A stretch of DNA of 55,615 bases, taken from positions 1-55,615 of the forward strand of contig JYFJ02002524.1 in assembly GCA_000934665.2 (NCBI GenBank), written 5' to 3'. This DNA comes from Catajapyx aquilonaris. Lineage: Eukaryota. Of the stretch, positions 1 to 55,615 are shown in pieces. Within the stretch, counting starts at the first letter, position 1. Every line of letters begins with the position of its first letter. Made by a program: the position numbers and the translations under genes. The notes under the pieces are model-generated. The model was not told the origin of the DNA, ran no database searches, and saw nothing but the letters and a program-made list of their open reading frames with translations.

Positions 1-95
1 GTCATACGAGGGGGACAGGGGCAACCTGTACTCCGCTGGCTACCCCTCTATGGGATTATTTTGCCGTGAAGTAAATGATGATGATGATGATGATG

Positions 96-133
<38 letters not shown>

Positions 134-135
134 TA
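1..135 (+). mobile_element. 3' tail of a non-LTR retroposon/SINE ending in (ATG)n(ATT)n
   Basis: cgctggctacccc..tgggatta..gccgtgaag followed by a trinucleotide tail; alignable to 24470-24556 and, in reverse, to 410-466. Confidence 0.55.
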
Positions 136-409
136 CTAATAGACTTTACGGTCACTATATTAATAGTCAATGTGAAGATACTGTGTTTTCGACGGTTATT
201 ATTTTAAGAGGGAACATTAATAGTTAACAGTGTCTAACAGTTATTTATTATTTTTGATAGTTATTATTCTAACGGTTAATACTGACAGGTAATAGCAGCC
301 AAGAGCTCATTTTAATTTAATATTATATCGTAATAGTAGCGAATAGTATTATTTTATGGTCATCATATTAATAGTCAATATTGTTATTTTTGACGGTTAT
401 TATTTTAAT

Positions 410-466
410 CATCATCATTATCATCTTCACGGCGTTTCCCAAACAGATATGGGGTTGGCAACCCCA
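410..466 (-). mobile_element. 57-bp 5'-truncated retroposon insertion with a 12-bp TSD
   Basis: Flanked by tattattttaat (398-409 and 467-478), with an (ATG)n tail on the minus strand. A homologous empty site is visible at about 191-230. Confidence 0.7.
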
Positions 467-2261
467 TATTATTTTAATAGGTAACATTAATAGTTAACAG
501 TCACAAAGAGTCATTTTACAGTTATAACAGTTAATACCCGATGGTTAACAGCAGCCAAGAGCTCATTGCGATTTACTATTATTATTGTAATCGAGGCTAA
601 TAGTATTTAAAGTCATTATCCTTATGCGGTAGTTAAAAAGAGTTAACAGCGGCCAATAGAGATTTAATGGTTTAATAATAAATTAACAGTTGGTCGGAGC
701 TAAGAGTTCTATTGTGGTTGTTATTCTAACACTTAATATAAGAGTGGCCAAGAGATAACTAATATATTTTAGTAGTATAACGGTTATATATTTGTTGGGC
801 ATTATCTTATTTGTTAATATTAATAGTCAACAGCAGCCAGTAGTTATGATTAGTAGCTAGCTGATAGTAGTTAATAGTTATTTCGGTGGTTATTATTCTA
901 ACAGTTATGAGTAGATAATATTAGCCAAGAGCGAATTAAATAACTTTTTCTTCGCAGAAACGTCTATCATTTATTGTTCATGTATAATATTGAGGAGACA
1001 CTTGCTCCATGAAGAGATACCACGTGCGTAACTTAGGGTTTCCCTCGTGTTGAGATGACGTCAGCGCATCATTTCGTTACGTAACAATCATGCTAACGAC
1101 CCTGTACCCTACATTTCACTTGTAATTAATTTTGCACCGACAGTTTTTTTTTTAAAGAAAAAAAGCTTGGAGATATAATAAACAGCTGTTGCTACAAGGC
1201 CTGCTGACTTTCGGCCTGGGAATTCAGGTACTAGTTACGCGCAGTACATTGCATTATTACAGTGCAGTACTCGCCCGATCTCTAAGGACATTTTAATAAG
1301 CATATGAAAGGTGAATCAATAAGTCCTTAACTGGCGTTGATTGAATTCAATTGATTCAAACTGATTTAGAAACAAATTAATATCTTCCCACAGGACAGAG
1401 TTGCAAGACCGTCAAGAGACTTCATAAGCGACTAATATTGGATTCTTCTCACAGGGCTTATTTTAATAGTTACTAGCAGATAATTCTAATTAAAAGAGTT
1501 GGTAGCTATTTCCGGCTATGTTAACTAATAGTTAATGAAAGCCAATAAATAATTTATAAGTAACAATAACTGGTAGCCATTATAATAGTGAATTGGATTG
1601 GCACTATATTGATAGTAATATAATAGTCGTTATTTTAATAGTTACTTATAACAGTCGTAGAATGATTTAAATATATGTTTAAGTTATCTATGATCATTTT
1701 AAAAATAAGGTCAATAAAATGGTTTCTTTCAACTTTAATAATTGTAGTTCTTACTTCTCTAACTGCTTATACTGTATAATCTTGGTAACTTTCTTTATAT
1801 TTGTAGCCATCTTGAGGAGGCACGGTTGCCACATTTTGGAGCTCCCCTCGACCAAACAATCGCAATGAGTTTGACAAGCGGTAAATGGTATACCGATTAA
1901 ACCAACCCCTCGTCGGTATCACTATTTTATTTACAGTAGTCCGTATGTACAGTGTGTGTATTTACTGTAGTTCTGGCTTTTCTCTTACAGGTGCTTGAAT
2001 AGTGTGTGTTGCAGGCCATTTGTAGTCATAGAAACAGGGGATTGCGGAAATGGGAGGGGGCTTTAACAGGCATTGCGTTGCTGGGGGATGGGGAGCCCAC
2101 CACGCACCACTGTACTACGGATGGCAAAAAGTTGGGGACATGGGAGCAGATTGTGTTTTGTTGACTCGAGCGACCAAAGTTTGGCGCCTCAACAGGTGTC
2201 ATGCCATTGGTCAATATATGCTGGAAAATTTGTGCAATTCAGCCTGACAGGCCCTCAACTT

Positions 2262-2620
2262 AATAAAGCAACTAATGTTTCAAAACTAATAATAACAATG
2301 AATAGCAACTAATGTTTCAAAACTACTAATAGCAATGAATAGCAACTAATGTTTCAAAACTAATAAAAACAATGAATAGCAGCTAATGCTTCAAACATAA
2401 TAATAGCAACTAATGTTTCAAAAATAATAATAATAGCAACTAATGTTTCAAAAATAATAATAATAATAGCAACTAATGTTTCAAAAATAATAATAATAGC
2501 AACTAATGTTTCAAAAAAAATAATAATAATAGCAACTAATGTTTCAAAAATAATAATAATAATAATAGCAACTAATGTTTCAAAAAATAATAATAGCAAC
2601 TAATTTTCAAACCTAATCAT
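2262..2620. repeat. Minisatellite, about 27-39-bp unit aatagcaactaatgtttcaaaa(aat)n
   Basis: About 11 tandem copies, with length variation in the aat run. Confidence 0.9.
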
Positions 2621-3589
2621 AGCCATTAACGTTTTGTGTAGCTAATGACGCCCAACTAATATTTTCTGTGACTAATAAAGAAAACTAATATTTCATAACA
2701 ATTTAACTAGCTTATAACCATATAATACTGTAGCTAATAGTTTATAACCACAATACTGCAGCTAGTAGTTTATAAATCCCATATCATTAGTGTTATACCA
2801 TCTAAAGTAGCTATCTCAAAGTAACTGCTTAAATAAGCGTACTCTGGTTTTAAAACGTTTAGCTGACCGTTCAGAGCTATCTTAACCTACCGTTAACTCT
2901 ACCGAACGTTAAATGGTGGAGAAACCGCCAGTTAATAATTGGTCTGCAAAAGCAGGTATTAGTCATCACATCTTAACAACGAGTTAAAATGTTGGAATAT
3001 TTTTGTGTTAAACTTCCGTTAACACTTAACGGCCAGTTTAAGGACATAAGGAATGAAGTGGAAAATGTAGGAAAAGTAGTGGGGCCTCAGCGCTAATAGT
3101 TCCTGATCATTCAAGTAGGGATCTTACCGTGCTTTGACCAATCCGGAATTAGATCCGGATCGGACCCCTACCCTTTCCCTCACTTTTTCATAACAAAGAG
3201 AAAAAAAAGAATGCAGGTTAGTAGCCCATCTTTTCCCGGATTGATCCGGGCATGGACAGGCAGTCCCTGCAGTAAAACCGACACCTGCACCGCCAATAAA
3301 TCCGGGCCGAATTGTGCTCCGGATTAATAAGGCGTTGCCATGCGCCACCTACCCTCCCTTCCCTCCAACCCTCTCCCACACAGCTAGACACACACACACA
3401 AAATATCCGGGACCAAATGTCAAAGTCAAACCCGGAAACAATTTGGACCACATTCCCCCCCCCCCCCCCCCNCTACTCACACTATACGTTTGTTTATTAC
3501 GAGGATTTGCTGCCCAAGTTGACGGTCCCAGGATGTTAAGAGATTAATTGTCGAATTGTCGACTCCAGCATCCAGAATTTTACATACAA

Positions 3590-4030
3590 TTTTTAATTTT
3601 TGTCAAATTAAAAATTCGTCCAGTGGAATTTTCGTCCTAATTGAATAAATTATTCTCGTTCAGTTGAATTTTTGCCCAATGAAATTCTCATCCACTGGAG
3701 ATTTCTTATATTGTAATTTTTGTCCAATGAAATTTTGTCCCATGAAATTTCCTAAAGACATTTCGTCAGGAGGGAATTTTACAATATTTTAGCCAAATTG
3801 AGAATTTCGTCCAATATTCGTAATTTCTGTCCATTTTCTATTTTAGTCAAATGAAAATTCGTCCGCTGGAATTTCGCCCAATGGAATTTTCGTCCCATAG
3901 TAACTTCCTAAAGACCTTACTGTAAGTACAATGAAAATTTGTACTTTTTGCCCAATTTAAATTTCGTCCGATATTATTTTCGACCCGTGGAATTTCGTCC
4001 AATGGAATTTTCGTCTAATTAAACTGGACA
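3590..4030. repeat. Degenerate array of (gg)aattt(t)cgtcc(aat) units
   Basis: Recurring aatttcgtcc/ttttgccc motif; same vocabulary as 17330-18430. Confidence 0.75.
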
Positions 4031-4589
4031 ATAATTATAGTCCACTCTATAACACAAGTCCCACATGTCTTTTTGAAAAAGTGTTGAAATATCTGCACTG
4101 CATTCTGGGCCACACATGGCACCCAATCCCCCACCCACAATCTGAACATATCGATTTATTTGCCCCCCCCCCTCTCTTTTCCTGTTGGATTTTACCCCCT
4201 CCCCTCCTCTCATGATGTTGATGTTATTATCATCAATCTTTCCTCTGATTCAACCGAACTAGTCAAATGTGTGATACTCATCCGGCTCTAATCCTGCATG
4301 AAAATATAAGCTTCTTGGTAACAGTTAGTTATTACCCGCGGAATAATCCAAATTAAGCCCACCCTCCAAATGTTGCTACCAGAGGGAGGGGGGTTGGGGA
4401 GGGTGGAGAGGTAGAGGGGGATGGAGTGGTTTTGATTTTTTTTTCTTTTTTTTTGGAGTTCCATCCGATCTGGATGGAGTGCACTTATCGCACTTGAATT
4501 CGTTAGCGTACATTGCCAATATCAGTTTTTTTTTCGGACTGAAGCAGTGATGGGGAAAAGGGGTTGGAAAGACGAGGCCTATACGGAAA

Positions 4590-5340
4590 CCTCAACGTTG
4601 ATGGGAATTTGAACGAAAATATGAACGATAACGTGTACGTAGACGTGAACAATAACGTGTACGTAAATATGACCCTAGCTTGTACAATACGTAAACATGA
4701 ACCTAGCTTATTGTACGTAAACATGAACTATAACGTGTACGCAGACATGAACGATTACGTGTACGTAAACATGAACTATAGCGTGTACGTAAACAAGGCC
4801 AAATTAATGTGTACGCAGACATGAACGATAACGTGTAACATGAACCCTAGTGTGTACGTAAACTGAACGAAAACGAACGAAATAGTGAAAAAACGTGAAC
4901 ATAAAGGTGAATAATAGCGTATACGTAAACGTGAACCAGAGAGAGTACGCAGACGTGAACGATAACGTGAACGTAAGGGTGAATGATAGTGTATACGCAA
5001 ACATGAACCCTAGATTGTACGTAAAACTGAACAACAACGAACGAAAAAGTGAATGAAAACGTGTACGTGAACGAGAAAGAGAACCAGCATGAATGAAAAC
5101 GAGAACGAAAAAGTGAACGTGAACATACTGTAGTCCTACACTTTAACGAAGACACAAACTTACATGTGAAGGAAGCACAAACTTACTCCGGAACAATAAC
5201 GTAAGCGGAGACCGAAATGTAGAACAGACCCGTGAACGTAAACGTAAACATGAACCGGAACGTTGGACAAAAATTGTGATTTTATCATGGACAGTAAACG
5301 GGGATTGGAACAGAAACGTAAACATAAAGGATAACGTAAA
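4590..5340. repeat. Degenerate array of aacgtgtacgtaaacatg units
   Basis: Recurring gtacgtaaac/gtgaac words with internal segment duplications. Confidence 0.8.
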
Positions 5341-5879
5341 GGCTGGTAGAACCGGCCATATTATTTCAATGTGGCTAGAATCGGAAAAATTAACCGGACG
5401 TGACGTAACATAGCGAATCGTAACAGATTTTTAGACACCCCAGCGCCACACTGTAGCAAAAATCAGAAAATTCCACTCAATAGATGGCTCCACTAACCAC
5501 CTCTCTAGAGTTACCCCAGTAGGACAAAGTTACCCCTACCAATTAGGACGTCCACGTGGCTTCAAAACCAGCGATGGAAATACCACCCTTGCGGTAAATG
5601 CAGCGGACGAGGAAGCGATTTGTAACAAGATAAACCAATTCGGCGGTTAATGAGGATAATGTGTAGTAAAGTGAAGCAAGCAGGATTCCCCTCCCCCCTC
5701 CCCCCCTTCCCCTCTGAACATAAAAAAGCGGGTTGGATGAGCTATTGATCGCAAGGGATACGCTCAATTTGAACTTGGCTTACCCATTACGGGGACTCAT
5801 GTTCAACTCCGGTGGGCTCACAATAATCGCCGTTTAGAACATTATTTGCATTCAATTACTTGGGCCTGGAAGGGACACT

Positions 5880-6800
5880 TGCGGACGACGGATTGACGCG
5901 GGATTGCTACAGGGATGACGTGTTGGCAAGAGAGGACGTATAGTGACATATTGACGTGTTGTCACAGGTAGACGTACTGACATGTTGACGTACGGTATTG
6001 TCAAAGGTGGATGTGCTGACAAAGGGGGGCGTCGTGACATGCTGACGTATTTCCATAAGGTAGACACTCTGATATGTTGGACGTATTCTCAAGGCTTTAC
6101 GTACTAGCATGTTGGACATACTGGCAGAATAGATGTATTTCCAGTGAGAACGTATGGATAGTGCAGAAGTGGACGTGCTGACATGGACGTGTTCACAGAG
6201 GGAACGTACTGACATATTGTCAATGGTGGGCTTACTGACATGGTAAACATTTTGCCAAGGTGAATTTATTGGGTGTGAACTCTTAGTGAGTTGACGTGTA
6301 CGTCAGAAGGGGACGTAGTGACACTGTCGTTTTCCTCGAGCGAATGCATTGCCATTGGTGGACGAATTGTCCAAGGTGAACATATTTAATGCAAAATTGA
6401 GTCATGTTCGACCTGCTGACAAGGTGGACGTACTGTCCAGATGACCGTAGTGTCCAGGTGAACGTATTGGCATAGTCTTGTACTGACATGCTGAACGTAC
6501 TATCAAGGGTGGACACGGGTTGACTTATTGAGAGTGTGAACCTTTTGACATGGCTTAACGAGAAGTGCAGAAGTTGACGTATTTTCCACGTGTTTCCAAA
6601 GCGGAGTCAGAAGTGTTTATGAGAATGTACGTTTTATATAAGTAGACGTACTGCCATGCTGAACTTCTTGACAATGAATAGTGCTCACACTTAGGACATT
6701 ATTATTGTCGGGTTGACGTATTTTTCTAGCTGCTTAGAGTAGACGTGTTGACAACGTGACATACTGCCAGAACTAGCCGTATTGTCAGTGACGGACAGAT
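5880..6800. repeat. Degenerate array of ggacgtactgacat units
   Basis: Recurring gacgt/ctgacat/aaggtg motifs. Confidence 0.7.
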
Positions 6801-7289
6801 TGCCCCGAGTGATTGGAGTCGAGTTTGGGTTTTTTTTTGTCTCTCAGGCCCAGTACACACTTCAAATACTCCCCTGATCAATTGCACTAAATTTTGCACA
6901 ACAAAGCTAATGGAGATGGAAGAGTGGGGTGGGCCAGTACGGGATGGGGAGGTGGGGGGTGGGAGGTAAAAAAGCTAAGTGATATTTGGCCTTGACATAT
7001 GCAACATGCGCCATTTATGAAATAATAATGCTCGCATTTCAACCGTGCTTTTTTCACTGAATAAGTCAAACCCTGCTGGAGTTATATATTTTAAATGAAG
7101 CTCGGGGTGCAGCAGGGCCGAGCATTAAAAGTTCAATCTGAAGGGCACGAAACTAGTACGAATTGACATTTAAATATAGTGGGTGCCATGGACTACACTG
7201 GACTACGCTGGACTACAAATGGCTACACATGGGAAGATGACCTACTAATGGCTGGTTGCTGGGTTGAACAACTGATGTGACATTGACAG

Positions 7290-7735
7290 GAACATGATTG
7301 CCCAAAATGGTCGTCAGCAACTTGGTTGCCTATAATGGGTTGCCAGCAATTTTGGTGACCATAATAGTTGCAACTACGTTGCTCAATATGGGTTGCCAGA
7401 AACTTGATTGCCCAAATGAGTCTCGAGCAACTTGGTTGCCTATAATGAATTGCCAGAAATTTGGTTGCTCAACATGGTCGTCAGCAACTTGGTTGCCAAA
7501 GTGTGTCACCGGTAACTTGGTTGCCCAAAATTGTCCACGGCAAGTTGGTTGCCTAAAATGAATTGTCAGAAATTTGGTTGCTCAACATGGTCGTCAGCAA
7601 CTTGGTTGCCATAATGGGTCGCCGGGCAACTTGTTTACCCGAAATTGTCGACGGCCAGCTGGTTGCCCAAAGTGAATGTCCAGCAACTTCATTGCCCAAA
7701 ATGGGCGCCAGCAACTTGGTTGCTCAAAATGGCTG
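7290..7735. repeat. Array of about 30-bp units built on the palindrome gcaacttggttgc
   Basis: About 14 copies of cagcaacttggttgcc(caaaatgg) and variants. Confidence 0.85.
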
Positions 7736-8849
7736 CGGGTGTGAATCTCCTACCCGTGAAACAAGACTTCCAGAGGCGCGTGTAATGAGTCCAAGTGTAT
7801 GCGAGAAAAGGCGACATTAAATTTCATTGGTGTTTCTCTCCCTGGAAGACATGGATGGAGAGCAAACCCGCCTCTTCCATGTTGTCTCCCAGTTCATTCC
7901 GCTGGCATGGTTGCACGCAAACTAGGCCGATTTACGAGTCCAACATCGCGCACATCTAGCATCAAGGCTCGCCAGTCTCTGCGAAAAACTATGCAAAAAA
8001 AAACACTAACAGCGACTCATATTTTAAAACCGGAATAAATGCGCGGGTCAAATGCATTTTGAATATTCATGTACAGTATGTTTATTAGGGATGGATAGGC
8101 CCGATTGTTTTGTAAATATTGCCAAATTATGGATGCTATATAACTTCTATGTGCAAAATATTTTGCGGCCAGCATGGATTGCGTAACATGTGCACAATAT
8201 TTTGTTTGTTGTTAAAATTAATAAATTATGCTAAATAAAATTAACATTTTTGAAGAATCAAACATAATCATTGAGCCAGGACCATATTATGGTAATTTAT
8301 CGTATCTTCAATCCCACCGAAGTGTTTCGTAGAGATGAGTTACATGCAAGACCAGACCGGTGTTGTAAAGTGAACCCCTTCGAGAGGTCATCATTTCCTG
8401 GTGGACCAATCCTCACCTCGTCTATTACCCACCAGTCAAAAGACAGGCGCCTTCAGACTGCTAAACACCCAGGGGGTTGCTCTGGTGGGTGGGGTGGATG
8501 GGTGGGAGATGCAATTTGGTTGCATGTCTTTCTTTTCAGATGGTGGGACATTAAGGAGCCATCACCCAGCCTGGAGTTAATTTGGGTGCAGGCACTTAAC
8601 CCAATGCTGTTGATTCGAACGTGCCTCTTCCTCCCATTTCTCCTCCCCTCCTTCCCTCATCGTAAAAGGGATATTCTGACCAATCAAACTGGGCGGAAAA
8701 TTAATGTTTCGGATGATGTCAAGGAGCTGGGAAGGATGTGCAATTAAACCTGCCTGGGGCGTATCTCTTTTGCATTGCGGACACTTGTGTACCGAGGGAA
8801 AGTTTTGCGATTATAATCCCTCATCATGTAGCGTTACCAGAATATTATT

Positions 8850-9650
8850 ATTTGTACATAAATTAAAATATATAAACCTAAAAGCGTGCTAAAATGACAA
8901 ATTTACAAATTAAAGCATGCTAAATTAATAAATTAATAAATTACCGTAAGACGCGTGAAAATTAGCAAATTAATAAGCTAAACCGTATTAAAGCTAATAA
9001 ATTAACACATTACTTGTGCGAAAATGGGTTTATCATGATTATTGTTATTAATCAATAAATTAATACGTTTAACATAATTAATTAATTAATTAATAATTGA
9101 ATACATTGTAACACATTTAGTTAATTTATTAATTTATGCATTTATTTAATTAATAAATAATTAACACATTTTAACACATTTAATTAATTTATTAATTAAT
9201 GCATTATTTTATTTAATTAATTAATGCATTTTAACACATTTAATTTGATAATAAATAAATACATTTTAACACATTTAATTTGATAATAAATAAATACATT
9301 TTAACACATTTAATTTGATAATAAATTAATACATTTTAATACATTTGATTAATAAATTAATAAACTAATACATTTCAATACATTTCATTAATAAATTAAT
9401 AAACCAATACAGTTTAGCACATTTAATTAATTAACAGGTGAATACATTTTAACACATTCAATTAATTTATTAATAAGTTAATACATTTTAACAAATTTAA
9501 TTAATTAATTTAATTAATACATTTTAGCACATTTAATTAATTTTTTAATAATTTAATACATTTAGCACATTTAATTTATTTATTGTTACAACTTTTAAGA
9601 CACAAATTGACAAATTATTTCATTAATAAGCATTTTGTCTTAAATCTTGC
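8850..9650. repeat. AT-rich array with a 35-bp core unit taatttgataataaataaatacattttaacacatt
   Basis: Near-perfect copies at 9241-9345; degenerate on either side. Confidence 0.85.
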
Positions 9651-10939
9651 AAAAATAATTAAAATGTCTAATATTTATGGATTTTAAAGCAAACTAAACA
9701 AAACGAACCCGTAGCAAAATATTGATTAGAAGGTATTAATTATTATTTAAAAATTAAGTTTACATTTATGAAATATCCCGATCATATCGTGCCTCGACGG
9801 TCAGTTAAACGCTGCTGACATTTAAACTACCTATAGTTAGCTCTAGCGGCCACAGTTAAACAATAGTTAAGCAGTCAAAAATAACTTGTCTCTCGATACA
9901 TGCTAAATTCGAATGTGATAAACTTCGCCAAAATTTCGCCAAATTAAGGCTGAACTCGAGTCCTCCGCCATCTATGGACCGAGTTGCCAATTCAAAGCCT
10001 CACGGGTTGGCCACCCCTGGCAGTCAACTCTAGACCGCCGACTTACGATCATCCCAAAAGTGGTGCAAAAATTGTGCGAATATCTGTTGCCAATAATTCT
10101 GGGTTGGCGAAAAGTCGGTCATTCCTGTCGAGGAATTCGCAATGAAAACCCCCCCTCCCGTGCTTCCGGATTAATTTAGATTACCCGAATGGCACGCAAT
10201 TAGGACACTCCCCAGTGGCATCCAAACAATGCCATGAATCGCCCCAAAGAGGGCGGGGATGAAGGGTTGGGGGTTTGGGTTGGGGGGGGGGGGAGGAGGG
10301 TCAAAATTGTCCCATGACCAATTATGGACATAGGGGATTTTTTTAAAAAAGACTAGAAAATGACGACTGTTTCGCATTTGATGGTTTTTCCGGGGCCTCG
10401 GTCGGGCTTTCAATCCGATGATGGCTAAACCTTGTTTACATTTCCGCATTGCCCGCTATGAAAATTCAATTTAAGCAAGGTTGCCAAAATGTCCACTCGT
10501 TTCAAACTCACCGGTATATACTAGTAGTGCGAACCGGCCCGTAAATCATTATGATTTACAGCGACACCCGAGTACTGGTTTAGGGGGCGGGGAAAAAACC
10601 CGACTGTTAATTAATCAGTTTGCACCCGTGGGTGACGTAAAGAAATTTTACTGTTGAAAGCAGTGTTGCCAACAAGGCGACAATATTTTGGCGAATAGTA
10701 ACACAATTTTTAACTATGTTGATGCATGTCATACATAGCAACGTTCAACAGGATGGGAGAAGTTCGAATCGCTATTCCTAGCAACTAACTTGCAGAGAAG
10801 CAACTATTACAGAAGCCCATTGCTGGGGTAAACAATCAGCAATTTCGTCCCGGTCATAAAGGTTCATTTAAAATGTGAGGTAAGAGAAATAATATACAAT
10901 CATTTAATGAAGTGTGTCTAACATGCAATAGAAAACTAA

Positions 10940-11400
10940 GAAAACTGCTTAAAACCTACTGGAAAGTGTTAAAAGTAACAGTCTATTGAAACTAATACAC
11001 CTAATAACTCTTAAAACTAACCAGCTATTGAAACTAATACACTTAATAACTCTTAAAACTAACAAGCTATTGAAACTAATACACCTAATAACTCTTAAAT
11101 CTAACAAGCTATTGAAACTACAGAACAGTCTAGTAAATAATCTAATAAGAGTAATAACTATTAAAACCAAGCTTGTAAATCTAATAACTATTAAAACCAA
11201 GCTTGTAAATCTAATAACTATTAAAACCAAGCTTGTAAATCTAATAACTATTAAAACTAAGCTTGTAAATCTAATAACTATTAAAACTAAGCTTGTAAAT
11301 ATAATAACTAATAAAACTAAGCTTGTAAATATAATAACTAATAAAACTAAGCTTGTAAATATAATAATCTATTAAAACTAAACATATTATAACTCACAAG
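10940..11400. repeat. Minisatellite: 42-bp units followed by 30-bp units (ttaaaactaagcttgtaaatctaataacta)
   Basis: Three 42-bp copies and about seven 30-bp copies; explains the repetitive ORFs at 10949-11375. Confidence 0.9.
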
Positions 11401-11439
11401 TTATGTTAGCATTGATTAACTTGTCAAGCGCATTAAAAC

Positions 11440-12560
11440 GAATGAGCTGTTAAAAATAAAACGGATAAAATTGCAAGTTATTTAAATAACGTTCATTAAA
11501 ACTGCTTCATTTTAATGGGCGGTTTTAAACAACTTCATTTAAACAATATTGTTACTCTATAACAGCTTCATTTTAGTAGACGCTATTTTAATAGCTTCAT
11601 TAAAATAACTTCTACTAAAATGAAGCTGTTACCTGTTATAGAGATCAGGTTACAGTAGTCATTAAAATGAAGTTTTTTAAATAGCTATGTTATTTAATAA
11701 CTGTTATATAATCGCTTCATTTTAGTAGATGTTATTTAATAGATTTAAAACAATAATGACTATTAATATGAAGTTATCAAGGTAACAATTATTAATATGA
11801 AGTTATCAGGGTAACAATATTATTATTAATATGAGGTAATCAGAGTAACAATTATTATTACTGTGAAGCTATTAGAAAAAGACATTAAAATGGAACTATT
11901 AAAATTGTCAATTAAAATGAAGGTACAGTATTAGAGTAACAGTTATTAATATGAAACTATTAGAGCAATGGTTCCCATGGGCGCGGGCGTAACCACTCGA
12001 ATGAAAAATGTATACACAGGAGTACCAAATTCAAGGAGTAGGAAGGAGTCAAATTCTGAAGGCACCCATAAAACTTTACATTCATTTGTAATTGTACGGT
12101 AATACTTCTTGCGAATAGTCATAGGCAATATTTTCACAGTGAAAAGTGAAATAGTCAGTAGAGGGTTCCATTACATTTCAACCAGCATTATGACACTAAC
12201 TTATTATACGAAATTTTAACACCCTCCATTTCTATAATTTCATTTTCGCGGCACCCGGCTGCATGACGTCCGCGGCACCCTGGTTGGGAATCACTGCGTT
12301 AGAGTAACAGTAATGGAAATGAAGCTATTAAAACCCGCCAATTAAAATGAAGCTATTAGAGTACGGTAACAGTTATTAAAATGAAGCTATTAAAAACCGT
12401 CAATATTATATAGAGTAACAGTTATTAAAATTAAGCTATTAAAAACCGGCAATATTATATAGAGTAACAGTTATTAAAATGAAGCTATTAGAGTAACAGT
12501 TATTAAAATGAAGCTATTAGAGTAACAGTTATTAAAACTAATAAAAGCTATTAGAAACCC
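11440..12560. repeat. Array of the 29-bp unit attaaaatgaagctattagagtaacagtt in mixed orientations
   Basis: Forward copies at about 11760-12560; reverse-complement copies (gcttcattttaat) at about 11500-11740; interrupted by a MITE. Confidence 0.8.
11966..12296. mobile_element. Degenerate hAT (Charlie/Buster-like) MITE
   Basis: Ends caatggttccca / tgggaatcactg; imperfect 8-bp TSD tattagag/cgttagag; subterminal cgcggcaccc repeats; it interrupts the 29-bp array. Confidence 0.6.
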
Positions 12561-13539
12561 ATAAACTAATATACCTGTAAACGTATAATACGCATTCATG
12601 TAAATTCGGTTCTTGGCTGGTGGCCCGAAGTAGCCAACGGCCGATGAAAGTCGGGAAGTCTCTCTCCGTTTGACACAAACACAGCGAATAAATAAGTGTA
12701 AACAACCGAACAGAGGCGGCAATTACCACAGGTGGCTTTTGACGACAGTCCCGCGAGGTGTTGACAGCTCATAAATAATTATCACACCCGCCACAACCCG
12801 GGGTACACACAAAAAAAAACCCGGCAATGTTACCCAACAGACACGTCACTGCCATCTAACGAGGCCCAACTCACACTGGGATGTTACAAGGGACAGTGCT
12901 GCCATCCGGCTGCCAAAAGACTGGTTTGAATATTGGTGTTCCGCAACCCCCGGGTTTTCGAAATAAAAGGTTGTGATGCATCTGGCAACGGTCCCTGCTG
13001 GCTGACGATTGGTTCATTTGTCAACTTTTGAGTCCCGCAACAATTGGAGAGAAGCGAGGCTTTGCGGTTTTCCTCATCGCTTTGGGATTGCGCTTCTCTT
13101 ACTTGATGAAATGAGGGTTTTGCCAATGGGGGAAGGGAGGGAGGGGGGTGAGATATTCACCTAGGGGATCATTTTTCACTGGCTGGAGGCGGGTGAGGGA
13201 GTAGATGGGGGGGAAGTTTGTAATGACGTCTCTCCGCGCCTCTGAAGCAGTTTACACTGCTTTATTTTTTTTATGAAGGTGAGGACGAGAGATGGTCAGA
13301 CGTTTTGATTTACTGCGAGGCAAGTTTAAACCTGGGAACTGCAGGGATGGAGACTCATATTTAATAGGCGGTGCCTACTCCCTGCTGGGCTTCTGAAGTG
13401 TCCGATATGACGAAGGCGTCTCAATAATCATAGAGGACGGTTTCAACCTTCAAAACAATTCAATTTAGCACGAGAAAAGTTCAAGCGACTCGAATGGTTA
13501 CTCCAGTTGTGATAACTAATTAAAGGAGCTAACAGCATA

Positions 13540-14150
13540 CCGGTACATATAACATATCCGTATACGTTGCATTCATACGGTGCGTCACATGTATACTGAC
13601 ACTTTTGCATTACAAGTAGACTATAGACTAGGCCTATACTTATACGTTTAGGTTACAAAGGTTACATAATTATGTTCATAGAAGTGTACGTAGACGTTAC
13701 AGGTGCTCTTATACGTACACGGTAGTATACGTTACAGTCATGTACTCATATATGTATCCGTACAAGTTACAGTCATGTAGTCTACTCATATATGTATCCG
13801 TACAAGTTACAGTCATGTAGCCTACTCATATACGTATACGTATAGGCTTACGTTATACATCTTACTTGCGTCTTACACGTGCTGTTATACGTATACGATA
13901 CATCTTACACGTGCTGTTATACGTATGCGTTACATCTTACATGTGTTGTTATACGTATAGGCTATAGGCCTACATAACATGTGCTGTTATACGTATACGT
14001 TACACGAATACTTACACGTGTCCGTAACAAGTATATTATCATGTACAGTAGCTTACGTATTCGTTTCGAAGAAGTTATATTAGTTTTAATAGTTTATAAT
14101 TTGTTACGTAAACGTATGCGCGACATGTAGGCTACACGTATAGATACTTG
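13540..14150. repeat. Degenerate tacgtatacgttaca array
   Basis: Recurring tacgta/gttaca words with local 31-43-bp duplications. Confidence 0.75.
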
Positions 14151-14813
14151 TAAGCTTGGCTCTTAATTGGCGTATGACTCCAAAGTAACCAATAGCAGTA
14201 GGCTACTACTCGACCAAATCTTCGCTTTCTTCCTGCGAGTTGACTAAAAATTTCTCCCCTTATTTCTCATCCCCGATAATATATGAAACCCTTGGCGAAA
14301 ATGAAGTCCAAAATGTCACTCGCTCCGAGCCGGTTCCATTACTCAAGCCCCGGATCGTCCCCGTCAAATCAAGTGCTCGCCCCCAATTACTCTTATTTCC
14401 AACCCCCTCCTACTAAGAAGGCACGCGGAGCCCAAAATTCCTCTCGGAGTCTTGAGGTGGCTGACAAAATTCCTGGACACGCTTCTTCTTCTTCCTATCT
14501 TTCTTTTTTTTATACTTGACTCGCTTTTAATGCGACACCTAGCGGCAAGAGTGACACCTTCATGACGGTGGTTCAAGGCTGAGAAATATATTGCATTCCT
14601 TTCCCATGCAGATGCGGGACCCAATGGCAGCTTAAGATCCAAGATGCCACGGATATCGCTTCTTGCTCGCTGTTTTTTTTTCGTAGCTGCGAATCTATTC
14701 GGCGAGAACGTTTTGCGCTTAGGTGGCTGCTGGTGAGAACTGATTTCATAATGGGCAACTATTTCGGCAGAAATAATGAAGAGAAACGCAGAAAGCAGCA
14801 GGCTCCTAGGCCT

Positions 14814-14959
14814 ATTTTTGGCCGCCATCTTGAACATCGAAATCTCGATATTGACGATGGAAATATATTAACGTGTTCTATTATAATAGAACACATCGAT
14901 ATATTTTCATCGTCAATATCGAGATTTCGATTTCAATGTTCAAGATGGCGGCCAAAAAT
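14814..14959. repeat. About 145-bp imperfect palindrome at the start of the ATCGAT-rich array
   Basis: atttttggccgccatcttgaacat..cgaaatctcgatattgacgatg..gtgttctattataatagaacac..catcgtcaatatcgagatttcg..atgttcaagatggcggccaaaaat. Confidence 0.85.
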
Positions 14960-15950
14960 TATTGATGTAAAGATGACGTTGAAAATCTATATGGTCTAGA
15001 TATCGCTATGTTCTAATGCGGCTATCAGAATGACATTGGAAATCGACTGGCCTAAGCATCGATATTATGCTAAAATATCGATCTGTTCTACCTTCTACGT
15101 GCATAGGAAATTGACAAATCGAAAATCAATATGGTCTAGATATCGAAATCACGTCTATCGATGTTCTAATGTCGCTTTCAGGTTTACATCGGAAATCGAT
15201 ATGATCTATAATCGATGATGTGCTGAAATATCGATTTTTATTTAAATATCAAGTCGACAGAAACAATCGACATGGTCTAAATATCGATATCATGCTGGCA
15301 TAATTATGGATGTGTTCTATATCCACATCAGGTTGATATATCGAAAATGTGGTTTAGATATCGATATTTTGCTGACACCAATGTGTTATACGTATATCGA
15401 TTAGGAAATCGGTTTCGTCTAGATATCGATAGCACGTTGAAATATCGATGTTATATGTCGATATCAAGTTGATATCGGAAATCGATGTGGTTGAGATATC
15501 GATATTTTGCTGACATCGATGTGTTCTACGTATAAATCGATGTCATCGGAAATCGATATGGTATAGATATCGATAGTACGGTGAAATGTCGATGTCATCG
15601 GAACTCAATATGGTCTCGATATCGATAGTACGTTGAAATATCGATGTTCTATGTCGATATCAAGTTGACATCGGATATCGATGTGGTCTAGGTATCGATA
15701 TCAGATTGGCATATCAATAAATTGATGTGGCTCAGATATCGATATTGGTTTATCATATGAAAAATCGTTGTAACCTAAATATCGATCTAAAATTGAAAAA
15801 TCGGAAGTCCCTGTGATCTAGATATCGATAATACTTCGATATATCACAAATCGATGTGGTATGTGTCGATATTAGGTCGATATACCGTATCAAAATGTGT
15901 TTTCTTAAAAAAATCTCGATATTTGCTAGGCCTATCGTATGAAACGAAAA
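14960..15950. repeat. Degenerate ATCGAT/GATATC-rich array
   Basis: Dozens of atcgat and tagatatcgata words. Confidence 0.85.
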
Positions 15951-16189
15951 GTCCGGAACCCGACTCCCTGATTGGCAAATCAATCTCTGATCCCGATTCA
16001 CTTTGAGCATCATTCATTGGAATTTACAGTCAATTATTGGTCGAACTGTGACGCCATCAAGCGGCCAATTATTACAATCCGAGCACACACTGTGGCCAGC
16101 ATCATCGCAGTTTACCTTCAATAATTGAGAGCCTATTCCCAACCCTCACCGCGGATCAGCTTGGCCTGTTGGGTGTGCACAGGATTCAG

Positions 16190-16560
16190 AAAGAGTTGCC
16201 CGGATTTGTCGGATTTGTCTGAGACTGATCCGAATTTTAACCGGGACATGACCCGGATTTGTCTGATTTGTATGAGCATGATCCGGATTTGTCTAATAAT
16301 TTATGTGAGCCTGATGGTCCGGATTTAATTTACACTTAACCCGGATTTGTCTGATTTGTGTTAGCATTTTTCCGGATTTAATTATTGAGACTGGATCCGA
16401 ATATTTCTGATTCGTGTGAACTTGATCCGGTTTTAATAGGGACTTGACCCGGATTTTTTTCAAGTAGCTCACTAGTTGGCCGAAAATAGTTTCACCGGAT
16501 TTCAAACCCGGATTTTCCCAAAATTCCAGAATCCAAAAGCCCAACTGGATCCAGTCCAGT
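16190..16560. repeat. Degenerate ccggatttgtctga array
   Basis: ccggattt recurs about every 30 bp. Confidence 0.75.
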
Positions 16561-17329
16561 TCCCACTGTCACACGCCATAGTCGGTCATCATAAAGCGTT
16601 TTAATAATCCGGGACAAAACCCACCCGCTCTAAAAGTGACATGTGGCCTCAGGGGAACACCAGGCCTGGCCCCGGATTCCTGATTACACCTGAAACACCT
16701 TCCATGTTCATCATCAAACAAATCAATCCCGGAGGTGACCTTCCGGATTCGCATGTCAAGCCCCGGACACTTGAACCGGAATGAACTCCACGTCACCTCC
16801 ATTAGAAGGGCCCCGGAACCAAAAAATCCGGGAGCTAAAAAGGTCTGTTTGTGTCCGCACATTTTCATAAAGAAATGCCACCAGAGGGCTTTTCTTTTGA
16901 CTGGTGTAATTACAAGACCCGGATTTTTTTTAGGAGAGTGTAACCCTCTTACCCGGATAATTTGGTCACTTTTTTCCGGGGGTGGTGTTAGGAACCACAG
17001 TCGGAAATGAGGTTTTTTTTACTGAGTGTCCGACCGGGAAGAGCTTGAGTTAACTGAGTTTTCAAAATTGGGGGAACTGGGGCCCCGGAAAATGAGATTT
17101 GCAAAGTTGTCGTGGCACTTCAGGAGTCGGAAAGGGTCACGCCAGGCTTCCTGATTGGTTTACGACCAGTGTAGTGTGGACCAAAAATGGCGGCAGTTGA
17201 CCCAAAGAGTATGAGGTTTAAAGTGGTTCATGATTGAGACACTGCAATGGCTTGTCAGAGAAAACGTCCAATATAGCTTTTGACATTTTGTGCGAAATGA
17301 AATATACATTTTGCAAAATATTTAGTCAA

Positions 17330-18430
17330 AATACATTTTGTCCGATGGAATTCTGGTCCGAAAAAAAATTCGCCTCACAGAATTCTACTCGAAATAAATT
17401 TCGTCCAATTGAATTTTTCCCAAATCAATTTCGTCCGCTGGAATTCATGTCAGAAATTTTGTCAATTAAAAAAAATGTCCCACGGAATTCTACTTGAGAT
17501 AATTATATTTTGCCCAATGGAATTGTTGTCCCAATATGTGTTTGTTCTACTGAATTCGTGTCCACAAATTTTTCCGAATTCCAAATAAAGTTCTTATGAC
17601 GGAATTCCAGTTGACATATTTTTTGGCCTATAGAATTCCGGGTCAAATAAATTTCGTCCGACGGAATTCTTGTCCAAATTTTTTGTTGGATTGAATTAGT
17701 GTCCAAAAGTTTCTACGAATTCCGAAGAAAATTTCATTGTCCCACGGAATTCTAGTTGAGATGTTCTGTGTTTTGTCCGATGGAATTCTTGTCCCAATAT
17801 GTACTTGTCCGACGGAATTCTTGTCCCAATATGTACTTGTCCGACGGAATTCTTGTCCCAATATGTACTTGTCCGACGGAATTCTTGTCCCAACATGTAC
17901 TTGTCCGACGGAATTCTTGCCCCAATATTCTTTCGTGCCAACAAATATTTCAGGATTCCATATGAAATTCTTATGACGGAATTCCCGTTGAAATTATTTT
18001 GTCCGATAGAATTCCTGCTCAAATAAATTCCGCCCATCGGAATTCTTGCCCAAATTTTTTGTTGGCATGAATTAGTATCCAAAAATTCACGGAACCCAAG
18101 TAAAATTCGTCCGATGGGATTTTTGCCCAATCAAATTTTGTCCGGCTGAATCGGCATCCAAAATTCTTACGAATTCCACATAAAATCTGTGCGACGGAAT
18201 AATTCTAGATGAAATATGTTTTGTCCCAGAGAATTTTGGTCCAAATAAGTTTTGTCTAAACTCTAAAGGAATTCTTGTCCAGATTTTATCATCGACTGAA
18301 TTTGTGTCCAAAAATTCTTTAGAATTCCTAATTTAATTCGTCAGAAGTAATTCTAATTGAAATCGGAATACTAATTCAAATAAAGTTCGCTACGATACGA
18401 TACGATACGATACAAAACGGAATTTTCATC
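17330..18430. repeat. GGAATTC-rich array with a near-perfect 32-bp core (gtccgacggaattcttgtcccaatatgtactt) at about 17775-17930
   Basis: Four to five near-identical 32-bp copies inside about 1.1 kb of degenerate copies; (gatac)n near 18395. Confidence 0.9.
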
Positions 18431-19384
18431 CAGACAGCACTTGCTCCAAAACAAATATTTGATGTCAATATCCGTTTTGCAAGCAGCGGAAGCGACAGTA
18501 GCTGTATGGCATGAAATCGCTCTGTTTGGCATGAAATCGCTCGCTCAAGCCACACTTTTGTAAAGTGTAAGCGACTGGCAGGAAGTCGCTCGTTGTGAAC
18601 GCTTTCTCTCTCGAATTGCTAGGTCTTCATAGAGCATCGCCAGGACTAGAGTGGTTCTAATTTATCCTTGGAGCGTGGATCGACGTCTTAAAGGGCGGGA
18701 TGTAAGGAGGATCCGGCGCGACGGGCCGCCGATTCCGGAAAATCCGTCTCTCCATTCAGGGGTCTTCCTTCCCCCCCCCCCCCCNCCCCCCCCCATCCCC
18801 ACTCCCTGTTTCCCCCCATCCTTTCCAACTCCCTGGGTGATTGCGTCCGGGGGAGGATCAAGCCAGAGGCATCACCTTTACGACCAATAAACGAAGAGAA
18901 GGGATGCCTTGGGAAGGGGGGTAATGGAAATAGGGAAGCAGGCCCAGGGAGCGGGGCGAAGAAAATAAAACGTCCGCTTGGAGGCGCGCTCGGCCACGCA
19001 CACACAGGGAGTAGGCATCAACTCTTCCAATCTTTCCGCCAACCTAACCCCCCGGCTAAGAAACTGCCAATTGCTATGCCTCGGATTTTTCTTCCGGGGT
19101 TATCTTTCGACGCCAGGGATGCCTTAGCTTAGACGCACAAAATGCTACTGGTGGATTTTTGGCATTGGCTGTAGCTAGACTCAACCATAGCTCTCTGCCA
19201 TGGCGGGAAATTTAATAACTGGTGGTTCATCATTGCTCTTCACATATATTACTCCAGATCATGAAACCGGTCTTTACAGAGTTCGAGACGTAGTGGCGAT
19301 AAAATGTGTGGCTTCATATGTGGCCGCCCAACAGCTAAATAAATAACTAAACTGAATAAATAAATAAATAAATAACCAAATAAT

Positions 19385-19720
19385 GGGGAGGCGAAGTGGT
19401 GCTGCGGTAACGTAGGCGCCCGCGGATGTTAAGGTCCCGGGTTCGATCCCAACCCGGGGTTCCCCCCTTCATCTCGCGCAGAGTGAGACCGTCTCTGGCT
19501 TCGTTTCGGGTGGCGATCCTTTCACATATGCCACCCGGGGGAGTTCACAAAACGGCACATCAACGACATTGCACACGCACTCTGCACATCCCCTCCTACC
19601 TACCCTTGGAACACACTAAATACTATCTTAGTATACCGGTTCCACCCAAATGGTGGTATTCCACCCCCCCTAAAGGAAATGTAACTCCCAATGGGGTAAT
19701 GCAAAAAAATAATAAATAAT
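19385..19720 (+). mobile_element. tRNA-derived SINE
   Basis: Pol III A-box-like TGGTGCTGCGGT and B-box GGTTCGATCCC at tRNA spacing, a non-tRNA body, a 3' stem-loop (cccaatggg) and an A-rich tail; it interrupts a 35-bp array. Confidence 0.75.
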
Positions 19721-20240
19721 AATTAACTAACTAAATGAATAGTTAATAACCAAATAACTAACTAACTAAATGAATAGTTAATAACCAAATAACTAACTAA
19801 CTAAATGAATAGTTAATAACCAAATAATTAACTAACTATTAAAATAGTTAATAACCAAATAATTAACTAACTAAATAAATAGTTAATAACCAAATAATTA
19901 ACTAACTAAATAAATAGTTAATAACCAAATAATTAACTAACTAAATAAATAGTTAATAACCAAATAATTGACTAACTAAATAAATAGTTAATAACCAAAT
20001 AATTAACTAACTAAATAAATAGTTAATAACCAAATAAATAAGTGAATAACCAAATAATTTGGTCATTTATTTCATTATTCATAGTTAATAGTAAGTCATT
20101 GATTGGGTTATTGTGATATTTATTTAGATAGTTAGATATTTATTTAGTTGGTTAATTATTAACTAGCTAAATAAATATCTCAATAACCCAATCAGTAACT
20201 TACTAACTTATTAACTCTATAAATAGCCTAATAAATAAAT
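19721..20240. repeat. 35-bp minisatellite aattaactaactaaataaatagttaataaccaaat
   Basis: About 9 copies, followed by an inverted degenerate segment at about 20060-20160. Confidence 0.9.
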
Positions 20241-20879
20241 TTACATAGAAATATTGAAATGAACGTCACGACATAGTGTACCGTACCGTTCCGTGTTCAC
20301 CTGTTTCAGGCTTCAATATTTCCAACCCTTAAATCACATGCAAACGCATTCCGGTAGGGCAGCCAACCAAACAGTATTAAATAACTTTGTGGACAGTTTC
20401 ACCTAGAATGGTTGGGTTTTGCCCTTAATGAACGCTGCCCAACAAAATGAAAAGAACTTCCCCGGACCCCCTCCCCCCCCCCCCCCCCCCCCCCNTCCGA
20501 TTCGCCAAAAAAATGCGATTGTTGCAACACAAACATTCCAAATCAAGGGGATGGAGGGTGGAGGGGGAGAGTCCGAATTTCGCAACAAAGCATGCAATCC
20601 GGCTTGGAGAGGCGGGTATAGGGGGTGGGGGAAAGTAACCAATTACAGAGGGGAGGGGGGGGGGCAGCCTCTTGAAGGAGCAGGGAAATGACGCATGTCT
20701 ATCACGTCCTTCCGGGTTCAAATGCCCCCTTGATTGGACGTCCTTCTCTTCTCCAACCTTCGTTACAAGTGTTTTCACCTCCGGGAGCCGTGTCCATTGT
20801 TGGGTCGGCAACGAAGAAGTTGAATATCCGAAGATGCCAACGAAGTTATCCGTCCCCTCTAGATATATACGAAAGAGGA

Positions 20880-21960
20880 ATGCTCAATGCCTACTACCTG
20901 TTTCCATCCCTTTTTAGGATCGTAACTTTTACACCCGTTTTTTTTCCAAGCAGTAATATTCTGGTGTTGGTTGGCTCAATATCAGCCTGCTGTATACGAA
21001 GCGGGAATGAGCAATGTCTACTACCCTGTTTAGCTAAAAATATATTGTCGTGTCTTTCACACTCACAAGTCAACCGAAATCCCGGCGAAAAACTCAGATT
21101 TTGCGAGTTACCCCTACGAGTTCACGCCTACTGCATGTTTCCAACATTGTGGTCGTATCCGTATCGTCCGCCAGGATCGCCACAGACTTGGGAACTACAC
21201 CTGCGCCGAAGCGGCAATCCCGCTCCCTGCTGGTAGCAGAAACTAAGTTCACGGAGCACGGAGGTCTCCATAAAGCTGGAGTAGGAGTTGCAGGGAGCTG
21301 GTCTCTCGGAAATGACCAAGGACTACTACCTCTTTCGCTAAAGAAATAATTGCAGTGTCTATTATACACTAACTGTCAGTTGCTTCAAGATAATAAGCAA
21401 GACTGATAAATTGTGGACTACCCATAGATGGCCCTCCTACTACCTGTCTCATGCATTTTTGGTCGTATCTCTTACTTTCGACGTATCTTTGACGTATCTT
21501 GGACGCATATTTTACACTCATTGTAGTTGCTCCAACAGAAATTAAAGAGAAAATCTACGATTTTGTTGGTGTATCATAACAGTTCATTCATACTACCTGT
21601 TACCGCCATTTTGCGTCAATCTCTTTCTTTCGTGAAATGACTATGGCCTACTACCTGTTTGACAAATGTTTTTGTCTCATTTCATGCTCTCGTTTTACTA
21701 TAGCTTCAACATAAATTAAGGCAAGAACACTACGATATTGTTGGTTTTTCTAGATGATTCCTACTACCTGTTTCTGGCGCACAACGTCCATCTTTTATTG
21801 CCGGAAATTCTCAATGCCTACTACTTGTTTTCCGCTAATTTTTGTCGCATTTTAAGGCCCCAATTAGTCGCTTCAACACTACACAGAAACAATCAAGATT
21901 TCTGCTGGTGGATTTTACAGGCCATGCCTATACTACTTTTGTCCGCCATTTTGTGTCATT
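20880..21960. repeat. Highly degenerate array marked by ctactacctgttt
   Basis: tactacctg recurs about 10 times at irregular spacing. Confidence 0.6.
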
Positions 21961-22468
21961 GTTTTTTTTTTCTTGTAAAAATCACATATCAGACTCCTTT
22001 TGGACTGAAGGAAAAGGCAAATTCACTTAGAAGGGAGTGAGTTTGCATCCGATTGGATGCGTTTTCCACCAGAGTAAAAGAGAGAGAGAGAGAGAGAAAA
22101 CGAAGTTGTAAAGTTACTCCAGAAGAGTAATGTGTCCTGTCGTATGTCTGTGATTTGCTGATCCTCCGGTAATGAATTTACTTGGCGGGGTTTGGAGAGA
22201 AAGGAAGAAAAGTCCTATAACACGACACAAAGTTTTCCAGGTAGAACAAACAATCAGGCATACCAACACATCTTAGTACTTTTGTTGACTCCAGCTCATC
22301 CACTCGGTGAAGATGGACGAATAGAATCATTAATCGTCCAGGTGTGAGATAACTGAATGGAACTGATCAGGCCAGTTCGGATTAGTTCGGAAAGAATCGG
22401 AACGGAACTAACGGAACGGTCTGACCACGTTCCCTTTTTGTCCTCTTTGGACTTGTTTAGATCCATAT

Positions 22469-22835
22469 CAGGGAGCATATACTACATAAGAGGCGCAAAC
22501 TTCTGTCGGTGCCTTTGATGTTCGCGTCTCTCTGTTTGGGGCCGTTGCCAAGGCTAGCGGCCATTTTGAAGTGTGGGTAACGCCAACGAGGTATAGATAG
22601 GGTACAAGCAAAAATAGGGTCCGCCATCTTTGATGGTTGTGGCGGCCATGGCAACTACACGGCAAGAAATGCAAGAACACGCGCGAATCAAAGATGGCGG
22701 ACCCTATTTTTGTACCCTATTTATACCTCGTTGGCGTTACCCACACTTCAAAATGGCCGCCACCCTTGGCAACGCCCCAAACAGAGAGACGCGGAAATCG
22801 AATGTTTGCGCCTCTTATGTAGTATATGCTCCCTG
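22469..22835. mobile_element. MITE with long TIRs and a 7-bp TSD (P-superfamily-like termini)
   Basis: cagggagcatatactacataagaggcgcaaac ... gtttgcgcctcttatgtagtatatgctccctg; imperfect inverted arms of about 160 bp; tccatat on both flanks; CANRG terminus. Confidence 0.85.
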
Positions 22836-24469
22836 TCCATATGCAGACCAGGCACAGATTGGAACGGACCGGCATGTTCCGGTCAACTATGGTTTAGAAC
22901 CTGGTCCTGAAAGTCTAGGATCTAAAATTTAATAAACTGAGTGTCGAGGCTGGGGGGGTTTCTATTCACAATATTGATGTAGGGGGCATTAATCGTGTGT
23001 GCTTATCAACCTTCCCCCGTCCACTTTTCCAATAAGCCCAGGAAATGGCACAGGGTGAGTCAAAACCACTCATCACCAGCCAATGGACTAGTTGCAAAAA
23101 AAAAGTTGAAAATGTAGGGGTAAGAAATGTCCATTAAAAACTTAGACATAATATTTCGAGCTATTATTTCATCGAATCACCATAAGAGCGAAAATTTCGT
23201 TAGCAAAACTAATATTCAGGATTGTCTAGTTTCATCAGGCAATTTTCGGAATTAAGCTGCTTATTTTTAAATAGCTACTTTTAACGCTTATAGTATAGTC
23301 TGCTATCGGTAACATTAGGTTGGGCAGACCCTTCAATATAATGCTTAAAAATAGGTTTTGATGACAATTGTTGAATCAACTTAATATTAGCGTCTGAGTT
23401 GATAACTATTAAAAGTAGCTGCTTAAAAATAAGCAGCTTAGAGCCAAAAATGACAAAAATTGGACGATTCAATTCAATGACTCTGAATGGCAGTCGACCG
23501 TCCAAAGTGACGAATGTTGACTCTAGAGGTGGATTTTTTACGAGCACAACCGAGTGCGCACCCACATTCGTGCATGTCTATTGTTCCGACTACAACGTTG
23601 CCACAGTTGCTTCTCAGGGGCCTCTAATGGTTTTGGCAACATCGCGGTCCCTCTCAAGCTTATGGTTGGAAACAATTTGCGCGAACTGTGTTGCTCACTC
23701 GGTTGCGCTCATAAAAAATTCATCTATAGCAACCAGTTGCTTCTGGTTATAAACACCTTTTGAGATTGAGATATCTATACGTACAAAGCGAATTTTCTGA
23801 GCGAATGGTCCACCCTGTAGCTCTGCTTCTCCCTCCTTCCCTCCCCGCAACTCCCTACCTCCCCCTTCTGCTATATCCAGCTTATTTCGCACCTCGTGGA
23901 GGGAACATCAATCAAGGGGGCCTCGAAATGACCTGGAAGACGACAGCCCCTCGGACTGTGACCTTTTTCCCCGGAGAGAGACGCGGTGGAGAGAGGAGGA
24001 GGTTGGGAGGGAGAGGCCAACTCCCTGTATAGCCCCCCCTCAAAAATCTTTCAATAAGCGAAGGCTGCTTCCTTGTAACGAAATTTCATGACCAGAATCT
24101 TCGAGCACACTTTCTTTTTGATATTGTTTCCTATGGGAGGAGGAAGAGGAGGAGAAGAAGAGATGGGTTATCAGTATGCGTCACAGCTTCTGGTGAGTCA
24201 CATTGGTGTGTGTAAGGTGCTCAAGAATTCTGAGTGGTGTGTTGTTTAATACCCGTTTGAGTGCCTATTCAATCTCGCTTCACTACCACATGCCAAGATG
24301 GAAAACGGGTAGTGAAAGAGGTACAAAACAACATGTATTTTTGAGATCCCAATGGGCATTTCCCACTATCGTGAAAACGAAGTTAATTAATTATTAATTA
24401 ATTATATTAATTAATTTATTTTCATGCTAGAACTTTTATTAATTAATATAATTATTTTAATTATTAATG

Positions 24470-24556
24470 GTTATACGAGACGGATAGGTATACGCGCCAG
24501 TCGTCGCTGGCCACCCCATTGTTGGGATTATGCCGCGATGCAATGAATGAATGAAT
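24470..24556 (+). mobile_element. 3' tail fragment of the same retroposon family, with a (TGAA)n tail
   Basis: gttatacgag..cgctggccacccc..tgggattatgccgcgatgcaatgaatgaatgaat aligns with positions 1-80; GC-rich insert inside an AT-rich array. Confidence 0.55.
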
Positions 24557-24589
24557 TTGACTTATTAATTTTTAATTTATTTTGTTTAA

Positions 24590-24800
24590 CAAATTATTAG
24601 TTTTTAAATATCATTTATTTTATTTAAAAAATTATTCGTTTTTAAATATCATTTATTTTATTTAAAAAATTATTCGTTTTTAAATATCATTTATTTTATT
24701 TAAAAAATTATTCGTTTCAAAATATCATTTATTTTATTTAAAAAATTCGCTTCAAAATATTATTTATTTTATTTAAAAATTTAATTCGTTTTTAAATTTC
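24590..24800. repeat. 38-bp AT-rich minisatellite within the AT-rich block 24380-25080
   Basis: attattcgtttttaaatatcatttattttatttaaaaa, about 5 copies. Confidence 0.85.
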
Positions 24801-26134
24801 ACAATTCCCAAACTGTTCCATTTTATTTTTCAAATTTTACTTTCATTATCAATTAATTAATTACTTTCCTTGTCCTTTATTCATTTTCATTGCATTCATT
24901 TTTATTTATTTTCACTTATCATTGTAATATTTTATTTATTTTATTTCAACTGAATTACTTCCTTTTAATCGAAATGGATTTACTATTTATTGATTACATA
25001 ATTAATTAATCCATTTAGGCATTATTAGTCACTCATTTGCGTATTTATTATATTAATCTCCTTTTGAGGCAAATAAAATTATTTTGACCCTTAGTGGTGT
25101 GGGGGGCAACTGACCCCCTCACCCTAAGGCCTCATTTCTGAATATATTAAAAAGGCATTGAAAACATCCCACCTTTCCTAGGATTTTTTCTAATTGCCAA
25201 TCAAATATTTCTGCAACCATAGTATTTTTTTGTTTAGTTTAATCCCTGTTAGTAAAATTGTAATAATTAGCTAATTAGATTACATAAATATTTATGTGGC
25301 CATTACTGTTTTTATTCCCAATATGAATGCAGAAGAATGGGTAGGAAACTGGCTGTTAGACGTACTAAATACTGTATTTAACATTAACAGCCCAAACACT
25401 ACATTTAAACCAGTTATAATTCATCATTAAGCTCATCAAGCATTTGCGGGTTTTTTTTCCAAAACATTTTTTGATAAATCTGGTCGGATCAAGACAGAAG
25501 TCATTAACATGTCAGGGATTTGAATGGGCCCCCCTGAATCGATGGGAAATCCCCGGCGACCTGTCAACTAAGGACAGGATTGGTTGAATGAAAAGGGAGG
25601 GTGAGAGGGGTGTAGGAGAGGGACGAATCAAATCCTGGTTCTCTCCGCAAACACTTCACCTCCTTTCCATTAGCTCTCAATTAAGCCCTGTACACAGATC
25701 AGGTTTCGCCCCAGATTTATCAAAGCTTTCACAACAGTCCAAAAAGATAGACTATGTGGGGGGGAAGGAGGATCGATACTCCTATTACTACCACCACCTT
25801 TTTTTTGATTCGGAAATCAGGGTGGCTACACCACTGTTTCCTTTTTTTGTGTGTATCTGGCCCCACTGAGTTCCCTACTCACAATTTTTCTTTTGACTAT
25901 TCGCCCTCTAACGGGGAGGAAAGGAAAATAATGGGTGATGGGGGAGAAAAGCCAGGCACAAAACAACATTCTCTTACAAATCCTATCAAAAGGTACTTTT
26001 TTTGTGCCTTGCTTTTGTGTGCTTTCTTTTTTAAATCTTGTGTAACAAACTGGGACTTATGACTCTCTTTTATTGGGAAGGGGGAGTCTGGACCTGAAAG
26101 CTGACCAGTGTTGTGGTTACGGTACGAAGGGTAC

Positions 26135-26770
26135 ATTTTTGAGTTAAAAATTTCGAGCTGAACTTTTGACTTTCATTTTTTTGAGTTAATTTTCGACTTC
26201 AACATTTGACTTAATATTTGAATTCAAGTTATGAGCTGTAAGATTTTTGAGCTAACCTGAGTTAAATTTGTCAGTTAAATTTTTGATTGAAAATATTGAG
26301 TTTACACTTGAGTTCATATTTTGTGTTCAACTTTTGAGCTACAATAATTATTATGAGTTATCATTTTGAGCTAAAACTTAACAAAAAGAGTGAAACTTGT
26401 CAGTATTTGAGTGAAAACTTTTAGTTTATACATTGTGTGTTCAAATTTTGAGCGCCACTTTTGAGATATAATTATGAGTTAAGATTTTGTGCTAAAACTC
26501 AGTTAACATTTTGTGTTAAAACTCAGTTAAATTTTTGTGAAATTTGCCCTTGAGTTCAGCCATTGAGTGTGAGATAAGTTTTGAGTTAAAAATTTTATGA
26601 TTACATCGAAGTTTAAATTATGAGTTCAATTATTTTTGAGCTTAATTTCTTAGCTAAAATTTGAGTTAAATTATCTAGCTAAAATGCTTAAGTTGAAATT
26701 TTGAGTCAGAATTGAGTTCATATTTTGAGCTGCATTTGGAGTTGAAATATTGAGTTGTAAAATAGAGTAA
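26135..26770. repeat. Degenerate tttgagttaa array
   Basis: tgagtt/tgagct recurs about every 15-20 bp. Confidence 0.75.
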
Positions 26771-27380
26771 CTTGATACCTCCAGACAAGTAAAAGGCACT
26801 TTGGTCTAGAGGGCATTAGTAGTCTTCTGGTTGATCCCCCCTTCCAGTCCTTGGTTCCCCCTTTTCCTTCCAGGCAAGTAGATAGAAATTGGACCCGTTT
26901 TTCTCCCTCCTTTTTTTGGAGGGAGTGGGTGGGCTAAGAGCAGAAGGGGACATGGAGTAAGGTCCTTTCTGTTTGTGTGACACAGTCGATGAAGCGGTGG
27001 CTAATTTCCAGCCGCAAAGTCCAGGGAGAAATTCCCTCAGAAGGCACCCACCCNATTTCTGGCATCGTGCCATTGCGATTTTCTAGTTTATTAGAGCGAG
27101 AGGTTTTGTGTGCCATGTACACCCAGCCATTCCCCATTCCCGTCCCAATCCCTCCCGACCAAAACTCCTATGGCTCCTACCACCCTGTACTCAGAATTAT
27201 GACGACTATTACATCCACACCAAGCTTCTTCCAAGAATCTGGCTCAACAATCGCGATAAATATGGGAGACAACTGGTGGGTACAACTGGGGGTTTGGAAC
27301 TTGGGAACTTCACAGGTGGAATAGCTGGAGAGATCAGGCGGAAATGGACGAAAAGCCAGGTGTAGTCCAAGGATAGTGTA

Positions 27381-27536
27381 GGTGTAGTGAAGGTGTAGTG
27401 AAGGTGTAGTGAAGGTGTAGTGAAGGTGTAGTGAAGGTGTAGTGAAGGTGTAGTGAAGGTGTAGTGAAGGTGTAGTGAAGGTGTAGTGAAGGTGTAGTGA
27501 AGGTGTAGTGAAGGTGTAGTGAAGGTGTAGTCTATG
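27381..27536. repeat. Perfect 11-bp tandem repeat ggtgtagtgaa
   Basis: About 13.5 identical copies, ending in gtagtctatg. Confidence 0.95.
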
Positions 27537-27537
27537 T

Positions 27538-27606
27538 CAGTGGCTTTCAAACTGGGGTACGCGTACCCCCGGAAGTACGCGAACACAATTTAGGGGGTAC
27601 GCGAAA
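27538..27606 (+). mobile_element. Single end of a hAT (Charlie-like) element
   Basis: cagtggctttcaaactggggtacgcgtaccccc with repeated gtacgcg; no partner end found. Confidence 0.45.
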
Positions 27607-27634
27607 GATATCGTAGCAATGGCAGCACCTCTGC

Positions 27635-27844
27635 ACTACCTTGGACTACTGCTCTTCCGTCCCAAGGAGAAACACCATATCTACAAAACTAGTAAGGGTG
27701 AAAGGCGCATGCATGCCATACACTAATCCCTCTGGAATCAGGGAGGATTAGTGCAGGGCATGGACGCGACTTTCACCCTTACTAGTATTGTAGATGGGGT
27801 GTTTCTCCTTGGGAAGGCAGAGCCGTAGTCCAAGGTAGTCCATG
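27635..27844. mobile_element. Palindromic (foldback) MITE-like element
   Basis: actaccttggactac..cccaaggagaaacacc..actagtaagggtgaaag..cactaatcc mirrored by ggattagtg..ctttcacccttactagt..ggtgtttctccttggg..gtagtccaaggtagt; right end gtagtccatg. Confidence 0.7.
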
Positions 27845-28619
27845 ACTCTTCCAGAGGTGATTTAACATTCAAATTCGGTTTATCCCCACACGTGGAGACT
27901 GACATGTCCCGTTTTCAAACCGGGATAGAGATCAGAAACCAATTCTAACCTATTCCTGTTGGTACCCCTGTGAACTCAAAAGCTTCTCCATCTGAACCAA
28001 GCCGCCAAGTCCTTTAAACACCACATCCCGCAAAATGCAAATAAGTAAATAAAAGGGCTAGAGAATGGGGGGCTAAAAACCTCATATTTGTAATGGGGCT
28101 AGCACTAGAGAACCTAAGTTATGACCGGGTCTAGAAAAAGAGGGTGGGAGGGGGGGGGGTTGAAATTAGCTCTTGCTATAGACCCCCCCCTCCCCTTCCA
28201 GCTTCCTCCTCTAGCAATAATGCATATTGAGGTCATTAGAGCATCATCATAAGCGCTCATTTCGCAATTGGGTGGGATGCTACCCAAATCCACATTTTTT
28301 TTTGCAAAAAAATGGAGGGGGTGGGAGGCGGGGGGCTTAAGTGAGCTTTATTTATTCGAGTGGGAGGTTGCAGTTATAGCCCCAACCCCCCCCCCCCCCC
28401 CNGGGGGGGGGGGGGGGGAAAGCGAGCGAGGTGACATAGTAAAACGCCTCGATCCCAATAGAGGCCACGACATTTTAAAGCGGATTCTTACAAGGCAGGA
28501 CTCTTTTTATTGTTAGGAGATAAAAGGGTTGGAATTACGTTGAGGCATGGTCATTAACCAGGAAAGCATTTTGGACATCTCCGAAAGTGTCTAAATTGTT
28601 TTGCAAGAAAATGGACGGT

Positions 28620-29200
28620 ATTGGCTATTTCATTGGTTACATTAGCTACAATTGGCTATTTCATTGGTTATATTAGCTGCAATTGGCTATTTCATTGGTT
28701 ATATTAGCTACAATTGGCTATTTCATTGGTTATATTAGCTACAATTGGCTATTTCATTGGTTATATTAGTTACAATTGGCTATTGGTAACTATATTAGTT
28801 ATTATCAGTTATTCGTTATCATCACAGTTACAGTTAGTTATTATCAGTTAGTTAATTCTATTAGTTATGCCCATCTATTAGTTATGCCCATTTATTAGTT
28901 AGCATTACAGTTAGTTAATTCTATTATTTATTTGCCATTTATTAGTTAGCCTTGCAGTTAGTTAATTCTATTAGTTATTTACCAGTTATTAGATAGCCTT
29001 TGTCATCATTAGTTACCATTATTAGTTGTCGGTTATTGTTATTAGTTATTATGAGGTACAATTAGCTATTAGTAACCATTAATTACAACTATCGTTTCTA
29101 TTAGTTGCTATTATTCATTGTTTACTAGCTATTGTTTTATTAGTTAGTATTTATTTCGTCAGTTGTAATTTACCTTAGCAGTTAAATTAATAATAATTTA
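28620..29200. repeat. 31-bp minisatellite attggctatttcattggttatattagctaca (x5) grading into a degenerate attagtta array
   Basis: Direct periodicity at 28620-28785. Confidence 0.9.
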
Positions 29201-29385
29201 TTTTCATGAGATATTATTACTTATTATTATTATTAGACTGTTGGTTACAGCATCAAGAGCAGTTATTTTTCAAACAGCTCGCCACATCGACATCTCGCCC
29301 GCGATGTATCGATATATCGATATTCCTGGGTGATTTCTCGGGCCACGCCCGGCAGATATCCGCAATGTGCTCTTTATAATGTTAG

Positions 29386-29459
<74 letters not shown>
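29386..29459. repeat. (ATT)n microsatellite
   Basis: Direct reading. Confidence 0.95.
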
Positions 29460-29461
<2 letters not shown>

Positions 29462-30929
29462 CAGAGTATATTGCTTGAGGCTAGCCTTGTACTTGGCGAC
29501 CTTAACATTTTTAAAAATGCGAAAAGTTGCGGGTGACCTTTAGCTTCAAGATGACCCCTGTGCGTGCCCTGTATTTTTTTTTTGCGACATGCCAGCGGCT
29601 GTGACCCTGAACAATTTTTTTTTGCAAACGTGCCGGGTTAGGGCATTGAAATTAATTAAGTAGTTAATCCAGCTAATTCGTAGTAAATTTTGGCAAAATT
29701 ATGACTTGCGGATTTAACATTTGAATGCAAAGTGACTCCCACATTCTGGGAAGCTTCCGTGATGTAATGTTAGCGCAAAATTTTCATACTTTCACCACTA
29801 TTTTTTTCACGGCTAACTGCTGGATTTGGGGGTCAGTAAACCACCTGTGCAACCAGCTTAATGTCAATTATGATTGACAACTAATACGTCCCAGTATCGT
29901 TCAGAATTATGTACAAAAAATGTCAAACCTTTGACGTCTATGACGTATCCGTTTGACGTATCCGGATTATGTATCCAGTTGACATGAAGCCTTTTGATCT
30001 CTCCTGTTGAAGCTGTGGAATAGTATGTATAGTACGTCACGATAGTATGGGAGGGCTGACGATAATGTGACCGACCATGACATGGGGGAATGGGGACTGC
30101 AAAATTAATAAATATTTAGCTTAAATTTTTCCCTCTTTTTCCACGTCACAGTCCGTCACGTGTGACGAAACGTGACATACATACATACCTTTCCCTCTAT
30201 ATCCTTTTAGCACACCTGACCCGAACAACACTGAACACCCGACACAACCGACTGGTCCGATCCGAGTGTTTACGATGCACTCGAACGATTCCCACCGGTT
30301 ACAAAACGTGTGTAGTGTCTGCATCCGTAAGTCCAAGGTCAACAGGCCGGGTTTACATTACTACCACCTAAGAATAACCGGTTATTTTGGCCAATTTCTT
30401 TTCCACTACGGGTGGAACTCACCATATTTGCAAATACTAGGTTGTGATGTATTGTTGAGGAATTTTATTGCGATAGTCCGATGCGGGTGGCTGCACCCTA
30501 TGGAGTCTTTTGTCACTTGAAGATTTCAAACATGTTCTATATAGCCTTGACTCGGTGTCCTATTCATCCTTTTAATTCTCCGTTTTTTTTGCGATTCAAT
30601 AGGGAGAGCTCAGGTGCAAAAAAAAGAGAGAGGCAAGTGGACAATGCCTGGTATGCGGTACACACTTGCATAACAAATAGTCTTAAGACGCTACCCTGCT
30701 CTGGAAACCTCACCTGGCAACATAAATTAAAGCGTTGTAAAACTCATGTGCAAAAAAAACTCTAATTGAAACAGGTATGAGCAATCTAATATTTTAATTT
30801 AACCCATTAATTCTATGGGAACTGCAGTAATTAACAGCCACAATTATTCCTCTGCATCTTGTAAAAGAGGAGGCACTGAATAATGCCAGTATCTAATAAG
30901 GACTGGGAGTCTCTATGGCGCAAAAAGCA

Positions 30930-31620
30930 GCTTAGTTCTAATATTACTATTACATTATAACCAGATTAGTAGTTCTAATGTAACTATTACATTATAACCA
31001 GATTAGTAGTTCTAATGTAACTATTACATTATAACCAGATTAGTAGTTCTAATGTAACTATTACATTATAACCAGATTAGTAGTTCTAATGTAACTATTA
31101 CATTATAACCAGATTAGTTCTAATGTAACTCTTACATTATAACCAGATTAGTTCTAATGTAACTCTTACATTATAACCAGATTAGTTCTAATGTAACTCT
31201 TACATTATAACCAGATTAGTTCTAATGTAACTCTTACATTATAAGCAGATTAGTACCAAATATAACTAATACAGTTATTGCATAATATAACTGTTACAGT
31301 TATTGCATAATATAACTATTGCAGTTATTGCATAATATATAATATATAACTATTAGTTACATCATGTAACAATCGCATAATATATAATATATAACTATTA
31401 GTTACATCATGTAACAATTGCATAATATATAATATATAACTATTAGTTACTACATCATGTAACAATTGCATAGCTATTACATCATACAACTACGTATTAC
31501 ATGGCAATCAATTTATTAGTATCAATAATAATAATAATAATAATAACAACAACAACAACAACAATAATAATAATATTAATAACAATAACAACAACAATAA
31601 TAACAATAACAATAATAATG
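30930..31620. repeat. 37/34-bp minisatellite agttctaatgtaactattacattataaccagatt(agt), then related units and (AAT/AAC)n
   Basis: About 9 copies at 30933-31255, with a 3-bp deletion variant spreading in the distal copies. Confidence 0.9.
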
Positions 31621-31936
31621 AGCTGCTTATTACTATCACACAATAAGTATTGGTGCCAAATATAACTACTGTGGTGTCTATATCATTAATACCAGACTGT
31701 TCCCACAACTCCTCCCGCATCGTACGGTCTACAGCATTGGGAGTGGTGTCAAAATTTAGCCCACGTTTTCTATATTTGCAATACACTCTTGCCTTTTGAA
31801 AATAGTGTCCAGGGAATTAATAAAACGCAAAAAACGCCGAACGTCTTTTTAAAAAACCGACCGCGACCTTTCCATGGAATTCCCAATTCCGCCGTTCCGG
31901 GCGCTGGCCGCCACCTCCTGGGTGGCGAATCGGTTA

Positions 31937-32426
31937 AGGCGGGTTCCCACTAGCTGACAGTATAGCATACGAAACGAACGAAACGGTATGACGAAACGAA
32001 CGGAAATAGGGGCTAGGTGTTCAGACACAAAAGCGAGGGGAGTGGCTTAGTCTCCGTATCCCGAAGCGCATGCGCTGTGCTTGAACTCTCTGGCAGGACT
32101 CCCTGGGGCTCTCCCTCCCTTCGGACCGGTACCCTTCTCTTCTCCCGTCTCCCCAGGCCCGCTCCCCCCGGCTCCCGCGTCACGACCTTCGTCCTGCCTC
32201 CGGCAGAGGCGCTTCCTCCACCCCTGCCGCTTTCCTGGCTCTTCCATTGGTGGATAGGTCCGTAAGCCACCGTATTCCGTATTCCGTGTCCGTCAAAAGT
32301 TGATTCCTTTCGTATTTTCCGTTCGTAATCTCTTTCACTTTTCATCATCCTCAAGTGGGCTCTGATTGGTCCACTCTTTCGTTTCGTTCTTTTCGAATGA
32401 TACCGTCAGCTAGTGTGAACCCACCT
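31937..32426. mobile_element. PIF/Harbinger-like MITE
   Basis: TIR aggcgggttcccactagctgacagtat / ataccgtcagctagtgtgaacccacct; TTA on both flanks; subterminal gaaacgaac repeats; GC-rich interior. Confidence 0.8.
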
Positions 32427-33284
32427 TTACTTCTGCACCGTCTTACTTCGCCACTTCACCGTTGATGTCACTGCCTGGTAAGCGTCTCTCTCTCTCTCTC
32501 TCCCCCCCCCTCTCTCTCCATTTTCGCAATATTTTGCCTAATTTTGTCAAGTTGGTGCCTAGTTGCACATTAATCAGCTTAGTACCAATAACAATTTCCT
32601 AATAAGCAGCTTAGTGACAAATATCACTGTTACTGACTTTGAGTTGAAACATATCGTGTAGGCCTCCATTATGTACAGTGCAGTTCAAGCAGACTATGTC
32701 GTTAGTGCTGGTTGCTAGGTATGGGAATTGGACGCTTTCGAATGAAGACACAAAAAATGGCGCCAATAATCGGCATGCACAACGTGGGCCGTTACAATGT
32801 CTTCCCTCCAAAAAAATGATATAATCCGAGGGGGTTTCCAACATGGCTCGATTCGGGAAAGCAAATTCCTGGAATTCTTGCCCCTCTCCCATGCTCAGAA
32901 GATTAAATTAATCCGGGTCTGGGGCTCAACCCAAAATGCTCCCTCCCTCCCCTCCCCTCACCCTCCTCCCACCCACCCTCCAACAGAAAATCATCTCACA
33001 AACATTCCGGGATAATCTGTCCCGAAGAATTCCAACACGTCGAGGTAAATTAGCAAAGATTGCCAAACGCTCCAGCTATTCCCATACTTAGCTCTAAATC
33101 CGGGGGGCTTTTCTTTCTTGCATTATAACGAGAGTGAACCAAAACTGTCCCGTGTAGTACCATATCCCTCACATAGATGGCGCGCTGCCCACTCTCAGGG
33201 TCGTGAGAAGGAAAGTGGTACTGCATGCACCTAGTTGAGATTAAGGTAGGCGTAAGCATACGGTGACCATAATCAGTAAGATAC

Positions 33285-34010
33285 TACTGCTTATGAAAAT
33301 AGCCCGTTATGTAGGCAGCTATTTTAGGCTCAAATTGGTATTCAGTCCGCCATTTTGAATCAGACGAGGGGAAGGTGTCAGCAGATTATTTATAACTGTT
33401 ACATAGTAACCAGCTTTGTTACATATTATAACTATTGTATACAGCAGCTGAGTGTCAATAACAGTTACAAAATACGTAAGTAGCTGAGTTTCAGATATAA
33501 CTATTACAAAAATAAGCAGATGACTCGCCCAGAACAATTACGAGGCATATTGGAAATATCCGTTATGTAGCAGCTTTTTTCGGCGCAAATTTTGGTCCGC
33601 CATTTTGGTTCCGACGGGGAACGGGGGGAAGGTGCTAGTAGCATATTTATAAGTAGATTATAACTATTACAAAATAAGCAGATGACGTGCCCAGAACAGG
33701 CAGAGGCATATTGGAAATAGCCGTTATGTAGCAGCTATTTTCCGTCCAAATTGTTATTTTGTTCGCCATTTTGGTTCCGACGTGGGGAAAGGTGCTAGCA
33801 GATTATTCATAACTATTAAATAGTAACCAGCTTAGCTACATATTATAACTATTACACAGCAGCTTAAGTGTCAATAACCGTTACATTGTAACCAGCTAAG
33901 TGTCAATAACCGTTACATTGTAACCAGCTTAGTTCTATGTATTATATAACTAGTACACAAAAAGCAGATGATTCAGGGGGACAAACAGAGGCACAGACTC
34001 ATGCCATATT
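33285..34010. repeat. Triplicated 160-250-bp module containing ccgttatgtagcagct..ccgccattttg..ggaaggtg
   Basis: Copies begin near 33290, 33543 and 33705. Confidence 0.75.
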
Positions 34011-34624
34011 ACCGTATATCGGTGGTAGAGGGTAACAAGTGTCAACGAATTCTATTCCGCCTTATCTCAGCGGGTAGTGGGTGGTGGATTCCTTGTGGGT
34101 GGAGGGGAATCCCCTTACCCTCTCCGGACACAAGATGGACGCTCACGATTCCCCTTAGTTGCTGGCAGTCTTTATTGAAATGCTCTGTCGACTCAAACGG
34201 CCGGAAAAGTTAGTTTTCGAGGGAAGCACCACCACCCCCATCCCCAAACGGGGCTTTGCCAAAATCAGCAAAGTTGGTCCCCCTCCCTCCCTCCCTCCCT
34301 CCTTTCCCCTACTCCCCACTAAAAGAGGGGGGGAAGGATCATTCCACCGAAAGAGAGTGATGTTGATGGCCCCCACAGAGGGCGGCGCTCTCGTTGGAGA
34401 CTATCGCGTTCACAGTAGGAAGTCAGATGGAGAAAAGAGAGGGGGAAGAGTGGTGATTGGGACGACGGATACGGTACCGGAAGTTGGACACTTTGAGTGG
34501 AATGGGGGGCCTGTCTACACGGGACAGGTTCGCGTCAGGTGGCCCATCTATTTGCAGGCCGGTTAGAATCGTTGAATGCGTAAACGGCAGGTTGACTAAC
34601 GGTGGATTACAAACTAGCCGCTAC

Positions 34625-35200
34625 TTCTCAGTCGTTGCTACTTTAACTGCTATGGACAGTACACATTTTATAGCAAATTTGTCTAATGGCATAAGAAGCA
34701 GTTATTTGAGTTGTGACTCACGTAGCAGCTCCGAAAAAGCGCAATTAACTCAAATAACAAGTGCTCTTGACTCAAATCAGTAGCAGTTATTTAGTTTTAT
34801 TTATTCATTTAATAGCAATATATTGTCGGGATCAGTTATTTGAATTAATAGCCCTTTTCCGGTGATTCTACGTAAGTCACAACTCAAACAACTGCTTCTG
34901 ACAGCATTTGACACATTTGGTATAAAATGTGTACTGTCCATAGCAGTTAAAGTAGCAACGACTGAATAACAGAATAAATAACTACTACTGATTTGAGTCA
35001 ATAGCACTTGTCAGTAGGAGTTATTTATTCTGTTATTCAGACGTTACTACTTTAACTGATATTTGAGTCACGACTAAAATAACTTTCTGATGGCAGACAA
35101 ATCTCTAATGCTACCAGAAGCAGTTATTTGAGTCATAACTCAATTAGCAGCACTGAAAAGGCGCTATTAACTCAAATAACTGATCCCGACAAATTAAATT
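34625..35200. repeat. Inverted/direct triplication of an about 150-bp segment
   Basis: 34629-34760 is the reverse complement of about 34830-34964; a degenerate direct copy lies at about 35037-35190. Confidence 0.85.
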
Positions 35201-35529
35201 GACTCAAATAACAGCTATACTGATAAGTGGACCGATTAAATGCACTTATTCTGATGACATTTGACCAATTTTCTAAACCGTGTTATTCCGTAACTATTAT
35301 TATTGCGATTAAGTAGCAGTTATTTGAATAAATAGCACTCTTCAGGAGCGGTTAAGTCTACATCACTTTTCAGAAGGAGTTACTTAAGTTGATCACAATT
35401 TCCAATAGAAGTTTCGCGGGTTATTTATTAAAGTAGCAGTTACTCTATTTGTTTCGTTAGGGGTTCTTAAAAAAGCAGTTTTAGAGCGAATTTGTGAGGC
35501 CAGAATATTATATCGTATAATCGGTAAAC

Positions 35530-35599
<70 letters not shown>
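35530..35599. repeat. (ATT)n microsatellite
   Basis: Direct reading. Confidence 0.95.
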
Positions 35600-36829
35600 C
35601 AGCAGTGGTTTTTTTCCGTCAATAGCGGCTTTGAAATAGCACCTTACTCGGTTATTAACGTATCAGTTTACTGAATCACTCTTCCGGTAGAGGTTTTCTT
35701 AGCCGATATTAACGTAGCCGTTAAGTTAGTCAATATTAACGCAGCAGTAATCCGCCGATATTAAAGTAGAAGCTTTCTTAGTCGCTCTTAATGGATCTGT
35801 TTACTTAGTCTTTGCTGTTAACCCTAGCAGTTATTTCAATTGTTTTTTGACACAGTTAAAAAGGATAGTGACAAAATGAGCCAGATCATGCCCAGATCGA
35901 TCCGCTTCTCGCCCGTCTGAACACCAAACTCCTACAAAGCCTCCAATTACTGACGACAAATCCAGAAAATAACCCTCCCTCCTGCTCTGTACCAATCAGT
36001 GAGCCTGGCCCTAACAGAAGCGATATTCATTCCACCTCATAACACGCTTATTACCTCACTCGCAGGACTCATTAATAAGCTATTTGCCGTGAAAGTTATC
36101 TCAAATCCACAGGCAAGAAACGAATGAAAAGGCTTTTCAATCTCGCTTCAAGTGAGGGCCAAAAGAAGCGGAAAGCAGATCTTACCCCCCCGGGGAAAAA
36201 ACAGCGGAAAAACCTTCTTGAAGTCGTGTATATGTCAACTTTACGTCCACTTTTGTAGGTGATTAACGACCCTTAAATTGATTCGGAAAAAGCAAGAGCG
36301 AGCAATAAAATCGCTGTAAATAACAGCGAGCGAGAAACAGTGTCGCTGGGAGGTCCCCCTCTCTTTAACACGTGGAGAAGGTTGCTCATTAAACTACCCT
36401 CCGGTTATGGAGTGGATAAACGGACGGTAAATACACACGCGCCAATAACGCAACGGGCCGCGGTCCCCTCGCTAAATCAACTGTTCACTTGCGGGCGGAT
36501 ACAAAGCGAGAGCCAATATAAAGCGAGCGTGGATCAAACCCCCCGCGGGGGAACACGCCGAATTGGAAGCGTTAACTTGAGTGATTATTATTTTTATACT
36601 ATATAAGGAGTGTACAGTCGCGGAAATGAGTAAGGTAGCAGATCTGAAGCTCAAACTAGCCTCCAAGCGATGAGCTCTCCTTATAAGCTTATGTGTCCTT
36701 AAGAGGCTAATTTGAGCTTCAGACACGAACTATTGTAGGCCTGTAGTGAATAACTTGACAGCAAGCACCTCTTTACCTATGTAAAGCACAATTTAAGTAA
36801 CTGCTATATGTAGAAGGACGTTCAATGAC

Positions 36830-37500
36830 TAACGTAGCTGCGACGTTGATATCAACAAAGTAAACTGCTACGTTAATATCATCTAAGAAAGATGCTACGT
36901 TAATATTGGCTAAGAAAGATGCTACGTTAATATTGGCTAAGTCAACCGCTAGGTTAATATTGGCTAAGTCAACAGCTAGGTTAATATCAATTAAGTAAAT
37001 TGCTACGTTAATAGCGGCTAGGGAACTGCCACCTAAATAGCGATCAAGAAACTCCTACGTCAATATATACAGTAGATCAAGAAACTACTACGTTAATATA
37101 AATTAAGTAAATTCCTTCGTTAATATAAATTAAGTAAACTTCTTCGTTATTAATATCGGCTAAGGAACTGCTACATAAAATAATAGAGATCAAGTAATCT
37201 GCTACATAAAATAATAGAGATCAAGTAAACTGCTACATAAAATAATAGAGATCAAGTAAACTGCAACGTTTATATCGACACAGTAAACTGCTACGTTTAT
37301 ATCGACAAAGTAAACTGCTACGTTTATATCGACACAGTCAACTGCTACGTTTATATCGACACAGTCAACTGCTACGTTTATATCGACAAAGTAAACTGCT
37401 ATGTTCATATTGAATAATTAAACAGCTACGTTCATATAGAATAGTTAAACAGCTACGTACATATTGAATAATTAAACAGCTTCGTTCATATCGAATAAGT
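36830..37500. repeat. About 27-bp array ctgctacgtttatatcgacacagtcaa and variants
   Basis: gctacgttaatat/gctacgtttatat recurs about every 27-30 bp. Confidence 0.9.
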
Positions 37501-37518
37501 CATAGAGCGAAAATCTAC

Positions 37519-37625
37519 TGATGATGTCATAGAGGGCGACCGCCTCTGATGACGTCAGCGGGAAAATCCGCCACCTTATGACGTCACGAGCTCTTAATGG
37601 TCGTTTTCCCCCGCCATTTTGTTGA
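37519..37625. promoter_or_regulatory. Cluster of CRE (TGACGTCA) sites plus a YY1-like CCGCCATTTT
   Basis: Perfect TGACGTCA at 37550 and 37579, TGATGTCA at about 37522, and CCGCCATTTT at about 37611; about 0.9 kb upstream of IR paralog 1. Confidence 0.35.
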
Positions 37626-38376
37626 GGTTTGCGACACATGACCAGGATGTCATACCACTTGGGCCATTTTCAGCTGCCAAAAAATTGGCACGGTGGGTTT
37701 GGCAAAAGCGGTGGCGAAAATGATACGCGATAAAGCGTGCTGGGGGGAGGCTTCAGCTGCAAGCGTGGGGATCATAAAGGATGAAGTGGATCCCACGGGT
37801 TGCGACCAAAACAACCGCTGCTACAGCTGCCTCTCGCCAAATCATTTAACCAATTTTTTTTTCGCAAATATTCCTGCACCAAATTGAGTTCATAAAATAT
37901 CCTTGTGAATGGAGTAATCGCCAGTGCCCAATTGACCATGTTTTTTAGGGTCCAGGTAGGGTTGTCGTTCATTGCTGTATTGTCGCAAATGTTTAATTAA
38001 AATATGGCAGATCCATCGATATCGATAAAATATTCCGGGGGCCGAATTGGTGGAGACCTTTTCCCCTTCTTTTGCGGTATGAAACGCGATAAATCGGTGT
38101 CGATTCGGCTTATGGCGGCATAAAAATTCAATTTCAAGGCGCCCTAGGAACACTTTTGATCGACTCTTCCGGCTCCCCTTCTTCAAGACACAGAAGAAGC
38201 AAATCATCGGCATACTCAAAATATTGCTCCATCGGATTCCTGCTGGGAGACAACGAGAATGAATATTGGGGAAATAGGGAGGTATAATATTCAGCGAAAA
38301 TATTGATGTACAGGCGACTTTTGATGTCTAATATCCTTTGATCAGATCCGTGGTCTCCAATTACAAGTTGCGCACT

Positions 38377-38416
38377 ACTAGGTACAGTACACTGAGTGTA
38401 TCGATGATACTTGAAA
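38377..38416 (+). promoter_or_regulatory. Upstream motif conserved between the two IR paralogs (copy 1)
   Basis: actaggtacagtaca...tgtatcgatgatacttgaaa matches actaggtaacagtaca...tgaatcgatgtattacttggaa at 40491-40532; the copies lie 128 and 138 bp before the aligned ATGs. Confidence 0.55.
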
Positions 38417-38477
38417 ATATTACGTGATTGTGTTGTCAGAATTGTAGTGTCGTGTATAACACGGGACTGTCCTGATT

Positions 38478-40388
38478 ATGACGTACAGAAGAAATACTTC
38501 AGCCATGTTGGTCTCTTCACTTGTTGTTTACTATTGCTTCAACATTGCAGGGGCTGTCGTACATTTACAGCCAGTAAATTGCACAGACGATGGAATTACT
38601 CAGTTTGTCAACAGTATTCTGCAAAGTGACCTCGTCATGGACATGGAGTGTCCACTGGCTGTCACCCACGACTGGGCCGGACCCATCCCTCATAGTCTGG
38701 ACACACTCCTGTCCAACATGTCCTCTGCTGGACGACCCCTGGTCATCAGGACAAGTTCTCAGAGCACCTGGGATTGCCAGCCGACATCTAGAGACAATGC
38801 GGCCGTGTTCAGAGAGCCATACCGCGCATCCAAGTGTCTGGTGCACATGGTTGTGACATGCCAGGACACCTACGAGGACATGATGGACATCATTTTGGAC
38901 CCGGACGAAGGGATGCTCGGAGTGAGGAAGACAAAGGACCGGTTCGTGTTCTGGTTACGGGACTCGACTCATCCGGATTTCATGCTGGACAAACCGGCCT
39001 CGCAGTTCAAGTACAAGGTGTCGGTCACCACAGGAGGAGACGGTGCTCTCAAGGCACACTCGGTGTGTTTCTTCTGCGACGATGGAGAACCACATATCCA
39101 ATCAGTGTCTGAATCAGAATCAGACTTGTTCAGAGACACTGCAGAGGACCTGCATGGGAAGCATCTGGAAGGTGTTTACTTATGGCAAAGTAGTGACAAA
39201 GACTGTAGCAGCGTCAGTGTACATGAGAGTCATATGTGCTTCTTGGGTGAGGCAATGAACTTCCATTGGAATTTCAAATGGGTAGATTTCGACGCTATCC
39301 TTTCTGACACTGGCCGTGCCCTAGAACTGATGGAGGACTTCAGATCCGGAAAGTTGGACTTCATACCAAAGGCCCCTGTGCTGGACCTGGTACACCAACT
39401 GTTTGATTGTGCCACACCTCATGATGCCCACAGGTACACTTTCATTGCGCGCAAGCCCCGACCACTTATAACTCCGTTAATTTTAGTATTGCCCTTCTCG
39501 TCTTTGACCTGGTGCTTGCTGATCTCATCATTTGTACTGGAGGTGGGATGTTTGTCACTAATATCCAAGTTTCACAGGAGACATGGGATGCTAACTCCGT
39601 TCAAGTCCACTGTCGCCATATTTAAATATTTAGCAAAAATTGTTGTGGAGCAGTATCCACGCTCACCTCGGTCGTCGTCGTACAGAATATTCCTTATGTT
39701 CTGGATATATTTCTGCACAATATTTTGCACCGCATACAAAAGCAAGTTGTACAATATGCTGATTTTTCCACCCTTAGAAAATATTCCAAAGGACATTGCT
39801 GAACTGCGTCATTCCAGTTTCTCCATAGAAACGTCACAAATAGTGAAGGTGTTTCTAGATGAGGCAAGTCATGATTTCCATAACACATACGCCGATTTCA
39901 TATCAAAAATACGTGTCGTAAAGTTGGTACAACATTGCCAAGACGATATTATGACAGGTGACGTTGTGATCCTGGAAGCCGACGCTGTATTGAGGGATAT
40001 CACTTATCGCGTGTCTCTTTACTACAATTCCGAGGCCTTCATATCAAGTGATACCATGGCTCTTGTGCACACATCAATGATTGTACTGAAGGACAGCATA
40101 TTGGCTGAGAACATTGACAAATGGATGCATGTGTTCAACAGCATCGGTTTGGACTTGCATCGGAAGAGTATGAACACTCATGAGCTGTCGCTGATTGTTG
40201 CCATGAAACGAAGACTCAATAAGTTGTTCAATTCTGGAAGGAATGATGTGCAGTTCACCTGGGATCATGTCGAAGGATCCTTCTTGATTCTGCTCGCCGG
40301 AAGCATCGCTGGATTGTTTGTACTTTTTCTAGAACTGTGCAGTGCGCATATTCGTAAGCGAAAAAGACACACACTTCAAAAAATGTAA
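38478..40388 (+). CDS. Divergent ionotropic receptor (IR; variant iGluR chemoreceptor), intronless, paralog 1; likely true start at ATG 38505
   Basis: 636-aa uninterrupted ORF. It has a signal-peptide-like N-terminus (MLVSSLVVYYCFNIAGA), S1 end and pre-M1 (FDCATP..FIARKP..PFSSLTW), pore-like segment (VVEQYPRSPRSSSYRI), M3-like helix and S2 start (TAYKSKLYNMLIFP..IPKDIAEL) and last TM (FTWDHVEGSFLILLAG..LFLE) with a short basic tail. The N-terminal region is shorter than a full iGluR ATD. ATG 38505 aligns with the paralog ATG (offset 2124). Confidence 0.9.
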   Translation: MTYRRNTSAMLVSSLVVYYCFNIAGAVVHLQPVNCTDDGITQFVNSILQSDLVMDMECPLAVTHDWAGPIPHSLDTLLSNMSSAGRPLVIRTSSQSTWDCQPTSRDNAAVFREPYRASKCLVHMVVTCQDTYEDMMDIILDPDEGMLGVRKTKDRFVFWLRDSTHPDFMLDKPASQFKYKVSVTTGGDGALKAHSVCFFCDDGEPHIQSVSESESDLFRDTAEDLHGKHLEGVYLWQSSDKDCSSVSVHESHMCFLGEAMNFHWNFKWVDFDAILSDTGRALELMEDFRSGKLDFIPKAPVLDLVHQLFDCATPHDAHRYTFIARKPRPLITPLILVLPFSSLTWCLLISSFVLEVGCLSLISKFHRRHGMLTPFKSTVAIFKYLAKIVVEQYPRSPRSSSYRIFLMFWIYFCTIFCTAYKSKLYNMLIFPPLENIPKDIAELRHSSFSIETSQIVKVFLDEASHDFHNTYADFISKIRVVKLVQHCQDDIMTGDVVILEADAVLRDITYRVSLYYNSEAFISSDTMALVHTSMIVLKDSILAENIDKWMHVFNSIGLDLHRKSMNTHELSLIVAMKRRLNKLFNSGRNDVQFTWDHVEGSFLILLAGSIAGLFVLFLELCSAHIRKRKRHTLQKM

Positions 40389-40490
40389 GCTGTTGGAGAC
40401 AACAATATTGTTGTAACTTGTTGACGTCAGAGTCGTTTCGATCACACCCACTGTTATTGCGACACAAGAGCAGCTTCTGTGAGGCCTACC

Positions 40491-40532
40491 ACTAGGTAAC
40501 AGTACATGGTGAATCGATGTATTACTTGGAAT
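40491..40532 (+). promoter_or_regulatory. Upstream motif conserved between the two IR paralogs (copy 2)
   Basis: Homologous to 38377-38416, while the surrounding intergenic DNA is poorly alignable. Confidence 0.55.
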
Positions 40533-40628
40533 ACATAAGGTTATTGAGTAGGCAAAAATGACGCACAACAGTGGCATAAGTCAAAAGCGACAGTCCTGTT
40601 TCAGTATTCCTAAGCAGATATTTCAATC

Positions 40629-42506
40629 ATGTTGCCTACTGCAATTGTTGTTTACACTTGCTTCAACATTGCAGAGGCATTTGTAGATTTACAGCCTGGT
40701 AATGGTAAGGATTATGGAATCCCTCAGTTTGTCAATAATATTCTTGGACATGCCCTGGTCATGGACATGGAGTGTCCACTGGCTGTCACCCACGACTGGG
40801 CCGGACCCATCCCTCAGAGTCTGGACACACTCCTGTCCAGCTTGTCCTCTGCTGGACGACCCCTGATCATCAGGACAAGTGCTGAGAGCACCTGGGATTG
40901 CCAGCCGACATCTAGAGACAATGCGGCCGTGTTCAGAGAGCCATACCGCGCATCCAAGTGTCTGGTGCACATGGTTGTGACATGCCAGGACACCTACGAG
41001 GACATGATGGACATCATTTTGGACCCGGACGAAGGGATGCTCGGAGTGAGGAAGACAAAGGACCGGTTCGTGTTCTGGATACGGGACTCGACTCATCCGG
41101 ATTTCATGCTGGACAAACCGGCCTCGCAGCTCAAGTACAAGGTGTCGGTCAGTACAGGAGGAGCCAACGGTGCTCTCAAGGCACACTCGGTGTGTCTCTT
41201 CTGCGACCAAGGAGAACCACAGATCGAATCAGTGTCTGAGGACACTTTCTTCAAAGACTATGCAATGGATCTACATGGAAAACACCTCGAAGGTGTCTAC
41301 ATGTGGGAAGGGAGCGACCAAAAGTGCAGTAGCTTGAACGTAGATGATAGTCATATGTGCTTTTTGGGTACAGCCATGAATTTCCATTGGCATACCACCG
41401 AAGTCTATTTCGACATCATCCTTTCCGATGCTCGCAGAAGCCTCGATCTGATGGAAGATTTTATATCTGGCAAAGTGACCTTCATACCAAAGGTCCCTGT
41501 CGTGGACCTGATTTACCAACTGTTTGATTGCTCCTCACCTCATGATGCTTACAGATATTCGTTCATTGCACGTAAGCCACGATCTGTAATCACGCCGTTA
41601 ATTTTAGTAATGCCTTACACACTTACTACCTGGTGCTTGCTGATCTCATCATTTGTGCTGGAGGTGGGATGTTTGTCATTAATATCCCAGTTTCACAGGA
41701 GACATGGGATGCTAACTCCGTTCAAGTCCACTGTCGCCATATTTAAATATTTAGCAAAAATTGTAGTGGAGCAGTATCCTCGTTCACCTCGGTCGTCGTC
41801 GTACAGAATATTCCTTATGTTCTGGATATATTTTTGCACAATATTTTGCACCGCATACAAAAGCAAGTTGTACAATATGTTGGTTTTTCCTCCTTTAGAA
41901 AAAATTCCGAGGGACATTGATGAACTGACCCGTTCCAAATTCTCCATACAAACATCGCCAATGGTGAAAATGTTTCTAGATGAAGCAAGTCATGATTTCA
42001 AAGACACATACGCAGATTTCCTTACAAAAATAAGTGTCGTGAAATGGATCGACGTTTACTACAATGATATTCTGACAGGTGATGTTGTGATCCTGGAAGC
42101 CGACTCTGTCTTGAGGGATATCGCGTTTCGCGCATTTATTTATAACAATTCCGACACCTTCACATCGAATGACACGATGGCTATTGTGCACACGTCCATG
42201 ATAGATCTGAAGAACAGCATTTTCTCAGATAACGTTGACAAATGGATTCATGTTTACAACAGCATCGGTTTGGAGCTGCATCAGCAGAGGATGAACATCC
42301 ATAGACTAGGACTGTCTGCTGCCAAGAAGCAAAGGTTGAACAAATCAATCGCTTCTGAAATAAACGATGTGCAGTTCACCTGGTATCACGTCGAAGGATC
42401 CTTCCTGATCCTGTTCGTTGGGATCATTGCAGGGTTAGTTGCTCTTTTGCGCGAACTGTGCTGCGTACATGTGTGTAGGTGCAAAAGACGCACGCTTCGA
42501 ATGTAG
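40629..42506 (+). CDS. Divergent ionotropic receptor (IR), intronless, paralog 2
   Basis: 625-aa ORF collinear with the upstream ORF and carrying the same IR/iGluR motifs (PYTLTTW, TAYKSKLYNMLVFP, VEGSFLILFVG) and a signal-peptide-like start MLPTAIVVYTCFNIAEA. Confidence 0.9.
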   Translation: MLPTAIVVYTCFNIAEAFVDLQPGNGKDYGIPQFVNNILGHALVMDMECPLAVTHDWAGPIPQSLDTLLSSLSSAGRPLIIRTSAESTWDCQPTSRDNAAVFREPYRASKCLVHMVVTCQDTYEDMMDIILDPDEGMLGVRKTKDRFVFWIRDSTHPDFMLDKPASQLKYKVSVSTGGANGALKAHSVCLFCDQGEPQIESVSEDTFFKDYAMDLHGKHLEGVYMWEGSDQKCSSLNVDDSHMCFLGTAMNFHWHTTEVYFDIILSDARRSLDLMEDFISGKVTFIPKVPVVDLIYQLFDCSSPHDAYRYSFIARKPRSVITPLILVMPYTLTTWCLLISSFVLEVGCLSLISQFHRRHGMLTPFKSTVAIFKYLAKIVVEQYPRSPRSSSYRIFLMFWIYFCTIFCTAYKSKLYNMLVFPPLEKIPRDIDELTRSKFSIQTSPMVKMFLDEASHDFKDTYADFLTKISVVKWIDVYYNDILTGDVVILEADSVLRDIAFRAFIYNNSDTFTSNDTMAIVHTSMIDLKNSIFSDNVDKWIHVYNSIGLELHQQRMNIHRLGLSAAKKQRLNKSIASEINDVQFTWYHVEGSFLILFVGIIAGLVALLRELCCVHVCRCKRRTLRM

Positions 42507-42789
42507 GCTCCTGTAAGAATGTGATATTATGATATATATTTCATTCATCGATTGATATAACCTCAATATCTGTAACCTTAGAAGTGCAATCCGTCAGTGT
42601 TTACAGCACAAGAGCCCTATCGACATACTGAGGTCCCTTTGTACTGTCCGTGATGTGTTATTATGATTCACACACCATGAACAACCCTCAGTCCCGACAT
42701 ACATTTTGAAGTAGGCGAATACTGTGCACCTTTCTATACAGTATAGGCCTAGGCCTACTCTGAAAACATCACGTGACAATATATCACTC

Positions 42790-42817
42790 AATAAAAATTA
42801 ACATTGTAGCAAATAAA
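42790..42817 (+). terminator. Candidate polyadenylation signals for IR paralog 2
   Basis: AATAAA at 42790 and 42812, followed by a T/GT-rich tract, about 290 bp after the stop codon. Confidence 0.4.
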
Positions 42818-45050
42818 TTATGATAAGAAAACTACAAATTTTTTGTGTTTTATTTGGACTAAATGATTCGCAATAACCTCCCTGGTTCCAACCTGTGTGA
42901 CATGTCCTGCCCTGACGTGTGTGTCCCCGTAGCCAAATGACCATTGGACCAATTTTTGGGGGGTATAGAGAGAAGAGAAGAGAGGAATAGTTTCCGAGTG
43001 AGTGGCTCGTCATTCATTTCTCGCTGAAGCTCCCCCCGATCGATTCTCTCTCGCTTTTTTTCCCCTCCTCCTCCTCCTCCCGCTTTTTATGGCTAACCCA
43101 CTTTATTTTGGCGGACCTGCTTTCTGGAGATTTTTCTCGCGGGGCCATATATCCAGCTTCACTGGTTGGAGGAAGGGAAGGAGGGGAGGGGAAAGAAGGA
43201 GGATGAATATCTACCAAACATATTGGGGATGCTGTACTTGGCTTTTTATCGTGTACTGTTGACGACATAAATGCAGTGGACATGCGATATATCGATATAT
43301 CAGAATATGTTAATTATATATTTTTTGAATATTATGAACTACGTAGGCCTCACATTTCATTTCGAGTGCTCTCTCTAGGTATTATATATATTAAAGCAGA
43401 ACTCTTTGGGTTAGCCTTTTAGGTATATGATACAATATACCGGCAATTAAAAGCTAATTATTATTGTCATATAATAAATTAATGATACAATAACATGTGA
43501 TGTAACATACTAACATAGAGGTGAAGCATACGGCAGGTGTTAGCAACCTTTCCCTAAACAGAGACGTCTCTGCTATGTCTAAATTCGTGTAGATGTCGGG
43601 GGCTGGACTAGTGAGCCTGAAGGAAGTTCATTGTCGCTCAATTACCGTCCTTAATTGTCGTCCAATCTAGTTTCCTAAGTCTGTCTTGTTCTCCTTCAAA
43701 CCCTGGAGGAGTTTGTTAATGAGCGAATCTGATACCCGGTTGCCCCGGATCCATTTCCCACAGCCGGACACTCTTCCTACATTAAAGTCAGCGTGTAGCT
43801 CCCAGCATAAGCCAATCAGCGCTTTTGTCTTACTCTTGCACACGCACACACAAACTATCTCACTGCCTCAACCTTCTCAACAATAGGCCAGCCCCCTCCA
43901 AGCCATTTTTGCAGACCAACAATGGTTCCTGCTGGCTCCGGGTCATTCCGGAAGTGCCTTCCATTTTTGCTCAAAAATGGAGGGGAGGGCTACCAAGGGA
44001 TGAAACTCATTCTTTTCTTCTTCCTTGCTTCCTCCCATCTTCACAACGGTTCACTCTCTTCTTCCACTTTCCTGCCCCTTTGTTGCACCCGGGCGAATCT
44101 CTTCTATGGAGCGTTCTGTATAGATTGATAAGCTTAATGGGCACTTTCACCCTCCGACCCTCTCGACCTCCTCCTCCTCCCCCCTCCCCTTCCCATATAC
44201 CCTTAGACTATGCTTTGCTAGAAAAGTCTCAGGTTGCGTATTTTTTGTGTCCGTTTTCTTTTCAGAAAGGTCTGAGCAACGGTTCTCTAATTGAAATTTG
44301 CCTCCAGCTTTTCTCTCTCTCTCTCTCTCTCCCTCTCTCTGAATATCGGGATCCGTTTAAAATGTCTTGAGACGGCGTATCGTTAACTTGAGATTGGCAG
44401 CTTGTCACAACCCTGGATTTTTTTTTTATCGACAAGAGTTGGCCCGTCTTGAGAGGGAGCAATTATATGGGTTGGAAGCTGTAAGATCGAGCGATTTAAC
44501 CTTTTAAACACTTATCGGGATCGTCGTGGCAACACTGTTCCTGATCCAGGTGGCACCACAGGTCTCTCCAATTGCTTAACTGGCCGTTGAGAGCGGCAGT
44601 TAACCTGTAGTTAGCAGTGTGACAAATAAGATAAACAAGTAATAATTGTTCGATCGTTTCTGTTAAAAAAATACATTAATTTATTTTCAGCTTCAATCTT
44701 GCCTATATGCAGTAAATTTTAATGATATTTATATTCAGCTGCATTTGTAGTTATAGTTTATATAGTTGGTTTATAAATAACAAAATAACAAATTAAGCAA
44801 AATAAAACGTCCAATGAAAATAACCCAGCTAAACTAACCAATGAATAAAATATCCTCACCAATTAAATAAATAACTAGTAAATAAAACAGCTAACAAAAT
44901 AACCTGTAAAATTAATAACGATACGGTATTTACGCTTTTCATTATTATTAAATAAATTTTTATTGTGTTGCTTTGCGTTACTTTACTAAATTTTATTGTG
45001 CATTATACTTTACTAAATTTTATTGTGCATTATACTTTACTAAATCTTCT

Positions 45051-45258
45051 TGCGTATACATATTACAATAGTAATATTTCATATTGCGTATACATATTAC
45101 AATAGTAATATTTCATATTGCGTATACATATTACAATAGTAATATTTCATATTGCGTATACATATTACAATAGTAATATTTCATATTGCGTATACATATT
45201 ACAATAGTAATATTTCATATTGCGTATACATATTACAATAGTAATATTTCATATTGTG
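45051..45258. repeat. 34-bp minisatellite tgcgtatacatattacaatagtaatatttcatat
   Basis: About 6 perfect copies. Confidence 0.95.
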
Positions 45259-45384
45259 TATTAGATTGCATATAATTTTGTATACATTCGATTTTATTTT
45301 ATAGCTACTTTTATTTTACCATATATATTTATAGCAATTTTATTTTATATTCATCTGCAATTCTGTATTTATTAATTATTTATT

Positions 45385-45600
45385 AATTATTTGTATTACT
45401 TATCTGTTATGGATATTATTTGTATTACTTATCTGTTATGGATATTATTTGTATTACTTATCTGTTATGGATATTATTTGTATTACTTATCTGTTATGCA
45501 TATTATTTGTATTACTTATCTGTTATGCATATTATTTGTATTACTTATCTGTTATGCATATTATTTGTATTACTTATCTGTTATGGATATTATTCGTATT
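45385..45600. repeat. 29-bp minisatellite ttatttgtattacttatctgttatg(g/c)ata
   Basis: About 7 copies. Confidence 0.95.
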
Positions 45601-46799
45601 ATTTTACATTATATTTTATATTATGATGTAGTTTATTATTTTATATTTATGATATAGTTTATTATTTGGAACCAACCCCGTGCAACAATTGAGCGTCGTG
45701 CAACCTCTGGCCTTCATCTTGAAAGACTCTGTTGGCAAGAAAAAGCAGGCCATGCAACCAGATGAAGTGACATTTTTACCTCCCAGTCCCTGCCGTTTAT
45801 TTTTATTTGGAGTTCAATAACTGTTTCGCAGGGAAAGATTTAAGAGGGGGGGGGGAGGGGGGTTCTGAAAATGGGGAGAGGGAGGGAGGGGAGGGAGGAA
45901 GGGAGGAAGGGAGAAACGACGGGGACAAATCACCCCCAGGAAATTGCTGGAAACGACGGAACCAGTTCCAGCCAAAGCAATTGGGACCTGATTTAACCAG
46001 TTGTATCACAGAGTGTTCGGACCATACCCTCAGCTCTTTATCATTTTTTAAAAAACACAAGATGGCGCCGACACCCTAAAAAGAGAGAGCTTCAATATTC
46101 GAGCCAGAAAAAAAAATGTTTAATTCCTTTTGAAATTGAAGTGTGCTAAGACCCTTTGCGTTAAGTGCGGAGCAATACTTTATGAATGGTTCTTCAGGAA
46201 AAAAAAGTCACTCGTTTCCATTCCTATTAGAGTGCAAAAGGCGAGATGGGGGAGGCCAATGGGCTCATTTGCATCTCCAAATTCCTACCTTGGCATCAAG
46301 CCCAGATACAACTCGAAAAAAAAAATTGTACGAAAAGATGGTAATGACCTGTGTTATGCTATACGAACAAAAATCTGCGCCAAAGCTTGGTAATTACAAG
46401 AGAATATGCCCTTTTTAAAACTGGGTGTGAATTTTGTTTTCATGTGGAGCTGGCCGTGCAATAGAGCCGAATAGAAACACTGTAAACTATTATTCGCGTG
46501 ATATTTAAAAACACAACAACAACATTCACGTCTATATCACTTTGTTTGTGTTCGCGCCTGATTTTCCCTTAAAAACTACGTAGTTCGCCAAAAAATTGCA
46601 AAAACTGCACTTTTCACGCCTACGCCACCAAAAATAGTCCAACACATTTCCATAATCCACGATTTATTGTTTGCCATCCTTTTATATTTTCCCAACAATA
46701 TCTCGCTTTCCGTTTACAATAAACGTAGCCTACATAACAACCAAACCTATCCCACATAAACTAGTAAAAGTATGCCCGATGTTTTTATAAAATGTTCTG

Positions 46800-47250
46800 G
46801 TCAAAATAATAATGTACTAATTAAATAACAAATGTAATAAATCACGAATAAAATAACTATTAAAACTTATGATCAATATGAAACAGCCAATAATTGAAAT
46901 AACTAAGAAATAAAATATCCAGTAACAAATTTAGTAAGTGACATTGCTAGAAAAATAATGTAACTTACCATACCTAGCAAAAAAATACAAATAACCAGTT
47001 AACAAAATAATACTAACAAAATGACTAATAAAATAATATATAACTCATAAGTGACTAACAAAAGAAAATCCGGTAACCAATATTCAAGTGACTAACAGAA
47101 GCAAACACTCGTAACTAATAGGTGACGAATAAGAGCAAAATAATTAGTGACTAATAAAAGAAAATAATCCGTGACTAATAAAAAGTGACTAATAAAATTA
47201 CTGATAAAAGAAAATGACTAATAATTAAAATGACTAATAAACTAACAAAA
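46800..47250. repeat. Degenerate A-rich gtgactaataaaa array
   Basis: Recurring gactaat/taactaa words. Confidence 0.65.
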
Positions 47251-48049
47251 TCCTCCAGCTACTGTATATAGGCCAACATACTGATTGTTCATTAGAAACA
47301 TCAGTAGAGGCTATCCATTTGAAATAAATAGCATCTTAGGTCAGCGGGTTATGGCCAACAAGGATGTTGTTGGTCAGCCTGCATATTCACTTACGGATAT
47401 AAAAAATTCAATCTCTTATATTGGCACCTCTGACAACTAGCTGCCTCTATTCCCTCCCACCTAAAAAAAGGAAAGAATGGTCTGCGAGAAGGGAAAAAGG
47501 TCCAGCTTGAAGGAACGGTCCAGAATTGGCTCCAATTTGGGGTCCAGATTCCGACATCTCCCCTTATCCCCAGCTCCCTCGTCCTTCCCAGCCTTCCCCC
47601 CCTGACCAAAAGCCGCACAATGAGCCCAATCACGTGATTCCTTACCCCCAGAGTCCGGTCAACTCTCTCTCTCCCCCATCTCCCCACCTCTCACTCTCTC
47701 CCTCTTCCCCCCAAACCGGCCCTCCTGCCAAGCCCCAAGTGGAAAATGGCCAATTACCGGAACACCGCCCAAGTTTTTGGCCCCCACTGCTCAATTGCCC
47801 CCTCTACCTTCACCAGGGGGCTCCATTGTTGCCATTTCCAGACAGCCCCCCACCCCAGAGGGGGGGCCAGACTTCCAGTGATTTTAATTCGGTGGGATGT
47901 AACAATGGCCTCTACTGTCGCGGATTCTTGAATAGGTAGCGTCATATGTTCGGAGAGTGGGACTGGTGGGGGTTTTACTATATTAGACCGGGATTAGGTG
48001 GGTCTAAAATGTAAATGTACGCACCGCCGAAGCGAGTACTACAATCCGA

Positions 48050-49420
48050 TTCATCGTATAATATATAGCATCGATAATTTGAAATTACAAGCCGATATGA
48101 CGCATTATCGATGGATATAACCATTATAAATGGATATATCAAATTATCGATATGATTGCAATATAATCAATATATCTCATTATCGATATGATTACAATAT
48201 TATCGATATATCTCATTATCGATAGGATGCCAATATAATCGATATATCTAATTATCGATATGATTATAATATAATCGATATATCTAATTATCGATATTAT
48301 TACAATATAATCGATGTATCGCATTATCGATATGATTACAATATAATCGATATATCGAATTATCGATATTATTACAATATAATCGATGTATCGCATTATC
48401 GATATGATTACAATATAATCGATATATCGAATTATCGATATTATTACAATATAATCGATGTATCGCATTATCGATATGATTACAATATAATCGATATATC
48501 GAATTTTCGATATTTTTTCGAAATTCAAAGTCGATTTGTTTCTTTATCAACGAGTTTAACCATTACAAATCGAAAAATCACATTCATTTTAAAGCGTAAA
48601 TCGATATATCTCATTATCGATAGGATGCCAATATAATCGATATATCTAATTATCGATATGATTATAATATAATCGATATATCTAATTATCGATATGATTA
48701 TAATATAATCGATATATCTAATTATCGATAGGATGCCAATATAATCGATGTATCGCATTATCGATATGATTACAATATAATCGATATATCGAATTTTCGA
48801 TATTTTTCGAAATTCAAAGTCGATTTGTTTCTTTATCAACGAGTTTAACCATTACAAATCGAAAAATCACATTCATTTTAAAGCGTAAATCGATATATCG
48901 GATTATCGATAGGTTTGAAAATTACAATCCAAAGCATTGTATCATCAATGTTTTTGATAATACAAGTCGATATGTCGCATTATCGATGCATTTGACCATT
49001 ATAAATCGATACATCGTATTATAGGTATGCTTGAAAATTACATTCCACTCTAACGATTATGCGATATTTTTGAAATTTCCTGCCTACATGTCGCATTATC
49101 AATACATCTGACCATTAAAAATCGATATATCACGTTAGCAGAATATAGCAAATTACAAATCGATGTAGTCTATTGCATCGTTGACATTAAAAAATATACA
49201 AGCCGATATGGCGCATTATCGATGCATTTCACGTTTCCCCATTACAACTTGACATATCCTATTATAGATGTTTCAAATGACTTATCGATATAATCACATT
49301 ATCCATTTACAATATTCTTTTTCGATTCGGTTTCGATATTTGGTGTCGAACAATCGTCATCCAACACTAGGTGTTCGATGTCAATATCGATATTTGCGAT
49401 ATTTACGATATTTTGCTTTA
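48050..49420. repeat. 36-bp ATCGAT-rich array with a higher-order duplication of about 289 bp
   Basis: Unit attatcgatatgattacaatataatcgatatatc(tc/ta/ga); a unique segment aaattcaaagtcg..aagcgtaaa is repeated at 48521 and 48810. Confidence 0.9.
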
Positions 49421-50469
49421 TAAATTGTCATTGTCTAGAATTGACCTGGGAAAAAATGCAGAAAAAAATATATCCAAGTTACGACTGACGGGCATCAAGT
49501 GACGATGATTTGATAAAGAAAGCACGTAGAGACCGTAACTTATAATCGTCGATACAGAAAAAGACCTCGTTAGAAATGCACGTCCTCGCTCCACCCTAGA
49601 CTTTGAAACGTTTCGGAAACTGCTTAACTGTACCATAAGGTGCTTTATTAGGAGCCTAGAAAGCGGGGGTTCCCCCGGAGTTTAATTCCGATTAAACGAA
49701 AGGGAGGGAGGGGGGCAAAACATTCCGGATCGGATTTACGGCCACGTTTTCTTCCCCACCGGCTGCTGGGAATTATTTAGGCAAAGTCACAGCTTCAATA
49801 CTCCTCAAGTGTAATGTACTCACCAATTGCAGCCTGGGGCGACGCGACGGAGCACTCCCAGAGTGGAGACCTGCATCTGAAATGGCGGGGGCAAAAGTTA
49901 CGCCAGGCTTTTGATCGATGGTGGTAAATGGTGGAGGTGTAATAAGCTGGGTGGAAGTTAGACTCTAATGGTGTCCAAAAATGGGGGCAAATGTTGCGAT
50001 TTTTAAAAGTGGCTGGGTAATTGTATATATCAACCTAATTCATATACGGCAGTGCATTTCACCCATCTTTGTGAAACACCCTGTACTTTGCATTGTTGCG
50101 CCCTGAGGTCATTGACTCATAGTGCAAGCACTTCCCTGACAATATGCTACAAAATAATGTAAGCATAACGTTACGCTGGAATAATATCATGCAACGTAAC
50201 CGGATTGTTATGACGCTTCAAGCTATTTAATAAACTCGATGCAAATACATGGCGTATTGCAAACAGATAGGCCCAGACAGTAAAGAAAACACTAATTGTA
50301 CATGGTGTTGCACAACATAAGACCACGGTTCAAGATAGGGCAGATTGTTTACTACAGCAACAAACATGGCTTCCAAAAGGGGATCGGGCCGTTCGTAGCG
50401 TAGCAGTTAAATCCAGTTAAATCACTTCACATTGTTGGCCCTATTTTGAAACACGGAACGGTACTGGGT

Positions 50470-50900
50470 AATACAAAATAAGCTGCTACTGCTTACGGAA
50501 ATAACTATTATGATAGTTGATGCTTGAATCTCCTTAACAGTTACAGTAGCCGTTACTTTCAACACCTTCACCATTAAGATAGCCACTATTTTAAATCCGT
50601 AACCGATATAATCGCTGCTCATGTCAGTAACTTAGATGTTATGATAACCGCTATTTTCATTCCTATTAACCTTCATTAATTCAGTAACTTCTTACCTTCT
50701 TACGTTCTTAAAATCGCTTCTTTCAGCCCTTAACAGTTACAGCAGCCGTTACTTTCAGTCCTTTCCCCATTATGATAGCCGCTACGTTAAGTCCTTAACC
50801 GTTATGATCGCTGCTAATTTCAGTACTTTCACGGTTATGGCAACCGCTTCTTTCAGCCCTTTATCAGCTACACCAGCTGTTCCTTTCAGCCATATTATAA
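50470..50900. repeat. Degenerate ccttaacagttacag/gccgctactttcag array
   Basis: Segment 50532-50640 recurs at about 50728-50840. Confidence 0.65.
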
Positions 50901-50965
50901 GCTGCTTGTTTAGCTGCCGAAACCGAATAGGCCGTTTTCAGCATAGCAGTCTGGTATAGTGCTAT

Positions 50966-51049
50966 ACTCTAACAAAGGCCACAACAAAGACAAAGGAATG
51001 CAGCTGCTGAGCTAGATTACTTTGTCTTTGTAGTAGCCTTTGTTAGAGT
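50966..51049. repeat. 84-bp hairpin (40-bp arms, 4-nt loop)
   Basis: actctaacaaaggccacaacaaagacaaaggaatgcagct-gctg-agctagattactttgtctttgtagtagcctttgttagagt; about 5 mismatches. Confidence 0.85.
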
Positions 51050-52122
51050 CATCGTCAGCTACAAACGTGCCCCTTCTTTATACCAATTATGGTGACAGTT
51101 ATTGGCAAATAGCATATGTCAATGAGCTGTCATCCACCGAATTGACCACTCACGTGACTCCCTCCCCTCCACTCGACTAAAGCCACTGTAAAAGCGTCCC
51201 ATAAAGCGCCTGAACCCCGCTAACAAATAGCCAAATTGACTCAAGTGGTACTTGTGCACTACTTGAGGGCCACGCAAGAGAGAAGAGCATAGCTTTTTTG
51301 GCAGCCTATCAAACGCTCCCTCCCTCCTCCCCACCAAGCATCAAGCACCCTCCAATTGGTCCGATAACCCAATCGACAGAGGGTGATCGAATTTGGCCGC
51401 CGGGGATCGCTACTAAACGCTTCCTGCTGTTGTCATGGCCGACGTCGGAGGATAGAAAGAGGGCACAGGTTGGACGTCCACAACTTAATTGGAGATGGCG
51501 AGAGGGCCTTATCTTTGAGCCGCTTTCATGCAAGGCTGCCAACTTGTCAACGGGGCAAAGTCGGAAGAAGAAAAGATGCGAGACTTAAAAGGAGCTGACG
51601 CGACGGATTAGGGACGAGATGTGTGTACAGGGCGTGTAAAACGCGGATATGGATCGAACGACATCAGGCCACAAACGGCAACGTTGGGGAAAGTATCAGC
51701 TATGTGAATGCAACTTAGCAGCTTTTTTTGGTTTTTGACTAAGGAAATTACCCTGCTGAGACTCCATGTCCCATAAGTTGGAACTCGTATTGTCCCATGA
51801 GTTGGACATCCACTGTCCCATAAGTTGGACATCTACTGTCCCATAAGTTGGACATCTAATGTCCCATAAGATGTGAACATTCACTGCTCAGAAGAAAGAC
51901 CAATCCAACCAACCAACTCTGTGAAGATAGACACACAACTGTCCCATCAGATAAGCATCCACTGTCCTATCAGTTGAACATCATACTGTCCTACAAGTAG
52001 GACATTGTATTCCCTCATAAGGTGGACATCTCATTGTCCCATAATGTGGACATCTTATTGTCTCATAAGTTGCACATGTACTCTTTCATAAGTTGGACAT
52101 GTACTCTCCCATAAGTTGGACA

Positions 52123-52270
52123 CAAGGGGGTAATCACTTCGGTACTCCGGTGTACACCTGGGAGTGGTACTCCCTGGTACTCCTCAGGCACCTCACTCTT
52201 TATTACTCCGTGGTACTCCTTGAATTTGGTACTCCAGTGTACACTTTTCAGTCGAGTTATTACCCCCTTG
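52123..52270. mobile_element. 148-bp MITE with an 8-bp TSD (hAT- or P-like)
   Basis: TIR caagggggtaat/attacccccttg, gttggaca on both sides, and internal ggtactcc repeats. Confidence 0.85.
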
Positions 52271-52597
52271 GTTGGACATGTACTCTCCCATAAGTTGAAC
52301 ATCCAGTTCTCAAAAGATAGAGGAACAATTGTCTCATGGACTGGGCATCTCACTGTCTTTCAATGTGGACATTCAACTGTCCCATCAGATAGTATTCACT
52401 GCCCCATTAAGTGGACATTTACTGTTCCATAAAATTGACATGTATTGACCCTTAAGGTGGACATCCTTCTGACCCATATGTTGGACATCGTATTTCCCCA
52501 TAAGTTGAACATCTGCTGTCTCATAAGAAGACATTCTGCACAATAAGTTGGACACATATCATTACAAAAGATGAACATCTACTTCCACATAAGATGG

Positions 52598-52793
52598 TTT
52601 GTTTGTTTGTTATGCTAAAGTAACTAAGGCTACCTGGCAATCGCATAGTGGGTTTTTGGTAGTGGGAGGAAACGGGAGAATCCCGAGAAAACCCACGCAA
52701 ATACGGCGAGAAAACCCATCGAAGCTCTTTCTACATAAGTGACCTCCGGCCGTCCCGGGGATCGAACTCAGGACCTTCCAGGTGTCTTCCATC
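52598..52793 (-). mobile_element. 5'-truncated tRNA-derived SINE with a V/Meta-SINE-like central domain
   Basis: The minus strand reads B-box gagttcgatccc, then gcgtgggttttctcgggattctcccgtttcctcccac (similar to the V-SINE/MetaSINE core), then an (AAAC)n tail. Direct repeat ccacataagatgg at 52585-52597 and 52794-52806. Confidence 0.75.
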
Positions 52794-54044
52794 CCACATA
52801 AGATGGATACCCACATTGTCCAATAAGCTAAACACAACTGCCTTATCACATTCACTGTCCCGTGAAGTGGACATGTACTGTCGCAAAAGGATGACATTCA
52901 ACCGTCCCATCAGGGAAACATCTCTTCCATGTATGAGGTGGGCATCGACTGTCCCATAAGATTGATATTCAGCAGCCCTATAAGTGGGACAGCAAATATC
53001 CAATATATCAGACAACTCCATGCCAAAGACGCTGGCATCTCGAAGTACCATAAGATGGACACCCCAGCGTCCAAATAAATTGGACATTTGGTATGAATTA
53101 ATTCCTAGTAAACTGTCAGTTCGAGTCAATCGACGGCTACACAATTGGCTATTTTTGTGATCCAAAAATTAGCTGCTATTGATACTCGACCCGCTTATAC
53201 TTGAAAAAATGGCGGCTACCAGTTACTGTAAATATGCTAGATCTATGTACTTAGTCTTAATCACACAGGACACGTTTGCACCAACTTAACTGCCTGATAT
53301 TTTTTTTAAAAAAACCATTTGTTTAACACCCCCTCGTACATTATGAGACCCTACAGTGTTGTGACCCCCCGAGCCAAGCTTGTGGACACAATGATACCAC
53401 AGGTTTGGAGAAAAGCTCTTGCTAATTGGCGCCCCTGGTGTGAAGCCCAGGAAAACACAGATAAATCAAATCAAATTTGCGGACTCCGGGCACCCTTAAC
53501 AGCCCCCCCCCCTCCCCCCACTCCGGAAACTCTCTCTTTAGAAAGTGGCCCGGAACAAGTCTGTTCTACCGAAAGAGGGAGGCATTTAATCAACGTCCGT
53601 ACCAGTCTGGAGGCAGCAAGACAGGGTCACCAGCTCCGGAAAACTTTATCCGGGAGGAAGTGAGGTGGATCAAAAAAAGTTTCGGACAAAAGTATGCACC
53701 CAACATTGTTTGTGACGCCCCCACCAGATGGCTGGGGGTGTCAAGTGGTGGACCTGGGAGGAGGCTAAGAACTTGGAGTGAGTCGTAAGGGAGCTTAGGG
53801 TGAGGCTAGTTGAATAAATAGGTGGTTGGCAACCTCTTGGACACCACCATGAACTAGGTCAGATCTTACGTTAGAAACACCTTGCTAGTAGTTCGGATGG
53901 TTCCCAGTAGATTTTTTTTTACGATGCAAGTAATGCGCACCGACACTCGCGCAGCTGCATTGTTCTCACATCTCACTACGTTCTGCCACTCCTTAGGGGC
54001 TAAATTAACAACAACAACAATAATACCGGTAATAATAATAATTT

Positions 54045-54350
54045 AAAAAGAAATAACTAATATATTAGCAAAAGAAATAACTAATATATTAGCAAAAGAA
54101 ATAACTAATATATTAGCAAAAGAAATAACTAATATATTAACAAAGGAAATAACTAATATGGTAATGAAAGAAATAACTAATGTGTTAATAAAAGAAATAA
54201 CTAATACAGCTATTTATAAAAATAACTAATACAGTCAATTATAAAAATAATAACTAATACAGTGAATTATAAAAATAATAACTAATACAGTGAATTATAA
54301 AAATAATAACTAATACAGTGAATTATAAAAATAATAACTAATAAATAAAA
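54045..54350. repeat. 24-bp then 28-bp AT-rich minisatellites sharing aataactaata
   Basis: Periodicity visible at 54061/54085 and 54255/54283. Confidence 0.9.
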
Positions 54351-55615
54351 TTTAATAAAATTCACACGCGTAGCCCTCGAGGTTCGTCGTTCCAGATCCT
54401 TGGCAACGTCGCAAACTTCCGCTATTTTGTTCTCCCCCAATCGTAGCGTTGGAAATAAGTGCAGCGCAGTATACACCAAGCAGGGAGATATAACCAGCTG
54501 TCATTGATAATCCCAACTGTGCATGCTGCCCGAACAGTGGTGCGCACTTGGTTACGTCCAATGTGTGCCGCCATATTTAATCCAAATTTCTTGATGTTGT
54601 TTTTGTTCTCTAACTGGATTGAAGTCAGAGTTGCCAACCCCTAGAAGGTCACAATAAGTCAGTTGGCAACATTGAATCCGGGTGCCGTACCCGTACCGAA
54701 ACTACAGTACCTAAAATTGCATAGTATGCCAACCGCAGCTTTCCTTGAGCCCCAAAAAAGTGGAAAATCCGCCAGGCGGCACTGCGATCGACAGGATTGC
54801 TACTCCTGCCATTACGCCTTATGGGGAAGCGCGGTTCTCCACGCCTATTTCTCGATCTATGTCGGGGTTTCGGATATCAGCTTATAGTATTTTTATGGAG
54901 GAAATGTGATACACTGTGTATTCTATTTTTCCGACTGAAAAAGGTGCACTTTAGTAGCCCTATGGGTGGGGAATATATTGGGAAAGTAGTAATCGCCACG
55001 ATATGGCGCTCCATATCACTTTAAAAATATCTCGTGAGACCAAATTTTGTCAAAATATTATCCTTTATCTTTGACTGTACGACTGACAATGACAATGGAA
55101 ATTTGATATCTTGTACATCATTAGGCTGTGTCTTTGGATGGGGGCGGCATTGGATAATTTGTGATATATATTGATTGAACCTCAATATAGCCCGCGATAT
55201 AGCCTAATATTATGTCACACAACATGGTCATGTCTTGCTCATTTATATCATGAAATCATAATTATTACAACTATGTGTAAGTTAGCCTATATGAACACAA
55301 GTTAATAGTGATCCTCAACATATTATACATACTTACATCACACAACATGCTCACTCCTGTACACAGTGATCGGCACTAAAAACTTGAATGTAATTAAATA
55401 CTAAATACTAAATACTGAATACATCAAAGGTATTTACATACTTTTGTAAATACATTTCAAGTACATTGACAAGTACATTTGTTAATGTGCAACTAATTTC
55501 TTACCATCACTCATTGGATAAAATAAGAAAACATAACATATTTCTACTTTTATATCCATTCCATTAATAAGCTATATGTTTTCAAGACTTCAACTTCAGT
55601 AAAAGGGTAAGTTTC

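Follow-up and report, generated by a model that had tools for sequence, protein, structure and literature searches.

The window analysed here is a stretch of 55,615 nucleotides from Catajapyx aquilonaris (assembly GCA_000934665.2, contig JYFJ02002524.1, 1..55,615 of the forward strand; C1203 where contigs are compared). It carries two ionotropic-receptor-like (IR) open reading frames, neither of which contains an array, and an objective local-repeat score delimits 26 repeat blocks that occupy 33% of its length (Table 1); TRF gave 96 rows. The inter-block gaps, or islands, have no credible Pfam match and no Rfam or tRNA match, and several contain short dispersed elements. These data bear out the alternation of arrays and islands described in an earlier note on this DNA. 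An objective block matches 24 of its 25 block starts, the repeats at the remaining start (20880) being too degenerate for scoring, and two scored blocks (136-821 and 27298-27613) are absent from its list.

Table 1. Repeat blocks, genes and gaps of the window.
Feature	Coordinates	Strand	Basis or remarks
Degenerate AT-rich block, TAATAG/AACAG words	136..821	.	Holds dispersed 53-bp fragment, 408-460
24 inter-block gaps outside the IR pair	822..53973	.	Mostly 0.5-1.7 kb, one 4.4 kb; GC about 0.44
Minisatellite block, unit 27-37 bp	2199..2738	.	TRF + local-repeat score
Degenerate ~15-bp block, AATTTTCGTCC words	3568..4060	.	Word family common to 17299-18501
24-bp ACGT-rich block, matches 64%	4553..5298	.	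TRF + local-repeat score
GACGT/CTGACA block, degenerate, very old	5948..6674	.	Words + local-repeat score
28-bp GCAAC/GTTGC block, higher-order periods 57 and 113 bp	7216..7780	.	TRF + local-repeat score; array 7280-7740 matches only itself among the best 39-40 genome candidates scored
35-bp TTAATTAA block, GC 0.14	9070..9628	.	TRF + local-repeat score
Compound block, units 42, 30, 29-34, 49, 29 bp, both orientations	10897..12614	.	TRF + score; dispersed element at about 11985-12270
TACGTA block, units 40 and 32 bp	13635..14083	.	TRF + local-repeat score
Single-copy hairpin (inverted duplication)	14760..14959	.	Immediately 5' of ATCGAT block
Compound block: ATCGAT array (44-73 bp), then degenerate CCGGAT array	14975..16473	.	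TRF + score
GGAATTC block, 32-bp core near-perfect, flanks degenerate	17299..18501	.	TRF + score
35-bp TAACTA block, inverted tail	19340..20230	.	Scored 19641-20128; interrupted by SINE-like insertion
SINE-like element, very high-copy	19385..19700	.	Summed depth about 70,000 in own bin; missing from probable allelic contig C17015
Block from earlier list, scattered CTACTACCTG words	20880..21960	.	Under objective threshold
38-bp block, GC 0.09-0.12	24549..24817	.	TRF + local-repeat score
TTGAG block, unit 24-25 bp	26147..26762	.	TRF + local-repeat score
11-bp array, near-perfect	27298..27613	.	Adjoins hairpin MITE-like element 27632-27842
Compound block, units 31, 17, 47 bp	28550..29139	.	TRF + local-repeat score
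Compound block, units 37, 25, 45 bp and (AAT)n	30858..31692	.	TRF + local-repeat score; nested dispersed elements follow at 31677-32564
Block akin to 30858-31692	33347..34009	.	Sole adjacent pair with appreciable 9-mer sharing
Block of inverted duplications, arms 131 nt and 89 nt	34628..35830	.	36793 array recurs in inverted orientation at 35653-35809
CTACGT block, units 27 and 31 bp	36793..37565	.	TRF + local-repeat score
Ionotropic-receptor-like ORF 1, intronless	38478..40388	+	Lig_chan E 5.7e-6, below gathering score
Ionotropic-receptor-like ORF 2, intronless	40629..42506	+	Lig_chan E 3.9e-7, just below gathering score
Compound block, units 27, 34, 29, 26 bp	44795..45675	.	TRF + local-repeat score
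Degenerate GACTAATA block	46925..47304	.	TRF + words + local-repeat score
36-bp ATCGAT block, secondary duplication of 290 bp	48072..49315	.	TRF + score
Degenerate block	50453..50848	.	Words + local-repeat score
GGACA/TGTCC block, unit 23-24 bp	51714..52600	.	Dispersed element inside, 52122-52270
AATAACTAAT block, unit 24-28 bp	53974..54407	.	TRF + local-repeat score

The blocks are mostly AT-rich (median GC 0.31, vs 0.44 in gaps), locus-specific, read-supported and without shared transposon ends. They measure ~0.27-1.7 kb, the GC change at their edges is complete within ~100 bp, and the median dominant lag over 118 blocks is 31 bp. Their sizes are those of locus-specific, VNTR-like minisatellites (tandem units of ~10-100 bp, arrays of 0.2 to a few kb), and genome search and read depth both indicate the unique flanks of that class and no high-copy satellite. 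In the genome search, very common words were skipped and the best 39-40 candidates were scored. Read depth is mostly 25-50x over blocks and islands (three libraries, one sample), so blocks at this ordinary depth are not assembly artefacts; a depth of about 2x over 10960-11623 suggests a collapsed array. Neighbouring blocks do differ in unit, as the earlier note held: 24 of 25 adjacent pairs have almost no 9-mers in common, and ~20 different, unrelated units occur within these 55 kb.

Local duplication and continual rewriting of the arrays, also proposed earlier, are visible in young cores, degenerate margins, inverted copies and the 290-bp secondary duplication. The probable haplotig C17015 differs by three substitutions over the initial 320 bp of flank and carries other unit variants throughout its array. 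Of the minor-allele clusters, the five that fall neither in the SINE nor in poly-C are all located within blocks or at most 50 bp from one (P about 0.036; one sample). Local seeding is indicated by 9-mers shared by 9% of adjacent block pairs vs 0.5% across contigs, and positions 12260-19340 match themselves, the probable allelic contig and one short, weak sequence among the best 39-40 candidates scored. It is very unlikely that the blocks descend from internal or subterminal repeats of ancient Helitron, MITE or foldback families that decayed and were later amplified in place. The core words ATCGAT, TAACTA, TACGTA and GGCAAC do recur on unrelated contigs, the 19720 (TAACTA) array has relatives of 66-76% on about 30 other contigs among the best 39-40 candidates scored, a single inverted array pair (35653/36838) flanks 35830-36830 in foldback-like fashion, and Helitron minisatellites are a documented source of arrays (bioRxiv 10.64898/2026.08.08.743475). 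However, the relatives of the 19720 array match the array alone, ending at its edge with flanks unmatched, and we found no conserved termini common to copies at other loci. The recurring words are over-represented in ordinary non-coding DNA too, known dispersed pieces amount to 6.8% of the window, and the many units of one contig also argue against descent from such families. Among 154 blocks no ends are shared besides those of hairpin MITE-like elements; terminal inverted repeats exceed the null in 28 of 150 blocks, the shown cases being hairpin elements or self-complementary units. No Helitron context was found for the blocks, and the arrays do not all map to the interiors of Helitron or MITE families, so that this refuting condition of the earlier note did not arise.

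Block density in the window is 4.7 per 10 kb, vs 0.83 in random DNA (25 blocks in 60 random 5-kb tiles, 43 of them blockless; Poisson P 6e-12) and 0.17 around homeobox genes (2 blocks in 119 kb), and the pattern is therefore a regional state. It recurs in C900, C774, C264 and C2097, with 5.0 blocks per 10 kb in both C900 and C774, vs 0.7 in C1 and 0.1 in C2; the plateau near 5 is partly selected, because the array-rich contigs except C900 were found via array matches. Array-rich domains make up about 1 in 12 sampled tiles and alternate, over 25-65 kb or more, with array-poor DNA inside contigs. The pattern is nearly absent from a 44-kb plexin intron, and one array-rich stretch surrounds argos. 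In C264, blocks lie between myosin-IX exons, so exons can be islands. Isolated blocks lie between or upstream of genes in C2746, C395, C441, C144 and C1, cases that were chosen by array matches with no null comparison. Array-rich and array-poor contigs cannot be told apart by the GC3 or CpG of their genes, and a recombination-domain cause is thus unsupported here.

The earlier note placed the alternation at every 2-2.5 kb, but the gaps in its own list span 1.0-3.5 kb (mean 1.9 kb), with 9 of 23 inside that range. The autocorrelation it proposed as a check gives a rebound that shuffling the same blocks and gaps recreates (P 0.34); there is no serial order (serial correlation -0.02), nor the length compensation (P 0.61) that its length-constrained spacers would imply. 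The apparent ~2-kb rhythm is packing, neither a clock nor a length code. A selected chromatin lattice with length-constrained spacers and a ~2-kb period, built from nucleosome barriers, origins, loop anchors or PATC-like insulators, is extremely improbable. The broad hump of the window GC spectrum at 2.1-2.4 kb, the curated gap CV of 0.43 (P 0.0004 to 0.20 depending on the assumed minimum gap), the density of about 5 blocks per 10 kb in three contigs and an AAA/TTT phasing peak at 10.0 bp in blocks are all in its favour. Against it, the spectral peaks of sister contigs fall at 3.1, 3.4 and 1.7 kb, long-range order is missing, block lengths vary severalfold and most of the genome lacks the pattern. 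No 10-bp phasing specific to blocks is seen in the remaining three of the four A/T patterns, nor do unit lengths fall on multiples of the helical repeat (P 0.42-0.50). Pooled over contigs, regularity is weak and threshold-dependent (P 0.007-0.78 in 8 settings; 0.12-0.95 in 10 stricter ones). A periodic chromatin code does not hold.

What the gaps do show is a shortage at the short end. Their median is ~1.1 kb, and few are smaller than about 0.5 kb (9 of 108 vs 23.9 expected, or 8.3% vs 17-24% under the pipeline null). In the window they also run from C-rich on the left to G-rich on the right in 20 of 24 cases (sign test P 0.0015). By both measures the islands act as discrete units. Purely neutral interspersion, in which a high-duplication domain leaves ordinary DNA as gaps, short gaps are rare because growing arrays merge and old margins escape detection, and short-read assembly caps block length, appears unlikely, although the weak pooled regularity and the depth evidence for at least one collapsed array fit it. 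The 6-mer spectra of gaps also resemble array-free non-coding DNA (r 0.27-0.46; 0.42 for C1 vs C2), and transposon-like pieces are located in gaps, which transposons do not shun (20 of 39 pieces lie >300 bp from any block vs 12.6 expected, with no attraction to blocks). However, the deficit of short gaps remains when 200-bp margins are taken as hidden (null 17.4%, lowest replicate 10.3%) next to GC edges that are sharp, and the polarity of the window gaps is unexpected for random leftovers.

All 16 G/C tracts cited in the earlier note exist, but the idea that islands centre on them fails, since 46 of 99 tracts lie in the central half of their gap. At 1.0 per kb, the window gaps carry tracts about as densely as array-free non-coding DNA of C1 (0.91) and roughly twice as densely as that of C2 (0.53). 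At G4/OGRE-type origins or G4 break sites, the G-rich strand keeps to one side of the feature at a constant distance; here 50 of 99 tracts are nearer the 5' block, with medians of 528 and 597 bp. A G4 or tract-centred role thus lacks support, with no centring, no strand asymmetry and a density ordinary for the non-coding genome. The islands might nonetheless drive the arrays, if GC-richer, open, divergently transcribed elements attract germline breaks and tandem and inverted duplications arise on either side as the resected flanks are repaired, which we judge distinctly unlikely. The C-to-G polarity, seen also around 24 of 32 GC peaks of C900, is that of divergent CpG-island promoters (PMC4617957), GC maxima lie 100-350 bp beyond block edges, and the isolated blocks near genes would fit. 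However, polarity is not significant in the gaps of other contigs (48/84), the G tracts are symmetrical about the nearest block, arrays are few in comparable DNA of C1 and C2, and the GC3 result and the selection of the gene-adjacent cases also tell against it. It is likewise quite doubtful that, in discrete domains, each open, divergently transcribed ~1-kb element is a germline break site that writes private minisatellites into both its flanks. If it were, the sequence by itself would reveal the outlines of regulatory elements through their array blocks, and the domains would chart a separate repair regime from which homeobox landscapes are shielded.

On balance we lean towards a dense local minisatellite patchwork, in which regional templated duplication fills tolerant DNA up to refractory ~1-kb pieces. 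The contig would lie within one of several regional domains with frequent short-range templated duplication, where slippage or break repair with template switching would copy 10-80 bp (median about 31 bp) in direct or inverted orientation. A site already holding repeats would re-amplify, leaving young cores in old margins, and re-amplifying blocks would join end to end into compounds and occasionally seed one nearby. Blocks would fill insertion-tolerant DNA and halt at unique pieces of ~0.5-1.5 kb that resist overwriting, among which there are probably some cis-regulatory modules and, elsewhere, exons. At saturation, spacing would equal one block (~0.6 kb) plus one gap (~1.1 kb), about 2 kb, and no clock, spacer-length rule or tract-centred signal would be needed. 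The data themselves establish that the blocks arose locally, turn over and cluster regionally, that their spacing has no order and that short gaps are few; we infer the repair pathway, the reason for the domain and the constraint on islands. Human break repair is biased to templated insertions and tandem-repeat gain (PMC7615360). Several observations sit awkwardly with the patchwork: it is nearly missing near homeobox genes and in the plexin intron, where regulatory modules should be dense; short gaps may also disappear neutrally when arrays merge; blocks do not attract transposon-like pieces; and the TAATTA enrichment of C1 and C2 is absent from the window islands.

Several known systems resemble parts of this patchwork. 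Drosophila CSB clusters are units of ~1 kb, one per 1.1 kb of long non-coding stretches, separated by poorly conserved DNA of variable length, and enhancer tests covered 19 consecutive clusters (Kundu et al. 2013, PMC3632565). The unit size, variable spacers and gene-poor setting are shared, with a median gap here of similar size; however, CSB clusters are defined by cross-species conservation, whereas our islands are delimited within one genome; metagenomes yielded no relative. The description of CSB clusters drawn on here does not present the spacers as tandem arrays (PMC3632565), and their link to developmental regulator loci has no counterpart in the depleted homeobox loci. The high-recombination autosome arms of C. 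elegans share a regional repeat-rich state that includes introns, but as described consist mostly of DNA transposons in chromosome-scale domains, unlike the locus-specific blocks here, in domains of 25-65 kb or more (PMC6239182). In human germline tandem-repeat instability associated with hotspots and telomeres, the templated insertions, template switching and gain bias below 2 kb fit block anatomy, whereas arrays here are mostly AT-rich and GC3 is unsupportive (PMC7615360). PATCs derived from Helitron minisatellites are likewise AT-rich (~30-35 bp), non-coding and rapidly turned over, but the blocks lack Helitron surroundings, comprise many unrelated units and are not consistently phased at 10 bp (bioRxiv 10.64898/2026.08.08.743475). 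Vertebrate NIEBs alternate in GC on a ~1-kb scale at a similar density (0.65 per kb in human vs about 0.5 here), but are genome-wide predictions of a physical model, not defined there as tandem arrays, in contrast to 0.3-1.7 kb repeats confined to domains (PMC6028776); a genome-wide distribution is not seen here, given the blockless random tiles. Short-period interspersion of single-copy and repetitive DNA alternates on the same 1-2 kb scale. Classically it concerns dispersed repeats, whereas the repeats here are local tandem arrays.

Overall, these data provide an unusually clear natural record of how minisatellites arise, turn over and spread locally, confined to domains. If the gaps prove conserved, the arrays would trace regulatory modules at no extra cost in a genome without comparative data. 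The domains would also allow germline break repair to be tested against transposons as the driver of non-coding expansion in some arthropods.

Direct scoring of 8-mer recurrence delimits 26 blocks of local tandem repeats that occupy 33% of the window, which is one entire contig (C1203 of G000; assembly 285.6 Mb, 20,583 contigs), and TRF returns 96 rows. These blocks match 24 of the 25 block starts proposed in the earlier note, are poorer in GC than the unique gaps between them (median 0.31 vs 0.44), and differ from their neighbors in 24 of 25 pairs. Depth over 1000-20900, measured with contigs from one sample sequenced as three libraries, is mostly 25-50x; it departs from this at a SINE-like element, at another element near 12 kb and in two further rises (see table). 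The blocks are therefore real rather than collapsed high-copy satellite. Some block lengths are lower bounds. The window has five Ns (3472, 18785, 20495, 27054 and 28402), each within or next to a run of C, and tract lengths are therefore uncertain.

Receptor genes of the Lig_chan type, together with argos, point to an arthropod genome. The two ionotropic-receptor-like (IR-like) ORFs encode very divergent proteins, with Lig_chan scores under the gathering cut-off. Their identity is 89-100% in two tracts and 64-81% outside both, a contrast that suggests patchy gene conversion between the two sequences. No relative of ORF 2 was found in a protein search (proteins of 343-1094 aa, E 0.001). A scan for hidden genes among 150 of the 151 other ORFs of at least 75 aa gave a single match, spurious and inside an array; Rfam and tRNA searches of the window gave no match, and Pfam matched 0 of 112 ORFs on C900, another array-rich contig. 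Metagenomes likewise yielded no relative with which island conservation could be compared, and the coverage in run X5 was confined to repeats.

Genes, dispersed elements and depth anomalies in the window
Position	Feature	Observation
1-141	3' end of widely dispersed element, then (GAT)n(ATT)n	Probably a LINE tail
10960-11623	Depth rise	2x
14944-15607	Depth rise	3-5x
19385-19700	SINE-like element	Very high copy
22467-22847	Hairpin MITE-like element	Copies at 88-92% identity on C678, C2097, C264
28376-28428	Poly-C run directly followed by poly-G run	N at joint
31677-32564	Outer dispersed element	Empty form on C1473, C218, C854
31934-32430	~500-bp element with terminal inverted repeats	Nested in the outer element
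35653-37500	Inverted pair of 27-bp arrays around ~1-kb unique segment	Resembles a foldback element; inverted array copy matches on the window contig only
38478-42506	Two intronless IR-like ORFs	
38605-39101, 39502-39801	High-identity tracts of the IR-like pair	Compared with matching parts of 40629-42506

The blocks had been described as recurring every 2-2.5 kb, and as possible length-constrained spacers between islands. Neither claim survives: the proposed starts are 1.0-3.5 kb apart (mean 1.9 kb, IR gap excluded), with only 9 of 23 intervals at 2-2.5 kb, and gap length is not compensated by block length (P 0.61). Across 1-38 kb, objectively delimited blocks show no more regularity than blocks placed at random without overlap (P 0.27-0.70), the autocorrelation rebound is reproduced when blocks and gaps are shuffled (P 0.34), and the gap CV of 0.43, obtained for the originally proposed blocks with hand-set ends, is significant with an assumed minimum gap of up to 400 bp, not at 500 bp. 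GC power peaks at 2.1-2.4 kb in the window, and at 3.1, 3.4 and 1.7 kb on the sister contigs C900, C264 and C774; with peaks at these other periods and long-range order absent, a fixed ~2-kb period was rejected. Pooled over seven regions, regularity gives P 0.007-0.78 under eight settings and 0.12-0.95 under ten stricter ones, and successive gaps are uncorrelated. A lattice in which lengths are coded is the least credible reading, and we regard it as highly improbable. The sole robust feature of the spacing is a scarcity of short gaps (9 of 108 vs 23.9 expected): when real blocks were dropped randomly into array-free DNA and the pipeline rerun, with 25 replicates for each of three margins, short gaps made up 17-24% vs the 8.3% observed. 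Blocks either adjoin as compounds or stand about 0.5 kb or more apart, and the ~2-kb scale is a median block (~0.6 kb) plus a median gap (~1.1 kb).

The patchwork is a real regional feature, not a periodic one. Random sampling of sixty 5-kb tiles gave 25 blocks (0.83 per 10 kb), with none in 43 tiles and two or more in five. Densities per 10 kb are 4.7 in the window, 5.0 on both C900 and C774, 3.3 on C264, 3.0 on C2097, 2.6 on C2388, 0.7 on C1 and 0.1 on C2; the shared plateau is partly selected, because the array-rich contigs other than C900, which was drawn from the random sample, were located via array matches. On C264, blocks separate exons of myosin-IX and also occur around Lon and argos, with none where exons are dense. 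Only two blocks in total were found at thirty homeobox loci (94 kb, part of it coding) and in a small intergenic sample of five tiles from between homeobox genes (25 kb), below the random rate (P 0.003), and this depletion led us to reject the pattern as a mark of developmental regulatory landscapes. A connection with methylation state or with GC-biased conversion was also rejected (block count vs CpG, rho 0.07). GC3 and CpG of 21 genes did not separate array-rich from array-poor classes; CpG state and GC3 thus gave no clue to what sets the array-rich domains. CpG O/E is ~1.0 in the C264 exons of Lon, EFL1 and myosin-IX, some genes elsewhere are CpG-depleted, and coding exons show no clean split by array density. 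In individual cases (L047, L048, L049, L060, L002-L003), an isolated AT-rich block separates a divergent gene pair or sits upstream of a gene, adjoined by a GC-rich 5' region.

Among the best ~40 candidates scored, 7280-7740 matches itself only, and the matches of 12260-19340 beyond itself are a probable haplotig and a single hit, short and weak; other stretches match short dispersed elements or simple repeats, or match at 66-79% within AT-rich arrays only. Three substitutions separate contig C17015 from 18991-19310, and the 35-bp array of C17015 carries different unit variants, spread throughout; from its sequence, the contig is probably allelic. The SINE-like element is absent from this probable allelic contig (L059) and may therefore be a polymorphic insertion. 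Blocks have young cores within old margins, secondary duplications and inverted copies, and 11 of 122 pairs of neighboring blocks have 9-mers in common, vs 34 of 6995 across contigs. Core words recur between contigs, yet they are common in ordinary non-coding DNA too. Words of several unrelated blocks on C264, C2097 and C900 resemble factor sites (RFX X-box, DRE, CRE, CCAAT), which may be coincidental. Enrichment of units in palindromes was rejected (6-mer O/E 1.05 in blocks vs 1.07 in gaps, P 0.92), and the blocks show no consistent helical phasing. That the blocks are relics of transposons appears very unlikely: dispersed pieces do occur (n = 17, 6.8% of the window), but tests of blocks as transposon interiors failed, and 154 blocks compared on both strands share no termini except in hairpin MITE-like elements. 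These data show local duplication in both orientations, recurrent at the same sites and at a regionally high rate, which leaves gaps with a lower size limit.

Window blocks contain no G/C tracts (0 of 30), which occur at 1.0 per kb in window gaps, compared with 0.91 and 0.53 per kb in array-free DNA of C1 and C2. Most islands had been described as centered on such tracts; this was rejected, since 46 of 99 tracts in the array-rich regions as a whole lie in the central half of their gap. G4 polarity was rejected, as 50 of 99 tracts are closer to the block on the 5' side of the G strand, and tests of the pattern as G4-polarized origins failed. Within the window, 20 of 24 gaps are more C-rich on the left and G-rich on the right; outside it the skew is found in 48 of 84 gaps, not significant, and in 24 of 32 GC peaks on C900. 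Breaks driven by the islands themselves are improbable. Gap 6-mer spectra are closer to array-free non-coding than to genic DNA, and TAATTA enrichment is absent from window gaps. A clustering of transposons at blocks, with islands avoided, was rejected, the pooled data being opposite: of 39 transposon-like pieces, 20 are >300 bp away from any block vs 12.6 expected, which counts against island constraint. Minor-allele clusters weakly favor such constraint: in a table that omits five rows, all five clusters listed, the SINE and poly-C site aside, lie in or beside blocks (null cover 52%). Neutral coalescence of blocks, with which the placement of the transposon-like pieces is consistent and the scarcity of short gaps less so, seems to us rather unlikely.

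The layout resembles an enhancer archipelago (cf. PMC3632565), but with spacers overwritten by minisatellites; membership cannot be claimed, since the likeness is one of sequence layout and homeobox loci lack the pattern. The repeat-rich arms of C. elegans chromosomes offer a comparable domain (PMC6239182), whereas NIEBs are genome-wide (PMC6028776) and this patchwork is not. A Helitron origin like that of PATCs (bioRxiv 10.64898/2026.08.08.743475) is not supported for the blocks; as to PATC-like phasing, one of four A/T patterns peaks at 10 bp specifically in blocks, and unit lengths are not phased. Within the part of the literature covered, we found no description of a domain-wise minisatellite patchwork in an arthropod. 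The best reading, towards which we lean slightly, is that duplication saturates tolerant DNA around refractory islands of ~1 kb. Its engine would be slippage or template-switching break repair (cf. PMC7615360), and the gaps that it leaves may be under partial constraint (cf. PMC3632565).

Follow-up and report, generated by a model that had tools for sequence, protein, structure and literature searches.

Gene conversion confined to one region of a gene is well known, with TLR1/TLR6, protocadherins and NLRs as examples. In mammalian TLR1 and TLR6 (Kruithof et al. 2007, PMC2077338), tandem receptor paralogs that share a co-receptor, conversion acts in a fixed region and the other domains diverge. 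The clustered protocadherins of fugu (PMC1852091) show subcluster-wide homogenisation of one part of their large single exons; the converted part varies by subcluster and has a GC3 about 20 points higher. In the zebrafish NLR-B30.2 genes (bioRxiv 10.1101/022061), a large expanded receptor family, conversion proceeds domain by domain and leaves a group-specific homogenised assembly domain, for which a multimerisation rationale has been proposed, along with a neutral alternative. The primate red and green opsins (reviewed in PMC3924837) supply the model of selection resisting conversion around tuning sites.

For arthropod divergent ionotropic receptors (IRs), Croset et al. (2010, PMC2924276) describe single-exon genes in tandem arrays with an N-terminal region of about 200 aa, an S1-M1-M2-M3-S2-M4 layout, a degenerate ligand-binding Arg and a degenerate M3 motif. 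They are said there to evolve by birth and death, with a highly divergent N-terminus. A Drosophila survey (PMC4122928) found some conversion in IR groups, of negligible effect, and the text examined mentions no domain pattern; in the text examined of a paper on IR expansion in cockroaches (PMC6175461), the words "conversion" and "concerted" have zero occurrences. Our literature search on IRs, in which subscription journals were thinly covered, found no report of conversion pooling IR N-terminal domains.

The window analysed here, 55,615 nt from Catajapyx aquilonaris, holds two tandem genes that share the architecture of the Croset IRs, except that their N-terminal domain is the most homogeneous part rather than a highly divergent one. 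The locus resembles each of the converted systems above and differs from each. Where TLR1/TLR6 are two genes with one C-terminal tract, proven by orthologs from nine species, here about 20 copies carry a family-wide N-terminal tract plus a pair-level channel tract, traced among paralogs. In fugu the homogenised part is the 3' part, in a tight cluster; here it is a 5' domain, equally similar within and between contigs. The NLR-B30.2 proteins are cytoplasmic immune receptors in which both domains are converted, with differing scopes. In the opsins, divergence forms a narrow peak against a converted background, introns included, whereas the IRs here show conversion islands in a diverged background.

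Gene A (38505..40388, 627 aa) and its tandem paralog gene B (40629..42506, 625 aa, 76% identical to A in amino acids) lie on the forward strand, as do all their parts given below. Each is one open frame with about 210 residues before S1. The start codon of A was picked via paralog alignment, and a further in-frame ATG lies at 38478. In all four runs, read contigs (40124-40718/40753) connect the two genes, from the end of A into the start of B.

By sequence and predicted fold, A and B are divergent IRs of the iGluR superfamily. All 48 aligned family members match PF00060 (Lig_chan) at E<=0.01 (best 8.5e-13; A, 5.7e-6), although the scores of A (26.7 bits) and B (30.4 bits) fall slightly below the 30.8 cut-off, and the family profile matches solved iGluRs with E 4e-17. 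The AlphaFold model (pLDDT 79.9) contains the split S1/S2 clamshell around M1-M3, followed by M4, and the ligand-binding domains of iGluRs superpose on residues 216-566 (Z 18, rmsd 2.8-3.3, with about 225 residues aligned). Both genes have the IR features of a short N-terminal region in place of a full ATD and a single coding exon. An indirect pointer to the IR clade is that the Atlas clusters lying closest, at scores of 0.97-0.98, are of the arthropod IR type. The S1 arginine of iGluRs binds the ligand; in all 14 clade members the column of the GluD1 Arg (residue 296 of A) holds V, I or T, and this arginine has thus been lost.

In the model, the N-terminal domain folds into alpha/beta structure over residues 51-201. 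When the whole model is aligned to full-length iGluRs, the alignments begin at chain residues ~105-172, but with an rmsd of 9-16, and an Atlas part search returned IR75A_N-bearing clusters at 0.87-0.89, which we take as leads only. The N-domain profile matched no solved structure and no convincing Pfam family, so the putative half-ATD label comes from where the domain lies, from its secondary structure and from Atlas scores below 0.9. On that basis, the segment probably encodes a half-ATD (R2 lobe) that would dock on the IR25a/IR8a co-receptor. A cryo-EM preprint (10.64898/2026.09.30.755715) presents the tuning-IR ATD as an R2 half that touches the ATD of the co-receptor and has a part in determining which co-receptor is used.

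Direct comparison of the two genes reproduces the mosaic described in the earlier note. The signal-peptide-like segment and first helix of A (38505..38633; model helices at residues 2-19 and 26-39) are not homogenised, with 17 of 43 amino acids differing from B. There follows tract 1, covering the N-terminal domain (A, 38634..39081, residues 44 to ~193; B, 40758..41208), whose cores, 38634-39027 and 40758-41151, differ at 8 of 394 nt. It includes a run of 194 identical nt (38761..38954 in A, 40885-41078 in B); when the match string was shuffled 10,000 times, the longest run averaged 33.8 and never exceeded 96. The S1 half (A, 39147..39494, residues 215-330; B, 41268..41615) differs at 34 of 116 amino acids, close to an earlier hand count of about 36. 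Tract 2, the M1-M2-M3 channel segment (A, 39507..39758, residues 335-418; B, 41628..41879), is again nearly identical, with 7 of 252 nt differing. Divergence returns in the S2 half (A, 39765..40214, residues 421-570; B, 41886..42335), where 54 of 150 amino acids differ, and in the last transmembrane helix and tail (A, 40227..40388), with 12 of 38 differing in M4 (residues 575-612).

Synonymous divergence between A and B is strongly uneven, not uniform: dS is 0.011 in tract 1, 0.107 in tract 2 and 0.56-0.77 elsewhere, the signal region having 0.56. Synonymous differences number 1 at 91 sites in tract 1, 6 at 60 in tract 2 and 120 at 274 in the rest (Fisher p 1e-17 and 3e-7 for tracts 1 and 2, which were picked post hoc); when the sequence outside tract 1 was scanned by permutation, tract 2 received a corrected p of ~6e-8. 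A two-rate change-point fit reproduced the edges at 38634, 39507 and 39759 and shifted the end of the first tract to ~39081 in A. With dS of ~0.6-0.8 outside the tracts, A and B are best explained as old tandem duplicates that belong to a large lineage of tuning-type IRs lacking introns.

A possible objection is that the identical tracts were made by assembly or polishing cross-talk between the copies. The assembly is fragmented (20,583 contigs), two contigs (C14159 and C10371) end within tract 1, and over the 194-bp run A and B both carry the family majority letter at every site, with 17 of the 18 other copies differing at 1-7 sites. Contigs were built from the raw reads of one sample (perhaps the assembled one) in four runs; they give no phasing across stretches longer than 31 nt. 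In all four, the tract-1 core has a depth of 208-398 against 17-41 in single-copy parts, that is, 10-12 times (as seen in B for the read contig 40905-41129); the 21 assembled copies would predict a slightly higher 13.5-14.2 times, a small point in favour of cross-talk. The tract-2 core has a depth of 52.7 against 32.8, a ratio of 1.6 where 1.5 is expected, and A-specific and B-specific read contigs extend 30 nt into and out of tract 2. The depth of tract 1 and the presence of the M1-M3 junctions of both genes in read contigs make polishing cross-talk unlikely. Moreover, cross-mapping presupposes near-identity and cannot raise 60-75% identity to 95%, and neither raised GC3 nor a member that has escaped homogenisation (both below) is the signature of an artefact. 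We consider cross-talk a highly improbable source of the tracts. The phase of A and B across the 194-bp run is beyond the reach of these read contigs; assembly chimeras between copies could inflate the A/B identity and the PHI statistic given below, and it is unlikely, if conceivable, that the exact 194-bp identity was smoothed by assembly.

The two-gene mosaic of the earlier note stands as a pattern but was drawn too narrowly, as only the M1-M3 tract is specific to the pair. Tract-1 DNA has 36 matches in the genome, 20 of them at 94-100% identity and spread over 11 contigs. Among 14 long ORFs of the clade, pS over residues 44-190 is 0.083 (range 0.01-0.15) against 0.46-0.61 in five other regions, and the codon-model tree length of the N domain is 0.98 against 7.6-9.6 in other regions. 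Tract-1 distance does not track rest-of-gene distance (Mantel r 0.15, p 0.17). Physical closeness was rejected as a driver within the clade, with a tract-1 distance of 4.7% in 20 same-contig pairs and 4.8% in 116 different-contig pairs. One member, C9669, is nested inside the clade by its C-terminal part and lies outside it by its N domain (N-domain pS 0.44), which shows that the segment is able to diverge in an open ORF. Outside this genome, protein homologues amounted to one distant match (22% identity) among 7,635 candidates, and none of the 5,087 distant relatives from a profile search was serviceable as an ortholog.

A second, distant IR lineage (21% identical) shows a milder form, with third-position identity of 85-88% over residues 31-120 and 76-88% over residues 361-480 against 65-70% in most of S1; this is suggestive only, since the set includes broken and very young copies.

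Low synonymous divergence in tract 1 might instead reflect constraint on the nucleotides themselves (RNA structure, a regulatory element, an antisense frame) or mutation that is locally slow. N-domain pS is also lower in five other clades (0.11-0.40 against 0.20-0.62), and tract 1 shares sequence with antisense frames of 129 and 179 codons, although we take these as shadows of the IR frame. Between lineages, however, N-domain pS is 0.73, the same as elsewhere, and this saturation largely refutes the idea. Tract 1 gave no sign of RNA structure (folding z-score 0.76), there were zero Rfam matches in 37500-43500, the N domain of C9669 has diverged at background rate, and constraint cannot yield the patchwork of shared variants and indels described next. 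We regard it as very improbable.

The variants within tract 1 form a patchwork, in which short alternative haplotype blocks, and 3-nt indels too, are shared in conflicting combinations. At about 5% divergence, 54% of informative site pairs are incompatible (PHI p 0.0005-0.001, which presupposes correct phasing in the assembly). Trees built per domain from the paralogs conflict, the N and C trees rejecting one another (AU p 7e-4 and 4e-57). GC3 is 0.68 in tract 1 against 0.475 elsewhere, and across 62 genes, which are not independent, the GC3 excess tracks the degree of homogenisation (rho -0.65). In tract 2, GC3 is not clearly raised (0.51 and 0.49 against 0.38-0.55), and the tract-1 variant spectrum gives no sign of GC bias (S>W, 22 single and 15 shared; W>S, 18 single and 15 shared). 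A protected unmethylated CpG island gained no support, N-domain CpG o/e (0.40-0.66) being below or like that of the rest in most clades.

These data also bear on whether, in one recent sweep, every gene received its N-terminal cassette a single time from the same donor, with no continuing exchange. The N tree is star-like (16% internal length) and its distances are rather uniform (2.5-7.3%), as such a sweep would have it. But the conflicting blocks, edges that differ between pairs (residues 174-221) and GC3 that rises in step with homogenisation across clades point to long-running exchange, and we judge a single sweep quite improbable. Homogenised synonymous sites, conflicting trees, raised tract-1 GC3 and the read contigs thus support the interlocus conversion that the earlier note had proposed.

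Third-position tracts were detected in 75 of 91 pairs without C9669 and in none of 14 pairs with it. Their median ends are residues 40 and 216 (change-point medians, 42 and 205); the 3' edge thus comes near the start of the ligand-binding domain, placed by structural alignment at residues 211-220. In a second clade, 11 of 12 tracts lie inside residues 50-205. Internal repeats were rejected as a trigger, only one 16-nt inverted pair among 34 standing out. Tract 2 of A is 97% identical to B and 60-81% to other clade members, and a second M1-M3 tract (residues 329-416) links another pair of the clade.

The earlier note had attributed the mosaic in part to selection keeping the ligand-binding halves distinct. 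Our measures, region-wide omega and per-column counts among extant copies, do not establish this. Omega is 0.30 in S1 and 0.41 in S2; over all regions it is 0.28-0.50, nowhere above 1 and highest in the N domain (0.50). Hypervariable columns number 7 of 111 in S1, 13 of 146 in S2, 3 of 91 in M1-M3, 2 of 38 in M4, 5 of 15 in the tail and 4 of 43 in the signal region. No opsin-type peak of divergence was found at ligand-determining sites; divergence is gene-wide outside the tracts. Nor is S1/S2 free of tracts, which fall within it or run across it once in the A/B clade (89 nt, involving a broken copy), three times in the second clade and once in a third; one clade has none. Conversion islands in a diverged background are weaker evidence for selection than the opsin peak. 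That selection against homogenising S1/S2 makes a real contribution is, to us, nearly an even question.

The rival reading accepts the same copying and parts from ours only over why tracts stop: exchange would persist where homology is highest or at a 5' recombination-prone zone, and fade elsewhere past a divergence or indel threshold, the match to domain edges coming from purifying selection and feedback. Consistent with this, comparison of 12 lineages (66 pairs) gives the lowest pN in the N domain (0.389 against 0.444-0.485, pS being saturated everywhere), and ten genes outside the six multi-member clades have an N-domain GC3 of 0.51 against 0.41-0.46. The signal region, M4 and tail bind no ligand yet are as diverged as S1 and S2, three broken copies also bear the homogenised tract 1, an indel-rich linker (residues 200-207) lies near its 3' edge, and it is younger clades whose tracts enter S1/S2. 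On the other side, residues 281-325 and 401-425 are equally conserved (pN 0.08-0.17) but are not homogenised clade-wide (pS 0.38-0.63), many pairs remain alike beyond the linker up to residues 210-221, where S1 starts, and both long tracts outside the N domain, in independent pairs, end no more than about 6 codons away from the S1/M1 and M3/S2 borders. That conversion proceeds with the ligand lobes free of selection against it is a serious possibility, though we hold it somewhat short of probable.

We propose that ectopic recombination, by gene conversion or equivalent short double exchanges, would copy short pieces of the ~450-bp N-domain segment among the ~20 copies, on the same contig or not. 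With such recurrent copying the segment would evolve as one pool with raised GC3, and the rest of each gene, past the identity threshold for exchange, would evolve independently. Exceptions would be occasional events between close relatives, the M1-M3 segment having apparently been replaced twice in this clade. Swaps of the half-ATD may be harmless or useful; swaps into the ligand-binding domain would change tuning and presumably be removed more often. We think it very likely that the probable half-ATD, which would dock on the co-receptor, undergoes recurrent ectopic gene conversion, and likely that the explanation as a whole (old duplicates, a pooled N segment, an independent rest) holds.

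A bolder extension, which we rate as rather doubtful, is that in this lineage each IR subfamily keeps a concertedly evolving half-ATD as a "constant region" addressing all its members to one co-receptor or trafficking route. Selection would then favour exchange of the half-ATD and M1-M3 and block it in the ligand-binding domain, and subfamilies or escapees like C9669 would split once their half-ATDs stop exchanging. If true, gene conversion would have given arthropod chemosensation a receptor design of the constant/variable kind.

Very large IR expansions need not follow plain birth and death, in that one domain can be pooled across ~20 old paralogs. Pooling of this kind leads gene trees, dating and short-read assembly of such families astray. 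The stretch that is pooled matches the domain which, in the new IR structures, sits against the co-receptor, and the family offers natural chimeras, with the same N domain, different ligand lobes and one escapee, for testing the role of the N domain in tuning IRs.

Gene A occupies 38505-40388 (627 aa) and gene B 40629-42506 (625 aa). Both are single-exon forward-strand ORFs, arranged in tandem and in the same orientation, and the window, a complete contig (G000:C1203), has no other long ORF; the ORF scan found none besides them above 200 codons. Degenerate tandem arrays and simple repeats (48070-49130, 36838-37502, 19718-20238, 7282-7732, 45050-45604) occupy much of the remaining contig. Both proteins score slightly below the cut-off of Pfam Lig_chan, which is matched by 48 of 48 aligned family members; the family profile matches solved iGluRs (E 4e-17), and the closest Atlas clusters are of arthropod IR type. 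The AlphaFold model (pLDDT 79.9) resembles iGluR structures, with iGluR ligand-binding domains superposing on residues ~216-566 (Z 18); some 210 residues precede S1, the first half of that domain. The S1 arginine column, which we take to be the position of the iGluR ligand-binding arginine, holds V, I or T in 14 of 14 members of the clade to which A and B belong. By the class definition in the part of PMC2924276 available to us, A and B are divergent, tuning-type IRs.

The earlier note had described the pair as a mosaic of near-identical and diverged domains, and direct comparison bears out its counts. Tract 1, an N-terminal piece (core 38634-39027 in A, 40758-41151 in B), differs at 8 of 394 nt, and tract 2, the M1-M2-M3 channel piece (39507-39758 and 41628-41879), at 7 of 252 nt; tract 1 holds a 194-nt identical run from 38761, where 10,000 shuffles reach 96 at most. 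S1 differs at 34 of 116 amino acids (roughly 36 had been claimed), S2, described there as clearly diverged, at 54 of 150, and M4 at 12 of 38. Change points fall at 38634, 39081, 39507 and 39759. The dS between A and B is 0.011 in tract 1 and 0.107 in tract 2, and outside them 0.56 (signal region), 0.77 (between the tracts) and 0.61 (past tract 2); such strong unevenness removes the objection that dS might be uniform along the gene.

Only tract 2 is specific to the pair; for tract 1 the two-gene picture is too narrow, since the tract extends well beyond A and B. We searched the assembly (285.6 Mb, 20,583 contigs) with A, obtaining at least 71 matches; 70 of 1,254 candidates were scored, so every copy count here is a minimum. 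Searching with the DNA of tract 1 brought up at least 36 matches, of which at least 20, spread over 11 contigs, are 94-100% identical: 14 long ORFs, three broken copies and three contig-end fragments. Among the 17 full-length copies sites differ by 2.5-7.3% within tract 1 and by 12-41% outside it. In the 14 ORFs the synonymous difference proportion (pS) is 0.083 over residues 44-190, while the signal region, S1, TM, S2 and M4/tail have values of 0.455-0.613; the codon-model tree length is 0.98 for the N domain and 7.6-9.6 for other regions. Trees of the N- and C-terminal parts are mutually rejected (AU p 7e-4 and 4e-57). Tract 1 variants, 3-nt indels among them, form short blocks in conflicting combinations between copies; PHI is significant there at two window sizes (p 0.0005 and 0.001), in S1 and TM at one size only and in S2 at neither. 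Tract 1 distance is 4.7% for the 20 same-contig pairs and 4.8% for the 116 different-contig pairs, although the contigs may form one large cluster, and it shows no significant correlation with rest-of-gene distance (Mantel p 0.17). GC3 is 0.68 in tract 1 and 0.475 in the remainder of the gene, and across 62 genes, which are not independent, the GC3 excess tracks the degree of homogenisation (rho -0.65). Synonymous homogenisation, tree conflict, PHI and the raised GC3 of tract 1 together support the claim of interlocus conversion, and we hold copying to be the mechanism with considerable confidence.

Tract edges have medians at residues 42 and 205 by change points, and at residues 40 and 216 in a third-position scan. 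Since residues 51-201 form the predicted N domain and S1 starts at 211-220, the tract covers the N domain and fades at the S1 border. The same scan found tracts in 75 of the 91 clade pairs without C9669 (L015, G000:C9669:521-2368) and in none of the 14 pairs with it. By its C-terminal part this open member lies inside the clade, grouped with A, B and C3404 at 100% support, and its N domain stands at background distance (pS 0.44, 75% identity). It is thus an internal control: the N-domain segment is able to drift in an open frame. Its N-domain GC3 is still 0.63 despite its having left the homogenised pool.

A possible objection is that the identical tracts come from polishing cross-talk between the copies. 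We matched read contigs from four DNA runs (one sample, one study) at 90% likeness; the assembly may itself have been built from these runs, so they test the assembly step and not the biology. A contig at ~40905-41129 has depths of 320, 398, 354 and 208, against ~27, 32-39, 31-34 and 17-21 for single-copy parts. Depth over the tract 1 core is 10-12-fold where the 21 assembled copies predict 13.5-14.2-fold; a few of these copies may be alleles. In all four runs contigs at 39399-39597 (A) and 41211-41718 (B) pass from S1 through gene-specific letters into the shared run of tract 2, which contigs starting at 39729 (A) and 41850 (B) exit. Over the tract 2 core (39568-39758) depth is 52.7 against 32.8, a ratio of 1.6 (expected 1.5), and A is linked to B by contigs from 40124. 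From these depths, gene-specific junctions and joining contigs we judge cross-talk unlikely, while phase over the long identical runs lies beyond the contigs. Throughout the 194-bp run A and B carry the family majority, from which 17 of the 18 other copies depart at 1-7 sites; assembly could therefore have smoothed this perfect match, along with some of the PHI signal.

Two minor contigs were also seen. One, in S1 of A (39254-39335; depth 6-10 of 24-41, three of four runs), has 8 differences from A in 82 nt, giving four silent codons and three amino acid changes (residues 258, 259, 269). None of the 18 assembled copies that span this position matches it; it is either an allele that has diverged or a copy missing from the assembly. 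The other, upstream of A (38330-38421; one of four runs, depth 9 of 30), carries 8 substitutions and two 3-nt indels.

In tract 2, A and B are 97% identical to each other and 60-81% identical to other members. A permutation scan over 153 pairs, restricted to the sequence past tract 1, yields three segments: A/B at residues 335-418, C2685/C11039 at 329-416, and C11039/broken copy at 269-299 (89 nt, within S1). Nearly the same M1-M3 segment has thus been exchanged in two independent pairs, with M4 left out of both. At the end of S1 an island of ~30 nt (39396-39425) is nearly identical in most clade members, at about 4-fold read-contig depth; it reflects either micro-conversion or conserved codons of low degeneracy. 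One clade member with an internal deletion (L074:1610-2371, G000:C2196) keeps a 298-codon open frame that links residue ~68 to ~418, without most of the N domain, S1 and the pore. Further internally deleted fragments lie at L073:2239-2484 (G000:C10546), where the N domain is fused to the M3 end (residue ~100 to 407), and at L075:2004-2331 and 2870-3059 (G000:C991). The C10546 junction lies near both that of C2196 and the 3' end of tract 2.

Five further clades have N-domain pS of 0.11, 0.21, 0.40, 0.34 and 0.24 against 0.20-0.62 in S1/S2, the deficit being weak in one of them. Inside residues 50-205 lie 11 of 12 tracts in a ten-gene clade and one tract in a five-gene clade; three tracts of a six-gene clade fall inside residues 216-507, one at 268-404 belongs to an eleven-gene clade, and the third-position scan found none in a seven-gene clade. 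Between 12 lineages pS is saturated alike in every region (0.72-0.76), which excludes a conserved nucleotide element in the N domain; pN (nonsynonymous) is lowest there (0.389 vs 0.444-0.485). A remote lineage of IRs, with 21% identity to A (L090-L114; G000:C1255, C2255, C7855, C2181, C2196 and others), shows a milder version, with third-position identity higher in N and TM than in S1, young and broken copies included. It shares contigs C1255, C7855, C14159 and C2196 with the clade, and seems to have an intron near the N-domain end. In six clades the N domain (38634-39075 in A) has a CpG o/e of 0.40-0.66, below the 0.89 of the window although its GC is higher, possibly through gene-body methylation.

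The earlier note had further proposed that selection keeps the ligand-binding halves distinct. Region-wide omega (N 0.50, S1 0.30, TM 0.28, S2 0.41, M4 0.40) lends this no support, nor do hypervariable columns: S1 has 7 of 111 and S2 13 of 146 with at least seven residues, but such columns also occur in M1-M3 (3 of 91), M4 (2 of 38), the tail (5 of 15) and the signal region (4 of 43). The pattern of islands of identity speaks less strongly for it than a divergence peak would. Exchange might simply continue wherever sequences stay alike enough, without selection on S1/S2: between lineages no other part is as conserved as the N domain, the tract is present in broken copies too, a small 5' GC3 excess occurs even in unclustered genes, and tracts enter S1/S2 in younger clades. 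Selection, on the other hand, is favoured by tract edges lying near domain borders in three independent cases, and by S1 and M3 stretches that are equally conserved yet not pooled clade-wide. On balance we put selection on S1/S2 at slightly under even.

As far as the accessible portions of these sources go, the pattern works like that of TLR1/TLR6 (PMC2077338), of fugu protocadherin subclusters, whose converted regions gain GC (PMC1852091), and of zebrafish NLR-B30.2 groups (10.1101/022061). Opsins show a divergence peak in a converted gene (PMC3924837, in part), whereas these IRs show identity islands in a diverged gene. For Drosophila IRs the available part of PMC4122928 reports scattered conversion of negligible effect, and the word 'conversion' is absent from the available part of the cockroach IR paper PMC6175461. 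Our literature searches on IR conversion brought up no description of domain-limited homogenisation. The pattern here is real, unusually clean and broad in scope.

We propose that ectopic recombination among old paralogs would persist only where likeness suffices: the N-domain segment, above threshold clade-wide, would evolve as one pool and gain GC, and the M1-M3 segment would be exchanged occasionally between close pairs. Position, alpha/beta pattern, alignments from iGluR residues ~105-172 and Atlas leads below 0.9 suggest that the pooled segment is probably a half-ATD of the IR75b type. According to the available part of a cryo-EM preprint (10.64898/2026.09.30.755715), the IR75b ATD is the R2 lobe only, tuning subunits touch almost exclusively the neighbouring co-receptor, and the ATD interface helps to decide between IR8a and IR25a, with more determinants in the ligand-binding domain. 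In both A and B the N domain carries a net negative charge (15 K+R, 22 D+E), a hint, from a whole-domain count, of a fit to IR25a by the loose rule in that part of the preprint. C9669 offers a natural control for functional tests. If the pooled segment is a half-ATD, both exchanged segments would face the co-receptor, where swaps would be cheap.
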